DNA of 64,000 bases from Vicinamibacterales bacterium (lineage in GTDB: Bacteria; Acidobacteriota; Vicinamibacteria; Vicinamibacterales; UBA8438), in assembly GCA_965220695.1 (NCBI GenBank), contig OZ244838.1, positions 1,308,951-1,372,950 of the forward strand. The letters are read 5' to 3'. The position numbers were made by a program, and so were the translations under genes. The notes under the pieces were generated by a model. The model worked only from the letters and a program-made list of their open reading frames with translations, ran no database searches and had not been told where the DNA came from. Of the stretch, positions 1-64,000 are shown piece after piece. Position 1 is the first letter of the stretch. The number at the start of each line of letters is the position of its first letter.

Positions 1-830
1 GCGGCTATGTCCGGCCCGCGTCGATGGCCGACACCGAGGCGAACTACGAGGGCAAGCCGGACTGGGTCCGCCGCCAGCGCAACAGTTGGCACGGGGTCGA
101 TGGCATGTACAACGGCCGCACCGACTTCGACACGTTCGTCCAGGAGTACGCCGAGGCGCTGATGGCGGTCGACGACAGCGTCGGCCGGGTTGTCGACACG
201 CTGGACGAGCTTAGCCTGCTCGAGTCGACGCTGCTGGTCTTCATGTCGGACAACGGGTTCCAGTTCGGCGAGCACGGGCTGATCGACAAGCGCACGATGT
301 ACGAAGCCTCGATCCGCGTGCCGTTGCTCGTGCATTGCCCGGAGCTGTTCCAGGGCGGACAGCGGCGGTCGGAGATGATCCTCAACATCGACATCGCCCC
401 GACGTTTCTGGAGGCCGGGGGCGCGCCGATCCCGGAGTCGATGCACGGCCGGTCGTTCCATGGCCTGTTGACCGGATCGACCAGGGACTGGCGAGACACG
501 TTCCTCTACGAGTACTTCTGGGAACGCGCGTTCCCGCAGACGCCGACGGTGATCGGGGTGCGCGGCGATCGATACAAGCTGATGCGGTTCCATGGCGTCT
601 GGGACCGCTACGAACTCTACGACCTGCAGACCGATCCCGACGAGATGCACAATCTGCTGGGCGGCATCAGCCTCGAGACGCAGGCGGGCACGGTCGATCG
701 CCAGATCATCGCGCGGGCCGATCCGGAGGTGGCCGGCGTGTTCGAGCGGTTGAGCCGCCGGCTGGACCAGGCGCTGGTCGACACCGGCGCGCTCGACGAG
801 CCGACCTGGCTGGGGACACCCCGGCCGTGA
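1..830 (+). CDS. Sulfatase-family hydrolase, C-terminal portion (5' end outside window)
   Basis: ORF 24..830 stays open to the window edge in the same frame. 'LLVFMSDNGFQFGEHGLIDKRTMYEASIRVPLLV' is the conserved sulfatase C-terminal core. Confidence 0.8.
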   Translation, partial: GYVRPASMADTEANYEGKPDWVRRQRNSWHGVDGMYNGRTDFDTFVQEYAEALMAVDDSVGRVVDTLDELSLLESTLLVFMSDNGFQFGEHGLIDKRTMYEASIRVPLLVHCPELFQGGQRRSEMILNIDIAPTFLEAGGAPIPESMHGRSFHGLLTGSTRDWRDTFLYEYFWERAFPQTPTVIGVRGDRYKLMRFHGVWDRYELYDLQTDPDEMHNLLGGISLETQAGTVDRQIIARADPEVAGVFERLSRRLDQALVDTGALDEPTWLGTPRP

Positions 831-888
831 CCCCGCGGCCGGTCGTCAGGCGCGAAGATTCGACGATAGGCGGGTACGGAGACGACCC

Positions 889-2046
889 ATGACAAGTCGC
901 GTTGAGACCCCTTCGATTACGCTCGGTGTCGAAGAGGAGTTGTTTCTCGTCGATCCCGACAGTCGTGACCTCCAGCGTGATCCGGACCATGGAATCTTCG
1001 ATGACTGTCAGCGGCACGGTGGGCCGCACAAAGTCGTGCCGGAGCTTCTTCGCTCGCAGATCGAGACCAATTCCAAAAAATGCGGGTCGGTTGCCGAGGT
1101 GCGTGAGGCCATGCGGGAAACCCGCCGGTTGGTCATCGAGGCGGCTGCGAATCACGGAGCCGTGGTGATCGCCACCTCGACCCATCCCTTCGCGCAATGG
1201 CACACGCAGTTGACCACACCCAAGGAGCGCTACAACCGGTTCGCGATCACATTCCAGGACAGCATCCGGAGTTTTCTCGCCGGCGGCATGCATGTCCATG
1301 CAGGTTTCGGCGACAAGGATTCGCGAATCCGGGTGATGACCGCGATCCGCGGTTACCTTCCCCTGCTCCATGCACTTTCAACATCCTCGCCGTTCTACTG
1401 TGGCCGCGAGACCGGGTACAAGTCGCACCGGCTGAACCTTTTTGGCGCCCTTCACCGCACCGGACTTCCCCGACCGCTAGGGTCCAGAGCGCAGTATGAC
1501 AACTTTGTGGACGAATACACGCGAATGGAGTTCATCAAGAACGCCAGTGAATTGTGGTGGGATATTCGACCCTCTCATTCCTTTCCGACAGTGGAGATGC
1601 GAATCTGCGATACATGTCCTCGCATTGACGACGCGGTGAGCATCGTGGCTCTCTATGCGTCTCTCATCCGAATGCTGTCAAGGTTGGATCGGGAAGGTGC
1701 ACTGCCTTCCGAACCACCGACCGAGATTATCAACGAAAACCGCTGGCTTGCTCAGCGTTACGGCGTGCTGGCTTTTTTCGGCGACACGCGTGGCGGCGGG
1801 CGGGTGGATATCGCGGACGAGTTGGAACGGCTTGTCGAGGATCTCGCCGATGACGCACGTGAGTTGGGTTGCGAAAACGAGATTCACCACGCATTCGCCA
1901 TCATTCGCGACGGTAGCGGTGCCGACCGTCAGGTCGACCATTTTCGTCTGCGCCGCCTCGAGGGAGACACGGAAGAAGAAGCTCTGCGTTCCGTGGTCGA
2001 TCTCATGGTCGCCGAGACCCGGGAAGGAATCGAGGGAGCGCCTTGA
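889..2046 (+). CDS. ybdK: Carboxylate-amine ligase, YbdK / glutamate-cysteine ligase family 2
   Basis: 385 aa. The 'ITLGVEEELFLVDP' N-terminus and the length are typical of GCS2/YbdK. Confidence 0.8.
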   Translation: MTSRVETPSITLGVEEELFLVDPDSRDLQRDPDHGIFDDCQRHGGPHKVVPELLRSQIETNSKKCGSVAEVREAMRETRRLVIEAAANHGAVVIATSTHPFAQWHTQLTTPKERYNRFAITFQDSIRSFLAGGMHVHAGFGDKDSRIRVMTAIRGYLPLLHALSTSSPFYCGRETGYKSHRLNLFGALHRTGLPRPLGSRAQYDNFVDEYTRMEFIKNASELWWDIRPSHSFPTVEMRICDTCPRIDDAVSIVALYASLIRMLSRLDREGALPSEPPTEIINENRWLAQRYGVLAFFGDTRGGGRVDIADELERLVEDLADDARELGCENEIHHAFAIIRDGSGADRQVDHFRLRRLEGDTEEEALRSVVDLMVAETREGIEGAP

Positions 2047-2213
2047 AGACCGAGAGACGTGGCAAACTCAATCGCCCTGATTGGAATCCCAGGGCTGCGG
2101 CAACGGGCGCAACGCGGTGGAGTTGTTCGACGTGCTTGAACAGAAAAAAGATTGATGCTGCCTGACGTGACGGGCGAATTGATGTGGGCGCCGACTGTGC
2201 GAGGTGTGGGTCT

Positions 2214-2438
2214 ATGGAAAAGCAGATTACCGTGTCCGTTGATTCCGATGTCGCCGATACCTATCGCTCGGTATCGGACAGCGATCGTCGCAAGCTGGAT
2301 TTGCTGATCAACTTGCGTCTGCGTGAGGCGACGCAGTCCGATCGATCACTTCACGACGTCATGCTCGACATCAGTCGGAACGCGCAACGACGCGGGCTGA
2401 CACCGGAGATCTTGCAGTCGATCCTGGACGAACAGTGA
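2214..2438 (+). CDS. Small antitoxin-like protein upstream of PIN ORF
   Basis: 74 aa from ATG 2214, with GAGGTG 7 nt upstream. Its stop overlaps the GTG start of the next ORF (GTGA). Size and position fit a type II antitoxin; family not recognised. Confidence 0.5.
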   Translation: MEKQITVSVDSDVADTYRSVSDSDRRKLDLLINLRLREATQSDRSLHDVMLDISRNAQRRGLTPEILQSILDEQ

Positions 2439-2662
2439 CGCGCTTCGTCTTCGACACGAACACCGTCGTAAGCGCGCTGCTTTTCAACGCGTCCGAGTCC
2501 GTGGAGGTGTGCCGGGATCCCAAAGACGATCACATCCTGGAGTTGGCAATCAATGGGAACGCGCTGTTTATTGTTACGGGCGACTACGACCTGCTCGCCT
2601 TGGATCCCTTCCGCGGCGTGCGGATCGTGACGCCCGTGGAATTCCTGCGCTCGGGAGGCTGA
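2435..2662 (+). CDS. PIN-domain toxin (TIGR00305-like) with in-frame internal deletion
   Basis: 'RFVFDTNTVVSALL' (first PIN strand, catalytic Asp) is joined directly to 'CRDPKDDHILELAINGNALFIVTGDYDLL..IVTPVEFL' (C-terminal third). It is 75 aa versus about 130-140 expected. Confidence 0.6.
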   Translation: MTRFVFDTNTVVSALLFNASESVEVCRDPKDDHILELAINGNALFIVTGDYDLLALDPFRGVRIVTPVEFLRSGG

Positions 2663-2693
2663 GCGGGAGAATCCGCAATCCTCAAAATCCGGG

Positions 2694-3296
2694 TCAGCCG
2701 CTCGAACCGGCGATCGTCTCGGTGAGTTCCGGAAACAGAATCTGCGGCAGCGACAGGCGGGAGCGTTTCCGTCCCTGGAAGCCGGTCGCCTGTTCGTAGC
2801 GCTCGACGATCGCCAGCGCCGCCGCGAGCGTGCGTTTCCGCGTCGCCTCGAACTCGACGCAGCGCACCGCTCGCGTCTCGGTCCAGGCGCGGTAGTGCAC
2901 CACCTCGATATCCGGAAAGCGCCAGATGTCCAGGTCCTTGTGCAACGTGCCGCGCCACTGCACCCCCAGACGGTCGAGAAACGCGTCGACGGCCCGCTGT
3001 TGATCACCCGCGTGATGCCCGAGATCGAGGTTGATCTCGACCCGCGTCTCGGTGTCGGCCTCCAGGTTCTTCAACGTCAGATGGTGCAGCAGCGGGTCGA
3101 AGCGATGGCGGATGAGGAAGCGTCCCGATCGTCCGGCGCCGATCAGAAAGTACCGGTCGCGCACCTGCAGCGACGTGGCGCTCGCCGGGCCCAAGTCGGC
3201 GAGCGCCGCCCGGAAGCGATCCAGGTCGAACTGCTCGTCAAGCAGGAACTTGTGCTCGATTTCGACGAACTGCAGGTTGTCCGCCGTTACATCCAT
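2694..3296 (-). CDS. CYTH-domain protein (triphosphate tunnel metalloenzyme / CyaB-like)
   Basis: 'FVEIEHKFLL' is an ExExK-type N-terminal motif. The 200-aa size fits the CYTH fold. Confidence 0.7.
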   Translation of the reverse strand: MDVTADNLQFVEIEHKFLLDEQFDLDRFRAALADLGPASATSLQVRDRYFLIGAGRSGRFLIRHRFDPLLHHLTLKNLEADTETRVEINLDLGHHAGDQQRAVDAFLDRLGVQWRGTLHKDLDIWRFPDIEVVHYRAWTETRAVRCVEFEATRKRTLAAALAIVERYEQATGFQGRKRSRLSLPQILFPELTETIAGSSG

Positions 3297-3365
3297 CGTT
3301 TGAAACGCCCAGTCAGCGACGGGCGCCCCCGGTGATCACCGCGACCGGGATGCCGCACTCCTGGT

Positions 3366-3725
3366 TCATGTCCGGGTGCGCTCCAGGCGTACGAAGGAGC
3401 AGGCCGCCGCGGGCACCGCCCGGGGCTTCCGAATCTCCAGCCGCACCGCGCGCACCTCGGCCAGCCGTTCGAGCAGACGTCCCGCCACCGCCTCCGCCAT
3501 CGCCTCGATCAGCGTGAAACGTCCCTGCTGGAGCAGCGCAGTGAGTTCGGCGGCGACACCGTCGTAGTCGATGGCGTCCGCCAGCGCATCGGACCCGGCG
3601 GCGGGCGCGAAGTCGTAGTCGAGCTCGACGTCGACCTCGACCGGCTGAGGCTGTGTGCGCTCGGATTCGTACACGCCAACGATGCAGTCCACCCGCAGCG
3701 TCTTGAGTCCCGTGGTCCCGATCAT
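3366..3725 (-). CDS. folB: Dihydroneopterin aldolase
   Basis: Track ORF 3366..4148 is over-extended. ATG at 3725 gives 119 aa, 'LKTLRVDCIVGVYESERTQPQPVEVDVELDYD..', typical of FolB. Confidence 0.75.
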   Translation of the reverse strand: MIGTTGLKTLRVDCIVGVYESERTQPQPVEVDVELDYDFAPAAGSDALADAIDYDGVAAELTALLQQGRFTLIEAMAEAVAGRLLERLAEVRAVRLEIRKPRAVPAAACSFVRLERTRT

Positions 3726-3828
3726 CGTGTCGTGATCCCCGCGGCGTCCGCTGTCAGCCCGGCGTCCAGACTGCCGGCGCTGTCTGGCAGCGGTCACACG
3801 GGCGACCGGCGTGCGTGCGCCGGCCGGT

Positions 3829-5763
3829 CTATTCTTCGGTCCGGCCCCGACTGCCTCGCGCCAGCTCGACGACCCGGTCTGCGTCGTCCTGCAGCAGCAG
3901 ACGCTCGCGCACCAGTGCGCCGGCGGCGTCGGACACCGCCTGCACGTAGGCGGCGTGGGTCGCATACCGCTCTTCGAATGCGCGGCGCGGGTCGCCCGAC
4001 TCCAGCCGTTCGGCTTGGGTGTGTGCGAACGGGATGAACGAGCCGGTGCCGGCGCACTGCTCGCCCGCGGCGAAACCGTCGCGCCGCAGGTTCCAGCCGG
4101 TATGGGTGCCGACCGGCGCCGCGAGGTTGGGGTGCCTGACCCCGTCAACCATGTTGCCGTCAGCGTCGGTGCGTGCGACCAGCACGGTATAGGCGGCGCC
4201 CCGCATCGGCGGCAGCGAGCGGTGGTCGAGCAGATGCAGGGGGTTGTATGACCCTGTGTAGGTCACGCCCGGAATCTCCGGAAAGCGGACCGCCGCGGCG
4301 CTGACGAGCCCGCCGTTCTCGACGGTCGGAAACCGGCTCGGGGGCGGCTCGACGCCGTTGGCCGACCACTCGTAGAGCGCGACGTTCAGGGCGGCGCGGG
4401 TGTGGCTCAGCGCGAGTGGATTGTTCAGGTTCTGACAGATGCCGGCCCGCGGCGTCGCGGCGTGCACGCCCGGGCCGCCGCCGTGCTGCGTGCCGGCGAT
4501 CAGGTAGACCCGGACGTTGTCGGGGAGCTCGACGTGGTGCCCGCGCGGGTCGGTCACGATCAGCGACGACCGGGCCTGCCAGACTTCCGCCTCGCCGTCG
4601 CTGTGGATGATATTCGGACAGGTGTTGGACACGGCGCAACGGGCCTGCAGCCCGTCCGTCCGGCCGCTGATCGGATCGGTCAACGTGGCGTAGGTGAACG
4701 GGAACTGGTCGCCCGGATAGTTGTGGTCCTCGTGCTGCTTCTGCCAGCGGCCCGGTTGTCCGAACTGGTAGTTCGTGAAGGTCTTCCGCGACCCGGCGAT
4801 GTTCGGGTGCATGCCGTCGAACACGATCCGACCGGAGACGTCTTCATTGAACCCCTGGTATAGGAAATCTCGCAGCATCCGGCCGCTCTGCGAGATGCCC
4901 AGCGAGATCGCCGCGTCCGCGAGTCCGTCGTGGGCCAGCGGGTTGGCGCGCCCGGCGCCGTCCGTTTCGGCGTAGCGCAGGAACGAAATCGCGTCGCGCA
5001 TCGCCGCGAAGCCGAGTCCCAGCACGATCGGGTCCCTGGCCTGGTAGATGAATTCGTAGATCGCGCCGCCGTCGAAGCCGGCGGGACGCGTAATCTCGAT
5101 CTCGGTCTCGCTCACATAGCGCCATCCCAGGTCGGGCGGCGCCTCGCGCGTCCCGTCCTGGGTCGCCCGGACCGAAAGCATCCCGCCGTCCGCATCGAGC
5201 GACGCGGCCGGATACGTCAGCGTCCGGCGTGACCGCGGCTCCGCATCGTTGAAGATGAATTCCTCGAGCGCGGCCCCGACGATCGACGAACCATCGGCGT
5301 TCGCGGCGACGGGGAGGTGGGCCACGATGTTCGTCCCGGTCTGCGTCAGATCGCCCTGCCAGCCGACACGGACGAAGGCGAACCCCCGTTCGAGCAGCGC
5401 GGTATCGCCGGCCCCGGCGCCGCCCCGGTTCGAGACCGTGTGGAAGATCCCGCGGTTCCAGCGGCGCATGTCCACGGGGCGATGGATCTCGACCGTGGCG
5501 CGATACTCGACGAGTCCGGCGGCGTTGCGGGGGGCCCGGTCTAGATTCACGATGTGGCGATGACGGGGGTCGGACGAGTCGACCGCTCCTTCCACGATCC
5601 CCCGCAGGCGTTCGTACTGACCGATGTCGCCGAAGCGCTGTTCGTCCAGGGCCGGCGACTCGACGACCTCGAGATCGAACTGCGTGATCTGGGCGAACGC
5701 ATCCGTGGGCGGGACGAGCGCGAGGGTGACGATCGCGGCGAATACTGACGCGGGTCTGATCAT
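3829..5763 (-). CDS. Secreted alpha/beta-hydrolase-like protein, uncharacterised family
   Basis: 644 aa with a signal peptide ending '..PPTDAFAQ' and a nucleophile-elbow-like 'LGISQSGRML'. It resembles 51764..53272 in architecture. Confidence 0.55.
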   Translation of the reverse strand: MIRPASVFAAIVTLALVPPTDAFAQITQFDLEVVESPALDEQRFGDIGQYERLRGIVEGAVDSSDPRHRHIVNLDRAPRNAAGLVEYRATVEIHRPVDMRRWNRGIFHTVSNRGGAGAGDTALLERGFAFVRVGWQGDLTQTGTNIVAHLPVAANADGSSIVGAALEEFIFNDAEPRSRRTLTYPAASLDADGGMLSVRATQDGTREAPPDLGWRYVSETEIEITRPAGFDGGAIYEFIYQARDPIVLGLGFAAMRDAISFLRYAETDGAGRANPLAHDGLADAAISLGISQSGRMLRDFLYQGFNEDVSGRIVFDGMHPNIAGSRKTFTNYQFGQPGRWQKQHEDHNYPGDQFPFTYATLTDPISGRTDGLQARCAVSNTCPNIIHSDGEAEVWQARSSLIVTDPRGHHVELPDNVRVYLIAGTQHGGGPGVHAATPRAGICQNLNNPLALSHTRAALNVALYEWSANGVEPPPSRFPTVENGGLVSAAAVRFPEIPGVTYTGSYNPLHLLDHRSLPPMRGAAYTVLVARTDADGNMVDGVRHPNLAAPVGTHTGWNLRRDGFAAGEQCAGTGSFIPFAHTQAERLESGDPRRAFEERYATHAAYVQAVSDAAGALVRERLLLQDDADRVVELARGSRGRTEE

Positions 5764-5927
5764 GGATCCTCCCGATGATGCGGTCCATCATAGCAGCCCG
5801 TGGCGCCTGGCCCGCGGCGTACCGGGACGCTGGCGCGGCGGTCCCGGACTCGGCCGGCGCCAGGCGAGAAGCGGGAGCATGCCGGTCCCCGTCCGGGGTA
5901 TCCTTGTTTCACATGTCAGGAGGTTTC

Positions 5928-7547
5928 ATGAGAACCCGGTTGCTCCCTGCATTTCTGTGCGCCCTGACCGGCGCCGTCACCGCCGCGTGCAGCCGGGGCG
6001 AGGCCACGGCCGTCCTGAGTGCGGAGATGGACGACGCCTGCGCGGCAATCGCCGGCGCCGCGCTCGGTCTCCCGCACACGACGATCACGGTCGCCGAAGC
6101 GGTGACGCCGCCGTTCACACCGCCCGAGACGTTCTCCTCGCGCGGGTTCGTGGTCGAAGACGCGTCGTTCTGTCGTGTCGCCGGTACGGCGAGCCCGGAA
6201 GAGGGGTCGGAGATCAGGTTCGAGGTGTGGTTGCCTGCTGCCGGCGAATGGAACGGCCGGTTCCAGGGCATCGGATCGGGCGGCTCGGCCGGCGCCATCC
6301 GCTACCCGCAGCTCGCCGCGGCGGTGCGCGCCGGCTACGCCGCTGTGGCCACCGACAACGGCCACACCAGCACCAGCGGATTCGACGGGAGCTGGTCGCT
6401 CGGGCACCCGCTGCGGCTTGTCGACTTCGGCTACCGGGCGCAGCATGAAGCGACCGTCGCCGGCAAGGCGGTGACCCGCGCCTACTACGGCCGCGATGCC
6501 GACCACACCTACTTCGTGGGCTGCTCGCAGGGTGGTCACCACGCCCTGATGGAGGCCCAGCGGTATCCGGAGGACTACGACGGCATCGTCGCCGGCGCAC
6601 CGGCGAACTACTGGGTCGGCCTGATGACCGGCGAGTTGTGGGCCGGTCTCGCGACCACCCGCATACCGGGCCAGGACCTGCCGCGCGAGAAGCTGCCGGC
6701 GCTCGGCGCCGCGGTGCTCGACGCCTGCGACGCGCTCGACGGTCTCGAGGATGGTCTGATCGACGATCCGCGCGCCTGCACCTTCGATCCGGCGGAGATC
6801 GAATGTGCGGGCGCCGATAGTCTCGACTGCCTGACGTCGGGGCAGGTGGAGGCGGCGCGGGCAATCTATGCCGGGCCGACCCGACCGGGCAGCGGCGAGC
6901 AGATCTTCCCGGGCTATGCGCTGGGCAGCGAATATTTCGATCAGCCGGGCGGTCGCGGCGGCTGGGGCGCCTACTGGGCGGGCATCACCGAACCGGGCGG
7001 GAGCACCGCCGACTTCATGCGCTACAGCGTGTTCGAGGATGCCGACTACGACCTCACGCAGTTCGACTTCGACACGGACTGGGATCTCGCCAACAACCGG
7101 CCGATCGGCACCGACGAGACGATCGGGTCCGCCATGAACGCCATCGATCCGGACCTGTCGGCGTTCAAGGCGAACGGCGGCAAGCTGATCAGCTATCACG
7201 GCTGGGCCGACCCGCTGGTCACCGCCAATGCCGCGGTGTGGTACTACGAGCAGGTGATCGCCGATCAGGGGAGCGTCGAGGCCGCCACCGACTTCTATCG
7301 GTTGTTCATGGCGCCTGGCGTGGCGCACTGCCGCGGGGGACCCGGACCCGATCGGATCGATCCGGTCACCGCCATCGAGCGCTGGGTTGAGGAAGGCGTC
7401 GCACCGGACCAGCTCGTCGCATCCAAGGTGGTGGACGGAGAGGTGACCCGCTCGCGGCCGCTGTGTGTGTATCCCCAGGTCGCGCGCTACACGGGCAGCG
7501 GCGGTATCGACGACGCGGCGAACTTCGCATGCGTCGATCCGGATTAG
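5928..7547 (+). CDS. Tannase / feruloyl-esterase family lipoprotein
   Basis: ATG 5928 is preceded by AGGAGG. It has a lipobox-like 'LTGAVTAAC'. 'FVGCSQGGHHALMEAQRYPEDYDGIVAGAPA' is the tannase-family catalytic region. Confidence 0.8.
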   Translation: MRTRLLPAFLCALTGAVTAACSRGEATAVLSAEMDDACAAIAGAALGLPHTTITVAEAVTPPFTPPETFSSRGFVVEDASFCRVAGTASPEEGSEIRFEVWLPAAGEWNGRFQGIGSGGSAGAIRYPQLAAAVRAGYAAVATDNGHTSTSGFDGSWSLGHPLRLVDFGYRAQHEATVAGKAVTRAYYGRDADHTYFVGCSQGGHHALMEAQRYPEDYDGIVAGAPANYWVGLMTGELWAGLATTRIPGQDLPREKLPALGAAVLDACDALDGLEDGLIDDPRACTFDPAEIECAGADSLDCLTSGQVEAARAIYAGPTRPGSGEQIFPGYALGSEYFDQPGGRGGWGAYWAGITEPGGSTADFMRYSVFEDADYDLTQFDFDTDWDLANNRPIGTDETIGSAMNAIDPDLSAFKANGGKLISYHGWADPLVTANAAVWYYEQVIADQGSVEAATDFYRLFMAPGVAHCRGGPGPDRIDPVTAIERWVEEGVAPDQLVASKVVDGEVTRSRPLCVYPQVARYTGSGGIDDAANFACVDPD

Positions 7548-7581
7548 CAGGAAACACCTGGAGAGACGGTTTGTTTTAGGT

Positions 7582-7783
7582 CAGGAGCCCGTGGCAAAAG
7601 CCCCGCTGCATTCGACCGGTCATGCATCCCGGCTGAACTGCGCAACGGCCGGCGGATCGGCGTTGAAAGCCGCCGATCCGCTGATATCCTCGGTCGAATA
7701 TGCCCAATATGCTCCCTCGTCACGCCTTGTCAGCCGGGCGCCTGACCGGTCTCGGTGCGACGCGGGGTTTCACCACGGACTCC
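7582..7783 (+). mobile_element. MITE-like repeat, copy A (with extra internal hairpin)
   Basis: Left end 'GAGCCCGTGGCAAAAGCCCCGCTGCATTCGA', core 'CCCAATATGCTCCCTCGTCACGCCTTGTCAGCCGGGCG', right end 'TCTCGGTGCGACGCGGGGTTTCACCACGGAC'. The ends are imperfect inverted repeats. It carries an extra perfect 11-bp stem GCGGATCGGCG/CGCCGATCCGC. Confidence 0.7.
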
Positions 7784-7851
7784 GAGGCGTCTCGCAGCAG
7801 GGTGGCGGTGCGCCGCGCCCGCTGGCGCCGGCGCCCGAGGAGGATTCGCTG

Positions 7852-8799
7852 ATGGTGGCGATGCAACGCCTGATTCTCGTCGTGATGGCGGTGGCCCTGG
7901 CATCGGTCGCCTGGGCCCAGCCGCCGGACTTCGTGAGGTGGAGCGCATCCGAGCTCGATCGGAGGGATGCCGCATCAGGGACCAGGATCGGTCCCGATCA
8001 CTCTGCCCGCGAAACGCTGGCCGAGTATGGCAACCCCACCGGCGCGCACCGGTTCCGGTTCATACGCCGCGATGCCGACGGGGTTCCGGAGCAGCACGAA
8101 CAGATTGACGACGTCGTCTTCATCCAGAGCGGAGCGGCGACCCTGCAGGTTGGCGGCGAGCTGGTCGACCGCAGGGGACGCGCCGGCGAGTACACGGGCG
8201 CGAGCATCGCCGGTGGCCAGCGGTATCCCGTCGGGCAGGGTGACATCCTCAGGATTCCGGCCGATACCCCGCATCGCTACCTCGTGCCGGCGGGCGGGCA
8301 CGTCACCTATGTGCTCGTGCGGATGCCGGCGCTCGACGGCGAGCCGCTGATTCCGGACGATGCGCCCGTGCTCGAGTTCGATCCGCCCGGATTCGTGCTG
8401 TGGAGCGCGGCGGAGCTGGCCCGCCGGCACGCCGCCCTCGCGGTGCGGGTCGGCCCGGACCACTCGGCCCGCGAAACGCTCGCCGACTTCGGCAGCCCGA
8501 CGCGATCCCACCGCTTTCGATACATTCACCGCGACGCGGACGGGCGCCCCGAGATTCACGACGACATCATCGACGTCGTGTTCGTGACGAGCGGGGTGGG
8601 GGAGGTGCTCGTGGGCGGCGAGATGCTGAACCGCACCGGCAGTCTGGGCACCGGCATCGACGGCGGTACGCGCTACCCGGTGGCGGCCGGCGACATGCTG
8701 CATATTCCGGCCCGCACCCCCCACGGCTACCTGATGCAGGACGGTGACCATGTCACCTACCTGCTGGTCAGAGTGCCCGCGTTTCGAGAAGTGCGGTGA
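7852..8799 (+). CDS. Secreted tandem-duplicated cupin-like protein (bicupin)
   Basis: ATG 7852 follows GAGGAGGA, and the signal peptide ends '..SVAWAQ'. Two ~154-aa halves (from 7921 and from 8383) align residue by residue: 'GPDHSARETLA.(Y/F)G.PT..HRFR(F/Y)I(R/H)RDADG.PE.H'. Confidence 0.6.
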   Translation: MVAMQRLILVVMAVALASVAWAQPPDFVRWSASELDRRDAASGTRIGPDHSARETLAEYGNPTGAHRFRFIRRDADGVPEQHEQIDDVVFIQSGAATLQVGGELVDRRGRAGEYTGASIAGGQRYPVGQGDILRIPADTPHRYLVPAGGHVTYVLVRMPALDGEPLIPDDAPVLEFDPPGFVLWSAAELARRHAALAVRVGPDHSARETLADFGSPTRSHRFRYIHRDADGRPEIHDDIIDVVFVTSGVGEVLVGGEMLNRTGSLGTGIDGGTRYPVAAGDMLHIPARTPHGYLMQDGDHVTYLLVRVPAFREVR

Positions 8800-8821
8800 C
8801 CGTCTGCAGTGCCCGCTGGTG

Positions 8822-11206
8822 CTAGAACAGCACGTTCAGGACGACCCGCGCCGTCCGCGGCAGCGACGGATGGAAGTGCACGTCTTCGACACCGCCCGGC
8901 GGTTCTCCCGGTAAGCGGGACTCGTAGAAATAGTCGATGTCGGACACGTTGCTGTCAAGCAGGTTGAACCCCTGCACGCTGATGCTCGCACGGTCGTTGA
9001 CGTGAAAGCCGATCTCGCCGTTCCAGATGGTGGTCGACTCGGACAGCACGCTGCCGTCCTCGATGAGGGGCCGCGGACCGAAGTGGCGCAGCCGGATGCT
9101 CCCGTAGAGCCGCCGGCTTGGCTCGACCGTCAGGGAACCGGCCACGACCCGGTCGAGGGCGCCCGGAATGAGATTGCCGGCCGGGTCCGAGTCAGAGAAC
9201 CGCGCCCGCGACAACGACAGATCGATCTCGCCGGTCAGCCAGGCGTTCACCCGCACGTAGTTCGTCCATTCCACCCCCACGCGCCGGCTCGGCCGGCTGG
9301 CTTCGGTGATGCCGGCGTCCCCGACGAAGAGGAGCTCCGAGTCGAACGACAGGTACCACAGGGCCACGGTCGACTGCACGCCTCCGAAACGGACCGTGCG
9401 CAGCCCGATTTCCGCGCCGTTCGCCGGGACGAGCGGGTCCTCCCGGTCCACCGGATCTCCGCTGACCGGATCGATGCGCACGGTCGCCGCCCGCGGGTCG
9501 TTGCTGTGGAACCCGCGGCCGTAGTTCATGTAGATTTCGGTGCCCGCCCAGGGGCCGAGGACGGCGGTCAGCTTCGGGCTCACCAGTCCCGAATGACCGC
9601 TCCCCGAGTTCAACGCGTTCCTGGCCGTCACGGCGTAGCGATAGACGTCGGTCCGCACCCCGAGCGTCGTGCGGAAGACGCGGCTCCATTCGATCTCGCT
9701 CTGGGCGAACAGTCCGGCGGTCGTCTGTCCGACCCGGTCATCCCGAATCGTGTTGAAGCGCCGGCGTGCGACGGTGTTGAAGAGACGGAGGGCGCCGACG
9801 GCGTCGTTCCTGTACGAGACCCCGACGGACGTTTCGGCAGGCCGGTTCAGTACCCGGCCCAGACGCCGGTGCACCAGCCGGGCGCCGGAGCTCCAGCGGC
9901 GGCCTTCCTGCTCCACCTGGTCGCCGTTCACCGGGTCGGCGAGGAAATAGGTGAAATTCTGAAAGAGGTTGAGCCCGCCGCGCAGCGCATACGCCGTGAC
10001 CCGGGTCGAGCGGTTGGCGCTCGACCGCAGACCGTCGAATGCCATCGTGTAGCGATAGGCGCGGCCGGCGTCGGTCGGGTCGATGTTGCCGAAGCGGCTG
10101 ATCCCTCCGGGGCCAACCGCCCGCGCCGGAATCTGGTCGGTCGAGTTCCAGTCGCCGGTGTACCCCATGCCGGTCAACGAAAAACCGTTCTGCTGGTTGC
10201 CCTGGCTGTAGCGCACCACGGCGTTGACTTTCTGCATGTCGTCGGGCAGCTCCCAGGGGCCGTCGTTGCGGCCGAGCTCCAGCGCCAGCAGCATGTTGCC
10301 CGCACCGACTTCCGGTGATACCGCCCCCAGCACGCGGCCCCAGCCGTAGCCTCCCGCGCTGACGCTGAACAGCGGCTCGTCGAGGCGGTTGACGTAGTTG
10401 ATGTTCGCCGAACCGGCCGCCGAGAAGTCGCCATGCTCGGCGAAGTAGGGGCCCTTGGTGTATTGCACGCCGCTGACCAGCTCCGGAATGAGCTGGTTCA
10501 CGTCCGTATACCCGTGGGCGTGTGCGCCCGACGACTCGTTCAGCGGCACCCCGGCCAGTGTCGTCGCGAAGTCGGAGCCGTGGTCGAGGTTGAAGCCACG
10601 CAGGTAGTACTGGTTGGCTTTCCCCTCGCCGCTGTGCTGGCTGACGACGAAGCCGGGCACCGATTCCATGACCTCGCCCGGCCGCATGATCGGTCTGGCC
10701 GCCAACTGCCCGGCGGTAATGGCCCCCACGCTCGCGGAGGTCGCGATGCCCACCAGGTTCTCTCGCGGGTTGTCGAGGTCCGCGATGTTCCGGAACGTGC
10801 GGCTTCCGGTGACGACCACGTCGGCGGTGATGCCCAGCGCCAGCCGGGCGTCGAGGGTGGCGGTTTCCCCGCCGACGACGGTGACGTCCGCGCGGAACGT
10901 CGAGAAATTGACCAGCCGCACCACCAGCGTCGCCGGTCCGGCCGGAATCCCCTCGATGCGGTACACGCCGACCGCATCGGTGACGGCGATACGCTCATCC
11001 CCGCCCGTTTCGACGACGACGGACGCACCAGGCAGCACGCCGCCGGTATCGTCAGCGACGACGCCGGTGATGACGCCACCGGTCTGGCCGAACGCGATCG
11101 CCGGCGACGCGGCCAGCACCGCGCAGCAGGCGGTGAACGCCAGCACGGCGCGCCCGCTCCGGACCGCAGGACGCCGCCCGCGCCCGGACGTCGTATTTCC
11201 GCTCAC
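8822..11206 (-). CDS. TonB-dependent receptor with N-terminal carboxypeptidase-regulatory-like domain
   Basis: 794 aa with a signal peptide. 'GVITGVVADDTGGVLPGASVVV' is CarboxypepD_reg-like, followed by plug and barrel regions and a C-terminal '..VVLNVLF' aromatic terminus. Confidence 0.85.
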   Translation of the reverse strand: MSGNTTSGRGRRPAVRSGRAVLAFTACCAVLAASPAIAFGQTGGVITGVVADDTGGVLPGASVVVETGGDERIAVTDAVGVYRIEGIPAGPATLVVRLVNFSTFRADVTVVGGETATLDARLALGITADVVVTGSRTFRNIADLDNPRENLVGIATSASVGAITAGQLAARPIMRPGEVMESVPGFVVSQHSGEGKANQYYLRGFNLDHGSDFATTLAGVPLNESSGAHAHGYTDVNQLIPELVSGVQYTKGPYFAEHGDFSAAGSANINYVNRLDEPLFSVSAGGYGWGRVLGAVSPEVGAGNMLLALELGRNDGPWELPDDMQKVNAVVRYSQGNQQNGFSLTGMGYTGDWNSTDQIPARAVGPGGISRFGNIDPTDAGRAYRYTMAFDGLRSSANRSTRVTAYALRGGLNLFQNFTYFLADPVNGDQVEQEGRRWSSGARLVHRRLGRVLNRPAETSVGVSYRNDAVGALRLFNTVARRRFNTIRDDRVGQTTAGLFAQSEIEWSRVFRTTLGVRTDVYRYAVTARNALNSGSGHSGLVSPKLTAVLGPWAGTEIYMNYGRGFHSNDPRAATVRIDPVSGDPVDREDPLVPANGAEIGLRTVRFGGVQSTVALWYLSFDSELLFVGDAGITEASRPSRRVGVEWTNYVRVNAWLTGEIDLSLSRARFSDSDPAGNLIPGALDRVVAGSLTVEPSRRLYGSIRLRHFGPRPLIEDGSVLSESTTIWNGEIGFHVNDRASISVQGFNLLDSNVSDIDYFYESRLPGEPPGGVEDVHFHPSLPRTARVVLNVLF

Positions 11207-11371
11207 CCTGCACCTCTATCCGACGATGCGATCACTGTGTGGCGTAACCGCGGCGCCGGCATCCGGATAGTGTGAAGCAGGGGAGCGCCGCGCGTTCCTG
11301 AAAACTGCCTGAATTCTGGACCCCGGGGGTTGGCCGCTGCGCGGTCGCCCGCGATTGCGATAAGGTGTTGA

Positions 11372-11556
11372 CAGTCCATGGCAAGAGTCCCGCTGCATTC
11401 GACCGGCGCTGCGGTCGCAAATTTCCCAATTTGCTCGCTGTCCCGTCTGACGGCGTTGCTCCTCCGTCACACATGTCCCAATGTGCTCCCTCGTCGCGCC
11501 TTGTCAGCCGGGCGCAGCGCCGCTCTCGGTGCGACGCGGGGTTCTACCACGGGCTG
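11372..11556 (+). mobile_element. MITE-like repeat, copy B
   Basis: 'CAGTCCATGGCAAGAGTCCCGCTGCATTCGACC...CCCAATGTGCTCCCTCGTCGCGCCTTGTCAGCCGGGCG...TCTCGGTGCGACGCGGGGTTCTACCACGGGCTG'. It lies between the divergent TonB-dependent receptor (TBDR) and thiolase-operon genes. Confidence 0.75.
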
Positions 11557-11564
11557 TTAACCCG

Positions 11565-13031
11565 ATGTCGGTCGGTATTCATGCCTGTGGCGGCTATGTT
11601 CCGCGCGCGCGCCTCCAGCGGCGGGTCGTGGCCGAGGCCAATGCCTGGTTCGCGCCGGGGCTGCGGGGAATCGGCCGGGGTGAGCGGTCGATCGCCAACT
11701 GGGACGAGGACGCGGTCACCATGGCCGTGGAGGCGGCCCGGGACGCGCTGGCCGGCCGGCGCCGCGACGGTATCGAAGGGCTGTATCTCGCGTCCACCAC
11801 GCTGCCGTTTCAGGACCGCCAGAATGCCGGCATCGTCGCCGAAGCGCTGAGCCTGGGGTCCGGTGTGCGTACCCTCGACATCGCCGGTTCGCAACGGGCC
11901 GGCACCTCGGCCCTGATCACGGCGTGTCAAGCGGTCGCGGGCGGCGGCGGGCCGGTGCTGGTCGCGGGCGCCGACAAGCGGCGCACCAGGGCCGCCAGCC
12001 CACTCGAGCTGACGGCCGGCGACGGCGCCGCGGCGCTGCTCGTCGACGACGGCGACGGCGCCGCCCGGTTGTTGGGTCATGCCACCGAGACCGCCGACTT
12101 CGTGGACCACTACCGCGGTCCGCACGAGGAGTTCGACTACGTCTGGGAGGAACGCTGGATCAGGGACGAGGGCCTGCTGAAGCTCGTGCCCGCCGCGGTG
12201 ATCCGGGCGCTCGAGGCGGCGGGCGTTGCGCCCGACGCTGTCGACCATTTCTGTTTCCCCTCCGCCGCCCGCCGGGTCGGTGCCGCGCTCGCCAGGACGC
12301 TCGGGCTCCGTCCGGACAGCGTGCGAGACAACCTGCAGGGGCGTTGCGGCGAGACCGGGACGGCGCACCCGCTGGTCATGCTGGTCCATGCGCTCGAAGA
12401 GGCGCAGCCGGGCGATACCATACTGGTCGCCGGGTTCGGCCAGGGCTGCGACGCGATCGTGGTGCAGGCTACCGGGTCGGTGGCCGCGGCGAGGCCGCCC
12501 GTGGGGATCGGCGGCCACCTCGCGCGGCGGCGGGAAGAGACCAACTACCAGCGCTATCTGACCATCAACGATCTGCTGACCATCGAACGGGGCCTGCGGG
12601 CCGAAGTGGACAAGCAGACCGGGCTGACCACCTTATATCGCAACCGCGAGATGCTGCTCGGTCTGGTCGGCGGACGCTGCCGCGCCTGCGGTACCCCGCA
12701 GTACCCCAAGAGCCAGGTCTGCGCCAACCCCGACTGTCATGAGGTCGACAGTCAGGACGACCACCCGTTCTCGGAGATGACGGCCTCGCTGAACTCCTAT
12801 ACCGCCGACCGTCTCACGTACAGCCCCGACCCGCCGGCCTACTACGGCATGGTGCAGTTCGACGAGGGCGGCCGGGTGATGATCGACTTCACCGACATCG
12901 ATCCGGGCGCCGAGCTGCAGGTCGGCCAGCCGATGCGCATGCGGTTCCGGATCAAGGACTACGACACCGCCCGCGGTTTCCGGCGCTATTTCTGGAAGGC
13001 GGCGCCCGCGGATCACCAGGAAGGCACGTGA
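11565..13031 (+). CDS. HMG-CoA-synthase-like (thiolase-fold) domain fused to DUF35 Zn-ribbon/OB-fold domain
   Basis: ATG 11565. 'VGIHACGGYVPRARL..NWDEDAVTMAVEAARDAL..GDGAAALLV' is HMGCS/KAS-III-like. The C-terminal 'GGRCRACGTPQYPKSQVCANPDC' Zn ribbon plus OB fold is DUF35-like. Confidence 0.7.
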   Translation: MSVGIHACGGYVPRARLQRRVVAEANAWFAPGLRGIGRGERSIANWDEDAVTMAVEAARDALAGRRRDGIEGLYLASTTLPFQDRQNAGIVAEALSLGSGVRTLDIAGSQRAGTSALITACQAVAGGGGPVLVAGADKRRTRAASPLELTAGDGAAALLVDDGDGAARLLGHATETADFVDHYRGPHEEFDYVWEERWIRDEGLLKLVPAAVIRALEAAGVAPDAVDHFCFPSAARRVGAALARTLGLRPDSVRDNLQGRCGETGTAHPLVMLVHALEEAQPGDTILVAGFGQGCDAIVVQATGSVAAARPPVGIGGHLARRREETNYQRYLTINDLLTIERGLRAEVDKQTGLTTLYRNREMLLGLVGGRCRACGTPQYPKSQVCANPDCHEVDSQDDHPFSEMTASLNSYTADRLTYSPDPPAYYGMVQFDEGGRVMIDFTDIDPGAELQVGQPMRMRFRIKDYDTARGFRRYFWKAAPADHQEGT

Positions 13032-14239
13032 TCATGGCCAGTGGCATCAAGGACAAGGTCGCTCTGCTCGGGATGGGCTGCTCGAACTTCGGCGAACGCT
13101 GGAACGACAATGCCGAAGCCCTCATGCTGGAAGCGTTCTCCGAGGCGCTCGCCGACGCCGGCATCGAGAAGAACCAGATCGAGGCGGCCTGGTTCGCCAC
13201 CGCGATCGAGGAGCAGCACGTCGGCAAGTCGGGCATCCCGCTGGCGGTGGCGCTGCGGCTGCCGCTGATACCGGTCACCCGCGTCGAGAACTACTGCGCC
13301 TCGGGCTCGGAAGCGTTCCGCGGCGCGGTATACGCCGTCGCCTCCGGCGCCTGCGACATCGCCCTGGCCCTGGGTGTCGAGAAGCTCAAGGACACCGGGT
13401 ACGGCGGGCTGCCGCAGCGCAGCCGCGGCGCGGTCAACGACATGTACTGGTCGAACATGTCGGCGCCCGGCGCGTTCGCCCAGCTCGCGCTGGCCTACCA
13501 GGCCAGGCACGGGGTCTCGCGCGAGGACCTCAAGCGCGCCATGGCCCACATCTCGGTCAAAAGCCACGACAACGGCGCCAAGAACCCCAAGGCGCATCTC
13601 AGGAAGCCGATCGATGAGGACAGGGCGCTCAATGCGCCGATGATCGCCGACCCGCTGGGGCTGTTCGACTGCTGCGGCGTCTCGGACGGGTCCGCCTGCG
13701 CCATCGTGACGACGCCCGACATTGCCCGCGCGCTGGGCAAGAAGGACCTGATCACGGTCAAGGCGTTGCAACTGTCGGTCTCCAACGGCACCGAGACGCA
13801 GCACAACTCCTGGGACGGCAGCTACTTCATGACCACCCGCGCCGCGGCGCGGCGGGCTTACGAGGAGGCCGGCGTGACGCATCCGCGCGAGTCGATCAGC
13901 CTCACCGAGGTCCACGACTGCTTTTCGGTCACCGAGCTGATCACGATGGAGGACCTCGGCATTTCGCCGGAGGGCGGCGCGATCAGGGACGTGATGGACG
14001 GCTTCTACAATGCGGATGGCGCGTTGCCGTGCCAGATCGACGGCGGACTGAAGTGCTTCGGGCACCCCATCGGGGCCTCCGGGCTGCGCATGCTGTACGA
14101 GATCTACCTGCAGATGCAGGGCCGCGCCGGCGACCGCCAGCGTGGAGACCAACCGGTGCTCGGTCTCACCCACAACCTGGGCGGCTTCCCGCACCTGAAC
14201 GTCAGCTCGGTGACGATCGTCGGGCAGCAGGGGGCCTGA
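13028..14239 (+). CDS. SCP-x-type thiolase (thiolase domain protein)
   Basis: 'VENYCASGSEAFR' holds the nucleophile Cys, and 'CFGHPIGASGLRM' and 'THNLGG' are also present. The start is GTG 13028 (GTGA overlap with the upstream stop) or ATG 13034. Confidence 0.8.
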   Translation: MIMASGIKDKVALLGMGCSNFGERWNDNAEALMLEAFSEALADAGIEKNQIEAAWFATAIEEQHVGKSGIPLAVALRLPLIPVTRVENYCASGSEAFRGAVYAVASGACDIALALGVEKLKDTGYGGLPQRSRGAVNDMYWSNMSAPGAFAQLALAYQARHGVSREDLKRAMAHISVKSHDNGAKNPKAHLRKPIDEDRALNAPMIADPLGLFDCCGVSDGSACAIVTTPDIARALGKKDLITVKALQLSVSNGTETQHNSWDGSYFMTTRAAARRAYEEAGVTHPRESISLTEVHDCFSVTELITMEDLGISPEGGAIRDVMDGFYNADGALPCQIDGGLKCFGHPIGASGLRMLYEIYLQMQGRAGDRQRGDQPVLGLTHNLGGFPHLNVSSVTIVGQQGA

Positions 14240-14323
14240 GCGGGTGGCGCTGCGGCGCTTCCGCGGTCGGCGTCACGGCGGTGGGATCTGCCTGCCGGGC
14301 CGGGCTCGGAGACTACGGAGACG

Positions 14324-17300
14324 ATGACGGGCGCGAACACGAGACTGCCGGCCGCGGTAGAGACCTACTTCAGCGATCTCCGGCGGGTAAGCGCCTCGGG
14401 TGGGGCGACCGGGGAACGGTCGAGCTACGGGCCGCTGGCGAATCTGTTGAACGCCGTGGGCGCCACGCTCAAGCCGAAGGTGTTCTGTGTCGGCGAGCTG
14501 GCCGACCAGGGTGCGGGTCATCCAGACTTCGGCCTCTACGCCGCGCAGCAGGTGCAGAAGGGCCGGCCGCGCGAGGGGCAGGCGCCGGAACGCGGCGTGG
14601 TGGAGGTCAAGTCGTCCGACGAGGACGCGCGCACGACGGCCGTGCGCGAGCAGGTTGCGCGCTACTGGCACCGCTACGACCTGGTGCTGGTGACCAACCT
14701 GCGCGAGTTTGCACTGGTCGGTCCGGACCGGCTCGGCGGAGACACGACGCTCGAGTCGTTCCGTCTGGCGGCCGGCGCGGACGAGTTCGTCCGCAAGCTG
14801 GAGACACCGCGCGCCTTTGCCCGCGAGGTCGGCGCCGGCCTCGGGGAGTATCTCGTCCGCGCGCTGTCACACCGCGCGGTGCTGGCCGATCCGCAGGACC
14901 TGGCCTGGCTGCTCGCGTCCTACGCCCGCGACGGGCTCGCTCGTGTCGACGCCGCGGGCGACGCGCCGTCGCTGGCGGCAGTGCGGTCCGCGCTCGAAGA
15001 GGCGCTCGGCACCCGCTTCGAGGGCGACAAGGGCGCGCGCTTCTTCCATTCGACCCTGGTCCAGACGCTGTTCTATGGCGTCTTCTCCGCCTGGGTGCTG
15101 TGGGCGCGGCAGACGCCGCCGCCCGCCGGCACGTTCAACTGGCATGAAGCGGTCTGGCATCTGCGCGCGCCGGTGTTGCGGGCTCTGTTCCAGCAGCTTT
15201 CCGACCCCGGCCGCCTGCAACCGCTCGGTCTTGTGGAGGTGCTGGACTGGACCGCGGCGGCACTCGACCGGGTGGACCGGCCCGCCTTCTTCGCCCGCTT
15301 CAACGAGGGCGAGGCGGTGCCCTATTTCTACGAGCCGTTCCTGGAAGCCTTCGACCCCGATCTGCGCAAGCAGTTGGGTGTCTGGTACACGCCGGCCGAA
15401 GTCGTGCGCTACATGGTCGCCCGTGTGGACCGTGCGTTGAAGGACGACCTCGACATACCGGACGGGCTGGCGGCAGAGAACGTCTACGTGCTCGATCCGT
15501 GCTGCGGCACCGGCGCCTATCTTGCCGAAGTGCTGCGCCGCATCGCCGCCAACCTGGCAGGGAGGGGCCTCGGCGCGCTCACCGGTGCGCGGGTGAAGCA
15601 GGCGGCGACGGAACGCGTGTTCGGCTTCGAGATCATGCCCGCGCCCTACGTCGTCGCCCATCTGCAGGTCGGACTGACGATGCAGGCGCTCGACGCGCCG
15701 CTGGCCGATGATGGAGCGGAACGCGCCGGCATCTACCTCACCAACGCCCTGACCGGCTGGGAACCGAAAACGACCCGGCCGCTGCCGTTCCCGGAGCTGG
15801 AGGAAGAACGCGACCGCGCCGAACGCGTGAAACAGGATGGGCCCATCCTCGTGATCCTCGGCAACCCGCCCTACAACGGTTTCGCCGGCATGGCGGTGGA
15901 CGAGGAGCGTGGGCTGTCGGACGCCTACCGGACGACCAGACGCGTGCGCCGGCCCGAGGGCCAGGGACTGAACGATCTCTATGTCCGCTTCTTCCGCATG
16001 GCGGAACGGCGCATCGTGGAGAAAACCGGCCGGGGCGTGGTCTGCTTCATCTCGAACTACTCCTGGCTCGACGGGCTGTCCTTCACCGGGATGCGGGAGC
16101 GCTACCTCGATGCGTTCGACGCGGTCCGCGTCGACTGCCTGAACGGCGACAAGTACAAGACCGGCAAGGTGGCGCCGGACGGCTCGCCAGACCCGAGCAT
16201 CTTCTCGACGGCCGCCGACCCGGTCGGCATCCAGGTCGGGACCGCCATCGCGACGCTGGTGCGCAAGGCAGAGCACACGCCCGCCGATACGATCGACTTC
16301 CGTCATTTGTGGGGCCAGGCGAAACGTTCGGACTTGACCGCGACGGCGGAGACGAATCCCAACACGCTCTACGAGGGCATCACACCGGCCCTGCCGCTCG
16401 GGTTGCCGTTCGTGCGAACGGCGGTGAGCGAGGACTGGTTCGACTGGCCGGCGTTGCCCGATCTGTTCCCGGTGTCGTTTCCGGGAGTCAAGACCAGCCG
16501 AGACGGGTTTCTGGTCGATGTCAATCTCGACCGGCTGCGGGCACGCGTCCGGGACTACTTCGACCCGAACGTGAGCCATGAGGAGATCGCCCGCCGCCAT
16601 CCCGCCGCGATGAAGACGACGTCGGGGTTCAACGCAAGCAAGGTCCGTGACGCGCTGCTCGCACGCGGTGGACCGAACGAGGGCGGCTTCGTCCGATTCG
16701 CGTACCGGCCGTTCGACACGCGCTGGCTCTATTGGGAAGCCGACGGCAGCCTGCTTGACCGCCCGCGACCCGATTACAGGCCGCACGTGTTCGAGGGGAA
16801 CCTGTGGATTGAAGCACGCCAACGGGAAGCCAAGGAAGATTTCTCAAGGGGTACTTTCGTCCGGAACCTAGCTGACAATTTTGGTAGTGGTTTTTCGAGT
16901 TTTTTCCCCATGTGGCATCGGAGTGACAGCATCGGAAACGATGGCGACGGCACCCGCCGTGCCAATCTCTCGGGCACGGCGCAACGATATCTCGACCGCC
17001 TCGGCGGAAACGTAGGGGACCTGTTCCACCACGTCCTTGCTGTGCTGCATGATCCCGCATACCGCGAGGCGAACGCCGGGGCGCTGCGCATGGAGTGGCC
17101 GCGCATTCCGCTTCCGGGTTGGCCGGACGGCGGGGCTGACGGCGCGGCGGAAACGCTCGCCCGCTCGGCGGCGCGCGGACGGGATCTCGCGGCCCTGCTC
17201 GATTCTGACACTCCCGTTGCGGGCGTCACGGAAGGCGTTCTGCGCCCGGAAATCGCCGCCATCGCCGTGCCCGCCACCGTCGACGGACGGAACATGACCG

Positions 17301-17665
17301 GAGACAACTTCGCGCTGACCGCGGGATGGGGGCACTACGGAACGGGTGGTGCAGTGATGCCCGGCCAGGGCCGGGTGGTCGAGCGGGTGTATGCGTCTGA
17401 GGAGCGCACCGCGTTCGGCGACGCCCTGCCCACCCTCGGAGAGACCACGTTCGACGTGTACCTGAACGACCGCACGTTCTGGCGCAACGTTCCCGCCGCC
17501 GTCTGGAGCTACAAGCTCGGCGGCTATCAGGTCCTCAAGAAGTGGCTCTCCTACCGCGAACGCAATATCCTCGACCGCCCGCTCAAGCCGGAGCAAGTCC
17601 AGCACTTCACCGACACCGCCCGGCGGATTGCCAGGATAGTGGCAATGTCGAGAACAGAGGAGTAG
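14324..17665 (+). CDS. MmeI-like single-polypeptide Type IIG/IIL restriction-modification enzyme (nuclease + gamma-class N6-adenine methyltransferase (MTase) + target-recognition domain)
   Basis: The N-terminus 'GHPDFGLY..(24)..GVVEVKSSDED..YDLVLVTNLREFAL' gives a PD..EXK motif laid out as in MmeI. MTase motif I is 'VLDPCCGTGAYL' and motif IV is 'LGNPPYNGF'. The C-terminal 'WSYKLGGYQVLKKWLSYRE' resembles Type ISP/IIG specificity domains. No helicase domain is present. Confidence 0.6.
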   Translation: MTGANTRLPAAVETYFSDLRRVSASGGATGERSSYGPLANLLNAVGATLKPKVFCVGELADQGAGHPDFGLYAAQQVQKGRPREGQAPERGVVEVKSSDEDARTTAVREQVARYWHRYDLVLVTNLREFALVGPDRLGGDTTLESFRLAAGADEFVRKLETPRAFAREVGAGLGEYLVRALSHRAVLADPQDLAWLLASYARDGLARVDAAGDAPSLAAVRSALEEALGTRFEGDKGARFFHSTLVQTLFYGVFSAWVLWARQTPPPAGTFNWHEAVWHLRAPVLRALFQQLSDPGRLQPLGLVEVLDWTAAALDRVDRPAFFARFNEGEAVPYFYEPFLEAFDPDLRKQLGVWYTPAEVVRYMVARVDRALKDDLDIPDGLAAENVYVLDPCCGTGAYLAEVLRRIAANLAGRGLGALTGARVKQAATERVFGFEIMPAPYVVAHLQVGLTMQALDAPLADDGAERAGIYLTNALTGWEPKTTRPLPFPELEEERDRAERVKQDGPILVILGNPPYNGFAGMAVDEERGLSDAYRTTRRVRRPEGQGLNDLYVRFFRMAERRIVEKTGRGVVCFISNYSWLDGLSFTGMRERYLDAFDAVRVDCLNGDKYKTGKVAPDGSPDPSIFSTAADPVGIQVGTAIATLVRKAEHTPADTIDFRHLWGQAKRSDLTATAETNPNTLYEGITPALPLGLPFVRTAVSEDWFDWPALPDLFPVSFPGVKTSRDGFLVDVNLDRLRARVRDYFDPNVSHEEIARRHPAAMKTTSGFNASKVRDALLARGGPNEGGFVRFAYRPFDTRWLYWEADGSLLDRPRPDYRPHVFEGNLWIEARQREAKEDFSRGTFVRNLADNFGSGFSSFFPMWHRSDSIGNDGDGTRRANLSGTAQRYLDRLGGNVGDLFHHVLAVLHDPAYREANAGALRMEWPRIPLPGWPDGGADGAAETLARSAARGRDLAALLDSDTPVAGVTEGVLRPEIAAIAVPATVDGRNMTGDNFALTAGWGHYGTGGAVMPGQGRVVERVYASEERTAFGDALPTLGETTFDVYLNDRTFWRNVPAAVWSYKLGGYQVLKKWLSYRERNILDRPLKPEQVQHFTDTARRIARIVAMSRTEE

Positions 17666-17667
17666 AG

Positions 17668-17898
17668 ATGACAACGCTCAACATCAAGAATCTGCCTGAT
17701 CATCTGCATGCACAGCTCCGGGAACGGGCCCGGCGAGAACGCCGGTCGGTCTCCCAGGAGGCGATATCGCTCCTGGAGGCGGCGCTCAACCCTCCGGTGC
17801 ACCTCTCCATTCTCGAACTGCGCGGGCTCGGGAAGGAGATGTGGACCGACCGTGACCCGGCAACCCACGTGCAGCGCGAACGAGCCGCCTGGGATTGA
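17668..17898 (+). CDS. Ribbon-helix-helix antitoxin (FitA/VapB-like)
   Basis: ATG 17668 follows GAGGAG. 'MTTLNIKNLPDHLHAQLRERARRERRSVSQEAISLLE' is the typical FitA-like RHH N-terminus. Confidence 0.65.
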   Translation: MTTLNIKNLPDHLHAQLRERARRERRSVSQEAISLLEAALNPPVHLSILELRGLGKEMWTDRDPATHVQRERAAWD

Positions 17899-18021
17899 TG
17901 GCGGATCCGGGCGCGGCTCGGTAGCCCTCGACCCCGCCGTCTGCATCTATTTCATCGAGGAAGGGCTGAGGACCCGGTTCACGAGATCCGGACGTGCTCA
18001 CATGGTGCCCTGCAGCCGCAC
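17898..18021 (+). pseudogene. vapC/PIN toxin remnant (frameshifted, truncated)
   Basis: ATG 17898 overlaps the antitoxin stop (TGATG) but meets TAG after 8 codons. In the next frame, 'VALDPAVCIYFIEEG' matches a VapC N-terminal strand. The reading then runs into the convergent transporter gene. Confidence 0.45.
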
Positions 18022-19779
18022 TCAGGCAGTGAAGTACGCGACGGCGGTCCAGCAGACGGCGGCCAGGGCGGCGGCCACCGACGCCTGGGGGATCTGCGTC
18101 TTGACGTGGTCCATCAGGTCGCAGCCGGTGCAGACCGAGGTGAGCACGGTCGTGTCCGAGATCGGCGAGCACTGGTCGCCGAAGACGCTGCCGTCCATGA
18201 CGGCGGCGAAGCAGAGCGTCATGAACAGCTCGGGATGCGACAGGCCCTGAGAGCCTGCGACCGCCCAAGCCAGCGGCATCGCCAGCGGGAACGCGACGGC
18301 GTACGTGCCCCAGCTCGTGCCGGTGGAGAAGGCGATGACCATCGTCATCGCCTGCAGCAGCACCGGCAGGAGGAAATAGGGGACGCTGTCGCCGAGCTGG
18401 TCGACCAGGAAGACGCCGCCGCCGGTTTCGCTGCTGACGTTGCCGATGGTGATGGCGAGCAGCAGGATGACCGAGCCCAGCACGACGCCCTTGATGCCGT
18501 CGTGAAATCCCGCAATGATGTCCTTCAGCGCCATCCCCTTGGCCAGCGCGATGCCGGCGGCCAGCAGCAGCGCGGCGCCGAACGCCCACTGCACCTCGGG
18601 CTCCCCGTAGGCGTTGTACGTTCCGATCGCGATGCCGATGAGTGCGGCGAGCGGCAGGAAGAACTCGATGACGTGCGGCGTGTAGCCCGCCGGCACATTG
18701 CTGGCCTGCAGCTCCTTGGAGCTCAGCGGGTCGGCGCCGTCCGCATCGAGCTGACCCGTGGTGCGCGCGCGTTCGATGGCCGCCCCGAGCCGTTTGCCGA
18801 GGAACAGCGGCTTCTCGACGCTCAGCAGGAACGTCCCCGTGACGGCGAAGATCGCGTAGAAACAGAAGGGCACGCTCCTGAAGAAGAACGCGATGCGGTC
18901 GGCTTCAGTGGCCAGAAAGCTGACACCGGAGACGAAGATGAACGCCTGCACGAAGCCCGGCCAAGCGTTGAATGCGAGCTGGGACGCGATCGGCGAGGCG
19001 GTCGAATCGACGATGTAGGCGAGCTCCTCGTGGCTGATGCGCTCCTTGTCGGCGATCGGCTTGACGGTAGTGCCGACCACCACCGTGCTGACCGTGCCGC
19101 CCTGAAAGAAGACGATGCCGAGCATCCAGGCCACCAGCTTGGCGGTGCGCGGGCCGCGCACGAACCGTACGGTCATGAACTCGGCGAACGCCTGCGCGGC
19201 GCCGGTGCGCGACCAGAGACCCATGAGCCCGCCGAGCAGCCACAGGTAGAGCAGCAGTATGCCCGCCGCGTTCGTCGTGGCCAGCGACGGAATCATCACG
19301 TCGCCGGTCAGATCGTATTTCTTCAGCAAGAGTGCGCCGGAGACGATGCCGGCGGCGAGGGCGGTCACCGGCTCCTTGGTGAGCCAGCAGAGGATGACCG
19401 CCACCGCGGCCGGCAGCAGCGACCACCAGCCCCAGTGGGACCGTGCCCGGCGCTGGTAGTAGACCGTCTGCGTCTGTCCGTCCACCACTTCGATCGATGC
19501 GACGAACTCCTCGGTCACCGGCGGCGCCTCGCGCGAGCCGCGTATCGCGGCGGGGTCGAGCTGGCCCTGCTCGATGGGCAGCGCGTCGAAGTAGGCGGGC
19601 TCTCCCTCGGCCATGTAATACAGCCGCCCGTCGCCGTCCGTCTGGGCGTCCAGCGTCACCTGGTCGACGATCCAGGTCGGCGGCACGGTCACGCCGACGA
19701 TGCCCGAGACGACCAGCGCGAGCGTGAAGACTGCGAACTTCTGGATTCCTGCGGTCATGATTCCCCTGGATACAGCCAT
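18022..19779 (-). CDS. NhaC-family Na+/H+ antiporter-like membrane transporter
   Basis: Multi-pass membrane protein. 'WWSLLPAAVAVILCWLTKEPVTALAAGIVSGALLL' and later helices resemble the Na_H_antiporter (NhaC) family. The track ORF is over-extended; likely starts are ATG 19779 or 19758. Confidence 0.6.
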   Translation of the reverse strand: MAVSRGIMTAGIQKFAVFTLALVVSGIVGVTVPPTWIVDQVTLDAQTDGDGRLYYMAEGEPAYFDALPIEQGQLDPAAIRGSREAPPVTEEFVASIEVVDGQTQTVYYQRRARSHWGWWSLLPAAVAVILCWLTKEPVTALAAGIVSGALLLKKYDLTGDVMIPSLATTNAAGILLLYLWLLGGLMGLWSRTGAAQAFAEFMTVRFVRGPRTAKLVAWMLGIVFFQGGTVSTVVVGTTVKPIADKERISHEELAYIVDSTASPIASQLAFNAWPGFVQAFIFVSGVSFLATEADRIAFFFRSVPFCFYAIFAVTGTFLLSVEKPLFLGKRLGAAIERARTTGQLDADGADPLSSKELQASNVPAGYTPHVIEFFLPLAALIGIAIGTYNAYGEPEVQWAFGAALLLAAGIALAKGMALKDIIAGFHDGIKGVVLGSVILLLAITIGNVSSETGGGVFLVDQLGDSVPYFLLPVLLQAMTMVIAFSTGTSWGTYAVAFPLAMPLAWAVAGSQGLSHPELFMTLCFAAVMDGSVFGDQCSPISDTTVLTSVCTGCDLMDHVKTQIPQASVAAALAAVCWTAVAYFTA

Positions 19780-20075
19780 CAACGGACGTGTTAACGCTGG
19801 AGACGCCGTCGAGTCCGATGCACGCGGTCCGCTGGACCCAGCTCGGTCATTGTACGTTCCCGGCGAGATCGGTGGCGAAGAGATCAGTCCACATTCGCGA
19901 CCGGGTTCACGTCGCTGCGCTGCTGTCCGGCGCGGCGCCGGCGCTCGCGCCGATGGGGATGATTCAGATCGGGCTGCTCGGGTTGGCGCATCCGTATCGG
20001 CATCCGTTCCTGGATCGCGTGTCGCCGCGAGCCGGCGCGCCGAAATCCACCGTCGGGTAACATGAGGAGTCGAGC

Positions 20076-20537
20076 ATGAACATGCGTCTGAAGAGGGGGA
20101 GCGTGACACTGGTGGCGGTCTGGATCGGACTGTCGTCGTCCGGCGCCGGCCAGGTGGGCCGGAACATGGACGTGCTGAACCCGAACGTGGACGGCGAAGC
20201 CGAGATCGCGGCGCTGCCGGGTGTGACGCCGGCCCTCGCGTCGCAGATCGTCGAGAATCGCCCGTTCCTGACGATGGCGGCGTTCGACGAGCTGGTCGCC
20301 GCGGTGCTGGGGGACGCTGCGCGCGAGGCGCTGTACGCGCGGCTGTTCGTGCCGATCAACCTCAACGCCACCAGTGCGGCGGAGATCCTGCTCGTGCCGG
20401 GCGTGGGCGACCGGATGGCCCACGAGTTCGAGGAGTATCGTCCGTACCGGGCGCTGGCGGAGTTCAGGCGCGAGATCGGCAAGTACGTGGACGACGACGA
20501 GGTCGCGCGCTTCGAACGGAACATGGTTGTGGATTGA
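20076..20537 (+). CDS. Secreted tandem helix-hairpin-helix (ComEA-like) protein
   Basis: GAGGAG precedes ATG 20076. It has a signal peptide and two 'LN.A..AEI..LPGV(T/G)' HhH motifs. Confidence 0.6.
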   Translation: MNMRLKRGSVTLVAVWIGLSSSGAGQVGRNMDVLNPNVDGEAEIAALPGVTPALASQIVENRPFLTMAAFDELVAAVLGDAAREALYARLFVPINLNATSAAEILLVPGVGDRMAHEFEEYRPYRALAEFRREIGKYVDDDEVARFERNMVVD

Positions 20538-20845
20538 TGACGGCCATCGAGCGCATGAAGGCGCGCTGGGGCGTCGGACCTGCGGGCGTGGTCGCCATTC
20601 TCGTGGCGTTCGCGCTGGCCGGTCTGACGACCGTCAGACTGAAAGGCCCGATCATGGGCCTCCTGCTCCCGGAGACTGCGCCTGGATGGCTGAACTGGAC
20701 GGTTTATCTGATCATCATGCTGCCCGTCTACCAGGTGCTGCTGCTCGGGTACGGCGCTCTCCTCGGACAGTTCCACTTCTTCTGGAACAAGCTGAAGCTG
20801 GTCGGCCGCCTGCTGACCGGCCGCCCGGCCGGCGCGTCGGGCTGA
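20537..20845 (+). CDS. Small two-helix membrane protein
   Basis: ATG 20537 overlaps the upstream stop (TGATG). Two hydrophobic helices are present. Family uncertain. Confidence 0.5.
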   Translation: MTAIERMKARWGVGPAGVVAILVAFALAGLTTVRLKGPIMGLLLPETAPGWLNWTVYLIIMLPVYQVLLLGYGALLGQFHFFWNKLKLVGRLLTGRPAGASG

Positions 20846-20905
20846 CCGATCGTCGGGCACGCGCCAGGGAGCGGGTCATGTACGGCCCAGGGGCGGCGGA
20901 TACCG

Positions 20906-21865
20906 GTGCGTCGCGGAACGGCGAGGCCGAGCGTGTTTGATCGACGTCACGACGCACGAGTCAGAAACGCCGCCTTCCAGTGGCTCTCCGCGCTGGTCGC
21001 CAGTCATGGGGACGTCCTGCCGCGAACGCTCCTCGCCGAGGGGTTCACGCTGGACCGGATCCGCGTGCCGCTTGTCGGACCTCAGGGCATATTCAAGCCG
21101 CGCGTGCTGTCACGCGCGCCGCTGTCAATCACTACCGCGCCCGGAGTCAAATATGACGATGGCTTCGACGCGGATGGCCTCCTGCGTTACCGGTATCGGG
21201 GCGAGAATCCGAATCATCCCGACAACCGGGGCCTGCGATTCGCGCTCGCTGAGCGTCTGCCGCTGGTCTATGTCTACCGGCTGGTTCCCGGGAAATACGT
21301 GGCCGCATGGCCGGTGTTCATCGTCGGCGACGACCCCGGAGGTCTCGCCTTCACTGTGGTCGTCGACGATGCGGCGCACATCCGGCGACCGGCGGCCGGG
21401 ACCGCGGTGCATGACGACGCAGATATCGGGCGCCGGCGGTACATCACCGGCGCTTTCCGGCAGCGTCTCCACCAGCGGGCGTTCCGGGAGCGCGTACTGG
21501 ATGCGTACCAGCATCAATGCGCGTTCTGCCGGTTCAGACACCAGGAGCTGCTCGACGCGGCGCACATCGTGCCCGACACCGAGCCTCAAGGTACGCCGGT
21601 GGTAGAGAACGGCCTGTCGCTCTGCAAGCTGCACCATGCCGCGTTCGATCGCTACTTTCTCGGAGTCCGGCCGGACTACGTGGTCCAGGTCCGTGCCGAC
21701 GTCCTGGAAGAGAAAGATGGACCCACGCTCGTGCACGGCATCCAGGCGCTGCACGGCGTGAAGATCGCCGTGCCGCGGCGACCGGCTCTCCGACCCCGCC
21801 CGGAGCGGCTGGCATTCCGCTATCAACGTTTCCTGGAACAGGATCTTCGATCGGACCACATCTGA
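20906..21865 (+). CDS. HNH endonuclease with SRA/YDG-like N-terminal domain (candidate modification-dependent Type IV restriction enzyme)
   Basis: The C-terminal 'CAFCRFRHQELLDAAHIVPD..NGLSLCKLHHAAFDRYFLGV' is an HNH_2-type motif. The N-terminal 'GIFKP..PLSITTAPGVKYDDGFDADGLLRYRYRGENPNHPDNRGLRFA..PLVYVY' follows the SRA-like pattern of COG3440 proteins. Confidence 0.6.
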   Translation: MRRGTARPSVFDRRHDARVRNAAFQWLSALVASHGDVLPRTLLAEGFTLDRIRVPLVGPQGIFKPRVLSRAPLSITTAPGVKYDDGFDADGLLRYRYRGENPNHPDNRGLRFALAERLPLVYVYRLVPGKYVAAWPVFIVGDDPGGLAFTVVVDDAAHIRRPAAGTAVHDDADIGRRRYITGAFRQRLHQRAFRERVLDAYQHQCAFCRFRHQELLDAAHIVPDTEPQGTPVVENGLSLCKLHHAAFDRYFLGVRPDYVVQVRADVLEEKDGPTLVHGIQALHGVKIAVPRRPALRPRPERLAFRYQRFLEQDLRSDHI

Positions 21866-22132
21866 CACCGGTCCACCGAAGGACATCCTCCCACCGAACG
21901 ACACGGTTCTGGACCGCACGAGATGGGCACGTTGACTCCGGTCGGCAGCCTGGCAGAATTCAGAGCGATTGAACAATCACGGGGCGTGCACCCAATCGTC
22001 GCCGTGCCCGCTCACCCCGCTGCGCCGGTCCTGACGTACAGCGCGAAGGAGAAGTTCGGCGCCGGTTCCGGCATATCGCGTCCGTCCTGCAGATAGCGGT
22101 GCGCCTGGGCCTCCGGCGGGAGGGTTTCCAGC

Positions 22133-22172
22133 TCCGGTTCGCCGGTGCTGCGCCGGCTCGACGCAGCGTCAT
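22133..22172. repeat. 40-bp direct repeat, left copy (partner at 32316..32355)
   Basis: TCCGGTTCGCCGGTGCTGCGCCGGCTCGACGCAGCGTCAT matches the partner at 37/40 positions in the same orientation. Confidence 0.8.
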
Positions 22173-22204
22173 TGGCCCAGCGTCATGCAGACGCCGCGGA
22201 CTGC

Positions 22205-22459
22205 CTAGTCCGCTCGGTCCAGCCACGCCCGCATCAGGTTCTTGATTTGCGTCTGGTACCGGATGTTCAATCGCGCCGCCTTCGCCTTGAACGCTGTCAG
22301 GAGGTCGTCCGGGACTCTGAGGCTGATGGGACGGGCGGGGCCGGGCCGCCCGCCGCCGTGCAGCAGCCGGAAATCCTCCAGGAAGCGCGCGATTTCCTCG
22401 TGGGTCATCTCGCGGCAGCGGGCGAGGTGCGCGTCCGGGAACCGCTGTACAGGTCTCAT
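22205..22459 (-). CDS. BrnA-like ribbon-helix-helix antitoxin
   Basis: ATG 22459 overlaps the stop of the NTase gene (ATGA). 'ISLRVPDDLLTAFKAKAARLNIRYQTQIKNLMRAWL' matches the BrnA/CopG-type C-terminal RHH. Confidence 0.65.
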   Translation of the reverse strand: MRPVQRFPDAHLARCREMTHEEIARFLEDFRLLHGGGRPGPARPISLRVPDDLLTAFKAKAARLNIRYQTQIKNLMRAWLDRAD

Positions 22460-22920
22460 CGGAGCTTCTCCAGCGCCGCGGCGTCCTCCGTGTCCTGCGG
22501 GCGTCCACTGCGCCGCTTCATCTCGATCAGGTCGTCGATGGAAAGCACCGGAACGACGCATTCAGCCAATACCATGCGCGTGGTCCGCTTGTTCGTGAGA
22601 TCGTAGGTGATGACGATGTCCACCTGCTCTGACGCATCGTCCGGGTTGTAGAAGTTCCAGGCGACGAGGTTGCGCCGGTCGATGTACTCGTCACGAAAGG
22701 CGAACACATCGTCAGCCGAGATCGGCAGCCTGGAGACGAGGCCCAGTCCCGTCAGGGCGCGTTCCGCCGACACGAGCGCGGCGCGGCTCCAGTCGAGCGC
22801 GATATCGATGTCCATCGTCCCGCGCACGGCGCCGTGCAACGCGACCGCATAGCCGCCGACGACGGCGTACCGCACGTCCGCGTCGTTCAGCGCGGTGCAT
22901 ACCCGCACCAGTACCGTCAT
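22456..22920 (-). CDS. Minimal nucleotidyltransferase-fold protein
   Basis: 154 aa. 'VRYAVVGGYAVALHGAVRGTMDIDIAL' carries the GG..(n)..DxD NTase signature. It is translationally coupled to the BrnA-like gene. Confidence 0.6.
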   Translation of the reverse strand: MTVLVRVCTALNDADVRYAVVGGYAVALHGAVRGTMDIDIALDWSRAALVSAERALTGLGLVSRLPISADDVFAFRDEYIDRRNLVAWNFYNPDDASEQVDIVITYDLTNKRTTRMVLAECVVPVLSIDDLIEMKRRSGRPQDTEDAAALEKLR

Positions 22921-22926
22921 CGATGC

Positions 22927-22944
22927 AGTATATACGGTATATAC
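22927..22944 (-). promoter_or_regulatory. AT-rich promoter/operator: two tandem 8-bp palindromes GTATATAC
   Basis: 'GTATATACgGTATATAC' sits at 22928-22944, directly upstream of the NTase ATG (22920). On the coding strand a TATACT hexamer ends 6 nt before the ATG. Confidence 0.35.
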
Positions 22945-23061
22945 AATAGCAGGATCGCCGACGGTAATCGACGCGACGAGGAAGAGGGCAACCCAGCAGT
23001 CGGCGCACGGTCGCTTGATGGGCGTGCGGCACTCGGCCAGCGAATCAGAGTGGAGAAAGGG

Positions 23062-23130
23062 GATACCCGGGCGCAGTCATTACTCGGGCTCAGGTACGAA
23101 CGCGGGGAGGGTGTGTCGCAGGATCTCGTC
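23062..23130 (+). pseudogene. Sel1-repeat gene fragment
   Basis: Translates to 'DTRAQSLLGLRYERGEGVSQDLV', a single Sel1 consensus unit with no start or continuation. Confidence 0.4.
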
Positions 23131-23165
23131 CTGGATGGATTGTCGGTGTTCAGGGCGCAATCACA

Positions 23166-23312
23166 CTGGATCACCAGGAGCTGATCGAGACTATCAACGA
23201 CTACGTGACCCACCACAACGCGGACCCGAAGCCGGTCGTGTGGAGCACCACCGCCGACACCATCCTCGACAAGGTCAGGAAGTGTAGAGTCATTCTTTGG
23301 ATACACCGATAG
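23166..23312 (+). pseudogene. IS630-family transposase C-terminal fragment
   Basis: Translates to 'HQELIETINDYVTHHNADPKPVVWSTTADTILDKVRKC', the characteristic IS630 transposase tail. There is no upstream DDE domain. Confidence 0.6.
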
Positions 23313-23322
23313 GAGGGAATCG

Positions 23323-23643
23323 ATGGAGTTTCAAGGGTGGGTGCTGTTGGCGGTTTTCGTTATCAGTCTGGTGGCGCTGCTTGGGTTTTTCTGCACAAAG
23401 ACCCCAGGATTCAAACGTTTCTCGACAAGCACCCTGCTCTTGTTGCTCGTCGTTGGATTGAGCGCCGTCTTTTTTGCCGCAAGCATGCTGTCGGCGCAAA
23501 TCCTGGCGAACATCTTCTTCGCCGTGATCGGATTTGCGGGCGGGCTCTTTGCAGGAAGGGACCCAAGTGCTCATCCCCCAGGATCCAAGAACAAGAAGTC
23601 GGACCCACAGCCTCAACAAATCGCACCGCAGAGTCAAGACTAG
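23323..23643 (+). CDS. Small three-helix membrane protein (lower-GC ORF)
   Basis: AGGAGGG lies 5 nt upstream of ATG 23323. It has three hydrophobic helices and a polar Pro/Gln/Lys tail. GC is visibly lower than the surroundings. Confidence 0.45.
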   Translation: MEFQGWVLLAVFVISLVALLGFFCTKTPGFKRFSTSTLLLLLVVGLSAVFFAASMLSAQILANIFFAVIGFAGGLFAGRDPSAHPPGSKNKKSDPQPQQIAPQSQD

Positions 23644-23659
23644 ACCGCGCCCTGTTGCG

Positions 23660-23811
23660 GGAGGTCGTCCGGGACTCTGCCGTTGATGGCACGCGCTGGC
23701 CCGGGCCGCGCGCCGCCGTGCAGGAGCCGGAGATTCTCCGTGACGCGAGCGATTTCCTTGAGGGAAATTTTGCGGCAGCGGATGAGGTGCGGGTCCGAAA
23801 ACCGCTGCAGT
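23660..23811 (-). pseudogene. Second, truncated copy of the BrnA-like gene (5' half only, no start codon)
   Basis: Aligns to 22299..22450. It translates to 'LQRFSDPHLIRCRKISLKEIARVTENLRLLHGGARPGPARAINGRVPDDL', then diverges and stops. The RHH part is absent. Confidence 0.6.
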
Positions 23812-24026
23812 CGACCGAATGGTGAAGAGGGCTACCCAGCAGCGGGCGCACGGCCGCTCGATGGGCGTGCGTCACGCGGCCAGCGAATCAGAGTGATGGT
23901 AGTATCGGATAAACTCGTTTCCGGCGGTTTCTTCGGTTCGCCGGGATGTTCTCCACCGAGGGTTGGCACGCCGTGTGCCGCCGTCCGTGACGCCAGCGAG
24001 ATCCTGCTGAGAAAACGGCGACTGGG

Positions 24027-25646
24027 ATGATGCCCATACCACGAATGCATTCCGCGAACCGGTCAATCCTGCTCGGTGTTGTCGTTCTGGCGCTGACCGC
24101 GCTCTTCAGCGCGCCACCTGCCGGGGCGCAGACGGCGGACGAGGAATTGCGGGATCTCCGTGTCAAAGCGGAGCAGGGCGATGCTGCTGCGCAGTTCATC
24201 CTCGGGTTGACGTACCAAGTGGGGCTGGGCGTTCCGCAGGACGATGTTGAGGCGGTGCGCTGGTTTCGTCTGGCCGCCGAGCAGGGTCATGCTGCTGCGC
24301 AGTTCAAACTCGGACTTATGTACGGGGAGGGGCTGGGCGTTTCGCAGGACGACGTTGCGGCGGTGCGCTGGTTCAGGCTGGCGGCCGAGCAGGGTCATGC
24401 CCGAGCGCAATTCAATCTCGGGGTCCGTAAAAGTTTCGGTATGGGCATTCCGCAGAACGACGTCGAAGCGGTGCGCTGGTATCGTCTGGCGGCCGAGCAG
24501 GGTCATGCCAGTGCGCAGTTCAACCTCGGGGTCATGTACGCCAACGGGGAGGGTGTCCCGCAGGACGACGGTGCGGCGGTGCGCTGGTATCGTCTGGCGG
24601 CCGAGCAGGGTGATGCCGCAGCGCAGCTCAATCTTGGGGCGCAGTACGGCAGGGGTCAGGGGGTACCGCAGGATTACACCGAGGCCCTGCGCTGGTACCG
24701 GCTGGCGGCCATGCAAGGCAGTGTAACCGCCCAGAGTAATCTTGGATTGTATTACGCAAACGGCACGGGCGTTCTACAGGATGACGTAGTGGCGCACATG
24801 TGGCTCAACTTGGCCGCCTCCCGGTCAACCGGTGAGGATCGCGAAGAGCGTATGAACTGGCGCGATGAAGTGGCCGAACGGATGACGCGTGCGGATCTCA
24901 GCGAGGCGCAGCGATTAGCGCGGGAATGGCAACCCGATCAATCCGCGGCTCCTGCGGCGCGGGCAGCGAACCCGGCTGGTCGCCTGCCCGGCGACGGGCG
25001 CCCTTCGGACCGTGGCCCGGCCGACAGAGTGTCGACCGGATCCGGTTTTTTTGTCAGCGAGCTGGGTCATGTTCTTACAAATGCGCACGTGGTGCGCGAC
25101 TGCACCGAGGTGCGCATCCCTCCCGGTGACCCCGTCCTAGTCGCCGCGCGCGACGATTCCAGCGATTTGGCGCTGCTCCAAGGGCGATCGGACCGAAGTG
25201 GCGCGGTTGCGGCGTTCCGCGAGGGAAGAGGTATTCGGCCCGGCGCGGATGTGGTCGTGATCGGCTACCCGTTGCGCGGCGTCGTCTCTTCCGAACCGTC
25301 CGTGACGTTGGGCAACGTCAGCGCGCTGGCCGGTCCCGGTGACGACCGGCGCCTGTTCCAGATGACTGCGCCCGTACAACCGGGAAACAGCGGAGGGCCC
25401 GTACTGGACGGGGCCGGCCGCGTCGTCGGCGTGACTGTGTCCAAGCTCGACGCCCTGGAGATCCTCCGAGTCACCGGCGACATTCCGCAGAACGTCAACT
25501 TCGCTGTCAGTGCCGGAACCGCGCGTGCCTTTCTCGACGCCGAAGGCGTGCCCTACGAGACGGCGCCGTCCGACAACCTGCTGGCGGCGGACGTCGTCGC
25601 CGCATCGGCACGGAGCTTCACCGTGCTCGTTGAGTGCCGGAAGTGA
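24027..25646 (+). CDS. Secreted Sel1-repeat / trypsin-like (S1) serine protease fusion
   Basis: It has a signal peptide, six Sel1 units ('AEQG.A.AQF.LG..Y..G.GV.QD...AVRW(F/Y)RLA') and a C-terminal 'GSGFFVS..GHVLTNAHVV....QPGNSGGPVLD' chymotrypsin-fold protease. Confidence 0.8.
   Translation: MMPIPRMHSANRSILLGVVVLALTALFSAPPAGAQTADEELRDLRVKAEQGDAAAQFILGLTYQVGLGVPQDDVEAVRWFRLAAEQGHAAAQFKLGLMYGEGLGVSQDDVAAVRWFRLAAEQGHARAQFNLGVRKSFGMGIPQNDVEAVRWYRLAAEQGHASAQFNLGVMYANGEGVPQDDGAAVRWYRLAAEQGDAAAQLNLGAQYGRGQGVPQDYTEALRWYRLAAMQGSVTAQSNLGLYYANGTGVLQDDVVAHMWLNLAASRSTGEDREERMNWRDEVAERMTRADLSEAQRLAREWQPDQSAAPAARAANPAGRLPGDGRPSDRGPADRVSTGSGFFVSELGHVLTNAHVVRDCTEVRIPPGDPVLVAARDDSSDLALLQGRSDRSGAVAAFREGRGIRPGADVVVIGYPLRGVVSSEPSVTLGNVSALAGPGDDRRLFQMTAPVQPGNSGGPVLDGAGRVVGVTVSKLDALEILRVTGDIPQNVNFAVSAGTARAFLDAEGVPYETAPSDNLLAADVVAASARSFTVLVECRK
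24168..24815 (+). repeat. Six tandem 108-bp coding repeats (Sel1 units)
   Basis: A 36-codon periodicity is visible at DNA level, e.g. GCGGTGCGCTGGT(T/A)TCGTCTGGCGGCCGAGCAGGGT recurring. Confidence 0.8.
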
Positions 25647-26007
25647 TCCCCGAGCCGCCCCTGGCTGCAATATCCGAGAACTCGTATCACGAGAGGAACC
25701 ATGGCGGACCGGTCGCGCCGCGTGCGGGCGCGGCGTGACCGTGATGGAAACCGCCGTACGCAGGACGCGCCGCGATCAGCCGCGGAGCGGATGTCGATTT
25801 GTGCAGCCGCACGCATTTTTTCCTTGACAGCGATCTGACGGCCGACGTGCTCGCGGTCGGGGATGCCGGCTACAGGGGCGCTCAGACCGGCAGAGCGGCG
25901 CGCTGCGGCCCGCGGCCGGACCGGGCGATCGAAACCGACCCTTGCCCCGGGAACGACCCGCAGAGACGCGCTCAACCCGTTGTAAAACAGGGGCTTACAA
26001 TGGATCC

Positions 26008-27780
26008 ATGAGCATCGCATCAGACCTGTACGACACGGACATCCCTGCCCCCAATCCGCGATCCGTGGCGGTGGGCTCACCCGCCTTGCACGGCGCGGCG
26101 TCACCGCCCACGCCGCCGGACGCGGCGACCCGGCCGACAGCGCGCGGCGCGCTGACCCTTGCGTCACCGGCGCACGCCACCGCCATCGACATCTCGACGC
26201 CCGCGGTCCCGCCGCCGGTCATCACCGACCCGATGTCCCACGAAGCGCACCATGCGGCGGTCTCCCGGCACCGCGCGGAGGCGGTGCGTCTCGGCGACGA
26301 CATCGCCGAGTTGTCGGCCCGCATCCAGGCCGCGACCTACGAGCTGCTCGTGCTGATTCGCGCCTTCGACGAGCGGGAGGGGTGGGAGGGGTGCCAGTCG
26401 TGCGCGCACTGGCTGAACTGGCGCACCGGGCTCAAGCTGGGCGCCGCCCGTGAGAAGGTGCGGGTGGCGCGCGCGTTGGGCGCCCTGCCGCTGTTGAGCG
26501 ACGCGATGCAGCGCGGGCAGATCTCCTACTCGAAGGTGCGCGCCCTGACGCGCGTGGCGACCCCGGCCAACGAACGCCGTCTGCTCGACTTCGCGCTGTG
26601 CGCGCCGGCGTCCTATGTCGAACGGTTGGCGCGGGCGTGGCGCCGGGTCGACCGGGCCATCGAGGCGGCCGATGACCAACGGCGGCAGACGCGGCGGCAC
26701 CTCAACACCTGGGTCGACGACGACGGGATGGTCGTCATCCGCGGCCGGTTGTCCCCCGAGGTGGGCGCGGTGGTGCGGCGGGCGCTCGAGGCGGCGAGCG
26801 ACCGCTTGCGCACGGAGGTGGCCGCGGCCGACGCCGCCGAGACCAGCACGGTCCAACGCCAGGCGGATGCGTTGGGACTGGTGGCCGAGAGCGCCTTGGC
26901 GGCCGACCTCGACCGGGGGACGGCGGGCGACCGCTATCAGGTCGTGCTGCACGTCGAGGCGGAGACGCTCCAGGCCGACGCGGCGGCGCCCGCATCGCAC
27001 GTTTCCGCGGAAACGTCGCGCGACGCGAAAGCGAGGGAAGCGAGGGTTTCCGAGGAGACGCCTCCCGGCGCGGCGGCGCCCGCAACGCACGTTTCCGCGG
27101 AAACGTCATCCCACGCGGTCGGGTCCACCGGACGTGGGTGTCCGGACGCAGGCGGTCGCCCCGTCGCGGCGACCTCTTCCGCTCGGATGGCCGGCCACGC
27201 CGCCCTGGAAGATGGCGACGGGCTGCGCGTCTCCGCGGAAACGTCCCGCCGCGTGGCCTGCGATTCCGCGGTGGTCGTCCTGCAGCATACAGCGGACGGC
27301 GCGATCCTCGATGTCGGGCGCAAGACGCGCACCATCCCGCCGGCGCTGCGGCGGGCGCTGCAGGCGCGCGACCGCCAGTGCCGGTTCCCGGGCTGCCACG
27401 CCCGGCGCTGCGATGCGCATCACGTTCACCACTGGGCCGACGGCGGCGCGACGCGGCTCGACAACCTCGTGCTGCTCTGCCGGCGGCACCACCGTGCGGT
27501 CCACGAAGAGGGCTTCACGGTTCGGCTGGACCCGGCTGGAGATGCCGAGTTCTGCTGGCCCGACGGCCGGCCGTTTCCTGCGGTGCCGCCTCCACCCCGC
27601 TGGAGCGGCCCACCGCTGGCGCCGACCGACGCCCGCCTGGCCGCGTCCGCCATCGTGATCGACGCCGACACGGCCACGCCGGACTGGCACGGTGAACGCC
27701 TCGATGTCGGATTTGCGATTGACGTCATGTGGATACCGCGCACGGCCCCCGGCGCCGAGGCCAGTGGCGCACCGACGTAG
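26008..27780 (+). CDS. DUF222 / HNH endonuclease (REP13E12-type)
   Basis: ATG 26008. The N-terminus is DUF222-like ('LSARIQAATYELLVLIRAFDEREGW..'). The C-terminus is 'GRKTRTIPPALRRALQARDRQCRFPGCHARRCDAHHVHHWADGGATRLDNLVLLCRRHHRAVHE'. Confidence 0.8.
   Translation: MSIASDLYDTDIPAPNPRSVAVGSPALHGAASPPTPPDAATRPTARGALTLASPAHATAIDISTPAVPPPVITDPMSHEAHHAAVSRHRAEAVRLGDDIAELSARIQAATYELLVLIRAFDEREGWEGCQSCAHWLNWRTGLKLGAAREKVRVARALGALPLLSDAMQRGQISYSKVRALTRVATPANERRLLDFALCAPASYVERLARAWRRVDRAIEAADDQRRQTRRHLNTWVDDDGMVVIRGRLSPEVGAVVRRALEAASDRLRTEVAAADAAETSTVQRQADALGLVAESALAADLDRGTAGDRYQVVLHVEAETLQADAAAPASHVSAETSRDAKAREARVSEETPPGAAAPATHVSAETSSHAVGSTGRGCPDAGGRPVAATSSARMAGHAALEDGDGLRVSAETSRRVACDSAVVVLQHTADGAILDVGRKTRTIPPALRRALQARDRQCRFPGCHARRCDAHHVHHWADGGATRLDNLVLLCRRHHRAVHEEGFTVRLDPAGDAEFCWPDGRPFPAVPPPPRWSGPPLAPTDARLAASAIVIDADTATPDWHGERLDVGFAIDVMWIPRTAPGAEASGAPT
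26981..27108. repeat. Two 38-bp direct repeats 90 bp apart, each with the perfect 18-bp palindrome ACGTTTCCGCGGAAACGT
   Basis: The palindromes lie at 26999-27016 and 27089-27106. Degenerate versions are at 27227-27244 and 27987-28004, and perfect copies recur at 30752-30769 and 30842-30859. Confidence 0.85.
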
Positions 27781-27904
27781 ACCAGGGTCTGCGATGCCTG
27801 CGATCCGGCTCAAGCGCACGAACAAGCTGATAGCGCAAGAGCCTGCCGTCGCTTCAGGGGGAAGTGGACCGGTGCCGGCACCCATGCAGTCATGCGGGCG
27901 TTCT

Positions 27905-28082
27905 GATGCAGGCGGTCGCTCTGTCGCGGCGACCTCTTCCCCTCGGATGGCCGGCCACGCCGCCCTGTAAGATGCAGACGGGCTGCGCGTCTCCGCGGAA
28001 ACGTCTCGCGGCGCGAGAGCGAGGGCAGCTAGGGTTTCCGAGGAGACGCCTCCGGGCGCGGCGGCGCCCGCGAGCTGGGCCG
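27905..28082 (+). repeat. Rearranged mini-copy of the DUF222-HNH internal segment
   Basis: 27905-28000 aligns to ~27145-27240. The next part aligns to ~27010-27082, the reverse of the order in the gene. The junction lies exactly at CCGCGGAAACGTC. Confidence 0.7.
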
Positions 28083-28331
28083 TGCGCAGGCGTGACGCGC
28101 GCTGCCGGACAGCCGCTTCCGTCCGACCGAGGCGCGCGGAAAGCTCGCGCAGACGCTGGCCACCGTCTTCGTAGTCGAGCGCCGCAGCGAGCCGCACGGC
28201 CGTGTCCTCACTCTCCGTCCGATGGCGCGCCATCATCAACGCCCTACGTCAGCGGTGTGTTGGTGCTGTTCTTCGGGTGAACGCGACGTGCGAAGTCACT
28301 CGCACTGCGTGTCGCGTTCTTGACCACTCTG

Positions 28332-29294
28332 TCAGCGGTCCGGGTCTTGTGTGCGCCCGGGTCGCCTGTCGGTGATGGCGGGTGGAGCCGTTCCGCTTTC
28401 CCATACCTTCTGGTGGCCTACGCCGGTTCGGCAGGCGTCGTGGAGTGCTTCGCGGATGCGGCTCGCACCGAAGGCGCTGGCGCCGACGTAGTGGCCGACG
28501 CCGCTCTCGTCGAACGTTCGGTCGATTTCGCCGGGGGCTATTGCGGTTCGGTGGATTGCACCGCTGTTGGTGCGGCATTCGATGATGGCCTGTTCTCCTT
28601 CGGTCCAGATGGCGACGTGGCGGTATACGGCTCCCCGCAGCGCGGCGCTCGCTTGTGTGCCAAGGGTGGCGGGGTCGTCGATCTCGCCGGCGCCGACGAG
28701 CTGCATGCGGGCATCGCGCTCGAGGGTCGCGTCGGCGTGTTCCAGCGTGAGCGCCGTGACTTCCGTGTCGTACCGGCTACGGCAGTTGACCGCGGTGGCC
28801 AGGGCCTTGGGGTCGTGCTCGTTGGCCTTGATCAGGTCGAAGACGTCTCGCACCAGTGCGTCGTCGGCTCTCTCGAGCTTGCCGTGGAGTATCTGGGAGC
28901 TGTCGAGGACCATTGCCGGGTGTCCGTTGACGAGTGCCTCTCGCTCGGCGCCTGACGGGATCGGGCTCAGTTGGACGAGGTCTACTTCGCCAGCGTCGAA
29001 CTCGATGATCCACTGACTTTCGTGGTACGTCGCTGTGTCCCCCAGGTCCCCCATCGTCTGACGGAACGGGTTCCCGGGTTCTGCGAGGTCTCGCAGGGGC
29101 ACGTCGCGGCCCACGGCGAGGTCGAGGTCGAAGCTGTCGCGGTGTTTCCAGCGGGCGGCCAGCGTGGCGCCGCCGCCGAGCTGGAAGCGGTACGGTCCGC
29201 CGTGCAAGTTCGCCAGCGCGTCGGCTATCGCCTTGTGCACGCGATTCCACAGGTGTCCGCCCGTCGTGGAGAGGGTCAGCTCTTCACGGCCCAT
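28332..29294 (-). CDS. AbiEii / DUF1814-type nucleotidyltransferase toxin
   Basis: The track ORF is over-extended. ATG 29294 gives 320 aa containing 'FQLGGGATLAARWKHRDSFDLDLAV', the GG..(n)..S.DxD signature of AbiEii-family NTases. Confidence 0.7.
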   Translation of the reverse strand: MGREELTLSTTGGHLWNRVHKAIADALANLHGGPYRFQLGGGATLAARWKHRDSFDLDLAVGRDVPLRDLAEPGNPFRQTMGDLGDTATYHESQWIIEFDAGEVDLVQLSPIPSGAEREALVNGHPAMVLDSSQILHGKLERADDALVRDVFDLIKANEHDPKALATAVNCRSRYDTEVTALTLEHADATLERDARMQLVGAGEIDDPATLGTQASAALRGAVYRHVAIWTEGEQAIIECRTNSGAIHRTAIAPGEIDRTFDESGVGHYVGASAFGASRIREALHDACRTGVGHQKVWESGTAPPAITDRRPGRTQDPDR

Positions 29295-29725
29295 CGGTTG
29301 ATCTTGTGGATTCGGGGGGCGCAGGCGAAGTTGGCGCGGTGCAGTGCAGCGACGAGCTGGCGCAAGGTGTACGCGTGTTGGACCCACGCTTCGATGAGCT
29401 CGGCTGCTGTTGCCTCGGCGCCCCACATTCGGATGATGCTGGCTTGCCGGTCGGTCGGTTGCTCGGCACGCACGGCGTCGTAGAACTCGTCGGCTGTTGG
29501 GCGCCGCTTCCAGCCGGCGCAGCCGCTGGCGAGTCGGCGCTGGACAGCACGGGCGTGGCGACCGCGCGGCGTGCCGGGCGCGCACAGTCGGCGGAAGTCG
29601 TCTTCGGCCGCCGGGCGGTCGCTGAAGGCGCCTGGCGGCAGCAGCATAGCCGGTCGCCTGGGGTTCCGTTCGGCTTTGCGCCGCCCGCTCTCGGTGCGGG
29701 TGTCGAAGGTGGCAAGCGTCAACAT
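29276..29725 (-). CDS. Hypothetical protein upstream of AbiEii (possible cognate antitoxin)
   Basis: 149-aa ORF whose end overlaps the AbiEii start by 19 nt. I see no AbiEi-like wHTH, and the N-terminal half is Arg-rich and may not be coding. Confidence 0.3.
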   Translation of the reverse strand: MLTLATFDTRTESGRRKAERNPRRPAMLLPPGAFSDRPAAEDDFRRLCAPGTPRGRHARAVQRRLASGCAGWKRRPTADEFYDAVRAEQPTDRQASIIRMWGAEATAAELIEAWVQHAYTLRQLVAALHRANFACAPRIHKINRWAVKS

Positions 29726-29884
29726 GACGATTCACGTTACCGTACTCAGCAGGTCGCGTCCTGATCGTGCTCGATGCGTGATGGGCGTGTCGTTGACGGG
29801 GCTGGGTGCGCCGAAACCACCGGCCGCGGACGGGCGCGGTGTCGATTTGGCGAGATCGCGGTTGCGTTTTCATCGGGCTGGTTC

Positions 29885-30133
29885 TCAAGCAGCGTTCGGT
29901 TTCACTTGGCGAGAAACTGCAGGATCCTCGAACGTCAGAGCCGCCGTCGCGAGCACGGTCCCGACCATCCAGCGGATGAGCCTGGTTTTCCCGTTTGGCG
30001 ATCTCGGTGTGGACCTCGGCGAGTCCGGCCCTGAACTGGGCGGCCGTGACGTTGGTCGCCCCCGCTCGGCGAGCTTCCGCATGGCGTTGGCGATGACGTC
30101 GGCCTGGTCGCGGTCAATGCCCCCGGCGGTCAA
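29885..30133 (-). CDS. DUF1640-like small protein, possibly frame-disrupted
   Basis: The C-terminal 'TRLIRWMVGTVLATAALTF' resembles the DUF1640 membrane tail. The middle of the ORF is Pro/Ser/Arg junk, while an alternative frame reads 'ATNVTAAQFRAGLAEVHTEIAKRE'. Confidence 0.25.
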   Translation of the reverse strand: MTAGGIDRDQADVIANAMRKLAERGRPTSRPPSSGPDSPRSTPRSPNGKTRLIRWMVGTVLATAALTFEDPAVSRQVKPNAA

Positions 30134-30173
30134 CTCCTAGGCGACCGAGAGCGTGTCGAGCAGGGCCTGAACC

Positions 30174-30542
30174 CTACGGCCGGCCGGAGTCGCGGACGAC
30201 GATGCGCTGCCGGTTACGGGAGACGACCTCGGTGATCGTAGCCGTCCAAGAGCCGCCCCGGCTGTCGGTGATGCTGATCGGGGTGCCGCGCGGATCCTCC
30301 GCGAGCGCGGCGACACCGGGTCCGTCGAGCACGGCGCCCCAGCCGTCGCCGAGCTTGCAGGGTTTCCAGCCGGCGAGGGGTTCTCTGTTCGGCGTCTCGA
30401 GGTCGGCCGGGAACTCGCGGTCGAGTGCTGCCGCGATGACGTCACGAGCCCAGGCGCTGACGTGCCGTTCATCGCGAAGTCGCGCGAGGCGGTCGCGCAG
30501 TTCGGGTTCGATGCGGATCTGGAACACGTCTGTACGAAACAT
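30174..30542 (-). CDS. CopG/RHH-like N-terminal domain protein
   Basis: ATG 30542. 'FQIRIEPELRDRLARLRDERHVSAWARDVIAAALDRE' follows the RHH pattern. The C-terminal ~75 aa are unrecognised. Confidence 0.4.
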   Translation of the reverse strand: MFRTDVFQIRIEPELRDRLARLRDERHVSAWARDVIAAALDREFPADLETPNREPLAGWKPCKLGDGWGAVLDGPGVAALAEDPRGTPISITDSRGGSWTATITEVVSRNRQRIVVRDSGRP

Positions 30543-30674
30543 GACACGACACAGCAGCACGCCACGTCGAGCCTTCCAGCGGGGTCGCTCAGGTCCGGCG
30601 ATCCTCGGGGAACGCCTCCAGTGCGCCAGTGCCGGCCACGCCCCGCCAGCTGCCCGGCGTGGTGACCGCGTGAC

Positions 30675-31125
30675 GGCGGCCGACCGCTATCAGGTCGTGC
30701 TGCACGTCGAGCCGGACACGCTCCAGACCGACGCGGCGGCGCCCGCATCGCACGTTTCCGCGGAAACGTCGCGCGACGCGAAAGCGAGGGCAGCGAGGGT
30801 TTCCGAGGAGACGCCTCCCGGCGCGGCGGTACGCGCATCGCACGTTTCCGCGGAAACGTCATCCAACGCGGCCAAATCCGCCAAACGTGGGTGTCCGGAC
30901 GCAGGCGGTCGCCCTGTCGCCGCAACCTCCGCCGCTCGGATAGCCGGCCATGCCGCACTGGAAGACGGCGACGGACTTCGCATGTCCGCGGACACCTCTC
31001 GCCGGCAGGCGTGCGATGCTGCGGCGGTCGTCATGCAACATGCGCCGGACGGCGCGATTCTCGACATCGGGCGCAAGACCCGAACCATCCTCCGGCGATC
31101 CGGCGGGCGCTCCTTGCGCGGGACC
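30675..31125 (+). pseudogene. Central fragment of a second DUF222-HNH gene
   Basis: About 450 bp align colinearly with 26925-27385 of the intact gene, including both palindrome repeats. It lacks the DUF222 N-terminus and the reading breaks just before the CRFPGC/HNH motif. Confidence 0.7.
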
Positions 31126-31284
31126 AGTGTGAACATGACGACGCGGAGGTGATGTCGCAATCGCGACATACAACCTGGACGGTGCCAGAGATTATGGCGA
31201 ACCCGCCCGCTGCCCACGTCGCCTGCGGGCATTCCGGTTGTCTTCCGAGACAGCGTAAGACACCCTGCCAGAGAAACGGTCTGG

Positions 31285-31442
31285 CAGCCCGTGGTGCAAG
31301 CCCCGCTGCATTCGAACGGCGCTGCATCCCGGCTGCCGGCGTTGCTCCTCGGTCACACATGGCCCAATGTGCTCCCTCGTCGCGCCTTGTCAGCCGGGCG
31401 CACCGCCATTCTCGGTGCAACGCGGGGTTTCACCACGGGCTG
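31285..31442 (+). mobile_element. MITE-like repeat, copy C (shortest, 158 bp)
   Basis: 'CAGCCCGTGGTGCAAGCCCCGCTGCATTCGAACGGCGCTGC...CCCAATGTGCTCCCTCGTCGCGCCTTGTCAGCCGGGCG...TCTCGGTGCAACGCGGGGTTTCACCACGGGCTG'. It overlaps the 3' end of the HEPN gene. Confidence 0.8.
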
Positions 31443-32130
31443 CTAGGTGGTCCATCATGTTGTCAAGAAATATCGGCACGAGAACGTCGAGAATCGCGGC
31501 GCCGGTCTGGGCTTGTCTGCGATTCATGAAGCCACCCGCGGTGGCGAATCCATGCATGAGCTGGTTGCGCAGCACGTACAGACGGCTGAAAACCTTGTCC
31601 AGCAGCTCTTTCAAAGGCTTACGGAGCTCCTTCACGGAGACGTTGTAATAGGCGTCGCTACCGTACTTGAGAAGCTTATCTACGTCCTTGATATCACGAT
31701 CGTATTGCTCCCACATCGTTTCGCGGTCGCGCTTGTCCCAGAATCTCCGGAACACGTACTCATTGGAGATGAGATCAGAGATCCAGGACTGAAGGTCGCT
31801 GCTGACGACTGTATAGATGCGGCGGCAGTCGAGTGCGATCAGAAGCCTGAGGAAGTCACAGTAACGGTCCGGTTCCGAGCGTCGATCGTGATCGGATTCC
31901 ATACGTGGATCGCGATCGATCGCGTAGGCGGCGTTGAACGCTATCCACAAGAAGATACACCTCGCATGGTTGCGATACTGGTCCTGCGTCGTGTCTTCGT
32001 CACATGCCCGCTTGAACCAGCTCAGGGATCGGTGGAGACGCTGCCTGAGGGGGTGATCCTTGTTCAACGTCGACTTCAACGTCTCGAACTTGTTCGTCAA
32101 AACCTCGTAGGTCGGCGGTTCGTTCGACAT
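31390..32130 (-). CDS. HEPN-like protein (RNxxxH motif), low-GC, stand-alone
   Basis: 246 aa, all-helical in appearance. 'RLYVLRNQLMHGFA' carries an R-x4-H motif in RN...H form. AGGTGA lies upstream of ATG 32130. The last ~18 codons and the stop are encoded by MITE copy C. Confidence 0.55.
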   Translation of the reverse strand: MSNEPPTYEVLTNKFETLKSTLNKDHPLRQRLHRSLSWFKRACDEDTTQDQYRNHARCIFLWIAFNAAYAIDRDPRMESDHDRRSEPDRYCDFLRLLIALDCRRIYTVVSSDLQSWISDLISNEYVFRRFWDKRDRETMWEQYDRDIKDVDKLLKYGSDAYYNVSVKELRKPLKELLDKVFSRLYVLRNQLMHGFATAGGFMNRRQAQTGAAILDVLVPIFLDNMMDHLAARGETPRCTENGGAPG

Positions 32131-32133
32131 GGC

Positions 32134-32355
32134 TCACCTGTAACGTTCACGCAACAACCGGTTACGACAACACACGAGAGTTTCCGCGTCGTGCACACGC
32201 TGGTGCCAGAACGGCGACACCATCCGCACGGCGTAGTCGTCGGCCAGAATCGGCGCGTGGTGCCAGCGCCAGTGATGCGCACGGATGGCGGCCGCGAGCG
32301 TCGCCGTCCGGCTCGTCCGGTTCGCCGGCGATGCGCCGGCTCGACGGAGCGTCAT
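32134..32355 (-). pseudogene. N-terminal fragment resembling LCM-type class I SAM methyltransferase
   Basis: 'SRTATLAAAIRAHHWRWHHAPILADDYAVRMV' follows the 'SRTA..A..RA.H.....P.(I/L)..D..A' N-terminal pattern of that family. It stops after 73 codons, 3 nt before the HEPN start. Confidence 0.35.
32316..32355. repeat. 40-bp direct repeat, right copy (partner at 22133..22172)
   Basis: TCCGGTTCGCCGGCGATGCGCCGGCTCGACGGAGCGTCAT. Confidence 0.8.
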
Positions 32356-32662
32356 GAACACAGCATACAGGCGCCGCCGGCGAGGTGTGTTCGCTTGACG
32401 CTGGTCCGCCGCTCATCGTCTGCATCGGACCTGCACCAGCCCTCCGGGCGACGTATCCGGACTTCATCGCCGACACGAAGAAGTTGCCCGTCAGACGTCT
32501 GCGCCATCGTCTGAATGCTGACGGTCGTGGGCAGCTTCGCCGTGGGCTCGGGCGTGGGACTCGGCCTCGGCGGTCGCGTTGGCGGTAGAATGGTCGGCGA
32601 GGAGACTGACCCCATGACATCCATGACACCGCACGCGTGCAACCTTGGCCGACTGGCCGTAG

Positions 32663-32820
32663 CAGCCCGCGGTGAAACCCCGCGTTGCACCGAGATTGGC
32701 GCTGCGCCAGCGTGGCAAGGCGCGACGAGGGAGCACATTGGTGCATGTGTGACCGAGGAGCAACGCCGCCACGCGGGATGCAGCGCCAATCGAATGCAGC
32801 GGGGCTTTCACCGCGGGCTG
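32663..32820 (-). mobile_element. MITE-like repeat, copy D (inverted relative to the others)
   Basis: Its reverse complement aligns end to end with copy C. The outer end supplies the ATG at 32794 used by the TonB-dependent receptor ORF. Confidence 0.8.
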
Positions 32821-35400
32821 CTAGCCGCTGTGCTGTTGTCGTTGTCGGCGACAGCCGCGGTGACGGCGGCCGTCCAGACGACCGGGGCCATCGAAGGCGC
32901 GGTCGTCGACGCGAACGGCAACCCGTTGCCCGGCGTGGTGGTGACGGTGGCCGGCCCCGGCGGGCGCGAGGAACGTGTCACGGGCGCCGATGGAACCTAC
33001 GCCGCTGCCGGTCTGGCGGCCGGCGACTATGTCGTCACCGCGATGCTGCCGGGCTTCGAGACCGTGGAGACGTCGGTCTCCGTCGGGACAGGCGCCACCG
33101 CAACGGTCCCGATCGTCCTGCAGATCGCGCGGTTGCTCGAAACGATCAGCGTCGTGTCGGAGGAGCCCCGGACCTTCGCGAGCAACATCGTCTCCCAACC
33201 GATGCGGCTGCAACAGTCGAACATCACGAGCGTGACGTCGGTGGTGGACAACCTTCCGGGCGTCTCCATCCAGGAGGGGGACGCGTACGGCTTCGACGAC
33301 TGGTCGAGCAATGTCGCCGTCCGCGGCTTTCAGGTGACCATCAGCGAGGCGCAGATCGGCACCACCATCGACGGGCTGCCGAACGGCACGTCCGACTACT
33401 TCAGCGGCGCCAAGGCGAACCGGTTCATCGATCCGATGAACCTCGGGGGGGTCGAGGTGTCGCAGGGAACGGCCGACATCGCCTCGCGGTCGGTCGAGGC
33501 GCTGGGCGGCACCTTCAACTACCTGACGGACGATCCGGCGGCGGAGCGGACCTACACGGCGTCGACCACCATCGGCGAGAACGACGGCAAACGGTTCTCC
33601 ATGCGGGTCGACACCGGGCCGTTGTTCGGCACCGAGACCCGCGCCTGGATCTCGGCGGTCCGTCAGGAGGCGACCGACTGGGTGCAGGGGTCGGCGCGCA
33701 ACGAGCGCGAGCATGTCGCCGCCAAGCTGGTCTCGTCACGCGGACGCCTCGATCTCACCAGCTACGTCTCGTACGACAGCATCCACGAAGACACCTACCA
33801 GCGGCTCTACAGCGACGCCAACTTCAGGGCCAACCCGCGCTGGGACCGCCTGGTCGGCGACTGGCCCGGCGTGCCGTATCTGAACCAGTTCTACCGGCCT
33901 GGCTGGCAGACGCGGCGGAACAATACATTCGCCTACCTGAAGGCGGACTGGTCGTTCAGCGACGTCACCTCGCTGAACCTGGGCGCCTATTTCCATCGCA
34001 ACCGGGGCCGCGGCGACTGGCTGCCTCCCTACATCGCCGACGTCACCGACGACGGCGGCGGACCGGAATCGGAGCTCATGGGAAGGGCAGCGGTACAGGG
34101 CGGCGCGCAACTCGGGCTGATCCGCTTCGTGAACCGGGACGGCGCCGCTGTCGGACCGACGCCCGGGTGCACGTCGTCCTACATCTTCAACTATTACGGC
34201 TCGGGCGGCCCGGCGGTGGACCCGGCGTGCCACCCGGGCGCCACCGCGGTGCAGTCGTACCGCCACAGCCACTACGGGAAGGACCGCATCGGCGTGACGC
34301 TCGACGAAGAGTGGTTCACGACCGTCGGCGCGGCTGGCAGCACACTGCGCGCCGGCATCTGGTACGAGGACTCGCGGCGCGATCTTGGCCGCGACTGGCA
34401 CCAGATGCTGGATCCGACGCTGAGCTTCAAGTGGAACGAGCAGGCCTACTGGCACCAGTACGAGTGGGATTTCCCGCAGCACGTCTTCAAGTGGTACATG
34501 GAGGAGACGATCTACGCTGGCCCGTTCGCTCTGAGTGGCGGCCTCAAGCAGTTCCTGGTCGGCGTGTCGCGCGACGACCTGTTCGACGTCGACCCGGAAC
34601 TGGCGGTCGATTCCGATTCGAAGCTGCTCATCTCCGGCGGCGTCACGTATGAGACCCCGGTCGAGGGTCTGGACCTGTTCGCCGGCTACGCCGAGAATTT
34701 CAAGGCCATCAGCAGCACGCTGCTCGAGGTGCCGGGACGCAGCCTCGATGCGCTCAAGCCCGAAACCGCCTCGAACATCGATGTCGGGCTGCAGTATTCG
34801 GGAGAGCGGGTTGCGCTGGGCGCCACCTGGTACACCATCGATTTCCAGAACCGGATCTTCTACCTCGGTCCGCAGACGCCGGCCGGTCCCAACTATCTCA
34901 TCCCGGGCGGCGGCGCCTACTTCAACGCCGGCGGCATCGACACGAGCGGCGTCGAGTTCTCTGCGACCGTGCAGTTGCCACGCCAGACATCGTTCTACAC
35001 CGCCTACACGTTCAACGACTCGACGTATCTCGGGAGCGGCGATCCGCTTGTCGACGCGAACCAGGGTATCGTGGCGGGTACCGATGTCACCGGCGTGCCG
35101 GACCGGCTGTGGGTCGTCTCGCTCGACCGGACCGGCCCCCTCGGCACGGGGCTGACCGCCAAGTACACGTCGCCGCGGCGCGTCAGCCTGACGTCGGACT
35201 GGTACGCGGACGCCTACTGGCTGGTGGACGCCTATCTCAGCTTCTCGGGCGCGGCGTTGAGTGATCTGCTGCGGTCGACGGAGTTCTCGATCGTGGCGAA
35301 CAACCTGTTCGACAAGGCCTATCTCTCGGCCATCACCGAGAACGCGGCCTGGCTCGGGGCACCGCGGACGATTTCGATGACCGCCACCGTCTCGTTCTGA
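32794..35400 (+). CDS. TonB-dependent receptor with carboxypeptidase-regulatory-like N-terminal domain
   Basis: The signal peptide is 'MQRGFHRGLLAAVLLSLSATAAVTAAVQ'. 'GAIEGAVVDANGNPLPGVVVTV' is CarboxypepD_reg-like. The barrel ends '..ISMTATVSF'. The track ORF start at 32515 is an upstream extension through the MITE. Confidence 0.85.
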   Translation: MQRGFHRGLLAAVLLSLSATAAVTAAVQTTGAIEGAVVDANGNPLPGVVVTVAGPGGREERVTGADGTYAAAGLAAGDYVVTAMLPGFETVETSVSVGTGATATVPIVLQIARLLETISVVSEEPRTFASNIVSQPMRLQQSNITSVTSVVDNLPGVSIQEGDAYGFDDWSSNVAVRGFQVTISEAQIGTTIDGLPNGTSDYFSGAKANRFIDPMNLGGVEVSQGTADIASRSVEALGGTFNYLTDDPAAERTYTASTTIGENDGKRFSMRVDTGPLFGTETRAWISAVRQEATDWVQGSARNEREHVAAKLVSSRGRLDLTSYVSYDSIHEDTYQRLYSDANFRANPRWDRLVGDWPGVPYLNQFYRPGWQTRRNNTFAYLKADWSFSDVTSLNLGAYFHRNRGRGDWLPPYIADVTDDGGGPESELMGRAAVQGGAQLGLIRFVNRDGAAVGPTPGCTSSYIFNYYGSGGPAVDPACHPGATAVQSYRHSHYGKDRIGVTLDEEWFTTVGAAGSTLRAGIWYEDSRRDLGRDWHQMLDPTLSFKWNEQAYWHQYEWDFPQHVFKWYMEETIYAGPFALSGGLKQFLVGVSRDDLFDVDPELAVDSDSKLLISGGVTYETPVEGLDLFAGYAENFKAISSTLLEVPGRSLDALKPETASNIDVGLQYSGERVALGATWYTIDFQNRIFYLGPQTPAGPNYLIPGGGAYFNAGGIDTSGVEFSATVQLPRQTSFYTAYTFNDSTYLGSGDPLVDANQGIVAGTDVTGVPDRLWVVSLDRTGPLGTGLTAKYTSPRRVSLTSDWYADAYWLVDAYLSFSGAALSDLLRSTEFSIVANNLFDKAYLSAITENAAWLGAPRTISMTATVSF

Positions 35401-35476
35401 CGCGCACACGCCGGCTGGCGTCGGACGCGGGTATGATCGTCCTGCCTCGCGGCATCACCGCTGGAGACTGACCGCC

Positions 35477-37495
35477 ATGCGCAAGCTCTCGTTGATTCTG
35501 GCCGTGCCGCTTCTGAGCGCCTGTACGGCTGGCGACCGCGAAACCGATTGGCCCGTGTATCTCGGCGACGCCGGCCGCCGGCACTTCTCAGAGTTGGATC
35601 AGATTACGCGCGACAACGTGAGCCAGCTCGAGGTCGCCTGGGTGTACGACTCCGACGCGGCGGGAGAGAGCAGTGGCGGGACGATGTACACGAGCCCGCT
35701 GGTGGTGGACGGGGTGCTGTACGGATTGTCGCCCTCGCTCGACGCCTTCGCCCTCGATGCGGCCACCGGCGCCGAGTTGTGGCGTTACGACCCGGATGTC
35801 AACCGGGCGGCCCAGCGGGGGCTGATGTGGTGGGAGCGGGACGGGGAGGCGCGGCTGTTCTATACCGCCGGCCGGACGCTGCTCGCAGTGAATCCGTCGG
35901 ACGGGACGCCCGTCGAGAGCTTCGGCGACGGCGGCCGGGTCGATCTCAGGCCGCCCGACGACCGGACGGGGAACATCTCCGTCACCGTACCGGGCGTCGT
36001 GTTCGAGGACCTGCTCATCCTCGGGTTTTCCACCTCCGAGGCGGCCGATGCGTTTCCTGGCTCGGTCCGCGCCTTCAGCGCCCTTGATGGATCACTGGTC
36101 TGGCAGTTCAACTCCATTCCGTTGCCGGGCACGCCCGGGTCCGAGACCTGGGCGGAGGGATCGCTGGAACACGCGGGCGGGGCCAACACGTGGACCGGCA
36201 TGGCGCTCGACGAGGAACGCGCGCTGCTGTTCGCCCCGACCGGGTCGGCGACCCCCGATTTCTACGGCGCGAAGCGCCTGGGCGACAATCTGTACGCCAA
36301 CGCGCTGCTGGCGATCGACGCCCGGACGGGCGAACTCCAATGGCACTACCAGGTGGTCCGCCACGACCTGTGGGACCGCGACAATCCGTCACCCCCGACC
36401 CTGGTGCAGCTCGAACGGGACGGCCGGACGATTGACGCGGTGGCGCTGACGACCAAGTCCGGGCACCTCTACGTGTTCGATCGGGAAACGGGCGAATCGT
36501 TGTATCCCATCGTCGAGGTCGAGACGCTGCCGAGCACGCTGCCGGACGAAGTGCCGGCGCCGACGCAGCCGCTGTCGACCGTGGCCTTCAGCCGGCAGAC
36601 GTTCGAGGTCACCAGGCGCACCGAGTCGGCCACGCGTTTCGTCGAAGAACGGATCGCCGACTGGGACCTGCGGCCGTGGGCGCCGCCAAGGGTCGGCACC
36701 GTGCTCTTGCAGCCCTGGTACGACGGCGGGGCCGAGTGGGGGGGATCGGCGTTCGACCCGGCCGACAACCGCTTGATCGTCAACGCGAACGACGTGCCGG
36801 GGATTCTGCAGCTCACCGAGGTGCCGGCCGGGTTCAGCGACTACGGGTTGTATGCCCAGCACTGCGGCAGTTGCCACGGGCTGACGCTGGAGGGCACCGA
36901 CGCCGCACCGGCCCTGCTGGGGGTGCGCGACCGGTTGGAGACCGCGGAGATTCGCGAGGTCATTCGTGAAGGCGCCGGCCGGATGCCCGGGTTCGCGCAA
37001 TTCAACGATGTCGAACGCCGGGCCATCATGCGCTACATTTCCTCGTCCGACCCCGAGATCGACGAACCCTCGGCGGAGGTCCGGTATGTCCTGGGCGGCT
37101 ACGTGTATCTGCGCGACGACGAGAACCTGCCCGGCAACACGCCGCCCTGGGGCACGCTGAACTCGATCGACCTGGCCAGCGGCGACATCGTCTGGTCCCT
37201 GCCGTTCGGCAACTATCCGTCGCATCCGGATCTGGGGTTCGGCGCCGTCAACTACGGCGGACCGGTCGTCACCGCGTCCGGGCTGATCTTCATCGGGGCC
37301 ACGCCCGACCGGATGTTCCGCGCCTATGACACGCGCGACGGCGAGATCCTGTGGGAGACCGAATTGACGGCCGCCGGCTTCTCGACCCCGGCGGTGTACA
37401 GCGTCGACGGCAAGCAGTTCGTCGTCATCGCCGCGGGCGGCGGCCGCACCGGACCGCCGTCAGGCGCCGAGTACGTGGCGTTCAGTCTGCCGTGA
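35477..37495 (+). CDS. PQQ-dependent dehydrogenase lipoprotein with embedded c-type cytochrome domain
   Basis: It has the lipobox 'LLSAC' and beta-propeller motifs ('YTSPLVVDGVLY', 'WHYQVVRHDLWDRD'). A CxxCH site is present at 'HCGSCHG'. Confidence 0.8.
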   Translation: MRKLSLILAVPLLSACTAGDRETDWPVYLGDAGRRHFSELDQITRDNVSQLEVAWVYDSDAAGESSGGTMYTSPLVVDGVLYGLSPSLDAFALDAATGAELWRYDPDVNRAAQRGLMWWERDGEARLFYTAGRTLLAVNPSDGTPVESFGDGGRVDLRPPDDRTGNISVTVPGVVFEDLLILGFSTSEAADAFPGSVRAFSALDGSLVWQFNSIPLPGTPGSETWAEGSLEHAGGANTWTGMALDEERALLFAPTGSATPDFYGAKRLGDNLYANALLAIDARTGELQWHYQVVRHDLWDRDNPSPPTLVQLERDGRTIDAVALTTKSGHLYVFDRETGESLYPIVEVETLPSTLPDEVPAPTQPLSTVAFSRQTFEVTRRTESATRFVEERIADWDLRPWAPPRVGTVLLQPWYDGGAEWGGSAFDPADNRLIVNANDVPGILQLTEVPAGFSDYGLYAQHCGSCHGLTLEGTDAAPALLGVRDRLETAEIREVIREGAGRMPGFAQFNDVERRAIMRYISSSDPEIDEPSAEVRYVLGGYVYLRDDENLPGNTPPWGTLNSIDLASGDIVWSLPFGNYPSHPDLGFGAVNYGGPVVTASGLIFIGATPDRMFRAYDTRDGEILWETELTAAGFSTPAVYSVDGKQFVVIAAGGGRTGPPSGAEYVAFSLP

Positions 37496-37548
37496 CATGC
37501 CTCGCGGGTGGCCGCCCGCGGCCGTGCCCCTGCTACCATTGCTGCGCC

Positions 37549-39345
37549 ATGTCCATGACTTCGATGCCCGATCGGCCACTCTCCCTTGCGCGCGCTCTGA
37601 TCGTGCCGGTCGCCGTACTGACCGTCCTGGCCCTGCTCCCGCGGCCGGCGACGGGGCAGACGTCGTCGTCCTCCGGGTTCGTGCCCGTGACGGATGCCAT
37701 GCTCCAGGATCCGGCCCCGGGAGACTGGCTGACATGGCGCCGCACCCTGGACAGTTGGGGCTACAGCCCGCTCGATCAGATTACGCGAGACAACGTGGGC
37801 GAGATCAGGATGGTCTGGTCGCGGGCGCTCGCCCGCGGGCGCCAGGAAGGCACGCCGCTGGCCTACGGCGGTGTCCTGTACATGCCGCAGGCGAGCGACG
37901 TCATCGAGGCGATCGATGCCGTGACCGGCGACCTGATCTGGGCGCATCGCCGCGACCTGCCGGACGACGTCTACGACCACGTGGGCGGCAATTCGCGCAA
38001 CAACCGCAACATCGCGATCTACGACCGGTTCATCATCAACACCAGCGACGACAGCTATGTCTTCGGGCTCGACGCCGCGACCGGGGAGATCGCCTGGGAG
38101 ACGCAGCTTTTCGATTACCGGACCACGCCGGTGGGGCACAGCTCGGGACCGATCATCGCCGACGGCAAGGTGATTTCGGGACGGAGCTGCCGGCCGCGCG
38201 GCGGGCCCGAGTCGTGCGTCATCATCGCGCACGATGCACGCACCGGACAGGAGCTGTGGCGGCGCCGGACGATCCCGGCGCCGGGGGAGCCGGGCGACGA
38301 GACCTGGGGCGGCGTGCCCTACGAGGAACGCGTACACGTCGGCGCCTGGATGCCGGCCAGCTACGACCCCGAGCTGCGGCTGATCTTCCAGGGCACGTCG
38401 GTCACCTCGCCGGCGCCCAAGTTCATGCTCGGCGGCATCGACAATACGCACCTCTACCACAACTCGACGCTGGCGCTCGACGTCGACACGGGCGAGATCC
38501 GCTGGTACTACCAGCACCTGAACGATCACTGGGACCTCGATCATCCGTTCGAGCGTCTGCTGGTCGACACGGTGGTCGCACCGAACCCCGACGCCGTGAG
38601 CTGGATCAATCCTCGGCTGCGGCCCGGCGAGGTCCGCAAGGTGATGACCGGCATCCCGGGCAAGACCGGCCTGGTCTATACGCTGGACCGTGAAACGGGC
38701 GAGTTTCTCTGGGCGACCCCCACGGTGGCCCAGAACGTCATCAGCGACATCGACGGCGCGACGGGCGCGGTGACCGAAAACGCCGAGGTGATCTTCAGCG
38801 CGGAGGGGCAGCAGGTGCTGGCCTGTCCCAACATGCACGGCGGGAAAGACTGGGAAGCGGGCGCCTACAGCCCGCTGACGAACACGATGTACTATCCGCT
38901 GCGCAACATGTGCCAGCGCCTGCTGGCGACGACGGCGCCTGACGCCTCTCACCGCATCTACGCGCTCGCGGTCCGGCATGAGCTCGCGCCCGGAACGGAG
39001 CAACTGGGCGCGGTGTACGCGATCTCGGCGGAGACCGGCGAGACGAAGTGGCTGCACGAGCAGCGCGCGGCGACGCTGTCGCTCGTGGCCACCGGCGGCG
39101 GGCTCGTCTTCGGGGGCGACGCGAACGGGCGCTTCCGGGCTTTCGACCAGGAGACGGGCGAGGTGCTGTGGGAGATCAACCTCGGCTCGCCGGTGTCCGG
39201 GTTCCCCATCAGCTACGCGGTCGACGGACGCCAGTACCTGGCCGTGGGCACCGGCGGCGCCGCGACGACACCCAGCTTCCTGCAGCTCACGCCGGAACTG
39301 CGCCCGAGCAACGGCAACAACCTGTTCGTGTTCGCGTTGCCTTGA
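37549..39345 (+). CDS. PQQ-dependent dehydrogenase (alcohol-dehydrogenase-like beta-propeller)
   Basis: ATG 37549 with a signal peptide. 'FVPVTDAMLQDPAPGDWLTWRRTLDSWGYSPLDQITRDNVGEIRMVW' is the typical quinoprotein ADH N-terminus. Confidence 0.8.
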   Translation: MSMTSMPDRPLSLARALIVPVAVLTVLALLPRPATGQTSSSSGFVPVTDAMLQDPAPGDWLTWRRTLDSWGYSPLDQITRDNVGEIRMVWSRALARGRQEGTPLAYGGVLYMPQASDVIEAIDAVTGDLIWAHRRDLPDDVYDHVGGNSRNNRNIAIYDRFIINTSDDSYVFGLDAATGEIAWETQLFDYRTTPVGHSSGPIIADGKVISGRSCRPRGGPESCVIIAHDARTGQELWRRRTIPAPGEPGDETWGGVPYEERVHVGAWMPASYDPELRLIFQGTSVTSPAPKFMLGGIDNTHLYHNSTLALDVDTGEIRWYYQHLNDHWDLDHPFERLLVDTVVAPNPDAVSWINPRLRPGEVRKVMTGIPGKTGLVYTLDRETGEFLWATPTVAQNVISDIDGATGAVTENAEVIFSAEGQQVLACPNMHGGKDWEAGAYSPLTNTMYYPLRNMCQRLLATTAPDASHRIYALAVRHELAPGTEQLGAVYAISAETGETKWLHEQRAATLSLVATGGGLVFGGDANGRFRAFDQETGEVLWEINLGSPVSGFPISYAVDGRQYLAVGTGGAATTPSFLQLTPELRPSNGNNLFVFALP

Positions 39346-39442
39346 GACCGCGGAACCAGGAGCCGAGGCCGCCATCCCGACAAGGCGCTCTCGGCCGCCT
39401 TCGTCCGTGCCGCCCCGCCAGGACGGCACGCTGACGGAACGG

Positions 39443-39700
39443 GTTGTACCTCTTCGTCAAGCCCGAGGGCACCCGAAGCTGGATTCAGCGCATCGTCATC
39501 CGCTACCACGGGGTCGCGGCCGTGACGCACGGCTTCCGGTCGTCGTTCCGGGATTGGGCGGCCGAGGAGACGGACCACCCGCCAAGGTCATCGAGGCGGC
39601 GCTGGCGCGCGTGATCAAGAACAAGGTTGAGGCGGTCTACGTCCGGTTGAACCTATTCGAGCGGCAGCGGGCACTGAGCCTTCCCCTTGACCGCCTGGGA
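39443..39700 (+). pseudogene. P4-type tyrosine integrase remnant (large internal deletion plus frameshift)
   Basis: 'LYLFVKPEGTRSWIQRIVIR' (N-terminal arm-binding region) runs straight into 'THGFRSSFRDWAAEET' (C-terminal catalytic box). After a frameshift it continues as 'VIEAALARVIKNKVEAVYVRLNLFERQRAL'. Confidence 0.6.
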
Positions 39701-39835
39701 TGGCCTTTCGTCTGCGGGCTGTTCGTGCTCCTGCCGATCCAGCTCCGCGAGCGCGGTGTCGACCCTCGCCTCGATCTTCGCCGTGCGCTCCGGCGGCCAG
39801 TGCTTCGTCAACTCGCTGATGGGTCTGTGCTTCAT
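39653..39835 (-). CDS. Small ORF, possible antitoxin/HTH-tail-like
   Basis: 'MKHRPISELTKHWPPERTAKIEARVDTALAEL' is weakly similar in pattern to small antitoxin proteins. It overlaps the integrase relic on the other strand. Confidence 0.2.
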   Translation of the reverse strand: MKHRPISELTKHWPPERTAKIEARVDTALAELDRQEHEQPADERPSQAVKGKAQCPLPLE

Positions 39836-39922
39836 GGTTCCCATCCTTCTTTCTCCGGTTCCAGCAGTTCCTCGCGCCGGAGCTGCAGCACATACTGATC
39901 ATAGACCGCATCGGCCCGCCGC

Positions 39923-40222
39923 TCACGGACCCGATGGTTCGATCCCATACTGGGCGGCGAGGCCGTTGAACAGCCAGGCCAAGTCGGTATCGTGGGCGAG
40001 GTGGGCCACGAGCCTCTGCCACGAGCACCGGCGGAATAGCTGCCGTCGCACCAGCGCCCCGGTTGTCGCTTCCCACTGCCGTGCAGCCTCGCCTTCCGGC
40101 AGGAAGGCCGTGTTGCGGTCATCGTAGATGACAAGTGCATGACCACCATCGACGTCGACCGTCCCGTCGGGCTGGACACAGGCGGCGAGGACGTTCCTGG
40201 CCAGGTCGTTGAACGCACTCAT
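39923..40222 (-). CDS. Hypothetical 99-aa protein, second gene of PD-(D/E)xK operon
   Basis: ATG 40222 lies 2 nt after the stop of the upstream gene. No family recognised. Confidence 0.4.
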   Translation of the reverse strand: MSAFNDLARNVLAACVQPDGTVDVDGGHALVIYDDRNTAFLPEGEAARQWEATTGALVRRQLFRRCSWQRLVAHLAHDTDLAWLFNGLAAQYGIEPSGP

Positions 40223-40224
40223 CC

Positions 40225-41025
40225 CTACGCCCGCACCCCGCTGATCAGCCCCTCGTCCACGGATACCATCCGGCAGCGTCCGGTGAGCCGAGCCGGCTGC
40301 CCGCTGAGGCCCATCTCGAACGTTGCGTCGAGCAGCGCCAGCAGATAGGATTCCAGCCCCAAGGTATCCCGAAGGCCCGAGACGAGATCGCGGACGGCGG
40401 AGAACCACTTTCCCGCCCTTGCATGATTCAAATACCAGACCCAATAGTCGTCCGGCGCCATGACGACCAGCGTCGGCCGAGACGCCGACAGCGGGTGCTG
40501 ATCGGCGATCTCCGACGCGATGTCGGCGGCGTTGGCCTCGACGATGGCGCAGTAGGCCAGACCCTCCAAGAGCGCCCGCAGCGGCGTGTCGCCGCGAGCC
40601 GACTCGCCCGTCACCTTCAGGTCGACGACGCAAGGCAGCCGACCGTCCACGACGGCGAAGAGGTCGACCTTGCCGACGCCCCAGTCGTCTCGGCGGGCCT
40701 TCAGCGGCATCTGGTAATCGATGATCTCGAGCGGCCTTCGGTCCGGCAGCGCGAAGGCAGCGCCACCGCGAGAGGCGTTGCACAGTGCGACCGCGAGGTG
40801 CTCCTCCCTCCGGTTGGATGACGCGCCGCTGCCGGTGACGCCGGTGCGCCCGTTCAAGTAGCGCTTGCCCCGGACGTGGCGGCGCGGCGCGACGCGCACC
40901 AGGTCCTCGTAACAGTGGACGAGCGTTCCCACATCCGAGGCCAGGTTGCCGGCGACCTCGCCAAACTCGGCAATGCGGTTTACGGCAGGGTTGTGGTGGA
41001 GGTCGATGAGACTTTCGACGCGCAT
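40225..41025 (-). CDS. PD-(D/E)xK-type nuclease-like protein
   Basis: ATG 41025. 'REEHLAVAL....IIDYQMPLK....GVGKVDLFAVVDGRLPCVVDLKV....PLRALLEGLAYCAIV' follows the E..(n)..D..(n)..(D/E)xK..(n)..Q/E.xxY layout of NucS/restriction-like nucleases. Confidence 0.5.
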   Translation of the reverse strand: MRVESLIDLHHNPAVNRIAEFGEVAGNLASDVGTLVHCYEDLVRVAPRRHVRGKRYLNGRTGVTGSGASSNRREEHLAVALCNASRGGAAFALPDRRPLEIIDYQMPLKARRDDWGVGKVDLFAVVDGRLPCVVDLKVTGESARGDTPLRALLEGLAYCAIVEANAADIASEIADQHPLSASRPTLVVMAPDDYWVWYLNHARAGKWFSAVRDLVSGLRDTLGLESYLLALLDATFEMGLSGQPARLTGRCRMVSVDEGLISGVRA

Positions 41026-41108
41026 GGCCGGATACGATACAGCAACTTCGGACCGCAAGCCCGTTTGCGGCCTGCAACCGACTAAATCGACCCCATCGGT
41101 TCAACGAC

Positions 41109-41141
41109 TAGTTAAACTGTTAGTTAAACTTTCTGTATAAT
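41109..41141 (+). promoter_or_regulatory. AT-rich promoter with two 10-bp direct repeats and TATAAT box
   Basis: TAGTTAAACT occurs at 41109-41118 and 41121-41130. TATAAT at 41136-41141 lies 7 nt before GTG 41149, with TTAAAC as a -35 candidate. This is the only strongly AT-rich stretch in the divergent intergenic region. Confidence 0.45.
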
Positions 41142-41148
41142 ACATCGC

Positions 41149-41655
41149 GTGCCGGAGGCGGACTATCGTCAGGCGCTCGATACCGCGTCCCGCGAATGGG
41201 AGCGGCTCGCGTCGCAGCGAGCCGATCTCGACGCGCGCCTGGCGGACTTGCAGCGCACCATCGCGTCCCTGATGAGGCTGTGCGGCTTCGAGCCGACGGT
41301 GGGCTTCGGGTTGACGGACGCCTGCCGACTGATCCTCTGCCGGCACCGCGGTGAGGCGTTGAGCGCGCGCCGCGTGAAGGAGGAGCTCGAGATTCTGGGA
41401 CGCGACCTGTCCGACCATGCGAACCCGCTCGCCTCGATACATGTGACCCTCAAGCGGCTGGTCGCGGCGGGCGAGGTCCGGTTCATCCCCAAGAGCAAGG
41501 GCACGCCGCCGATGTATGCGCTCGAAGAGTCTCCGACGCCTACCGCACGAAGCCGTCCCTGGCCCGCGTGGCCGGCGTCCTCGCGCTGGCCGGCGGCCGG
41601 CGCGTTCCAGGGTCCGGCACCGGCGCGGGGTCGCCCCAAGAGGCGGACGGAATGA
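41149..41655 (+). CDS. Coiled-coil plus winged-helix-like small protein
   Basis: 168 aa. 'LTDACRLILCRHRGEALSARRVKEELEILGRDLS..LASIHVTLKRLVAAGEV' is wHTH-like. Its stop overlaps the next start (ATGA). The C-terminal 40 aa are low complexity. Confidence 0.45.
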   Translation: MPEADYRQALDTASREWERLASQRADLDARLADLQRTIASLMRLCGFEPTVGFGLTDACRLILCRHRGEALSARRVKEELEILGRDLSDHANPLASIHVTLKRLVAAGEVRFIPKSKGTPPMYALEESPTPTARSRPWPAWPASSRWPAAGAFQGPAPARGRPKRRTE

Positions 41656-42485
41656 CCCCTCGGGAGTTCTACGCGGAGGAGATCGACGCCACCTGCGGGT
41701 TGACGACCCCCGCACTCGCACGCGCGTTCGCCACGGTTCCGCGAGAGGCGTTCGTGGGCCCGGGACCGTGGATGGTCCAGGGCGGCGGTGACCTGTTCGC
41801 CCCTCCGCGGCGGACTGCCGATGCCGACCCGCGACGTGTCTACCACAACCTGTCGATCGCGATCGATCCCGGGCGCCAGCTCTACAACGGCGCCCCTGGC
41901 GTGGTCGCCCCATGGCTGGACGCGCTGGCGCTCGCGCCGGGCGCCCGCGTTCTCCACGTCGGATGCGGGACGGGCTACTACTCCGCCATCATCGCAGAGG
42001 TCGTAGGCCCCGGCGGTTCCGTCATGGCCGTGGATGTGGACGAGGACCTGGCGGACCGCGCGCGCGCCGCGCTACGGGACTGGCCGACCGTATCGGTGAT
42101 CTGCGGGGACGGCAGCCGACACGCCGCGCCCCTCCACGCCATCGTGGTGCACGCGGGGATCACGCATCCGCTGGCGTCGTGGCTCGACGCGCTGGCGCCC
42201 GGCGGCGGTATCGTGATGCCGCTGACCGAGTCGCTGCCCGGTATGTCCCTCGGCAAGGGCGTGACCGCAATCGCCCGGCGCGACGGCGCGGAGTTCGAGG
42301 CGCGTGTCCTCCAGATGACCATGATCTACACAGCCCTTGGCATCCGCGACCCGGGCCTCGAGCCGGCGCTCGGACAGGCGCTGCGCGGCTTCGACTTCAT
42401 GGCGGTGCGCCGTCTTCGACGAGACCCGCACGAGAAAGAGCCGGCGTGCTGGCTGCACGGGCCGGACTTCTGCCTGTCTCGATGA
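41652..42485 (+). CDS. Protein-L-isoaspartate O-methyltransferase (PIMT)-family methyltransferase with C-terminal extension
   Basis: 'AFATVPREAFVGPGPW' and SAM motif I 'RVLHVGCGTGYYSAIIAEVVGPGGSVMAVDVD' are present. At 277 aa it is longer than housekeeping Pcm. Confidence 0.75.
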   Translation: MTPREFYAEEIDATCGLTTPALARAFATVPREAFVGPGPWMVQGGGDLFAPPRRTADADPRRVYHNLSIAIDPGRQLYNGAPGVVAPWLDALALAPGARVLHVGCGTGYYSAIIAEVVGPGGSVMAVDVDEDLADRARAALRDWPTVSVICGDGSRHAAPLHAIVVHAGITHPLASWLDALAPGGGIVMPLTESLPGMSLGKGVTAIARRDGAEFEARVLQMTMIYTALGIRDPGLEPALGQALRGFDFMAVRRLRRDPHEKEPACWLHGPDFCLSR

Positions 42486-42519
42486 TGAACGGGCGGTTGG
42501 CGCCGGCGTTCTCACGACT

Positions 42520-42822
42520 GTCGAACGTGTGATCGCGGTCACTGGCACGTGGAGGCGCAAGGCTGCCGGCGTTCGGGATGAGCGGACCGGGCTGCTGGCG
42601 TTTTCCGTGTTGATCAATCTGAACCTGGCGGTGCTGAATCTCTTGCCGCTGCCCCCGCTGGACGGCGGCCGCATACTGTTCTGCCTGCTCGAGAAGGTCT
42701 ATCGGCCTCTCGCGCGCATGCAGACCCCGGTCACCCTCCTCGGTTGGGGGTTCGTCCTGGCGGTGATGGTCTACGCCACGATTCAGGACGTGGGGCGAAT
42801 CGCGACCGGGATGTTCGCCTGA
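42520..42822 (+). pseudogene. C-terminal remnant of RseP-type site-2 (M50) metalloprotease
   Basis: 'FSVLINLNLAVLNLLPLPPLDGGRILFCLLEKV' is the conserved NxxPxPxLDGG region. No HExxH or PDZ part lies upstream. Confidence 0.55.
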
Positions 42823-42909
42823 AGGCTGAAGCGGGTTGCCCGCGGGCCGGCCTCTCCGAACGTTCTCTGTGTGGCGGGTAGCCGCCGTCGGCCGCTCGTT
42901 CCCCGTCCG

Positions 42910-43932
42910 TCACTTCCTCGCCGGCTCGTCTGGGTCGCTGCCGAGAAAGCGGATCAGCTCGGCATTCACGATGTCGGGCACCTCTTCGTGGGGGTTGTGT
43001 CCGACGTTCGGGATGAGAAAGACCTCGCCGTTGGGGAGGATTTCGGCGGCCCGCCGCGCGTTCGCGGGGAAGTCCGGCCCGTCGATCTCGCCGCCGAGAA
43101 TCAGCGTCTTCGTCCGGATGTGGGGCCAGTCGTCGACCACCGTGTCCATCGAGCGCAGGTTGCCGCCGAGCCGGCGCACGTACGCCAGGCGCGGCCAGTC
43201 GCCGCTCAGCCGCTGGCCGTGGCGAATCCGGAGGTGGTCGATGAACTCCGGCTTCCAGTTCACGTAGCGCCGCGTGTCGGTGCGCACGTCCGCCTCGTAG
43301 GCGCGCTGCAGATCGGGGTCGCCGTCGATCTGGCCGTCGAACGGACGGAACCCCCGCCCCGGGCGGTTGTCGGTCAGGCCGATCTGGTTGACGGTCACCA
43401 GATGCGTCGTCTTCTCCGGATAGAGGAAGGCGAACCGTGTGGCCATCTGCCCGCCGATCGAGTGCCCGACGATGGCCGCCTCGGCGATGCCGAGGTGCTC
43501 CATGAGCCGCGCGGTGTTGGAGGCGTGCAGGCTCATGCTGTACGGCAGGATCGGCTTCGACGACTTGCCCCAGCCGAGCCGGTCCTTCACGACGACCCGG
43601 TAGCCCGCGCCGGCGAGCGCCTCGATCTGGCTCTCCCAGTACCAACCGTAGTAGCTGCCCCCGTGGTGGAGGACGACGGCCCGGCCGTTCGCCGGCCCCG
43701 TCGGCGCGACGTCCATGTAGGCGATGCGCACGTCCTGGCCGTAGACCTGGAAGTTCATGAACTCGACGGGATGCGGATACTCGAACCCCTCCAGGTTGAT
43801 CGAGATCGGCCCCCAGTCAGCGGGCGGCTCGGGCGGCGGCTGATGGGACTGCGCGGAGACCGCGGCCGGCAGCACGAAGGCGAGCACCGCCGCGAGCGAC
43901 AGCGCGACCCGCGCTCTCAGGAAGATGGTCAT
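42910..43932 (-). CDS. Secreted alpha/beta hydrolase
   Basis: It has a signal peptide, 'VVLHHGGSYYGWYW', the nucleophile elbow 'IVGHSIGGQMA' and a C-terminal 'GHNPHEE'. Confidence 0.8.
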   Translation of the reverse strand: MTIFLRARVALSLAAVLAFVLPAAVSAQSHQPPPEPPADWGPISINLEGFEYPHPVEFMNFQVYGQDVRIAYMDVAPTGPANGRAVVLHHGGSYYGWYWESQIEALAGAGYRVVVKDRLGWGKSSKPILPYSMSLHASNTARLMEHLGIAEAAIVGHSIGGQMATRFAFLYPEKTTHLVTVNQIGLTDNRPGRGFRPFDGQIDGDPDLQRAYEADVRTDTRRYVNWKPEFIDHLRIRHGQRLSGDWPRLAYVRRLGGNLRSMDTVVDDWPHIRTKTLILGGEIDGPDFPANARRAAEILPNGEVFLIPNVGHNPHEEVPDIVNAELIRFLGSDPDEPARK

Positions 43933-44167
43933 GGTCCTCTCCTGTGGCTACGTGGTTGTCGATCGTAGCACCTCTGACAGAAGCCCCCTCAGCCCGCTGG
44001 CGTCCTCGCCTATCTGGCTGTACCGCGGGGTTCTGCCACGGGGCGCTGGCACCGAGGCCCGTCCGGAGTGACCGGAGGGCTGCTTGGGGGCTTGCGCACG
44101 GCGGGGACCTGAGCGATCATGGACGCGTTCCCGGTAACGACGGCAGCCTTTCCAGGAAGGGTGTGAG

Positions 44168-45229
44168 ATGGACCATCGCCTTCGAACGGTCGCCATGGTG
44201 CTCGCGGTCGCCCTGCTCGCGTCGGGGCCGGTCCTGGCCCAGAGCCAGTCCCAAAGTGCCGCAAACGCGGAATCGGACTGGGAGATGCCGCGTCTGGCGG
44301 ACGGCCAGCCCGACCTGCAGGGCTACTGGACCACACAGACGTTCACGCCGATGCAGCGCCCCGAGTATCTGGGCGACCAGGCGTTCTACACCGAGGAGGA
44401 GTTCGCGCAGCTCCAGGCGCAGTTGACGGTCGTCGGGGCCGACCCGCTGGCCCGCTTCGCCATCGAAATACCCGACGCCGAGGAGCGCGCGCGGGTTCTC
44501 GACCAGAGCCACCGCGACGAGTCCTACGTCCATTACGACAACGCCATCTGGCTCGCCACGCGGGTGCCGAAGGGGTTGTCGACCCGGCGCACCTCGCTGA
44601 TCATCGACCCACCGAACGGCCGCATCCCGCCGCGCAACGAGCAGGCCCGGGCGCGGGCGGCGGAGCGCCGCGCGGTGCGCGGTGACCGGGGGGCCTTCGA
44701 CGGCTACGAGCTGCGCTCCCTCAGCGAGCGCTGCATCTACTACGGCTACAACGGGCCGCCGCTGCAGCCGCCGTCCTACAACGACATCCACCAGATCTTC
44801 CAGACGCCGACGCACGTCGTGATCTTCACCGAGCAGAACAACAACCCGCCGCGGATCATCCCGGTCGACGGGCGGCCGTCCATCCCCGAGAACATCCGCC
44901 TCTGGCCGGGCGACTCGCGCGGGCGCTGGGAGGGCGACACCCTGGTCGTCGAGACCGCGCGCTTCAACGATCAGTCCGCGTGGCAGGGCTCGAGCCGCGG
45001 CCTCAAGGTGGTGGAGCGGTTCACCCGGGTGGCCGAAGACCAGATTCACTTCACGTTCACGGTGGAGGATCCGGCCACTTGGGACCAGCCGTGGAGCGCC
45101 GAGATCCCGTTGATGGCCACCGAGGGGCCGATGTTCGAGTACGCCTGCCACGAGGGCAATCACGACATCCGGCACATCCAGGAGGTCTATCGCGCGCTCG
45201 AGCGGCAGGAGGCCGACGAAGCGCGCTGA
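44168..45229 (+). CDS. Secreted hypothetical protein
   Basis: 353 aa with a signal peptide ('..ASGPVLAQ') and coherent composition. Family not recognised. Confidence 0.55.
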   Translation: MDHRLRTVAMVLAVALLASGPVLAQSQSQSAANAESDWEMPRLADGQPDLQGYWTTQTFTPMQRPEYLGDQAFYTEEEFAQLQAQLTVVGADPLARFAIEIPDAEERARVLDQSHRDESYVHYDNAIWLATRVPKGLSTRRTSLIIDPPNGRIPPRNEQARARAAERRAVRGDRGAFDGYELRSLSERCIYYGYNGPPLQPPSYNDIHQIFQTPTHVVIFTEQNNNPPRIIPVDGRPSIPENIRLWPGDSRGRWEGDTLVVETARFNDQSAWQGSSRGLKVVERFTRVAEDQIHFTFTVEDPATWDQPWSAEIPLMATEGPMFEYACHEGNHDIRHIQEVYRALERQEADEAR

Positions 45230-45293
45230 CCCCGGCCGCTTGCGGCGACCTGTCCGCAGCGGCCTCGGCGGCCGTCGCGCGGGTCTGGTTACG

Positions 45294-45337
45294 CGCCTGA
45301 CGGCGCCTGCTCGCAACCTGGCCGGCGCCGTCAGGCG
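45294..45337. terminator. Bidirectional hairpin between convergent genes
   Basis: Perfect 14-bp inverted repeat CGCCTGACGGCGCC/GGCGCCGTCAGGCG with a 16-nt loop. A second bulged hairpin lies at ~45234-45266. There is no U-tract. Confidence 0.5.
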
Positions 45338-46422
45338 TCCTGGAGCTTGCGGCGGATCCAGTCCAGCGTCACGCGGTCGAACTCCTCCGGCTTCTCCTGC
45401 TGCGTCCAGTGGCCGCAGTCGGCGACTACGTGGCGCTCGAGGTCGGGGATGAACGACGGCATGCCGTCGGACGAGGACGGGCGCAGTATCGTGTCGTTCT
45501 CGGCCCCGACGTAGAGGCACGGCACCTCGATGTCGCCCGTCGGCGCCGCACCGCCGCCGCCCATGTTCGCGCGGTAGTAGCTGAAGCCCCCGGTGAACCC
45601 GGTCGCCTCGAACGTCTCCACCCAGTAGTCGAGGACGTCGGCGGGCATGATCAGCTCGCCCTGGTAGTCGCCCTCCTCGATCATCCGCAGCATGTCCATC
45701 GTCTTTTCGGCCGAGTCGGGCGGGTAGCCGCGCATGTTCTCGACGTCCCAGTACCAGCCGCGCCGGAAGATCATCTCGAGCGCCCGCCGCACGTCGCGCG
45801 AGAAGACCGTCTCGGCGCGCCCCGGCTCGAGGAACGTCGCGGCGTAATAGTTCTCGGTGAAGACGATCAGCGGCTCCTCGGGCGGCTCGCTCGGCGGCGG
45901 ACCGCCGGACGCGGGCGTGTTCACGCCGATGACGCCGAGGACCCGGTCGGGGTAGAGCCGCGGCATCGCCCAGACCGCCGCCCCGCCCCAGTCGTGGCCG
46001 CAGAAGACGGCCTGCTCGATGTCGAGCGCGTCGAGCAGGCCGACGAGATCCGCGCAGAGGTTCGGAATCGCGTAGCCCGCGACGTCGGCCGGGCGGTCGG
46101 TCAGCCCGTAGCCGCGCATGTCGGGCGCGATGGCCCGCAGGCCCGCGGCCGGATACGAGCGGAGCTGGTTGCGCCACGAGCAGGCGAGCTCGGGGAAGCC
46201 GTGCACGAACACGACCGGCAGGCCCTCGCCGCGTTCGTACACCGCCATCCTGATGCCGTTGGCGTTCACGAAGTGCGGCGCGGGCATGCCCGGCGCCGGC
46301 CGCACCGCAGGCTGGCCGAGCAGGGCCAGCGGTCGGACGAACGGCGCCGCGGCGAGCGCGGCGGCGGTCCGGCCGAGGAAGCGGCGCCGGGAGGGCGATG
46401 CGGGTGCGGCGGGCCAGTCCAT
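45331..46422 (-). CDS. Epoxide-hydrolase-like alpha/beta hydrolase with Tat signal
   Basis: ATG 46422. 'SRRRFLGRTAAALAAAPF' is a twin-arginine signal. 'VVFVHGFPELACSWRNQL' and 'CGHDWGGAAVW' (Asp nucleophile) are the epoxide hydrolase signatures. Confidence 0.8.
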   Translation of the reverse strand: MDWPAAPASPSRRRFLGRTAAALAAAPFVRPLALLGQPAVRPAPGMPAPHFVNANGIRMAVYERGEGLPVVFVHGFPELACSWRNQLRSYPAAGLRAIAPDMRGYGLTDRPADVAGYAIPNLCADLVGLLDALDIEQAVFCGHDWGGAAVWAMPRLYPDRVLGVIGVNTPASGGPPPSEPPEEPLIVFTENYYAATFLEPGRAETVFSRDVRRALEMIFRRGWYWDVENMRGYPPDSAEKTMDMLRMIEEGDYQGELIMPADVLDYWVETFEATGFTGGFSYYRANMGGGGAAPTGDIEVPCLYVGAENDTILRPSSSDGMPSFIPDLERHVVADCGHWTQQEKPEEFDRVTLDWIRRKLQDA

Positions 46423-46744
46423 GCGTGTGCGGCGCTGATCAGCCAAGTCGATGTACTCCTGTTTCGGTGTGGCGGGCTGCCGCCAGCGGACGCTCTGGAA
46501 TCTGCGCGTAGCATACCCCACCGCTCGTCATGGTCCGGGCGGGTGGCGCCGGGCTTGCGGCGGCGGCGATACCACGACTCGTAGAAAAAGTCGACGGGAA
46601 AGGCGTTGGTCGGGACCTCCGGCGGCAACGGTAGACCGGCGACGCGATCGAGGATCTGGAGATCGGCGGCATCGGGCTCCCTGTTTCGCTCTGACCCGCC
46701 CCCGGTATGGTCAGTGACCAATGTCGCGCGACTGCCGCTCGCTC

Positions 46745-47302
46745 TCAAGACGAGAAAACGTCGTCGAGGTCGACCTTCAGGCCGGCGAGCAGCGGCGAGT
46801 GGAGCGTCTTTCCTCGACCGAAGGTGAGGGCGAGGGTGAGCGCGCCGCCGCGCTGGCGGTGGATGGAGACGGTCTCCTCTGCCGGATCGACCAGCCAGTA
46901 CTCCGCCACGCCGTGTCTCTCGTAGAGGGTCCGCTTGTAGCCCCGGTCCCTCTCGGCAGTCGCCGGAGAAAGTATCTCTACAATCAGATCGGGCGCTCCC
47001 CGCACGTTGTCGCCGCCGCTCAGCAGGTGCTCGCGGTCGCGCGAGACGAACAGGAGATCCGGCTGCACGACGTCGGTGTCGGCCAGTACCACGTCGCAGG
47101 GGGCGAAGAAGAACTCGCCCAGGGCGCGTTCTTCGATGAACTGCCCCAGCCTGCGCCCCAGGCGGAACTGCACCTTCTGGTGCTTCAGATTCGGCGCCGG
47201 CGCCATGACCAGATCTCCGTCCAGCAGCTCGTAGCGCTCATCGGCCGGCGTGGTGCGGTAGTCCTCGTAGGTGAACTTGGCGACGGGTTGCGTGGTGCCC
47301 AC
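46745..47302 (-). CDS. Uma2-family (DUF820) endonuclease-like protein
   Basis: 'YELLDGDLVMAPAPNLKHQKV....VQPDLLFVSRD....APDLIVEILSP....D...K...Y...GV.EYWLVDP' is the canonical Uma2 pattern. Confidence 0.8.
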   Translation of the reverse strand: MGTTQPVAKFTYEDYRTTPADERYELLDGDLVMAPAPNLKHQKVQFRLGRRLGQFIEERALGEFFFAPCDVVLADTDVVQPDLLFVSRDREHLLSGGDNVRGAPDLIVEILSPATAERDRGYKRTLYERHGVAEYWLVDPAEETVSIHRQRGGALTLALTFGRGKTLHSPLLAGLKVDLDDVFSS

Positions 47303-47449
47303 GTGGGTGCTTCTCCCTCTGTCCCGGCGATCGCGACAACCATGATAGCCCGTTCCGGCATGGTTTCTTATTTGCCGCGCGTGGCCGCGGCCGCACGCGG
47401 CTGACCTGGAAGTCGTTCGCCATGATCGACGACCCCACCGACATCCTGG

Positions 47450-47670
47450 CAGCCCGTGGCAAGAGCCCCGCTGAATTCTGCGGTTTCACGCGGAATTCAG
47501 CCTTCCCCGCTGAATTCTGCGGTTTCACGCTGAGTTCTGCTGGGCCGCGTTGTTCCGGCTGATGAACAGGGCAACCACAAGGGTTGCCCCTACGGGTATT
47601 TTCCCTCGTCACGCCTTGCACAGCGGGCGCATCGCCGATCTCGGTGCTACGCGCGGTTTCACCGCGGGCT
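47450..47670 (+). mobile_element. MITE-like repeat, copy E (expanded variant)
   Basis: Left end 'CAGCCCGTGGCAAGAGCCCCGCTGAATTC', with an internal tandem duplication 'CCCCGCTGAATTCTGCGGTTTCACGC' x2 and a GGGCAACC/GGTTGCCC hairpin. The right end is 'TCTCGGTGCTACGCGCGGTTTCACCGCGGGCT'. Confidence 0.7.
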
Positions 47671-48159
47671 CCCGGGCGTCCAGTAGAACACTTCCCACGT
47701 GTGGAGCGGTTCGTTGGCGCCGGGGATGATCTCGCCGTCGAAGTCGTACGCCATGCGCATCCCGTTTTTCGCGCCGTAGTTTTCGAGATAGGGGATTCGC
47801 TCGTCGCCGAGGATCTCGGTCGCCGTCAGCGCATAGGTTTCGTCGCCGAGTCGGATCCACCCGTCCCGTCCTCCGCCCCGCACCCGCCCGGCCCAGTAGC
47901 CGCCGTCGGGCCGGGTGGCCGTGATGATCCCGCCGTTGTCGGTCGAGTACACGATGCGGATGACGAACGGGGGGAACCCGGCGAGCTTGAGGAACACCAC
48001 CCCGTGGTCGTTGACCGTGTTCCAGTCCGCGGGGGGCGGCGTCAACTCGCCGCCGATCACGACGCCGGGAAACCGCTCGTAGGGCGCCGTGACGGCGTAT
48101 GCCACCGCCGCCGCGCCGACCACCAAACCGACAACGAAATACAGCGTCTTCTTCGACAT
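47659..48159 (-). CDS. Membrane-anchored hypothetical protein
   Basis: 166 aa with an N-terminal TM anchor 'LYFVVGLVVGAAAVAYAV'. The last three codons and the stop lie inside MITE copy E. Confidence 0.5.
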   Translation of the reverse strand: MSKKTLYFVVGLVVGAAAVAYAVTAPYERFPGVVIGGELTPPPADWNTVNDHGVVFLKLAGFPPFVIRIVYSTDNGGIITATRPDGGYWAGRVRGGGRDGWIRLGDETYALTATEILGDERIPYLENYGAKNGMRMAYDFDGEIIPGANEPLHTWEVFYWTPGSPR

Positions 48160-49003
48160 GCAGCCCTCGCAACGTCAACACGGACCGACGATGTACCGGC
48201 TTCGAACAGATTCGGAGATCCGGGCGCCGGCGCCACCCTGCCAGATCATACGCCGACAGGGCTCGCCTGAAAACGCGGAGCACGAGGCGTGGATCGCCCC
48301 GGGCGAGTTTCCTCGTTGGATGCAGTAGGGTGGAAGGGTGGTAGTGTTGGCGGCACAGCAACACCACTATGTGATCCAATGCCCTATGCGGCACATTGGT
48401 TGGGCTGTCTCCTGCCAGCCAACTCACCACGGCGAGCAGTTTCCAAGAGGTGTTTTCGCGGCTCGCCAGCTGTCGTTCCCCGAGCGGTAAAGTTGATAAT
48501 CGCGTATGTCTCAGTCTGACCTAGACCGGCTCAGAATAGCGCTTAGAAAAGGAGACGAGCCATTTCGGGGCGATGGTGCATCTCTACGCCTGATCGACTA
48601 TTGGCGTTGGTCCGGCTCCAGCCTGATGGACAACACCGCCCGCGGGATGCTGGCGGAGTTCCTCGTCGCGACGGCAGTCGGTCAGCAGGAAAACCCACGC
48701 GTGGAGTGGGAACGATTCGACCTGTGCACTCCATCGGGAGTGACGATCGAGGTCAAAAGCGCCGCCGCCATCCAGTCGTGGAAGCAGGTTGCTCCGACTC
48801 CGATCCAGTTTACGATCGGGCCGCGGCAGGGATGGGACTCCGAGACGGGGCAGTACGACGAGCAGGCTCGCCGCTGGGCCGATCTCTACGTGTTTTGTAT
48901 CCTGGAGGGCGCCGACCCGCTCGACATGGCCAAGTGGCAGTTCTACGTGCTTCCCAGCGCCGTGCTTGACGATACGTGCCGACAACAGCAGACCATCCGC
49001 CTA

Positions 49004-50197
49004 GTGCTTAGTCACGTCAAAATGTTAGGATAGACGGACTTGAGTTTACGGCGCGCATCGTCGACCTGCATCTGCCAGTCGACACCGCGTTGCGTAGCAG
49101 TGACGTCGGTGGACCACGCCGACACTTCGCCGTGCAGCGTCTCGAGGTCGCCGATGCGGCGCCCGTCCAGGCATTGACGCGTCATCGAACTCAGTTCATT
49201 CTCGGCGATGTTCAGCCAGCTCCCGTGCTTCGGCGTGTAGCAGAACTCCAGGCGACGAACCAGTTCCCGAGCCCGGGCCGGCTCGAACACCTCGTAGAAG
49301 GCGCCGGGCGTGTGCGTGTTGAGGTTGTCGCACACCAGGGTGACTTTCGGGCAGTCGGCGTAGCGGCCCTCCAACAGGTCGGCGACCTCCACCGCCCAGT
49401 CCGCCTTCGTCCGCCGGGCCCGCGCCGTCGCCCGCCGCCAACACGCCAGCGGCTCGCTGAACAGGAAGACCGAGGCCGTGCCGGCCCGTTCGTACTCGTA
49501 GTCGACGCGGCGGGGCCGCGCCAGCGTGGCGGCCATCGGCGGGCGCGTTTCCTTGACCAGTTGCACCGGCTGCTCATCCATGCACACGACCGGGCAAGCC
49601 GGGTCGTACGGTTGCGCATAGGTGTCCAAGACCTGCTCCATGTGCGCCACGAACTCGGCGTCGGCCTCCGGCGGGATCACCCAGTACTCGATTTTCCGCC
49701 GGGTCATCCCGTTTTTTTTAGCGTGCGCCGGATGGTCTCGTGGCTGACCGACTCGACGACCTCCAGCTCGACGACCCGGCGCGCCAGTAGCCGCAACGAC
49801 CAGTTGGCATAGCCCTTCGGGGGCGGCCCCAGACGCAGGGCGATGACCTGCGCTTCCTGTTCGCCGTCGAGCAGCTTGGGGACCGGGGGCGACGGCCGTC
49901 GTTTGCGTTCCAGCGCCCGCTCGAATCCTTCCAGTACGCATCGTTGGCGAATGTTTTCGACCGTCTTGGTGCGGCACGACAAGGCGTCGGCGACCTGCTG
50001 GTCGGTCCACGCCGGTCCGTCCGCATCGGCCTTCAAGAGGATCTGAGCACGGCGCACCTTCTCGTTGCTGCCGTTGAGCTTCCGGACTGTCTGTTGACAG
50101 ACCTCGCGTTCCTGGTCGGTGAGTCGGACGATATACTTTTTCTGCATGGGAACTCTATCGGTTCCGCGTGCCCTAATCTTTAGTCGTGGCGCAGCAC
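49004..50197 (-). mobile_element. Intact IS630-family insertion sequence (1194 bp)
   Basis: It has imperfect ~26-bp terminal inverted repeats (TIRs), GTGCTTAGTCACGTCAAAATGTTAGG and GTGCTGCGCCACGACTAAAGATTAGG. It is flanked by TA at 49002-03 and 50198-99 and carries two overlapping transposase ORFs. Confidence 0.85.
49012..50147 (-). CDS. IS630 transposase, OrfA-OrfB joined by putative -1 frameshift
   Basis: OrfA (50147->49704) is the HTH part. OrfB holds the DDE_3 part ('VCDNLNTHTPGAF', 'YTPKHGSWLNIAENELS'). The frames overlap at an A8 run (T8 at 49712-49719), reading A_AAA_AAA in the OrfA frame. Confidence 0.8.
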
Positions 50198-50610
50198 TAG
50201 GCCCTCTCAAGCAACTCTCGCCCCGCGCGTGCAGCTACCGGGACTTGAAGCGCACGATCGAAGAAGTGGACCACCAGATTGCTCGTGACGCTGAACCTGA
50301 CGATTCCCGGCGCGACTAGCAGTCTGAACCGCCGTGGTCGATGCTTCGGTACACTGCCAATCCGCCCGCTGCCGGTTTGAGAACGAGAGGGAGATCGTGT
50401 CTCGGGCAACCCCGGACGAGATCAGAATGAGACGACCGCGTAGCTGGCCGGGCGAGTTGTGGCAGTGTCTGGAGGGACGGCTATGGCGCGCGATCAGGCC
50501 GCTGGGCTACGCGGCATCGTGACGGATGGCGCGATTTGCATCGGTGCCGGTAACCGATACGAGTTCTCGTTGAGTTGACGCGATTGGTCTGACCGTGACG
50601 GAGGGTTCGG

Positions 50611-51489
50611 ATGGTGAAATTGGTCTGCTGGAACACCAACTTCCGGAAGGAGCCGTGGCGTTGGCTGCGCGGCATGGGCGCGGACGTCGCCTTGGTGCAG
50701 GAGGCGTGCGATCCACCGTCCGATGTGGTGGACCACGTCGAGAGCGGCCCACGCGAGCATTGGGATGCGACCGTATGGAATACGGACTATTGGAAGGGTC
50801 GCGGCTTTCGTAAGCTGTCCGATCGACAGACGATGGTACTGAAGCTGTCCGAACGGGTTCGGATCGAATGGTTCAAACAGATTGGTCCGATTTCTACTGT
50901 GAAGGAGGACGAAATTGCGGTCAGCGGTATCGGCACGATAGCGGCGGCACGCGTGATTCCGCTGGAACCCGGTCCGGAGCCGTTCATCGTCGTCTCCATG
51001 TACGCGCGATGGTTCGCGCCGCATCCTTCGACCGCAAGCACGTGGCGCGTCGGTTATTCGGACGGTACGGCGCACCGCATCATCTCCGACCTGTCCGCCT
51101 TCATAGGAAATGCCAACCCCGCAACGCACCGCATACTGGCTGCTGGCGACCTCAACATGGTCCATTGTTCAGAGACCGGCAAAATTCAGGATCTGCAAAC
51201 GCGATCAGACAGTGTTTTCGCCAGAATGGAAGCGCTCGGCCTCGAGTTGACCGGACCACGATATCCGGCCGGCAGAAAGGCCATGCCCACACCGCGCAAT
51301 CTACGGCCGGACACCAGAAACGTGCCCACCTACCGCACCGTGAAGGAGAGCCCCGCGACGGCCAGTCAGCAACTCGACTACGTGTTCGCGTCGAGGGGAT
51401 TTCACGAGCACGTGCAGGCTCGCGCGCTCAATGAGGTGGACGAGTGGGGACCGAGCGACCACTGCCGCCTCGAGATCGAGGTCGACTGA
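50611..51489 (+). CDS. Endonuclease/exonuclease/phosphatase (EEP) family protein
   Basis: 'MVKLVCWNTN', 'ADVALVQE', 'ILAAGDLNM' and the C-terminal 'WGPSDHCRLEIEV' are the EEP catalytic motifs. Confidence 0.75.
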   Translation: MVKLVCWNTNFRKEPWRWLRGMGADVALVQEACDPPSDVVDHVESGPREHWDATVWNTDYWKGRGFRKLSDRQTMVLKLSERVRIEWFKQIGPISTVKEDEIAVSGIGTIAAARVIPLEPGPEPFIVVSMYARWFAPHPSTASTWRVGYSDGTAHRIISDLSAFIGNANPATHRILAAGDLNMVHCSETGKIQDLQTRSDSVFARMEALGLELTGPRYPAGRKAMPTPRNLRPDTRNVPTYRTVKESPATASQQLDYVFASRGFHEHVQARALNEVDEWGPSDHCRLEIEVD

Positions 51490-51763
51490 CGAGCCGAGGT
51501 GACTCGTCGTGCCGGCTGTCTCCCTGGGGGCGTGATGCCGATGGAGTCTGGTCCCTTCGCGTCCACACACGGCTTCGACGATCCCTTAGATTCTCGGTCG
51601 GAAAGAGGGGTACAACGAGGGAAACTTGATAGTCAGATTGTCGTCAAGTCACTAATTGTGAATGATTTGTACGTTATTCGTGTTGGCGGCACATCCGGCA
51701 ACGGCAGGGCCTGTGATGAGGCTGGTCGTTCTGTTCGCGGCGGAACGAGATGGAGGTGTGGGG

Positions 51764-53272
51764 ATGCGCAAGCGACACATTCGGCGACCATTGCTCGGCG
51801 GCGTGTCGGGATTCGCCGCCGTGGCGCTGCTCCTGGCGGCGCCGCCGGCACCGGTCACCACGGTGTCGGCTGCCGAGCCGCCGACCGTTGCGAGGGCGCC
51901 GGACGTGGGCGCGCTGTCGACGAGCGCGGCGGCGCTGGTGGGGGAGCACGACTACGTCGAGGCCGAGTTCTTCATCAGCGGCGACGCGCAGGCGTATCGT
52001 CAACGCGGTACCTGGGGGACCGACGGGGTCTGGGCGGCGGCGCCCGGCGAGACGGCGCCCTACGCGATCAGGATGCTGGTGCGCTACCCGGCCGACCCGG
52101 CTCGCTTCAACGGCGTGGTCGTCCTGGAGTGGCTCAACGTGTCGGGGCAGACCGAGGCCGATCCCGACTTCACGTCGCTGCATCTGGAGCTGTTTCGCGG
52201 CGGGTACGCCTATGTCGGGGTCGGGGCGCAGCGGGTCGGGATCTACGGGCAAAGCGGCCTGAAGGCCCAGAACGCCGAGCGCTACGCGGGACTCGTCCAC
52301 CCCGGCGACTCGTTTTCGTACGACATCTACACGCAGGCCGGGCAGGCGGTGCGGGCGCCCACGGAACTCGCGCCGCTCGGTGGCCTGACCCCCGGGATCC
52401 GACAGCTCATCGCCGTCGGCGAGTCGCAGTCGGCGGGACGGATGGTGACCTACGTGAATGCCGTCCACCCGCTGGCACAGGTCTACGACGCGTTCCTCAT
52501 CCACAGCCGCAGCGGGGGGGCCGCCCCGCTGGCGCAGGACGCGCAGAACCGACCCACGGCGCGGACGCCGTCGCCGGCGCAGATTCGCACCGGATTACAG
52601 GCGCCGGTCTTCCAGGTGCAGGCGGAGGGCGACGTGCCGCGCTTCGTCGCCGCGCGGCAGCCGGACACCGACCGTCTCCGGACGTGGGAGCTGGCCGGCA
52701 CCGCCCACGCCGATCGCTACCTGCTGACCGGCGGCGGACGCCGGCCGCTGGCGATGACCTGCGCCGACCCGGACCCGATGCTGAGTGTGCCGATCAACGA
52801 CGGTCCCATGACCTACTCGCTGCGGGCGGCGCTGCGGCACCTGCGCCGCTGGGTCGCTGACGGAGATCTACCGCCCGGCGCGTCTCCGTTCGCGCTGGAC
52901 GGCGACGACCTGGCGCGGAACCCGGCCACCGGCCTCGTGGTGGGTGGCGTGCGAACCCCCCATGTCGACGTGCCGGTGAGTACGCTCCACGGTGTTCGTG
53001 CCCCGGCCGGCGGCGGAGGGTTCTGCCGGCTCTTCGGTCGCGCCGACCCCTGGAACGGCGACGCGGACCCGTGGGATGGCCACCCGGCCGACCCGTCACC
53101 GACGCCCGAGCCGGTGCTCTCGGCCCTGTATCCCAGCCGGGACGCCTACCTGGCGGCGTTCGCCGCGGCGATCGACCGTGGCGTGGAGGCCGGCTTCCTG
53201 CTCGAGGAGGACCGCGCCGGCATGCTGGCCGAGGCGGAGGCGGTCGCCTGGCCCTCGCCGGACGCGCGGTGA
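51764..53272 (+). CDS. Secreted alpha/beta-hydrolase-like protein, uncharacterised family
   Basis: ATG 51764 with a signal peptide. 'NGVVVLEWLNVSG' and 'LIAVGESQSAGRMV' (nucleophile-elbow-like) are present. It has the same architecture as 3829..5763. Confidence 0.55.
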   Translation: MRKRHIRRPLLGGVSGFAAVALLLAAPPAPVTTVSAAEPPTVARAPDVGALSTSAAALVGEHDYVEAEFFISGDAQAYRQRGTWGTDGVWAAAPGETAPYAIRMLVRYPADPARFNGVVVLEWLNVSGQTEADPDFTSLHLELFRGGYAYVGVGAQRVGIYGQSGLKAQNAERYAGLVHPGDSFSYDIYTQAGQAVRAPTELAPLGGLTPGIRQLIAVGESQSAGRMVTYVNAVHPLAQVYDAFLIHSRSGGAAPLAQDAQNRPTARTPSPAQIRTGLQAPVFQVQAEGDVPRFVAARQPDTDRLRTWELAGTAHADRYLLTGGGRRPLAMTCADPDPMLSVPINDGPMTYSLRAALRHLRRWVADGDLPPGASPFALDGDDLARNPATGLVVGGVRTPHVDVPVSTLHGVRAPAGGGGFCRLFGRADPWNGDADPWDGHPADPSPTPEPVLSALYPSRDAYLAAFAAAIDRGVEAGFLLEEDRAGMLAEAEAVAWPSPDAR

Positions 53273-53540
53273 GGCGCGTGATGACGCCCCGATCCTGATC
53301 GCCTGAGGGCGGAGGTCACCGTGCATGCAGGGACCCGAGGCCCAGCGCTCACCGATCGAAGGTCGACGTGCGGAGCTCGCGTCCCGGCTCTGTCTGCATC
53401 TCTTCGACCACGACGCGGGGCGTCTCGCGGTGCCGGTATCGCAGGACCCATTTCAGGCCCTCCCGACTCGCACCTTAAGATTCCTCGGTCGGGCCCGAGT
53501 GGACAACCTTTGATTGAGCACAGCCAGGTGGTGCACCGTG

Positions 53541-54914
53541 TCAGTCGGTCCAGCGCGTCCGCAAGGCCTCGCGGTCGACCTCGACGCCTCGAAGATACAC
53601 CGCGGCGATCTGCCGCGTATGCATGATGTCGTCGAGCGGGTTGGCGTCGAGCACCAGGAAGTCGGCGCTCCGTCCGGCCTCGAGGCTCCCGGTCCCGGTC
53701 AGCCCGAACGCCCGCGCCGCCCGGGACGTAGCGGCCACGATCGCCTCCGCCGGCGTCATTCCCAGCCGCACGAAAAGCTCCAGCTCCAGATGATCCGCGT
53801 AGCCGAAGAAGTCGCCCACCGCGCCAGCGTCGGTGCCCAGGATGACCTGGCCGCGCAGCCGCATGAAGTTGTCCCGGATCATCCGGGCCCGCGCTTCGGC
53901 TGCCGCGGTCCGAGGGCCGGCGGCGCCGGGGTCGCCGGCCGCGGCGTCCCGCAGCATCGCGACGACCGCCTCCGGAACCTGCTCCTGGAAGAAGGGATCC
54001 TCGTACACGGGTCGCCTGAACGGCTCGCGCCGGGTGACCATGCCGAGGGTCGGCACGATGAAGGCGTTACGCGCCGCGACGAGCCGGAGATACTCGTCGT
54101 CGACAGCCACGTCGTAGGGCATGTGGATGAAGCGCCGGGCGCCGGCCTCGAGTAGCCGCTTGTGGTCCTCCAGCGTGGTCGCATGCGCGATCACCCGGAT
54201 GTCCTGAACCTGGGCCTCATCGAGGATGGCCGCGTAGATATCCGGCTGGAGCTTCACCCGCGCGCCACGCCGTTCGTCACGCGCGTCCACCCAGATCTTC
54301 AGAATCCGGATTCCACGCGCGGCCTCGGCCCGCACGACCTCGCGCGCCTCGGCGGGGGTGGTGACCGCGTGCAGCCCCCACCATCCAGCGTCGTTCGTGA
54401 ACCTGGGATTCGGTCCGCCGCCGGGCGTCCCGAGACCGGGCGACACCAGGTAGCGAGCGCCCTCGACCTCGCCCAACCGTTGCGCCCGCCGGACCTCGAG
54501 GGCGATCTCCTCGATGTCGCTGCCGGTGGAAATGACCGTCCCGACGCCGTAGTAGGCGTGGCGGTGCAGATGGTCGATGAGGTTCTCGCGGGTGAAGTTC
54601 TCGGCGCCCCAGCTCGCGTACTGCTCCCAGCCGAGATGCGCGTGGGTGTTGACCAGCGCCGGCATCACCGTGCGCCCGGTCAGGTCGACGACTCTCGCCT
54701 CCGGCGGCGCCGGCACATCGCCGGCGCTCCCGACCCGCACCATCAATTCGTCGCGGACCAGGAACGCAGCCTCCTCGATGACGCGGCCGTCGCCGACGAT
54801 CAGGCGCCCGCCGGTGAACAACTGGACGGCGGGGATCGAGGCGGCGGGAGACAGCCGTTGGCCGTCCGCATCACACGCGATACCCGTCAGGAGCGCGAGC
54901 GCCACCAGCCGCAT
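53541..54914 (-). CDS. Amidohydrolase-family metallohydrolase (secreted)
   Basis: ATG 54914. 'PALVNTHAHLGWE' is the HxH metal motif. 'IAHATTLEDHKRLLEAG' and 'LGTDAGAV' are also typical. Confidence 0.8.
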   Translation of the reverse strand: MRLVALALLTGIACDADGQRLSPAASIPAVQLFTGGRLIVGDGRVIEEAAFLVRDELMVRVGSAGDVPAPPEARVVDLTGRTVMPALVNTHAHLGWEQYASWGAENFTRENLIDHLHRHAYYGVGTVISTGSDIEEIALEVRRAQRLGEVEGARYLVSPGLGTPGGGPNPRFTNDAGWWGLHAVTTPAEAREVVRAEAARGIRILKIWVDARDERRGARVKLQPDIYAAILDEAQVQDIRVIAHATTLEDHKRLLEAGARRFIHMPYDVAVDDEYLRLVAARNAFIVPTLGMVTRREPFRRPVYEDPFFQEQVPEAVVAMLRDAAAGDPGAAGPRTAAAEARARMIRDNFMRLRGQVILGTDAGAVGDFFGYADHLELELFVRLGMTPAEAIVAATSRAARAFGLTGTGSLEAGRSADFLVLDANPLDDIMHTRQIAAVYLRGVEVDREALRTRWTD

Positions 54915-55473
54915 GGCACGCCGCCGGGCCCTGCGCCCGCCGGACGGTCGAGTCGTCGACGTGGCCGCCGTCCGCGGCGGCGTGACCCGCCGCAGCCGAA
55001 CGCGATGTGCCGGCGCGACGTCAAGTCGAGCCGCATGACGACCCCAGGAATTCTCGAGCATGCCCCTCAAACTCTCCGGCTGCCTGGATCAGACCCTTTA
55101 TACGCCCGTACGTGCTCCGTACGCCACGGTGGCCAGGAACGTGGGCGGAGTATGAAACCGAGCCGATGATCGCCGCGATATTGTGCGTCAGGTAGCGACG
55201 TTCGAACCAATCCGGTCCTGGTGCGTCGTCGAGGTCCCCGGCGACCACGATCGACGCTTCCGCTGCGTCCGGCGCGCGGTCGGTCTGACCGCGGGCAGCC
55301 CCGGCGCGCCCGTTCGCGATTGACGATCGCCCCTTGTGTCGATATCGTGAGACGAATTCGGCGCAAAGCGCCCCCGGGGGCAAATCCGCGTGAGGACGAC
55401 CGGTTTTCCGCCCTGCTCCAGGCAGCGGCATGCCGGAGTTCCAAGGGGGGCGGAATGACCGGGAGGGGGCACC

Positions 55474-56346
55474 ATGACCGGGAAGCGCGCTAATTTGGAC
55501 TATCTCCTGCGAATCTGGCGGGTCCGTCATGGGCTCGCGCGGTCTCGCCGGCTCGTAGCAGGCGCCGGCGTCCTGATCAGCCTGGTGCTGGTCGGGTGCG
55601 GGCCGAGTCCGAGCTTCGAGAGCGCCGGGATCGGCCAGACCGGCGTGACTGCAGCGGGGGAGGTGTCGATCCCGGTGCCGCCAGGCGAGAACGAGAGTGG
55701 GGATCTCCTCGTGGCGATCCTCGGCGCCCCGGGGAACCCGAATACCTCCGGGCCCGAGGGATGGACGGAGGTGCCCGGTTTCCATGGCTTCAACGGCGCC
55801 ACGTGTCAGTCGGATGGACAGGGGACCGCGTGTCAACTGGCCGTCTTCTACAGAATCGCCGACGGATCGGAGTCCACCGCTTCCTTTTCGTGGGGCGGCA
55901 GGCGGCAGGCGGCAGCGGCCGTGCTGCGGTTCTCGAACGTCGATGTGAACCGGCCGATCGGCGCGGCGAACCACCGGCGCGGGTCGTCGGATACGCCGAC
56001 GGCGCCGGTGATCGAGACCACCCGGGACGGGTCCCGCGCGCTGCGGATCGTGGTCACCGAGCTGGACGAAGCGGGGCCGTTTGTCCGCGGGGCGGTGGCG
56101 CTGGTTGAAGAACCTCCCACGTCACGGCTGAACATCGTCTCGTTCCCTGTTGCCGCGGACGAGCCGACGAACGGCTGCGGCCCGCCGGTGGGCGCGTGCG
56201 ACCAGGCCGAGCGCGCCGTGGCGCTCGCCGTGTCGGAAACGCGTCACGCGTCCGCCGGTCCCTCCGGTCCCGTCTCGTGGGAGCTCCCCTCCGGCGACCA
56301 GTGGCTTACCGCCACGATAGAGGTCAAGCGGCCGCCCGGGCAGTGA
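55474..56346 (+). CDS. Hypothetical lipoprotein
   Basis: It has the lipobox 'LVLVGCG'. 290 aa, family not recognised. Confidence 0.5.
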   Translation: MTGKRANLDYLLRIWRVRHGLARSRRLVAGAGVLISLVLVGCGPSPSFESAGIGQTGVTAAGEVSIPVPPGENESGDLLVAILGAPGNPNTSGPEGWTEVPGFHGFNGATCQSDGQGTACQLAVFYRIADGSESTASFSWGGRRQAAAAVLRFSNVDVNRPIGAANHRRGSSDTPTAPVIETTRDGSRALRIVVTELDEAGPFVRGAVALVEEPPTSRLNIVSFPVAADEPTNGCGPPVGACDQAERAVALAVSETRHASAGPSGPVSWELPSGDQWLTATIEVKRPPGQ

Positions 56347-56379
56347 TGCTGAAGCCTCGCGCGTCGAGGAGCACGACTG

Positions 56380-57594
56380 ATGAGAGTTGCCACCCGCCTG
56401 CGGTACATTGCCGCGCCGCTTGCCCTGGGTCTCGCTGCCTGTGCCGGGCCGCCGGATGCCCCCTCCCTGCATGGGCAGTGGGACGCCACCGTCGTCGTCA
56501 ACGAGATCGAGATCCCGTTCCTGTTCGAGATTGCCGATGACACCGAACGCTTGCAGGGGACCTTCTTCAACGGTCCGCTCAGAATCACGTCGACTGATGG
56601 GCGGTTCGAGAACGATACCCTCTCGCTGGCATTCGACCAGTATGCCTCGGCCATCGAGGCGACCTACTCGGACGGGCGGCTCGAGGGACGGTATGTGCGC
56701 GGCACGCGACGCGCCTATCCCTTCGCGGCCCGGCCCGCGAGCACGGCCGAGCCGGCGACGGCCGACGCGCCATCCATTGCCGGGGTCTGGACGATTCCCA
56801 CCGAGAGCAGCAAGGGCGAGCGGGCTTGGCGTTTCATCGTCAGGCAAAGCGGGGCAGAGGTTTCCGGAGCAATCCTCCGCGTGGATGGCGACACCGGCAA
56901 CCTCACCGGCGCGTATCGTGACCGCACGTTTGTCATGAGCCACTTCTCGGGCGCGCGCCCCCTGTTGCTCGAGGTGACGCTCGAGGACGACGGCTCGCTC
57001 CGGCTGCTGCAGAACCGACAACGGGAACTGACGGCGGTCCGGTCGGACAGCGCGGCCGCCGCCGCGTTACCCAAGCCGACCGATCCGTCCCGCCACACCA
57101 CCGTCGCCGATCCGGATGCGCCGTTTCGCTTCAGCTTCCCGGACCTCGACGGGCGGATCGTGACGAACGAGGATCCGCGGTTCGCCGGGAAGGTCGTCGT
57201 GGTGAACATCACCGGGAGCTGGTGCCCCAACTGTCACGACGAGGCGCCGTTCCTGGCGGAGTTGTATGACACCTACCGTGAACTGGGGCTGGAGATGGTG
57301 GGGCTGGCGTTCGAAGAGGCGGATCAACTGGCGGATCCGACCCGGCTGCGGGCCTTCATCGAGGAGTACGGCCTCGGGTACACGTTCCTGCTCGCCGGTG
57401 TGCCGGACGATCTGAACGAGAAGATCCCTCAGGCTGTCAATCTCAACGCATTTCCGACGACGTTCATCCTGGGGCGGGACGGGCGCGTGCGCGGTGTGCA
57501 CGCCGGCTTCCCGAGTCCCGCCAGCGGAGACTTCTACACCGAGGCGCGGGACGAGGTGACGACGCTGATCGAGGCGTTGCTCGCCGAGTCGTGA
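56380..57594 (+). CDS. TlpA-like thioredoxin-fold lipoprotein with N-terminal extra domains
   Basis: It has the lipobox 'GLAACAG' and 'VVVVNITGSWCPNCHDEAPFL', a CxxC thioredoxin motif. Confidence 0.75.
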   Translation: MRVATRLRYIAAPLALGLAACAGPPDAPSLHGQWDATVVVNEIEIPFLFEIADDTERLQGTFFNGPLRITSTDGRFENDTLSLAFDQYASAIEATYSDGRLEGRYVRGTRRAYPFAARPASTAEPATADAPSIAGVWTIPTESSKGERAWRFIVRQSGAEVSGAILRVDGDTGNLTGAYRDRTFVMSHFSGARPLLLEVTLEDDGSLRLLQNRQRELTAVRSDSAAAAALPKPTDPSRHTTVADPDAPFRFSFPDLDGRIVTNEDPRFAGKVVVVNITGSWCPNCHDEAPFLAELYDTYRELGLEMVGLAFEEADQLADPTRLRAFIEEYGLGYTFLLAGVPDDLNEKIPQAVNLNAFPTTFILGRDGRVRGVHAGFPSPASGDFYTEARDEVTTLIEALLAES

Positions 57595-57865
57595 CCATGC
57601 ACCGGCAGCCCCCGCTCCCGGCGCAGCGTCGTGTCCGGAGAGATGTGGATGCTGGTGGTGACCGCGACGCCGTCGGCAATGCGCAACGGCGTGCGGCCAT
57701 TTCGAATCACTTGCGAGCATGCGATGGCGATCCCTGCCGGAATAGTGTTGTAACTCCTTCGTGAACAGATGGTTACGTGCCGCCGGTCTTGACTTGCCGG
57801 TCCGTTGCGGGTAGGCTGTGTCGGATCTGGAAACCATCGTCCACTAACAAAGGCGGCGTGTCGCC

Positions 57866-60253
57866 GTGCCGCAGATGAGACACCCCACGCTCCAGGCCAA
57901 CGTGGACCGCGCAGTGCGAGCTGTCGTGGCAGCGTTGGCCGTCTCGCTTTGCCTGCCGGCGGGGGCGGCGGCGCAGGCCGGTCCGTCAGCGTCGAGCGCG
58001 CGTGCGGTGCTCGATCAGTACTGCGTGACCTGCCACAACGATCGGCTCGAAACCGCCGGTCTGTCGCTGCAGCGGCTCGATGTCGCCAACGTGCACGAGG
58101 GCGCCGAAGCCTGGGAAAAGGCGGTGCGCAAGCTGCGCACCGGCGCGATGCCGCCGGCGACGCGGCCGCAGCCGTCGGCCGCTGACCGCGGCGCACTGGC
58201 GACGTGGCTGGAGACGTCGCTCGACCAGGCGGCCCTGGCGGCGCCGAATGCGGGCCGCACCGAGACGTTGCGACGCCTCAACCGCACCGAGTATCAGAAC
58301 GCCGTCCGGGATCTGCTGGCGCTCGACGTCGACGCCGGAGCGCTGCTGCCGCCCGACGAAGCGGGCTACGGCTTCGACAACGTCAACGTCGGCGACCTGT
58401 CCCCGGCGCTGCTCGACCGCTACATCTCCGCGGCGCAGAAGATCAGCCGGCTGGCGGTGGGCAGCACACAGGCGGCGTTGCAGAGCGACGTCATTCGCGT
58501 GCCGGCCGACACGACGCAGGAGGAACATGTCGCCGGTCTGCCGATCGGGACACGCGGGGGCCTGTCGACCACCTATACGTTCGCGCAGGACGGCGAATAC
58601 CACATCCAGATCCGCTTGGCGCGCAACCGCACCGGCAACATCGGCGGACTGCGAGGCCGGGATCTGCACACCGTGCAACTGCTCATCGACCGGCTGCCGG
58701 TGGCGACGTTCACGGTCGAGCGGCCCCGGGGCGGCGACGACAAGTTCGCCGACGGCCATCTGAAGGTCCGCGTGCCGCTGACCGCCGGGCCCCACGAGGT
58801 CGGCGCGACGTTTCTCAAGCAGGCCTCGTCGTTGATGGAAACAGAGCGGCAGCCGCTGCTGGCGCACTTCAACGAGCAGCGGCATCCCCGCCGGACACCG
58901 GCCGTGTACCAGGTCACCATCACCGGTCCGTACGGCCCGCGGGGGGCCGGCGACACGCCGAGCCGGAACCGGCTGTTCGTCTGCACGCCCACACAGGTCA
59001 GCGAGGAGGAGACCTGCGCAGAGGAGATTCTGTCGACCTTCATGCGCCGCGCCTTTCGACGGCCGATCAGCGCCGAAGACGTCGAGGGGCCGATGGCCTT
59101 CTACCGCGAAGGGCGCGCCGCCGGTGATTTCGACGCCGGCATCGGGAACGCGCTGACCTCCGTGCTGGTCGATGCCGAGTTCCTCTTCCGCGTCGAGACG
59201 GACCCTGCGCAGGGGACACCCGGCGCCCCCTACCGCATCAGCGATCTCGAGCTGGCCTCGCGGCTGTCGTTCTTCCTGTGGAGCAGCATTCCGGATGACG
59301 AGCTGCTCGACGCGGCCATCCGCGGAGAGCTGCGCCGGCCCGGCGAGATCGAGCGCCACACGCGCAGAATGCTCGCCGACCCGCGCTCGAACAACCTGGC
59401 GCGCAACTTCGGCGGCCAGTGGCTGATGCTGCGCAACCTCGCGTCGGTCAGCCCGAATCCGCGTCTGTACCCCGATTTCGACGACAACCTGCGGCAGGCG
59501 TTCCGGCAGGAGACGGAGCTTTTCTTCGACAGCGTGCTGCGCGAGGACCGCAGCGTGCTCGACCTGCTGAAGGCCGACTACACGTTTCTCAACGAGCGGC
59601 TGGCGAAGCACTACGGCATTCCCGGCGTCTACGGCAGCCGCTTCCGGCGCGTCCAGCTTGACGGCGAGAGCCGGCGGGGCGGCTTGCTGCGGCACGGCAG
59701 CATCCTGTCGGTGACCTCCTATGCGACCCGCACGTCGCCCGTCATCCGCGGCAAGTGGGTGCTCGACAACATCTACGGCGCACCGCCTCCGCCGCCGCCG
59801 GCGAACGTGCCCGATCTCGAAGAGACCTCGGTGGCCGCGAACCTGCCGATGCGCGAGCGGCTGGCCCAGCACCGCACCAATCCGGCCTGCGCCAGTTGTC
59901 ACACCATGATCGACCCGGTCGGGTTCTCGCTGGAGAACTACGACGCCGTCGGCCGCTGGCGGGATCACGGCGGTGACGCCGGCGCCGTGGACGTCTCGGG
60001 GGGGCTGCCCGGGGTCGGCGAGTTCCAGGGGGTGGACGGGCTCGAAGCAGGGTTGTTGAGCCGCCCGGAGCTGTTCGCCGGCCGGATGACCGAGAAGCTG
60101 CTGACGTTCGCGCTGGGGCGCGGCGTCGAGTACTACGACGCGCCGGCGATTCGCCAGATTCTGCGCGACGCCGCGCAAGACGATTACCGGTTCTCGTCGT
60201 TGATCATTGGGATAGTCAAGAGCGTACCGTTTCAGATGAGGAACTCGACATGA
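57866..60253 (+). CDS. DUF1592/DUF1588-family protein with N-terminal Planctomycete-type cytochrome c motif
   Basis: 'LDQYCVTCHNDR' is a CxxCH site. The large multidomain body and the immediately following DUF1552 gene form the classic pair. The start is GTG 57866 or ATG 57875. Confidence 0.8.
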   Translation: MPQMRHPTLQANVDRAVRAVVAALAVSLCLPAGAAAQAGPSASSARAVLDQYCVTCHNDRLETAGLSLQRLDVANVHEGAEAWEKAVRKLRTGAMPPATRPQPSAADRGALATWLETSLDQAALAAPNAGRTETLRRLNRTEYQNAVRDLLALDVDAGALLPPDEAGYGFDNVNVGDLSPALLDRYISAAQKISRLAVGSTQAALQSDVIRVPADTTQEEHVAGLPIGTRGGLSTTYTFAQDGEYHIQIRLARNRTGNIGGLRGRDLHTVQLLIDRLPVATFTVERPRGGDDKFADGHLKVRVPLTAGPHEVGATFLKQASSLMETERQPLLAHFNEQRHPRRTPAVYQVTITGPYGPRGAGDTPSRNRLFVCTPTQVSEEETCAEEILSTFMRRAFRRPISAEDVEGPMAFYREGRAAGDFDAGIGNALTSVLVDAEFLFRVETDPAQGTPGAPYRISDLELASRLSFFLWSSIPDDELLDAAIRGELRRPGEIERHTRRMLADPRSNNLARNFGGQWLMLRNLASVSPNPRLYPDFDDNLRQAFRQETELFFDSVLREDRSVLDLLKADYTFLNERLAKHYGIPGVYGSRFRRVQLDGESRRGGLLRHGSILSVTSYATRTSPVIRGKWVLDNIYGAPPPPPPANVPDLEETSVAANLPMRERLAQHRTNPACASCHTMIDPVGFSLENYDAVGRWRDHGGDAGAVDVSGGLPGVGEFQGVDGLEAGLLSRPELFAGRMTEKLLTFALGRGVEYYDAPAIRQILRDAAQDDYRFSSLIIGIVKSVPFQMRNST

Positions 60254-61590
60254 TCATCACGAAGAAGGCGCTGCCGCGGCGCACGTTCCTGAAGGGCATG
60301 CAGGCGACCCTCGCGCTCCCGCTGCTGGACGCCATGATACCGGCCGCCACCGCGCTGGCGCAGACGCCGGCGCGCGCGGTGCGCCGGCTCGGCTACATCT
60401 TCGTTCCGATGGGCTGCGATCATGCCCGCTGGACGCCGGAGGGGCGGGGCGCGCTCGACCAGTTGACCCCCTGCCTCAGTCCGCTCGAGCCGGTTCGCGA
60501 GCAGTTGACGGTCGTCACCAACCTGGAGTTGCAGAACTCCTATCCCGGCACGCACGACACGTCGAACTCCGGGTTCCTGAGCGCGGCGTTCGCCAAGCAT
60601 ACCGAGAGTTCGGACTACCGCTTGGGCACTACCGCCGACCAGCTCGCGGCGCAACAGATCGGCCAGACCCAATTGCGGTCGCTCGAGCTGTCGATGGACC
60701 TGAACCCGCTGGCCGGGGTTTGCAACAACGGCTACGCCTGCGTCTACCAGAACAACCTCTCGTGGTCGTCGCCGACGACACCCCTGCCCTCGGAGGCGCA
60801 TCCGCGCATCGTGTTCGAGCGGCTCTTCGGCGAGGGGGGCACGCCCGACGAGAGGCGCGCCGCGCTCAAGAGCCGGGCAAGCCTGCTGGACGCGTTCACC
60901 GACGACATCGCCAGACTCAAGGGGGTGGTCGGTACGGGGGACCGCGCGCGCGTCGATCAGTATCTCGACAGCATCCGCGAGGTGGAGCGCCAGATTCAGC
61001 AGGCCGAGGCGGGCGCGGCGAAGAATCCGATGCCCGATCTCGACCGTCCGGTGGGCGTGCCCGAGATGTTCGCCGACCACGCGAAGCTGCTCTTCGACCT
61101 GCAGCTCCTGGCATTTCAGGGCGACATCACGCGGGTCGTCAGCTTCCAGATCACCCGCGAACTCAGCAACCGCACCTATCCGGAGATCGGCGTGCCCGAC
61201 CCGCACCATCCGACGAGCCACCACGGCAACGACCCGGAGAAGGTCGCCAAGATCGCCAAGATCAACACGTTCCACGTGTCGCTGTTCTCCGAATTCCTCC
61301 AGAAGCTGAAGGCGACGCCGGAGGGCGACGGCACGCTGCTCGACAACACGATCTACCTGTATGGCAGCGGGATGGGCAACCCCAGCCTGCATGACCATGT
61401 GAACCTGCCGATTCTGGTCGCGGGCGGCGCGGCGACCGGCATGAAGGGTGGCCAGCACATCAGGTACGACGAGGGCACGCCGCTGGCGAATCTCCATCTC
61501 ACGCTGCTGGATCGGGTCGGCGTCCGTCTCGATACCTTCGGCGACAGCGACGGCAAGGTCGAAGACCTCTTCGACCCGGTGGCGGTGTAG
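60250..61590 (+). CDS. DUF1552-family protein with Tat signal
   Basis: 'KKALPRRTFLKGMQATLALPLLDAM' is a Tat signal. It overlaps the upstream stop (ATGA). 446 aa. Confidence 0.8.
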   Translation: MIITKKALPRRTFLKGMQATLALPLLDAMIPAATALAQTPARAVRRLGYIFVPMGCDHARWTPEGRGALDQLTPCLSPLEPVREQLTVVTNLELQNSYPGTHDTSNSGFLSAAFAKHTESSDYRLGTTADQLAAQQIGQTQLRSLELSMDLNPLAGVCNNGYACVYQNNLSWSSPTTPLPSEAHPRIVFERLFGEGGTPDERRAALKSRASLLDAFTDDIARLKGVVGTGDRARVDQYLDSIREVERQIQQAEAGAAKNPMPDLDRPVGVPEMFADHAKLLFDLQLLAFQGDITRVVSFQITRELSNRTYPEIGVPDPHHPTSHHGNDPEKVAKIAKINTFHVSLFSEFLQKLKATPEGDGTLLDNTIYLYGSGMGNPSLHDHVNLPILVAGGAATGMKGGQHIRYDEGTPLANLHLTLLDRVGVRLDTFGDSDGKVEDLFDPVAV

Positions 61591-61641
61591 CGCGGTGTCG
61601 TCGTACGGCTGGGTCGAGTGCGCAGGCAGGAGAGACGACAG

Positions 61642-63192
61642 ATGGACCTGAGACGAATCGCCGGATGTGCGGTCCTGGTGCTTGGGACGGCAGCGGCCGC
61701 GGGCGCCGCCGAGGAGGCGGCGCTGGCCGACGCGGTCGAGCATCGCGACAGCGCGCGTGTCCGCACGCTGCTCGATGGCGGCGCCGACGTCAACCTCCCG
61801 CAGGTCGACGGCATGACCGCCCTGCACTGGGCCGTGTATCACGATGACGCCGAGACGGCGGCGCTGCTCGTGCGCGCCGGCGCCGACGTCAACGCCGGAA
61901 ACCGCTATGGCGTGGCGCCGCTGTCCACGGCCGCGACCAACGCCAACGCCGACCTCGTCACGCTGCTGCTCGACGCCGGCGCCGACCCCAACCACACGTT
62001 GCGCGGGGGCGAGACGGTCTTGATGACGTCGGCGCGGACCGGCAGTCTCGGCGCGGTGCGGGCGCTGCTGGCCCGGGGCGCCGACCCGAACGCCGTCGAG
62101 CTGCGGAATCAGACCCCGCTCATGTGGGCGGCGGCAGAGGGGCATACGGCGGTCGTCCACGCCCTCCTCGAGGTGGGCGCCGATCTCGATGCCAGGCTCA
62201 AGTCCGGGTTCACGCCGCTGTTCTTCGCCGTGCGGGAAGGCCATGTCGACGTCGTGCATACGTTGCTCGAGGCCGGGGCCAATGTGCGCGAGGTGCTGCA
62301 GCGCGTGAAGGAGGGGCCCGATCGCGCGGTCAACAACGCGAGCTACCGGCCGGTCGACGATGGCGTCAGCCCGTTGATCATGGCGGTGCGGAACGGACAC
62401 TTCGAGTTGGCGGTCGCGCTGATCGAAACGGGGGCGGACGTGAACGACCAGCGCAGCGGTTTCACCCCGCTGCACACGATGAGCTGGGTACGGAAGCCGG
62501 ACGAAAGCGACCGGGGCGACCCGGCGCCGATCGGGTCGGGCAGCCTGACGAGCCTCGACTTCGTGGGGACGCTGGTGAAATTGGGCGCCGACGTGAACCT
62601 GCGCCTGGACGAGGGCGCGCCGCGGCAGCCGAACTCCGCGTCCCGGCTCGACTCGGGCGGCGCCACGCCGTTCCTCCTGGCCGCCGATCGGGCGGACGCC
62701 GCGCTGATGCAGCAACTGCTCGATCTCGGCGCCGACCCGTTCATCCCGAACTTCGACAACACGACGCCGCTGATGACCGCCGCCGGTCTCGGCACGACGG
62801 CGCCCGAAGAAGAGGCCGGCACCGAGCCCGAGGCGCTGATCGCCACGCAGTTGCTGCTTGACCTCGGCGCCGATATCGACGCCGTGAACGACGAGGGCGA
62901 TACCGCCATGCACGGCGCGGCCTACGGCAGCTTCCCGACGGTCGTGCAGTTGCTGGCGGACCACGGCGCCGACATTCACGTCTGGAAGAACACGAACAAG
63001 CAGGGCCGCACGCCGCTGTTCATCGCCGAAGGCCACCGCGGCGGATTGCCTCGACCCTCGCGGGCGACCATCGCAGCGATCACCGTGCTGATGGACGGCG
63101 CCGGTGTGCCGACCGACGGGCCGCGACCGAAGATCGTCGACATCTACGCGCGGCCGGTCGAGCCGCCGAAGCCCGCGCAGCCGCAGCGCTAG
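61642..63192 (+). CDS. Secreted ankyrin-repeat protein
   Basis: It has a signal peptide followed by many 'G.TALHWA...G......LL..GADVN' ankyrin units. GGAGAG lies upstream of ATG 61642. Confidence 0.8.
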   Translation: MDLRRIAGCAVLVLGTAAAAGAAEEAALADAVEHRDSARVRTLLDGGADVNLPQVDGMTALHWAVYHDDAETAALLVRAGADVNAGNRYGVAPLSTAATNANADLVTLLLDAGADPNHTLRGGETVLMTSARTGSLGAVRALLARGADPNAVELRNQTPLMWAAAEGHTAVVHALLEVGADLDARLKSGFTPLFFAVREGHVDVVHTLLEAGANVREVLQRVKEGPDRAVNNASYRPVDDGVSPLIMAVRNGHFELAVALIETGADVNDQRSGFTPLHTMSWVRKPDESDRGDPAPIGSGSLTSLDFVGTLVKLGADVNLRLDEGAPRQPNSASRLDSGGATPFLLAADRADAALMQQLLDLGADPFIPNFDNTTPLMTAAGLGTTAPEEEAGTEPEALIATQLLLDLGADIDAVNDEGDTAMHGAAYGSFPTVVQLLADHGADIHVWKNTNKQGRTPLFIAEGHRGGLPRPSRATIAAITVLMDGAGVPTDGPRPKIVDIYARPVEPPKPAQPQR

Positions 63193-63207
63193 CGCCAGGA
63201 GCCCGTA

Positions 63208-64000
63208 GTGCACTTCCCGCGCGTCGTGTCACCAACCCACGTGGTCTGTCTCTGCATCGTCCTGCTGGCGCCGGCATGGGGTACGGCCCCGGCGGCGGCC
63301 CAGTCGGAGGACGCGTTCGTCCCGGTCACGGACGACATGCTCGAGAATCCGTCACCCGACGACTGGCTCATGTGGCGCCGCACGCAAAATGGCTGGGGCT
63401 ACAGCCCGCTCGACCAGATCGACCGTGACAACGTGGGCGATCTGCAGATGGTCTGGACCCGGGCAATGGCGCCGGGCGCCCAGGAGGGGACCCCGCTGGC
63501 GTACGGCGGCACCGTGTTCATGCCGAATCCCAAGGACCATGTCCAGGCGATCGACGCGGTCAGCGGTGATCTGCTGTGGGAGTATCGGCGCGACCTTCCG
63601 GACGACGTCCCCGAGGTCATGGGCGGCCTGACCGACAACAACCGCAACATCGCGATCTACGGCCGGCTGATCATCGATACGAGCAATGACGACTACGTCT
63701 ACGCACTCGACGCGATCACCGGCGATCTGGTCTGGGAACGGCAGATCTTCGACTACCGCGTGCACCCGGCGCGGCATTCCGCCGGTCCGATCGTCGCCAA
63801 CGGCAAGATCGTGTCCGGGCGCAGTTGCCGGCCGCTGGCGGGGCCGGTCTCGTGCGTCATCGTCGCCCACGATGCCGTCACCGGCGACGAGCTGTGGCGC
63901 ACGGCCCTCGTGCCCGCGCCGGGCGAGCCGGGCGACGAGACCTGGGGCGGCGTGCCCTACGAGGAGCGGATACACGTCGGGTCCTGGATGGTGCCCAGCT
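63208..64000 (+). CDS. PQQ-dependent dehydrogenase, paralog of 37549..39345 (3' end outside window)
   Basis: Not in the ORF track because it is open to the window edge. GTG 63208 follows AGGAG. 'FVPVTDDMLENPSPDDWLMWRRTQNGWGYSPLDQIDRDNVGDLQMVW' aligns colinearly with the N-terminus of 37549..39345. Confidence 0.75.
   Translation, partial: MHFPRVVSPTHVVCLCIVLLAPAWGTAPAAAQSEDAFVPVTDDMLENPSPDDWLMWRRTQNGWGYSPLDQIDRDNVGDLQMVWTRAMAPGAQEGTPLAYGGTVFMPNPKDHVQAIDAVSGDLLWEYRRDLPDDVPEVMGGLTDNNRNIAIYGRLIIDTSNDDYVYALDAITGDLVWERQIFDYRVHPARHSAGPIVANGKIVSGRSCRPLAGPVSCVIVAHDAVTGDELWRTALVPAPGEPGDETWGGVPYEERIHVGSWMVPS

Follow-up and report, generated by a model that had tools for sequence, protein, structure and literature searches.

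The five repeats analysed here very probably belong to a family of non-autonomous MITEs with a 158-nt unit, which shares its termini with an insertion sequence (IS) of ~1.46 kb from the IS5/IS1182 superfamily and inserts at CTAG. A first-pass annotation of the same DNA had proposed a MITE-like, non-coding mobile repeat, and the terminal inverted repeats, the 4-bp target-site duplications, one empty site, the many copies and their distribution, and an autonomous IS with matching ends all bear this out. As far as the literature was searched, the kind of element is well known but the family itself is undescribed: searches on MITEs of Acidobacteria and Vicinamibacter, on CTAG-duplicating MITEs and on the terminal sequence found no description of it, in agreement with the earlier remark that the family was unrecognised.

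The window (the whole 64-kb stretch of DNA analysed) contains the five copies that had been reported (Table 1). The core motif and the right-end motif each have exactly five matches in the window, compared with 0.43 and 0.00, respectively, in shuffled sequences, and a profile search found no sixth copy there. Refinement of the boundaries by alignment to 66 copies of other genomes left the original limits of copies B, C and D unchanged, but moved those of copy A and the end of copy E to the positions given in Table 1. The canonical unit is well defined, with 53 of the 66 aligned copies being exactly 158 nt long.

Table 1. Copies of the MITE in the window, with the four nucleotides flanking each copy on the left and right.
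Copy	Position	Strand	Length (nt)	Type	Flanking 4-mers (left / right)
A	7585-7782	+	198	subfamily with extra internal hairpin (11-bp stem)	TCAG (7581-7584) / CGAG (7783-7786)
B	11372-11556	+	185	subfamily with 27-nt internal insert	TTGA / TTAA
C	31285-31442	+	158	canonical unit	CTGG / CTAG
D	32663-32820	-	158	canonical unit, opposite orientation	CTAG / CTAC (element orientation)
E	47450-47671	+	222	subfamily with internal tandem duplication and extra hairpin	CTGG / CCGG

The tandem duplication of copy E is GCTGAATTCTGCGGTTTCACGC, and its extra hairpin is GGGCAACC-ACAA-GGTTGCCC. These features and the extra hairpin of copy A, all noted previously, are real, but they are not private mutations. 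The copy A subfamily recurs in locus L005 (OZ253576.1) with 84% identity, the 185-nt subfamily of copy B in L024 and L055 (86%), and the copy E subfamily in L014 and L066 (82-89%). Given that the same three variants occur at unrelated loci of the MAG OZ253576.1 with 84-89% identity, we regard them as propagating subfamilies.

Copy A has a tannase-family gene (5775-7547) on one side and a cupin gene (about 7855-8799) on the other, and copy B is located between divergent genes for a TonB-dependent receptor (8822-11206, minus strand) and a thiolase-like/ChsH2-domain protein (about 11595-13031, plus strand). The first-pass annotation had placed every copy in intergenic DNA or across a gene end. 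This does not apply to copy D, which lies within the signal-peptide-coding part of another TonB-dependent receptor ORF (32515/32614-35400), i.e. at the 5' end of the ORF. Copy D and its duplication together comprise 162 nt, or 54 codons, and are read through in frame with no stop codon; translation from an ATG inside the copy, at 32794, would give the N-terminus MQRGFHRGLLAAVLLSLSATAAVTAAVQ. Copy E does clip a gene: a minus-strand gene (47659-48159) takes its final three codons and its TGA stop from the right end of this copy. The MITE itself has no conserved coding capacity. Its open frames match the expectation at 66% GC and none is conserved as coding among the copies, as had been concluded from the window.

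The left end of the MITE reads CAGCCCGTGG(CA/TG)AAAG and the right end is CTTTCACCACGGGCTG-like; the terminal consensus is CAGCCCGTGGcaAAAg on the left and, reverse-complemented, CAGCCCGTGGTGAAAC on the right. We examined the flanks of 85 full-length copies, which came from the window and from 107 retrieved genome loci, using the next four nucleotides outward as a control. The 4-bp flanking duplication is perfect in 43 copies, and in 66 its two sides differ by one base at most, whereas the offset control is perfect in a single copy. CTAG accounts for 29 of the perfect duplications, and CTAC, CCAG, CTGA and CTTG for two each; ATAG, TAAA and CTAT are also found. Because some of these sequences are non-palindromic, they must be direct repeats and not part of the inverted repeat. 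The same non-CTAG cases exclude a 2-bp (TA) duplication, as all four flanking bases are repeated directly. Conservation ends exactly at the four flanking nucleotides, and the flanks are random farther out. All five window copies have degenerate duplications with one or two mismatches, suggesting that they may be old and immobile.

The comparison with empty sites in relatives that had been proposed earlier agrees with a 4-bp duplication. In the only empty/filled pair found, the syntenic loci L004 and L045 (87-90% identity), L045 contains CTGA, a 92-nt deletion derivative and TTGA, and L004 has a single CTGA at the same place. Deletion derivatives of this kind (72-105 nt) consist of the two ends only and are still flanked by duplications. 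Tandem copies of the MITE have a 4-nt spacer in common. A second candidate for an empty site, the window compared with L066, was discarded: the 95% identity beside the MITE cluster marks a rearrangement breakpoint.

An autonomous IS with the same termini, which the first-pass annotation had suggested looking for, came to light only when terminal motifs from all loci were paired. Searching inward from solo right or left ends gave only false leads. An 894-bp 'element' at L058 contains IHF/HU-like and HIT-like genes, judged by eye from ORF translations, and is not an IS; a partial MITE is fused to the 3' end of the second, HIT-like gene at this locus. L050 turned out to be a MITE enlarged by a 42-bp tandem repeat, and a 1.28-kb difference between L029 and the window is an ordinary gene. 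The partner IS is located at L073:6352-7816 (1465 bp) in the genome OZ252008.1, which also has 12 MITE loci. Its ends read CTAG|CAGCCCGTGGTGAAAGTCCC...CTTCTGCCACGGGCTG|CTAG, and its one ORF (L073:6420-7790) encodes a transposase of 456 amino acids. A metagenome scan revealed at least 569 relatives. Among 55 complete metagenomic copies (1444-1542 bp), which have the terminal consensus CAGCCCGTGGTGAAAG(TC), 43 are flanked by CTAG/CTAG duplications and the rest by the variants TTAG, CTAA and ATAG. IS and MITE co-occur in OZ252008.1, and the IS is found together with MITE fragments (partial profile matches) on the contigs L117 and L126.

The transposase matches the Pfam families DUF772 (9.3e-18) and DDE_Tnp_1 (1.4e-5), both above the gathering scores. 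The best NCBIfam match is IS1182 (1e-46), followed by IS5 (1e-23). The scores are below both curated cut-offs (159.7 bits compared with 270 for IS1182, 83.7 compared with 140 for IS5_4), and we therefore assign the element to the superfamily and leave the exact family unsettled. It is extremely improbable that the repeats, palindromic, mainly extragenic and multi-copy as they are, are of the REP/BIME type and spread by RAYT, an IS200/IS605-like tyrosine transposase. The autonomous element with the same ends has a DDE transposase, the unit of the repeats is 158 nt and not 20-40 nt, the ends are CAG/GAG and the GTAG/CGTC head is absent, and HUH/Y1 transposition does not make clear 4-bp duplications such as those described above.

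MITE and IS have only the outer 16-20 nt in common. No similarity to the IS was detectable in the interior of the MITE, which indicates that the MITE is not a simple internal-deletion derivative. The earlier statement that no transposase accompanies the repeats is correct within the window, but not elsewhere. An IS630-family element in the window was rejected as the mobiliser, having different termini and a 2-bp duplication. The window contains no copy of the partner IS, so that mobilisation in trans is putative for this particular genome.

The transposase encoded by the IS, supplied in trans from elsewhere in the genome, would bind the MITE termini and move the MITE by a cut-and-paste reaction. 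The target would be YTAR and, in genomes of such high GC content, overwhelmingly CTAG. Cleavage of the two strands 4 bp apart and subsequent repair would then produce the 4-bp duplication. Each insertion would regenerate two CTAG targets, thus favouring adjacent or tandem insertions.

CTAG is about 12-fold under-represented in the host genomes and often overlaps TAG stop codons. With targets so scarce and placed in this way, surviving insertions would be expected to accumulate between genes and precisely where genes end. Twenty-five of the 85 copies (29%) abut a predicted stop codon, compared with 41 of 222 CTAG sites (18%) in the background. Stop-codon targeting was therefore dismissed as a special property of the MITE, being largely accounted for by the positions of CTAG sites. 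Relative to flanking co-directional genes, 18 copies have the same and 17 the opposite orientation, i.e. there is no bias.

The family is widespread. Scanning a genome collection with 20 nt of the right end gave more than 107 loci, almost all in Vicinamibacterales MAGs, and a profile search gave 146 matches; 86 of these are full-length copies, most of them with exactly 158 nt. In total, 125 elements were counted in 107 loci from 40 assemblies. Copies are thus abundant genome-wide as well as across genomes; at least 40 genomes at species level, for the most part Vicinamibacterales MAGs, contain the family. Two MITE-bearing MAGs carry a Gammaproteobacteria label and three a Bryobacterales label (given here as found). 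The density is roughly one copy per 13 kb in the window and roughly one further copy per 42 kb in the fetched loci, which are a biased sample. A blastn search of a plasmid collection with copy C gave no match. Scanning viral contigs with the right-end motif also gave no match, and thus no indication that phages carry the MITE. Three proteins encoded in the window were looked up by exact sequence for near-identical strains, and none of them is in the records.

The ends of each copy had been described as inverted repeats that allow it to fold as a hairpin, and the whole 158-nt unit is indeed predicted to form one hairpin. Folding energies are -94 to -106 kcal/mol (z -6.9 to -9.8 relative to shuffled sequences). 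In the alignment, the 62-pair hairpin has 88.8% of cells paired, compared with 35-44% in slid controls. Double-sided changes were observed at 29 pairs, compared with 8-12 in the slid controls and 14.6 in shuffles; these were counted per sequence and not per event, so that related copies inflate the numbers. Columns 33-52 paired with 110-128, and 74-78 paired with 85-89, contain most of the double changes; they belong to the inner stem and not to the termini common to MITE and IS. Positions 1 and 158 co-vary (C-G in 48 copies, G-C in 16). Compensatory changes keep the hairpin well past the IS-shared termini.

Strong predicted structure (z -7 to -10), covariation and high sequence conservation would also be expected of a multi-copy structured ncRNA gene or a cis-regulatory RNA, but we consider it very unlikely that the repeats are such an RNA instead of a transposon. 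An RNA gene would not account for the 4-bp direct duplications and the empty site, for the same ends on a transposase-encoding IS, or for the 4-nt spacer common to tandem copies; moreover, copies occur in both orientations relative to genes, and some are inside coding sequence. No promoter-like site was found in 31000-33200, the one stretch scanned (around copies C and D). A search of the complete window against Rfam gave no match at the gathering threshold. At the permissive threshold of E<=10 around copies C and D, the sole match overlapping a copy was a plant microRNA-precursor model on copy D (22 bits, E = 0.36, compared with a gathering score of 79), and we regard it as a chance match; six other weak matches were outside these copies or touched only their first bases. 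The repeats correspond to no Rfam family, nor do they belong to a conserved gene.

A different possibility, compatible with the MITE interpretation, is that the element spreads by transposition and that its full-length hairpin has been kept by host selection. Possible roles would be an mRNA stabiliser or attenuator at the 3' end, after stop codons, or a DNA structure for nucleoid or topology proteins, as has been put forward for ERIC, Correia and REP elements. The mean identity of the MITE between genomes is 84% over the full 158 nt, higher than that of most coding DNA when the window is aligned with other MAGs (67-82%), and copies of genomes labelled as different classes are as alike as copies within Vicinamibacterales. 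This conservation and the inner-stem covariation exceed what terminal transposase recognition alone would explain. The extent of pairing and the adjacency of copies to stop codons also fit such a role. We nevertheless consider exaptation unlikely. Orientation relative to genes is unbiased, the hairpin is not followed by a T-run (the flanks are random past the duplication), and mini-derivatives lacking the interior still insert. The stop adjacency is near the background level and expected from target choice and counter-selection inside genes. Covariation counts are inflated by related copies, and the conservation could equally be due to horizontal transfer or to a recent expansion of a few master copies. 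In its broadest form, the idea would be that the whole 158-nt hairpin is under selection across Acidobacteriota, and possibly beyond given the two Gammaproteobacteria-labelled MAGs, as a portable RNA or DNA module at CTAG stops; this, too, we think improbable. If true, the module could set the 3' ends or stability of mRNAs or form a protein-binding cruciform, and it would account for the above-coding conservation and for the compensatory changes outside the transposase-binding termini.

A MITE spread by its partner IS remains our preferred interpretation. Knowledge of Vicinamibacteria and related Acidobacteriota, which are abundant in soil, comes almost entirely from MAGs, and the density of the repeat matters for assembly and binning. 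Gene calling is affected as well, since ORFs are lengthened or clipped by copies and can take their start or stop codon from them. Insertion polymorphism could serve strain typing. The MITE/IS pair, with its strict CTAG target that is depleted 12-fold, is a clean system for studying target scarcity versus transposon spread, and the covariation of the hairpin raises the question of host exaptation of such elements. Our results do not change the understanding of MITEs, but add a well-defined family and its partner IS.

The E. coli IS5 element duplicates YTAR, 4 bp (PMC5009759). The partner IS resembles the IS5 group in this duplication and in its DUF772 + DDE_Tnp_1 architecture, and its ends begin with CAG/GAG, as in IS5-group and IS1182-type elements. 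A distant relative on the plasmid pLB1 (AB244976.1) has CAGGCCGTTGACGAAGTCGG-type ends and a CTAA duplication, and its transposase, annotated as 'IS5 family transposase', is 48% identical in amino acid sequence to that of the partner IS. There are also differences: the target in Vicinamibacterales is almost exclusively CTAG, and what the window contains is not an IS but a non-coding 158-nt passenger. The partner transposase, with 456 amino acids, is longer than IS5 InsH, which has about 330. REP/BIME elements are also extragenic palindromic repeats at gene ends, but differ in size, in their head motif, in making no target duplication and in having RAYT as the mobilising enzyme. Closer in form are ERIC/IRU of enterobacteria, Correia/NEMIS of Neisseria and RPE of Rickettsia, which are multi-copy, non-coding units of 100-170 nt and imperfect palindromes along most of this length. 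ERIC, Correia and RPE are mostly intergenic and co-transcribed with their neighbours, as this MITE may be, and RPE occasionally inserts into genes in frame, as copy D does with its 54 codons. The MITE resembles no Rfam family model in sequence at either threshold, a comparison that covers those of these repeat families which Rfam includes. ERIC and Correia duplicate TA, whereas the MITE described here has a 4-bp CTAG duplication, Acidobacteriota hosts and an IS5/IS1182-type partner.

Five related repeats had been claimed in the window by the first-pass annotation, and both inspection and alignment bear this out (Table). The core motif (18 nt) and the right-end motif (25 nt) have exactly five matches each in the window; dinucleotide-preserving shuffles yield 0.43 and 0.00, respectively. 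A profile built from 66 copies found no sixth copy in the window, which has a G+C content of 67.7%. The inserts of copies A, B and E were found again at unrelated OZ253576.1 loci with 84-89% identity; copies with these inserts form subfamilies that have transposed in their own right.

Table. Copies of the element (A to E) and other features of the window
Feature	Position	Strand	4-mer flanks	Remarks
Copy A	7585-7782		TCAG/CGAG	
Copy B	11372-11556		TTGA/TTAA	
Copy C	31285-31442	+	CTGG/CTAG	canonical 158-nt unit
Copy D	32663-32820	-	CTAG/CTAC	canonical 158-nt unit
Copy E	47450-47671		CTGG/CCGG	
HNH_2 endonuclease gene and Sel1-repeat/trypsin-like peptidase gene	20906-21865 and 24027-25646			upstream of DUF222 gene
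DUF222 + HNH endonuclease gene	25942-27780			95% identical to locus L066 (OZ253576.1)
Partial DUF222 + HNH paralogue	30664-31125			lies 3.5 kb from the gene, immediately upstream of copy C; 87% identity
IS630-family insertion sequence, 1.19 kb	49004-50197 (approximate ends)			Pfam DDE_3 match

When 85 full-length copies were lined up with their flanking DNA, sequence conservation was seen to end abruptly at the edge of the element, where a 4-nt sequence is duplicated on both sides. The flanking 4-mers match perfectly in 43 of the 85 copies and are one base off in 23 more; the next outer 4 nt, used as a control, match in only one of 85. CTAG is the commonest duplication (29 perfect cases); as it is its own reverse complement, an extended inverted repeat would, on this evidence alone, look the same. 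The non-palindromic perfect duplications (CTAC, CCAG, CTGA and CTTG, two cases each, plus ATAG, TAAA and CTAT) are direct repeats and therefore target-site duplications. Flanks in loci labelled Bryobacterales are TTAA- or TAAA-like, so that the overall target is YTAR, with CTAG strongly preferred. The duplications of the window's own copies carry one or two mismatches, which suggests older insertions. A comparison with empty sites, proposed in the first-pass annotation, recovered one: in syntenic loci from two different species (L004 and L045, 87-90% identity), L045 has a 92-nt derivative between CTGA and TTGA at the position where L004 carries a single CTGA. Deletion derivatives consisting of the two ends only (72-105 nt) retain flanking duplications, and thus the ends suffice for insertion.

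That no transposase accompanies the element holds for the window, in which the partner insertion sequence (IS) was not found, but such an IS exists elsewhere. The search for an autonomous element with the same termini had been suggested beforehand; pairing the terminal motifs over all loci exposed a 1465-bp IS (L073:6352-7816) in genome OZ252008.1, where 12 MITE loci occur. It begins with CAGCCCGTGGTGAAAGTCCC, ends with CTTCTGCCACGGGCTG and is flanked on both sides by CTAG. Its only ORF encodes a 456-residue protein with the Pfam domains DUF772 and DDE_Tnp_1, whose best NCBIfam matches are IS1182 (1e-46) and IS5 (1e-23), both under the curated cut-offs. The IS belongs to the IS5/IS1182 superfamily. 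A metagenome scan returned at least 569 relatives, and the 80 loci kept contain 55 complete copies of 1444-1542 bp, with the consensus CAGCCCGTGGTGAAAG(TC) at both ends and a CTAG/CTAG duplication in 43. The MITE termini agree with this consensus across ~16 nt (left terminus, CAGCCCGTGGcaAAAg, with frequent TG variants; right terminus, reverse-complemented, CAGCCCGTGGTGAAAC). Comparison of the MITE interior with the IS found no similarity, so the MITE is not a plain deletion derivative of it. A distant relative of the transposase, annotated as belonging to the IS5 family, is encoded on plasmid pLB1 (48% identity); the ends there start with CAG, and the duplication is CTAA. IS5 duplicates YTAR on insertion (PMC5009759).

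From the anatomy of the elements and established knowledge of DDE transposons, we propose that the IS-encoded transposase, acting in trans, recognises the termini common to MITE and IS, and would insert the MITE at YTAR via a 4-bp staggered cut. Every insertion at CTAG would yield a second CTAG. In the window plus L001-L107, the loci fetched via the MITE right end (904 kb), CTAG is ~12-fold depleted, with 222 sites outside MITEs compared with 2643 expected from base composition; 18% of these free sites lie at predicted stop codons and 20% within predicted genes. The CTAGs flanking MITEs are a sizeable fraction of all CTAGs in this DNA. Twenty-five of 85 copies (29%) directly adjoin a predicted stop codon, which is held in the duplication; as the duplication retains TAG, such insertions keep the gene intact. 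Target choice and selection against gene disruption are enough to explain the intergenic or gene-end placement. A second CTAG per insertion also fits the adjacent and tandem arrays: three copies head to tail in L007 (5767-6201; 4-nt spacer GCAG, 162-nt period), clustered copies in L066 and L094, and copies adjoined by other ISs. In L073, the partner IS adjoins another MITE copy, with a single CTAG common to both.

The earlier statement that every copy is intergenic or clips a gene end is correct for copy E, but copy D lies inside a gene. The minus-strand gene at 47659-48159 takes its last three codons and TGA stop from the right terminus of copy E (47659-47671), the stop sitting within the terminal motif GGTGAAA. 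Copy D and its duplication add 162 nt (54 codons), in frame and stop-free, within the signal-peptide region (32614-32900) of a TonB-dependent receptor, between the charged and hydrophobic parts of the signal peptide. Judging from the sequence, an ATG in copy D (32794) would encode MQRGFHRGLLAAVLLSLSATAAVTAAVQ, plausibly a normal-looking replacement signal peptide. Reading frame +0 of the MITE lacks stop codons in 61 of 66 aligned copies, and since unit and duplication together have a length divisible by three, in-frame insertion into genes could be tolerated. In this the element is reminiscent of Rickettsia palindromic elements. Like the ends of a composite transposon, the mutually inverted copies C and D enclose 1.2 kb (31443-32662); the enclosed DNA contains a 355-aa ORF without Pfam match, and the flanking 4-mers fit one composite event or two separate insertions alike.

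The terminal inverted repeats and long hairpin described in the first-pass annotation are real, and the entire 158-nt unit folds, not the ends alone. On either strand the canonical unit forms one long imperfect hairpin, with a folding energy between -94 and -106 kcal/mol and z-scores between -6.9 and -9.8 relative to shuffles. Across the 66 aligned copies, 88.8% of cells in the 62-pair hairpin are paired, compared with 35-44% with slid partners. Both-sided changes occur at 29 pairs (8-12 in slid controls, 14.6 in shuffles), counted per sequence and not per event, which overstates independent support; they fall mostly in the inner stem, outside the termini common to MITE and IS. Five positions are conserved as G-U on the plus strand, and several A-C positions would be G-U on the opposite strand; neither strand clearly stands out. 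Copies are oriented evenly with respect to co-directional neighbour genes (18 vs 17), and no T-run was found after the hairpin in the flanks of the aligned copies. These observations speak against a classical terminator and against an RNA gene tied to one strand. The hairpin itself may be under selection, or a mutational process may homogenise its arms.

When 20 nt of the MITE right end were searched against bacterial and archaeal genomes, one per species, more than 107 loci were hit; the matches listed come from 40 assemblies. By deposited label, 30 of these are Vicinamibacterales/Vicinamibacteria MAGs, three Bryobacterales, two Terriglobia, three 'Acidobacteria' and two 'Gammaproteobacteria'. 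A profile search of the fetched loci found 146 matches, 86 of them full length and the majority exactly 158 nt; one copy in L050 (5835-6455) is enlarged to 621 nt by ~ten units of an internal 42-bp tandem repeat. Mean identity is 91% inside one genome and 84% across genomes. Among the matches listed, the nearest relatives of the window copies are in MAG OZ253576.1, which has a 95%-identical gene in common with the window; the window is thus very probably Vicinamibacterales DNA. The fetched loci hold ~1 extra copy per 42 kb, not counting the copy by which each locus was recruited, and the window (5 per 64 kb) has ~3 times their density. Two MAGs labelled Gammaproteobacteria (L035, OX639965.1; L087, VYBN01000010.1) hold full-length copies that share 97.5% identity between them and ~84% with those of Vicinamibacterales, reflecting either cross-phylum transfer or mislabelled bins.

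The window also contains an IS630-family element, whose DDE_3 match is a minus-strand ORF (49012-50010); a frameshift is suggested by a T8 run at about 49714-49721. The element is inserted at CTAG and shows an apparent duplication of TA. Copies with 87-88% identity are present in OZ252008.1 (L098, L103), one directly adjoining a MITE copy, and a ~115-nt mini derivative adjoins a mini-MITE in L086. At ~23-32 kb, few predicted genes have a high third-position GC; this stretch may be an acquired island. The DUF222 + HNH architecture resembles that of mycobacterial 13E12 repeat proteins.

The element works like a MITE, the reading first given to it, as seen from its termini, 4-bp duplications, empty site and partner IS. 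It is not an Rfam family, no description was found in the literature searched, and a REP/BIME identity was rejected. What makes it interesting is how cleanly MITE and IS pair up, the CTAG economy, and a hairpin whose maintenance is unexplained. In architecture we take it to be akin to the long-hairpin MITEs ERIC, Correia and RPE, from which it differs in duplication, host and partner.

Follow-up and report, generated by a model that had tools for sequence, protein, structure and literature searches.

The 40-bp direct repeat that brackets a 10.2-kb block in the window (the whole 64,000-nucleotide stretch that was analysed, to which all coordinates refer) is a gene start: the 40-mer corresponds to codons 1-13 of a gene for an LCM/TIGR00027-family SAM-dependent methyltransferase, and the repeat adds ~27-30 nt upstream of the start codon. 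The two copies appear to be a fossil boundary, marking the old edges of a patchwork accessory island, and are not read here as an active att pair; the repeat's identity and its reading as a fossil boundary, taken jointly, are put forward with good confidence. The initial annotation had described attL/attR-like geometry or, alternatively, a duplicated gene 5' end, and it is the second of these that is borne out, the methyltransferase 5' end being found where strain-variable accessory DNA begins and ends.

The repeat and the methyltransferase gene

The two 40-mers, at 22133-22172 and 32316-32355, are identical at 37 of 40 positions, have the same orientation and are 10,183 bp apart, all as first described. 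When up to 3 mismatches are allowed they are the only two copies in the 64-kb window, and none occurs in 100 dinucleotide-preserving shuffles; no third copy is found in the window even with up to 9 mismatches. Extension with a proper aligner, which the initial annotation had suggested, carries the homology to ~65 bp by gapped alignment (22133-22197 versus 32316-32377, 53/65), on the rightward side alone, as there is no homology to the left of the 40-mer; the ~65 bp span the start codon and ~25 nt upstream of it on the minus strand. At each copy a minus-strand ORF opens with MTLRRAGA(A/S)PANR, so the shared ORF start that had been noticed is present, but the ORF at copy 1 is no gene and is out of frame past codon 13.

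The methyltransferase gene is intact at L002 and L020-L028 (numbers of this form denote related loci) and is a pseudogene in the window. The intact L002 ortholog encodes 305 aa beginning with MTLRRADASPANR, and matches PF04072 (3e-44, 151.5 bits, cut-off 22.3) and TIGR00027 (1e-53, 182.3 bits, cut-off 93.55). The copies were compared in a four-way alignment and by their translations, and the reading frames of the relic were also checked. The 5' region of the L002 gene aligns with 32382-32205 at 92.5% identity (187 nt) and with 22264-22133 at 82.6%, and its 3' end aligns with 22136-21810. Copy 1 is the native start of the methyltransferase, in place at the gene's locus next to HNH_2; what remains of the gene there (22012-22172, minus strand) consists of the 13 start codons, an internal deletion and the last 41 codons with the stop, ~757 bp having been lost between two CGGA tetranucleotides (microhomology), which placed this 3' part directly after codon 13 in the wrong frame. 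Repeat copy 1 comprises the 40-mer and a short spacer to the BrnA stop codon (22133-22205, minus strand; methyltransferase positions -30 to +40) and matches the L002 5' region at 79% in blastn. Copy 2 in its full extent is 178 bp long (32205-32382, minus strand; positions -27 to +151) and 92.5% identical to the intact L002 gene, with positions +50 to +150 nearly identical to the methyltransferase gene. As the methyltransferase target has been gutted, the homology left between the copies in this strain amounts to no more than 65 bp and is imperfect.

Some phyla often carry several copies of TIGR00027 methyltransferases, which would favour a shared N-terminus of a gene family scattered in the genome, the outcome that the initial annotation had named as its refutation. 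However, this explanation, like that of a chance match, can be given next to no weight in view of the empty shuffles, the presence of just two copies in the window, and a homology that reaches into the untranslated region upstream and keeps its synteny in all relatives; the nearest other methyltransferase orthologs, moreover, reach at most 76% protein identity. These more distant orthologs (69-76% aa) are not syntenic with the locus, and they are thus no guide to the native upstream sequence of the methyltransferase.

Genes between the two copies

What lies between the copies is mosaic DNA made up of HEPN, DUF222-HNH copies and fragments, an NTase-like pair, a Sel1 protease and NTase-BrnA. This content is accessory as originally described, but two of the labels it had been given fare less well: the 'IS630 relic' has no Pfam or tblastx match, and 'AbiEii' corresponds to a weak resemblance (PF08843, E=0.13) of the 320-aa product of an overlapping 149-aa and 320-aa gene pair (28332-29725, minus strand), a pair that lies inside the integrase element in L002. 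The segment 22945-25661, missing from L030, L031 and L032, has several parts, running from a duplicated upstream region (22968-23052, again at 23811-23895) to a Sel1-repeat trypsin-like protease (24027-25646) and including a 106-aa membrane ORF (23323-23643), a BrnA 5' relic (23660-23807) and a possible transposase tail. A DUF222-HNH (REP13E12-like) gene on the plus strand (25942-27780) contains, at 27469-27484, the same 16-bp core as the att of the L002 integrase element, here unoccupied. Fragments of DUF222-HNH, 80-93% identical among themselves, are dispersed through the block; two internal fragments, both on the plus strand, are found at 27896-28071 (~90% identical to 26997-27253) and at 30646-31284 (84-91% identical to 26911-27373), and the latter follows HEPN in all relatives. 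A 128-aa ORF with an RHH-like N-terminus (30174-30560, minus strand) matches no family. The caveat that no integrase lies inside the block is upheld: no ORF of the block has a recombinase domain, nor does any variant have one that belongs to the block. The integrase of L002 sits in a nested 6.3-kb element inside DUF222-HNH with an att of its own (a 16-bp direct repeat flanks it), and is thus not the block's recombinase.

The nucleotidyltransferase (NTase) gene (22456-22920, minus strand) encodes 154 aa of the DUF6036 family (PF10706, PF19502; 2275 homologs found), and its stop is overlapped by 4 nt by the gene of an 84-aa BrnA-like antitoxin (22205-22459, minus strand; PF14384, 7.6e-6), whose score is barely over the Pfam cut-off (26.7 versus 26.1 bits). 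BrnA is directly downstream in all 13 NTase homologs that have at least 48% identity and room downstream, and neither the HEPN gene of this block nor the methyltransferase occurs within 4 kb of NTase homologs (0/69 loci). NTase-BrnA is an autonomous DUF6036/BrnA pair. It resembles BrnT/BrnA modules in the 4-nt overlap of a downstream BrnA-like RHH antitoxin gene with the gene upstream, but that upstream partner is here a nucleotidyltransferase and not a BrnT (RelE-fold) toxin.

At the other end of the block, the HEPN-like gene (31390-32130, minus strand; 246 aa) has a GC content of 55%, versus 68% for the window. Its product carries an invariant RNQLMH motif (of the Rx4-6H type, with R188, N189, Q190 and H193 invariant in 41 homologs), and its AlphaFold2 model is all-helical with pLDDT 88. 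It has no match in Pfam, NCBIfam or PADLOC, a Foldseek search of PDB/BFVD with the structure gave nothing at E<1e-3, and its sole sequence match is a weak one to the motif region of ApeA (9hxl, E=0.046). The '73-codon ORF' that precedes it (32134-32355, minus strand) consists of 50 methyltransferase N-terminal codons and 23 unrelated codons, its stop lying 3 nt before the HEPN ATG; it does not represent an independent gene family. This small ORF remains open in the window, L001, L002, L003 and L030, and with pN/pS of 0.3-1.4 purifying selection is not clear. HEPN is probably expressed from the start region borrowed from the methyltransferase. Promoter prediction gave no support for such expression.

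Circularisation of the block had been expected to reunite the NTase with HEPN in the classical MNT/HEPN pairing. As in MNT/HEPN type II toxin-antitoxin pairs, NTase and HEPN-motif genes share an island, with two genes between them in L030; unlike in those pairs, however, the NTase is DUF6036/PF10706-like and partnered by BrnA, and HEPN belongs to a family of 220-260 aa with a weak ApeA-like motif match. Since HEPN is near NTase homologs at none of the 69 loci, the MNT/HEPN reading fails. A wider version, in which NTase, BrnA, small ORF and HEPN form a functional toxin-antitoxin or defence operon (MNT/HEPN-like) that intervening DNA has split in this strain, would draw on the four genes being contiguous and co-directional in L030 and L031 and on the open frame of the small ORF; it is nevertheless very improbable. 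The close NTase homologs keep BrnA and not HEPN or the methyltransferase, the HEPN homologs elsewhere adjoin helicases, a large ATPase-like protein or HTH-like regulators and not NTases, and the small ORF is a methyltransferase fragment with the pN/pS range given above. The genes also occur apart, L032 having NTase-BrnA without HEPN, and L001 and L002 having HEPN without the NTase.

Comparison with related loci

The comparison took in ~18 related loci from 10 samples, and the two halves of the window are confirmed by independent assemblies (L029 and L001). Every locus at which the block retains an intact upstream edge carries both repeat copies (L001, L002/L025 and L020-L024), and the duplication predates the split of this strain from its relatives. 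The block does not behave as one 10.2-kb unit, as had been supposed: the interval between the copies is 2.7, 9.9 or 10.2 kb, and the differences between loci consist of illegitimate deletions with unrelated endpoints, two MITE insertions and the one nested integrase element of L002. Window positions 22137-25729 are missing from L001, and 22265-25781 from L002 and L020-L027, where the last 60-90 bp of BrnA are kept. In L021 and L022 internal deletions have removed HEPN except for its last ~137 nt, L026 is without copy 2, and L032 is without copy 2 and most of HEPN. The L003 contig begins inside copy 2 and at its other end keeps an internal methyltransferase relic alone; the gene order of L114 is that of L020. 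Illegitimate deletions, inserted MITEs and nested elements account for the reshaping of the block; recombination at the repeat does not.

The MITE is a non-autonomous, TA-duplicating element of 160 bp that has no coding capacity and is present in five copies in the window. The copies that flank HEPN are both absent from these sites in L002, which thus provides the empty site; one (31284-31443, plus strand) replaces the HEPN C-terminus, and the other (32662-32821, minus strand) has perfect 16-nt terminal inverted repeats and a TA target duplication. The latter copy sits within the signal-peptide coding region of a TonB-dependent receptor.

Among the ~18 related loci there is no empty site, no single-copy healed locus and no precise excision at the repeat, all endpoints of the differences lying outside it. 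The initial annotation had pointed to relatives with a single 40-mer and no block as a check; the loci without copy 2, L026 and L032, both retain parts of the block. It had also predicted that circularisation through the repeat would yield a contiguous NTase-BrnA-small ORF-HEPN array. Such an array does exist in L030 and L031, on one strand and in the chromosome, with the small ORF derived from the same methyltransferase fragment, but a ~30-nt MITE scrap takes the place of the 40-mer at the junction, so that no crossover within the repeat can be demonstrated. That the 10.2-kb block is currently mobile and excises through the 40-mer is therefore extremely improbable: the direct-repeat geometry, with one repeat in a target gene, the accessory cargo and the permuted array would fit, but the block has no recombinase, the homology left in this strain is short and imperfect, the related loci offer neither excision nor an empty site, and the L030 junction is without the 40-mer.

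Origin of the duplicated gene start

For the origin of the duplication the favoured proposal, which by itself falls a little short of an even chance, is integration of a circular element at the methyltransferase 5' end. An element whose attachment region mimicked this 5' end would have integrated there, so that HEPN would be preceded by the old 5' end, and the rebuilt methyltransferase by NTase-BrnA; the NTase-BrnA-fragment-HEPN array of L030/L031 would preserve the joined ends of the element, and its recombinase would have been lost afterwards. SXT/R391 is a documented case of such gene-start integration, its target being the 5' end of prfC (PMC2791158). As in such gene-end-integrating islands and ICEs, the direct repeats here consist of a gene 5' end with a little upstream sequence, one copy belongs to a gene that is intact in relatives while the other is a truncated stump, the cargo between them is accessory and low in GC (HEPN at 55%), and joining the ends would give a continuous gene array, which is seen in L030 and L031. 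The edges of the repeat also count for integration, the upstream one lying a few nt past the BrnA stop and the downstream one running straight into the HEPN cassette. Unlike elements of the SXT/R391 type, however, the block has no integrase, excisionase or transfer genes and no empty site or excision polymorphism, it is a decayed mosaic, and the target gene is dead in this strain; a repeat of 178 bp, and an imperfect one, is long for an att site. Moreover, tandem duplication followed by deletions would yield the same picture.

Such a segmental duplication without site-specific recombination is a real possibility, though it must be regarded as doubtful. A tandem duplication, for which unequal recombination between DUF222-HNH copies is one conceivable route, would have doubled an ancestral NTase-BrnA-methyltransferase unit; HEPN-bearing DNA would then have cut the upstream methyltransferase at codon 50, and the upstream NTase-BrnA would later have been deleted in most lineages, L030/L031 representing the older state. 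This scheme needs no recombinase, in keeping with the absence of one, and suits the near identity of copy 2 to the methyltransferase gene from +50 to +150, the dispersal of mutually similar DUF222-HNH fragments in the block, and the position of the L030 array between two DUF222-HNH copies, its right half carrying exactly the L001-type junction. A further point in its favour is that in Mycobacterium tuberculosis the REP13E12 (DUF222-HNH) loci, where phiRv1 has its attachment site, are hot spots of recombination and gene conversion (PMC13061034, PMC1931498). But several independent events are required, the deletion of the upstream NTase-BrnA would need an endpoint only a few nt from the BrnA stop codon, and none of the relatives showed two full copies of NTase-BrnA.

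The likeness to REP13E12 loci extends to the presence of DUF222-HNH genes and fragments in several copies that coincide with rearrangement breakpoints, and to the interruption of a DUF222-HNH gene in L002 by an element that has an integrase and a 16-bp att. The present locus differs in belonging to another phylum (Vicinamibacterales-like Acidobacteriota) and in having its 40-mer outside DUF222-HNH. The L002 integrase is a tyrosine integrase (P4-type), whereas that of phiRv1 is a serine integrase. An improbable variant of integration at the methyltransferase 5' end is that the block descends from a small element without an integrase (NTase-BrnA ... HEPN and DUF222-HNH), which would have entered the methyltransferase 5' end with a surrogate 5' end, perhaps mobilised by the DUF222-HNH endonuclease, with the 73-codon ORF co-opted as a leader or partner of HEPN.

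Identity of the repeat

The two copies of the 40-bp direct repeat, at 22133-22172 (copy 1) and 32316-32355 (copy 2), lie in the same orientation 10,183 bp apart and are identical at 37 of 40 positions, as the initial annotation had described. They are the only copies in the window at up to 3 mismatches (100 dinucleotide-preserving shuffles produced none), and no third copy appears in the window even at 9 mismatches. Upon gapped realignment the homology grows, rightward only, to ~65 bp (22133-22197 against 32316-32377, 53/65 identical), and on the minus strand it comprises a start codon and ~25 nt of upstream sequence. A tRNA scan and an Rfam search at gathering thresholds returned no match over the whole window; thus neither a tRNA nor any other RNA gene serves as the target.

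The gene to which this start belongs is present in the related locus L002, where a 305-aa gene located between DUF222-HNH and HNH_2 matches PF04072 (LCM, 3e-44) and TIGR00027 (SAM-dependent methyltransferase, 1e-53) and begins with MTLRRADASPANR. The 5' region of this methyltransferase aligns with window 32382-32205 (92.5% identity) and with window 22264-22133 (82.6% identity), and its 3' end aligns with window 22136-21810; copy 1 is thus where the methyltransferase gene itself begins, in its own locus. In the window ~757 bp of the gene are gone between two CGGA tetranucleotides, so that codon 13 now runs, out of frame, into the final 41 codons (ELETLPPEAQAHRYLQDGRDMPEPAPNFSFALYVRTGAAG, stop at 22012-22014), and the ORF that had been read at copy 1 is accordingly what remains of a pseudogene. 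Copy 2 opens a 178-bp fragment representing -27 to +151 of the methyltransferase, and the "73-codon ORF" that begins there is made of 50 methyltransferase codons followed by 23 unrelated codons (HQRVHDAETLVCCRNRLLRERYR), with its stop 3 nt upstream of the HEPN ATG. The result is mainly one of clarification: a repeat resembling an att site proves to be the start of a gene in duplicate.

Related loci and the origin of the duplicated start

Exact-protein look-up of the HEPN product led to locus L001 (98% identical), and look-ups of HEPN homologs led to further relatives including L002; with the methyltransferase and NTase protein look-ups the comparison set comes to ~18 related loci from 10 samples. 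Every locus in which the block (the accessory DNA between the copies) has an intact upstream edge keeps both copies, namely L001, L002/L025 and L020-L024. The copy-to-copy distance is 10.2 kb in the window, against 9.9 kb for L002 and 2.7 kb for L020-L024; the duplication is older than the divergence of these strains. L001 is without window 22137-25729 and has lost some of the methyltransferase gene as well; L002 and L020-L027 are without 22265-25781 and retain the last 60-90 bp of BrnA before an intact methyltransferase. L003, a contig beginning inside copy 2, retains a 3' relic of the Sel1-protease gene and, at its other end, only an internal methyltransferase relic. HEPN has been lost by internal deletions in L021 and L022, where its last ~137 nt remain; copy 2 and HEPN are gone from L026, which has an IS1-like transposase gene at that end, and copy 2 and most of HEPN from L032, which also differs in its left flank. 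The gene order of L114 is that of L020. The block evolves through deletions and nested insertions, none of which has an endpoint inside the repeat among the ~18 compared loci; it is a hot spot that varies between strains of uncultured, Vicinamibacterales-like bacteria from soil, and the natural variants offer a worked example of accessory-island decay. The HNH_2 endonuclease gene flanking the methyltransferase (20906-21865) is absent in L003, L032 and L114, and is thus accessory too, placing the right edge of the variable region further left than the initial annotation assumed.

That annotation had interpreted the repeat as att-like, or as a gene 5' end duplicated by an integrating element. 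The interpretation is partly supported, in that the duplicated 5' end is borne out. The single-copy empty site expected in relatives was not found among the ~18 loci; the sole result of a methyltransferase scan of the genome collection was a Vicinamibacterales ortholog that is 69% identical and not syntenic, and the 74-76% orthologs, whose contexts differ, gave none. Because the more distant orthologs (69-76% aa) sit in unrelated contexts, the native upstream sequence of the methyltransferase gene is not identifiable.

In this Vicinamibacterales-like genome the feature is most likely a fossil island boundary, formed by the methyltransferase 5' end in two copies. Its origin is tentatively ascribed to a circular element with an attachment region that imitated its target and that would have integrated at the methyltransferase 5' end; this is favoured, at a little short of an even chance, by the repeat edges falling where BrnA ends and the HEPN cassette begins, by the accessory cargo, and by the existence of an array with joined ends. 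Integration into a gene 5' end is known from SXT/R391, which uses that of prfC (PMC2791158). Tandem duplication followed by deletions, a possibility of about one in three, is nearly as good an explanation, and it accounts for the missing recombinase.

The NTase-BrnA and HEPN modules

Circularisation of the block through the repeat had been predicted to yield a permuted array of NTase, BrnA, small ORF and HEPN. Such an array exists in nature: L030 (a 288-kb contig) and L031 carry the NTase (98% identical), BrnA, a 55-aa ORF and a 258-aa HEPN in one same-strand run, with L030 7977-8729 corresponding to window 22944-22192 and L030 8752-9625 to window 32306-31443. The junction, however, is not a clean hybrid of the repeat copies: after the BrnA stop, L030 continues with a copy-1-type spacer (13 nt), then with MITE-like sequence (~30 nt, CGCGTTGCACCGAGAT...) and finally with the methyltransferase fragment from ~+55 onward, and the 40-mer is missing. 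L030 also contains DUF222-HNH twice, with an exact L001-type junction in its right half, a state that fits either a tandem or dimer of an element or a duplication by unequal recombination. The natural variants thus also demonstrate that metagenome assemblies can serve to check a structural prediction drawn from a single sequence, here the permuted array.

The MNT/HEPN pairing proposed with it does not hold. The NTase is of the DUF6036 family (PF19502, PF10706; 2275 homologs), and in a survey of 69 metagenome loci with NTase homologs neither this HEPN nor the methyltransferase occurs within 4 kb of the homolog (0/69); BrnA lies immediately downstream in all 13 homologs that are at least 48% identical and have downstream room. 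The modules also occur separately, L032 retaining NTase-BrnA without HEPN and L001 and L002 retaining HEPN without the NTase. They are independent, and their adjacency in L030 is lineage-specific. The upstream region together with the 5' part of BrnA occurs again, lacking the NTase, at 23660-23895 (82-85% identical to 22300-22447 and 22968-23052), seemingly through precise loss or gain of the NTase gene in one of the two copies.

The HEPN gene has a GC content of 55% (67.7% for the window). Its family comprises 1636 homologs and has an invariant RNQLMH motif (R188, N189, Q190 and H193 are unchanged in 41 homologs), and the predicted model is all-helical and confident (pLDDT 88). The protein matches no Pfam, NCBIfam or PADLOC model, and comparison of the model with PDB and BFVD gave no fold match; its only sequence match is a weak one to ApeA (E=0.046), confined to the motif region. 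None of PADLOC's defence-system models was hit by HEPN, BrnA, the NTases or the small ORF. Elsewhere, HEPN homologs adjoin a UvrD-type helicase (Pfam-called) and, from reading of ORFs, another helicase, a large ATPase-like protein and HTH-like regulators. HEPN probably uses the borrowed methyltransferase start region; promoter and terminator scans around both copies gave nothing useful, with no promoter predicted at that region. The small ORF is open in five variants, with pN/pS of 0.3-1.4 from too few substitutions to inform on selection; the finding would gain importance if this ORF proved to control HEPN.

Nested elements and other window features

In L002 a P4-type integrase is carried by a 6,287-bp insertion (11667-17953) that splits DUF222-HNH within its HNH region and is bounded by a 16-bp direct repeat (GCCGGCAGAGCAGCAC), of which the window has a single unoccupied copy (27469-27484). 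This integrase is foreign to the methyltransferase-bounded block. The location of its element inside DUF222-HNH is like that of phiRv1/REP13E12 of M. tuberculosis (PMC1931498, PMC13061034). A role of DUF222-HNH in mobility, if true, would add to the importance of the finding; REP13E12-type elements have as yet no known function. DUF222-HNH fragments recur in the window at 27896-28071 and 30646-31284. An integrase relic at 39340-39676, immediately following the stop codon of the second PQQ gene, retains only residues 9-63 and 329-389, with 76-85% nucleotide identity to the L002 integrase, and has no att-like repeat close by; it was rejected as the block's recombinase, as neither a repeat copy nor the DUF222 att core is nearby.

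HEPN lies between two 160-bp MITEs that are inverted relative to each other (31284-31443 and 32662-32821), with perfect 16-nt terminal repeats (GCAGCCCGCGGTGAAA) and, for the latter, a TA target duplication; both are missing at the corresponding L002 sites. Further family members lie at 7583-7791, 11372-11565 and 47451-47680. The MITE at 31284-31443 took the place of the last ~30 HEPN codons (246 aa vs 258 aa). That at 32662-32821 is within the signal-peptide coding region of a TonB-dependent receptor, whose native N-terminus MTPHACNLGRLAVAAVLL is replaced by the MITE-encoded MQRGFHRGLLAAVLL; the gene is still open because the MITE supplies this sequence and the ATG.

Derivation of the MITE from the IS630-family IS at 49001-50164 (HTH_32 + DDE_3) was rejected, since their terminal repeats do not match. 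That IS is 96% identical to a copy at a different site in L001 (24-1190, adjacent to the counterpart of window 40941), which indicates recent transposition. A putative "IS630 relic" noted at ~23130-23290 has no Pfam match and no tblastx match to the window's IS630-family copy. Two stretches of PQQ-dependent dehydrogenase genes, 37674-38362 and 63312-64000, are paralogous, with 74-89% identity at a distance of 25.6 kb. Six tandem 108-nt units at 24060-24826 (60-78% identical) are the Sel1 repeats of the Sel1/trypsin-like protease gene, and a stray Sel1-like unit is found at 23053-23123.

What the first reader, a model, noticed from the sequence alone, without database searches (positions are those of the whole stretch)
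31390..32130. Stand-alone HEPN-like predicted RNase without an obvious partner, with a MITE-encoded C-terminal tail
The 246-aa product has an RN...H motif ('VLRNQLMHG') near the C-terminus of an apparently all-helical protein, the hallmark of HEPN RNases (Cas13, Csm6, Abi and TA toxins). HEPN toxins normally come with an antitoxin (MNT, RHH and others). Here the only adjacent ORF is a 73-codon stub resembling the N-terminus of an LCM-type methyltransferase, ending 3 nt before the HEPN start. The final ~18 codons ('LAARGETPRCTENGGAPG') and the stop are supplied by MITE copy C, so the native C-terminus has been replaced. I do not recognise the HEPN subfamily.
Basis: partly seen in the sequence, partly recalled or inferred. 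Interest (0 to 1): 0.7.

Follow-up and report, generated by a model that had tools for sequence, protein, structure and literature searches.

The report
MITE-truncated copy of uncharacterised HEPN-like gene
This gene belongs to a widespread, unstudied family of small helical proteins that carry the catalytic signature of HEPN RNA-cutting toxins, but the copy here has lost its conserved tail to a small mobile-element insertion and is probably a damaged allele.

Summary
A 246-codon ORF lies at 31390-32130 (-). It carries RNQLMH at residues 188-193. Its last 18 codons and stop come from a ~160-nt MITE. A 75-codon ORF ends 3 nt upstream.

The protein belongs to a large accessory family (1636 hits; 839 clusters at 50% identity). 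In 98 aligned members R188, N189, Q190, H193 and G194 are invariant, as is a second motif, W..FNAAY.

HEPN assignment is probable, not proven:
- No Pfam, NCBIfam or PADLOC model reaches threshold.
- 26 of 98 members give sub-threshold hits to PF18735 (RiboL-PSP-HEPN), always over the motif.
- The only PDB sequence hit is the ApeA HEPN motif (E about 0.1).
- The motif sits at the end of the penultimate long helix, as in HEPN.
- Foldseek on two confident AlphaFold models found no HEPN fold.

No partner is universal. A WYL-WCX regulator lies directly upstream in about a fifth of 80 loci. XRE-HTH fusions and tandem double-module proteins also occur.

Three related contigs show the empty MITE site and a 250-258-aa protein. 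The displaced native 3' end survives at 31192-31284. The window copy therefore lacks the near-invariant P-x3-W-G-x3-Y-P-V tail.

Verdict: a truncated member of an uncharacterised HEPN-like subfamily. Modest interest.

The parts
31447..32130 (-). Native part of the HEPN-like gene, codons 1-228. It holds all the family-invariant residues.
   Evidence: ORF list. 94% nucleotide identity to the intact gene in L081. Family alignments.
31552..31569 (-). Codons 188-193, R-N-Q-L-M-H. This is the putative catalytic Rx4H motif, at the end of the predicted helix 166-192.
   Evidence: Sequence read. Invariant in 98 sequences. Motif found in 260 of 265 proteins. Secondary structure.
31921..31938 (-). Codons 65-70, F-N-A-A-Y-A. 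This is the second invariant motif, in the predicted helix 53-69 (candidate HEPN helix 2).
   Evidence: Invariant columns. Secondary structure.
31390..31446 (-). MITE-encoded replacement tail: 18 codons (LAARGETPRCTENGGAPG) plus the TGA stop.
   Evidence: Divergence from P0002 and P0003 after residue 228. The segment lies inside the repeat.
31281..31446 (.). MITE copy C. About 158-162 nt are inserted. Terminal inverted repeats are CAGCCCGTGGTG...CACCACGGGCTG. The flanks read CTGG and CTAG on the + strand (CTAG and CCAG in gene orientation), an apparent 4-bp duplication with one mismatch.
   Evidence: Repeat families D6, D8, D12 and inverted pair I1. Empty sites in L081, L087 and L089. Alignment of the copies.
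31192..31284 (-). Displaced native 3' end: 30 codons (PDRFSGRVSYAVSEDNRNARRRRGQRAGSP) plus TAA. Joining it back restores a 258-aa protein.
   Evidence: Translation and comparison with L081, L087 and L089.
32134..32361 (-). 75-codon upstream ORF (the 'stub'). It ends 3 nt before the HEPN-like ATG, and its last codons contain an AGGTGA Shine-Dalgarno-like sequence. Probably a gene remnant.
   Evidence: TIGR00027 at E = 0.052. Only two short homologues. Its first 13 codons are duplicated at 22133-22196 (D17).
32660..32824 (.). MITE copy D, inverted relative to copy C. It is absent from relative L081.
   Evidence: Inverted pair I1, 165 nt, 90% complementary. L081 comparison.

Best explanation
The ORF is a MITE-disrupted allele of a gene from a widespread, uncharacterised family of 220-260-residue all-helical proteins. 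I read the family as a divergent branch of the HEPN superfamily of metal-independent RNases.

Inferred mechanism:
- The first helical hairpin (helices about 27-44 and 53-69) carries R31, R34, W38 and the W62..FNAAY motif.
- The second hairpin (helices 166-192 and 201-227) carries R188-N189-x3-H193 at the end of its first helix.
- Together they form the four-helix HEPN core. Residues about 70-165 form a large helical insert between helices 2 and 3.
- Two protomers would pair so that the two Rx4H motifs form one composite RNA-cleaving site.

The gene is accessory. It occurs in genomic islands and on conjugative plasmids, and has no obligatory protein antitoxin. Control appears to act on transcription or on the protein itself. 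The candidates are a WYL-WCX regulator directly upstream in part of the family, a fused XRE helix-turn-helix domain in some members, or the helical insert acting as an intrinsic regulatory module. The family therefore most likely acts as a stress- or invader-triggered toxic RNase of the abortive-infection type.

In this window a ~160-nt MITE landed after codon 228. It swapped the last 30 residues, including the near-invariant P-x3-W-G-x3-Y-P-V segment, for 18 element-encoded residues. This copy is probably inactive or weakened.

Shown here: the ORF, the motif invariance, the MITE insertion with its empty sites, the lack of a universal neighbour, and the WYL association. Inferred: the HEPN fold, dimerisation, RNase activity, a defence role, and loss of function.
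For: Family and motifs:
- 1636 homologues at E <= 0.001. 839 clusters at 50% identity.
- Invariant residues in 98 sequences: R34, W38, W62, F65, N66, A67, A68, Y69, W131, R183, L187, R188, N189, Q190, H193, G194, Q206.

HEPN link:
- PF18735 HEPN_RiboL-PSP is the only recurrent Pfam hit: 26 of 98 members, best E = 6.6e-4. The next family is hit by 2 members.
- 8 of 10 further members hit it in one register, always covering the RNxxxHG stretch.
- One member aligns over 124 residues to profile positions 44-186 of 191.
- The single HEPN-related hit in the PDB sequence searches is the ApeA HEPN motif, RLYRQRNIVLHGG.
- RefSeq names plasmid-borne members 'HEPN domain-containing protein'.
- Anantharaman et al. 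[quoted passage not shown] The AlphaFold secondary structure shows exactly this.

Dimer hint:
- P0121 and P0190 hold two complete modules in one chain.

Context:
- A WYL-WCX regulator lies directly upstream on the same strand in 17 of 80 genome loci (24 loci have one nearby).
- A divergent RecB-like nuclease plus SF1 helicase occurs in 16 loci.
- XRE-HTH fusions exist.
- One relative has a UvrD helicase overlapping the start by 4 nt. Two have an overlapping metallo-beta-lactamase-fold gene downstream.
- 23 plasmids carry a member, 14 of them conjugative.

Truncation:
-.
Against: - Foldseek with two confident models found no HEPN structure, nor any other. The best E-values were 0.66 and 0.87 against the PDB and 0.23 against BFVD, with TM about 0.2.
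- No HEPN-clan Pfam model reaches its gathering score. The best is 18.7 bits against a cut-off of 28.4. The matches are confined largely to the motif stretch.
- No PADLOC model matches the family. No homologue was found in 50,697 phage records.
- The defence role rests on guilt by association in a minority of loci. Most immediate neighbours are unrelated housekeeping genes, spread over 113 Pfam families among 118 neighbours.
- Loss of function is not shown. All invariant core residues are intact. dN/dS of the window allele against intact alleles (0.37-0.68) is not clearly above that among intact alleles (0.43-0.52).
Confidence: 0.6

Rival explanations
1. The MITE-tailed 246-aa protein is still a functional stand-alone HEPN toxin or effector, and the new tail is tolerated. 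This is essentially the first reader's reading.
For: - All 18 family-invariant core residues and all predicted core helices up to residue 227 are intact.
- An identical 246-aa protein occurs in at least two independent assemblies.
- dN/dS against intact alleles is below 1.
Against: - The lost segment holds positions conserved in at least 90% of 98 homologues: P229, W, P238 and V239.
- A WG...Y..P tail is found in 219 of 265 family proteins.
- The insertion is a plain transposition into the coding sequence, with the native 3' end left behind.
Confidence: 0.25
2. The gene forms a two-gene toxin-antitoxin pair with the 75-codon upstream ORF, which would be the antitoxin. Alternatively it pairs with a nucleotidyltransferase, as in HepT-MntA systems.
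For: - The stub ends 3 nt before the start codon. It is kept in relatives L081 and L089 and covered by the homology in L087, with dN/dS 0.38 on very few changes.
- In relative L089 a 154-aa nucleotidyltransferase (PF10706-like) and a CopG-like gene lie directly upstream of stub plus HEPN.
Against: - The stub has only two short homologues in 5.8 billion proteins and matches no antitoxin domain.
- It is N-terminally shortened in L089. Its first 13 codons are duplicated at a rearrangement junction at 22133-22196.
- No small conserved neighbour and no nucleotidyltransferase recurs among 80 family loci.
- In the window the NTase-CopG pair lies 9 kb away, at 22192-22944.
Confidence: 0.07
3. The family is not a nuclease. 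It would be a helical regulatory or ligand-binding protein whose conserved R/N/H and FNAAY residues bind a nucleotide or a partner, and the HEPN resemblance would be motif-level convergence.
For: - No fold match to any HEPN structure.
- All profile matches are below threshold.
- Most loci have ordinary metabolic neighbours.
Against: - The one recurrent profile hit and the one HEPN-related PDB hit are both HEPN active-site regions.
- The motif has the canonical polar residue after R and the canonical position at a helix end followed by a loop.
- Tandem double-module proteins fit the obligate-dimer logic of HEPN.
Confidence: 0.08

Closest known systems
RiboL-PSP-HEPN (Pfam PF18735; Anantharaman et al. 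2013, distantly related to AbiD/AbiF)
   Same: It is the only Pfam family hit recurrently, always over the ...RLYxLRNxxxHG... stretch and the following helix. Both are all-helical and both conserve Rx4H with a polar residue after R.
   Different: Scores of 13-19 bits stay below the 28.4-bit gathering cut-off. The window protein itself gives no hit at E <= 1. No L-PSP fusion and no ParB operon was seen. This family has its own invariant W..FNAAY motif and a conserved P-x3-W-G-x3-Y-P-V tail.
ApeA (Apea-like HEPN, PF18739; PDB 9HXL)
   Same: The motif region resembles ApeA's HEPN motif: F-x-RLY-x-x-RN-x-x-x-HGG-(S/A)-T. ApeA is a single-gene effector with no antitoxin and dimerises through its HEPN domains.
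   Different: ApeA is about 550 aa, with N-terminal and Mid domains and a ligand pocket, and forms decamers or dodecamers. This family is 220-260 aa. The match is 29-34 residues at E about 0.1. The PADLOC scans listed no ApeA or other HEPN-effector model.
HepT-MntA (HEPN-MNT) toxin-antitoxin systems
   Same: A small HEPN-type protein with an Rx4H motif on mobile or accessory DNA.
   Different: No adjacent minimal nucleotidyltransferase in the window or in 80 family loci. The protein is about twice the size of HepT and has a large insert.
Defence genes controlled by BrxR/CapW/DriD-type WYL regulators (Picton et al. 2022, PMC9122601)
   Same: In 17-24 of 80 loci, and on Sphingobium and Leisingera conjugative plasmids, an HTH-WYL-WCX regulator lies directly upstream or nearby, together with a RecB-like nuclease-helicase.
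   Different: The window copy and its close relatives have no WYL gene. Regulation of this family by a WYL protein has not been tested.

Membership tests
HEPN superfamily | Conserved Rx4-6H motif with a small or polar residue (N, D or H) after the arginine | tested here: met
   R188, N189 and H193 are invariant in 98 sequences. The motif is present in 260 of 265 proteins, and 256 of the motifs found read RN.
HEPN superfamily | All-alpha domain with the motif at the end of core helix 3 and the start of the loop to helix 4, and inserts between helices 2 and 3 (PMC3710099) | tested here: met
   AlphaFold2 secondary structure shows helix 166-192 ending in R188..H193, a loop, then helix 201-227, with a helical insert at about 70-165.
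HEPN superfamily | Three-dimensional similarity to a solved HEPN domain | tested here: not met
   Foldseek with two models (pLDDT 89) against the PDB and one against BFVD gave best E-values of 0.23-0.87 and TM about 0.2, with no HEPN entry. Foldseek is weak on long all-helical proteins with inserts, so this does not exclude the fold.
HEPN superfamily | Significant profile match to a HEPN-clan family | tested here: inconclusive
   PF18735 is sub-threshold in 26 of 98 members, best E = 6.6e-4, with a consistent register. HEPN_Apea was hit once at E = 0.17. The PDB ApeA motif scores E = 0.07-0.1.
HEPN superfamily | Metal-independent RNase activity from a composite active site in a dimer | not testable with these tools
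   The only indirect hint is tandem two-module proteins P0121 and P0190.
Pfam PF18735 HEPN_RiboL-PSP | Score at or above the gathering threshold of 28.4 bits | tested here: not met
   The window protein gives no hit at E <= 1. The best family member scores 18.7 bits.
HEPN-MNT (HepT-MntA) toxin-antitoxin | Adjacent minimal nucleotidyltransferase gene in the same operon | tested here: not met
   None adjacent in the window. None recurs in 80 loci. One relative (L089) has an NTase and a CopG-like gene upstream, but this comes from a rearrangement. In the window the pair lies at 22192-22944.
Type II toxin-antitoxin module | Small adjacent gene conserved with the toxin and carrying a known antitoxin or DNA-binding fold | tested here: not met
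   The stub has no domain hit and only two short homologues. There is no conserved small neighbour family-wide.
ApeA single-gene defence system | About 550-aa architecture with N-terminal, Mid and HEPN_ApeA domains, and a match to ApeA models | tested here: not met
   Family members are 220-260 aa. No ApeA model appears among the PADLOC matches. The PDB match covers the motif only.
MITE (non-autonomous transposable element) | Short length, no coding capacity, terminal inverted repeats, several copies, and an empty site in relatives | tested here: met
   Five copies of 158-230 nt share the termini CAGCCCGTGG...CCACGGGCTG. Empty sites occur in L081, L087 and L089. The parent transposase was not identified.

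The most novel reading that the evidence does not exclude
The family would be a new, self-contained single-protein immune or plasmid-competition effector. It would be a minimal HEPN RNase whose about 95-residue helical insert senses an infection or DNA-damage cue. In many alpha-proteobacterial plasmids and islands its expression would be gated by an ssDNA-sensing WYL-WCX regulator shared with a RecB-like nuclease-helicase. If so, roughly 800 protein clusters now labelled hypothetical would form an undescribed defence family, and the window shows one copy silenced by a MITE.
Probability: 0.25. Interest if true: 0.6.

Novelty: new member of a known kind. Interest (0 to 1): 0.35.

Why it matters
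If the family is an active HEPN RNase, it adds a compact representative (220-260 aa), with no antitoxin, to the growing set of single-protein HEPN effectors such as ApeA and DARNA. It would also give a simple system for asking how such toxins are kept silent.

The recurrent WYL-WCX regulator and the natural tandem fusions offer direct experimental handles. For this window the practical message is smaller. The gene is a MITE-damaged allele in a heavily rearranged island, so it should not be annotated as an intact toxin. The empty-site comparison documents recent activity of the MITE family.

Tried and rejected
1. Direct family scans of the window protein gave nothing usable. Pfam found nothing at E <= 1. 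NCBIfam gave only aRF1 at E = 0.027, and PADLOC only AbiEi at E = 0.019; I treat both as noise. PHROGs found nothing meaningful.
3. A search for a universal partner among 80 genome loci, by all-against-all BLASTP of flanking ORFs at two stringencies and a Pfam scan of 118 nearest neighbours, found none. Apparent antisense 'families' were shadow ORFs of the WYL or HEPN genes.
4. The stub as a methyltransferase remnant: TIGR00027 matches only at E = 0.052. The large protein search found no full-length relative. No full-length gene lies next to the second copy of its 5' end at 22133-22196, because that region belongs to a plus-strand HNH_2 gene.
5. Rfam and tRNA scans of the window found nothing, so there is no RNA-antitoxin candidate and no tRNA integration site. 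The sigma-70 promoter scan found none.
6. dN/dS as a test of pseudogenisation was inconclusive.
7. Contig L088 suggested a second disruption of the same gene: a partial duplication around a 470-nt insert, with a weak IS110 hit. It is a 4x-coverage metagenome contig, so I give it no weight.
8. Literature searches on RiboL-PSP, on WYL with HEPN, and on TM0106 found no paper describing this family.

Full report
**1. Observation**

The ORF list shows a 246-codon ORF at 31390..32130 on the minus strand. Codons 188-193 (31552-31569) read R-N-Q-L-M-H within RLYVLRNQLMHG.

A longer ORF (355 codons, 31447..32514) runs on the opposite strand. The minus-strand frame is the real gene, because it has 1636 homologues at E <= 0.001 in the large protein collection. 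It also matches 839 clusters at 50% identity in the exhaustive HMMER search.

A 75-codon ORF (32134..32361, minus strand) stops 3 nt before the ATG. Its last codons contain AGGTGA, a plausible ribosome-binding site for the downstream gene.

**2. The MITE and the truncation**

Aligned with its closest relatives (P0002 at 88% and P0003 at 81% identity), the window protein is collinear up to ...FLDNMMDH (residue 228). After that it diverges completely. The relatives continue with PDRFSGRVPYAVSEDNRNA..RRGQRAGSP.

That missing tail is still in the window. It lies in frame at 31192-31284, ends in TAA, and sits just beyond a repeat at 31281-31446.

The repeat has four other copies in the window:
- about 7583-7791
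- 11372-11565
- 32660-32824, inverted, 90% identical over 165 nt
- 47451-47680

The copies share the inverted termini CAGCCCGTGG...CCACGGGCTG and measure 158-230 nt.

Three related metagenomic contigs carry the gene uninterrupted: L081 (94% nucleotide identity), L087 and L089. Their homology jumps from window 31443 to 31284 with a 4-nt overlap. That fits an insertion of about 158 nt with a 4-bp target duplication, CTAG/CCAG in gene orientation, with one mismatch.

Joining the two pieces restores a 258-aa protein of the same length as P0002. The native end was displaced, not deleted.

Across 98 homologues, the segment just after the last helix holds positions conserved in at least 90% of sequences: P229, a W, G233, P238 and V239. 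The consensus is P-x-x-D-W-G-x-P-x-Y-P-V. The window protein has lost this segment.

**3. What the family is**

No Pfam, NCBIfam or PADLOC model reports the window protein at a meaningful level. The family is nevertheless well defined. The invariant residues in 98 sequences are:
- R34 and W38 in the first long helix
- W62, F65, N66, A67, A68 and Y69 in the second
- W131
- R183, L187, R188, N189, Q190, H193 and G194
- Q206

An [LIVMF]Rx4H[GA] motif occurs in 260 of 265 family proteins, and 256 of the motifs found read RN.

Evidence for a HEPN relationship:
- I scanned all 98 members against Pfam at E <= 1. PF18735 (HEPN_RiboL-PSP) was hit by 26 of them, best E = 6.6e-4. No other family was hit by more than 2.
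- Among ten further members, eight hit PF18735 at 13-18 bits. The register is the same each time: the protein stretch ending near residue 190 aligns to profile positions up to about 171-177 of 191. This always covers the RNxxxHG region.
- One member aligns over 124 residues to profile positions 44-186.
- Profile searches of all PDB sequences, with the whole alignment and with the C-terminal 62 positions, return one HEPN-related hit. It is the HEPN motif of the antiviral protein ApeA (9HXL), F-RRLYRQRNIVLHGGST, at E = 0.07-0.1.
- RefSeq already labels plasmid-borne members 'HEPN domain-containing protein'.
[quoted passage not shown] It also notes frequent inserts between helices 2 and 3 (PMC3710099).
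- Two AlphaFold2 models (window protein and P0070; pLDDT 89, pTM 0.87-0.88) show exactly that layout. In the window protein, helices 27-44 and 53-69 come first, then a helical insert up to about 165. Helix 166-192 ends in the motif, followed by a loop and the final helix 201-227.

Evidence against:
Best E-values were 0.23-0.87 and TM about 0.2.
- All sequence evidence is sub-threshold and centred on the motif.

I therefore rate HEPN membership as probable (about 0.75), not demonstrated. The subfamily is undescribed in Pfam, and I found no paper on it.

**4. Partners and context**

I fetched 80 genome loci spanning Alpha- and Gammaproteobacteria, Acidobacteriota, Dehalococcoidia, Binatia, Verrucomicrobiota and Bacteroidota.

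All-against-all comparison of flanking ORFs found no universal neighbour. A Pfam scan of the 118 nearest neighbours hit 113 different families, many of them housekeeping.

Recurrent but partial associations do exist:
- An HTH-WYL-WCX regulator lies directly upstream on the same strand in 17 loci. Twenty-four loci have one nearby.
- An approximately 1100-aa protein lies divergently in 16 loci. It combines a Cas4/RecB-like nuclease, an RNase-H-like domain and an SF1 helicase.
- The same trio appears on conjugative plasmids of Sphingobium and Leisingera, where the large protein is annotated as a TM0106 family RecB-like nuclease.
- In all, 23 plasmids carry a member, 14 of them conjugative. No phage record does.
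- Among closer relatives, P0005 follows a UvrD-type helicase with a 4-nt overlap. P0006 and P0007 are followed by an overlapping metallo-beta-lactamase-fold gene.
- Some members carry an N-terminal XRE helix-turn-helix domain.
- P0121 and P0190 contain two complete modules in tandem. This fits the obligate dimerisation of HEPN domains.

WYL regulators are known to accompany defence systems and DNA-damage responses (abstracts of PMC9122601 and PMC10853764). Single-protein HEPN effectors without antitoxins are known, namely ApeA and DARNA. The absence of an antitoxin is therefore not anomalous.

**5. The window's own neighbourhood**

The gene sits at the edge of a scrambled accessory region.
- Relative L081 has a tyrosine integrase about 1 kb downstream.
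- Relative L087 has the DUF222-HNH gene directly downstream. It lacks about 3.1 kb that the window carries between partial copies of that gene.
- Relative L089 places a nucleotidyltransferase and a CopG-like gene directly upstream of the stub and the HEPN-like gene. In the window that pair lies 9 kb away, at 22192-22944.
- A 64-nt repeat (22133-22196 and 32316-32379) duplicates the first 13 codons of the stub, marking a recombination junction.

The stub has only two short homologues in 5.8 billion proteins. Its only domain hint is TIGR00027 at E = 0.052. Its dN/dS is 0.38, based on about 12 substitutions. I regard it as a remnant, not a partner.

**6. Selection**

dN/dS of the HEPN-like gene is 0.37-0.68 between the window and intact alleles, and 0.43-0.52 among intact alleles. 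The neighbouring TonB-dependent receptor gene gives 0.21. The gene evolves fast in this clade. The data do not show extra relaxation in the MITE-bearing lineage.

**7. Verdict**

The gene is a C-terminally truncated member of a widespread, uncharacterised, probably HEPN-type family. The family has no obligatory partner and shows defence-like associations in a minority of loci.

The family is moderately interesting as a candidate minimal single-protein HEPN effector. This particular copy is most likely a damaged allele.

Noticed in passing
window 7583-7791, 11372-11565, 31281-31446, 32660-32824, 47451-47680: A MITE family of five copies (158-230 nt) shares the inverted termini CAGCCCGTGG...CCACGGGCTG. 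Copies C and D are inverted relative to each other and bracket the HEPN-like gene and the stub. Both are absent from relative L081. No parent transposase was identified.
   Followed up: partly
window 32660-32824 and 32794-35400: MITE copy D lies just upstream of the TonB-dependent receptor gene. A gene call in the same-strain contig L082 starts inside the MITE (868 aa), while relative L081 without the MITE has a 790-aa product. The element may alter the 5' end or promoter of that gene.
   Followed up: no
window 25942-27780 (+), 27896-28071, 30664-31125: A DUF222-HNH endonuclease gene has partial duplicate fragments. Relative L087 lacks window segment ~28013-31137 between the repeated pieces. 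That segment carries three ORFs with no Pfam or PADLOC hit (320, 124 and 128 aa).
   Followed up: partly
window 22192-22944 (-); L089 4245-4960: A 154-aa nucleotidyltransferase (PF10706-like) and an 84-aa CopG-like gene form a likely independent two-gene module. In relative L089 it lies directly upstream of the stub and the HEPN-like gene. A 64-nt repeat (22133-22196 and 32316-32379) marks the rearrangement junction.
   Followed up: partly
window 24060-24826: Six tandem copies of a 108-nt (36-codon) unit lie inside ORF 24027-25646, suggesting a repeat protein. Not analysed.
   Followed up: no
L088 1-1815: A low-coverage (4x) metagenome contig from a near-identical strain shows the HEPN-like gene partly duplicated around a ~470-nt insert. 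The chimeric product has a weak IS110 transposase hit. This could be a second disruption or an assembly artefact.
   Followed up: partly
window 37674-38362 and 63312-64000: Paralogous stretches (74-89% identity) lie in the region of the PQQ-dependent dehydrogenase genes, 25.6 kb apart.
   Followed up: no
L067 1125-5961; L091; L092: A conserved module occurs on alpha-proteobacterial plasmids and chromosomes. It consists of a ~1100-aa Cas4/RecB-like nuclease plus RNase-H-like domain plus SF1 helicase (TM0106 family), lying beside a WYL-WCX regulator gene and the HEPN-like gene; gene order and orientation differ between loci. I found no description of it as a system.
   Followed up: partly
P0121, P0190, P0239: Unusual architectures occur in the family. 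Two proteins hold tandem double modules. One 528-aa protein has a ~320-residue N-terminal domain with no Pfam match fused to the HEPN-like module.
   Followed up: partly
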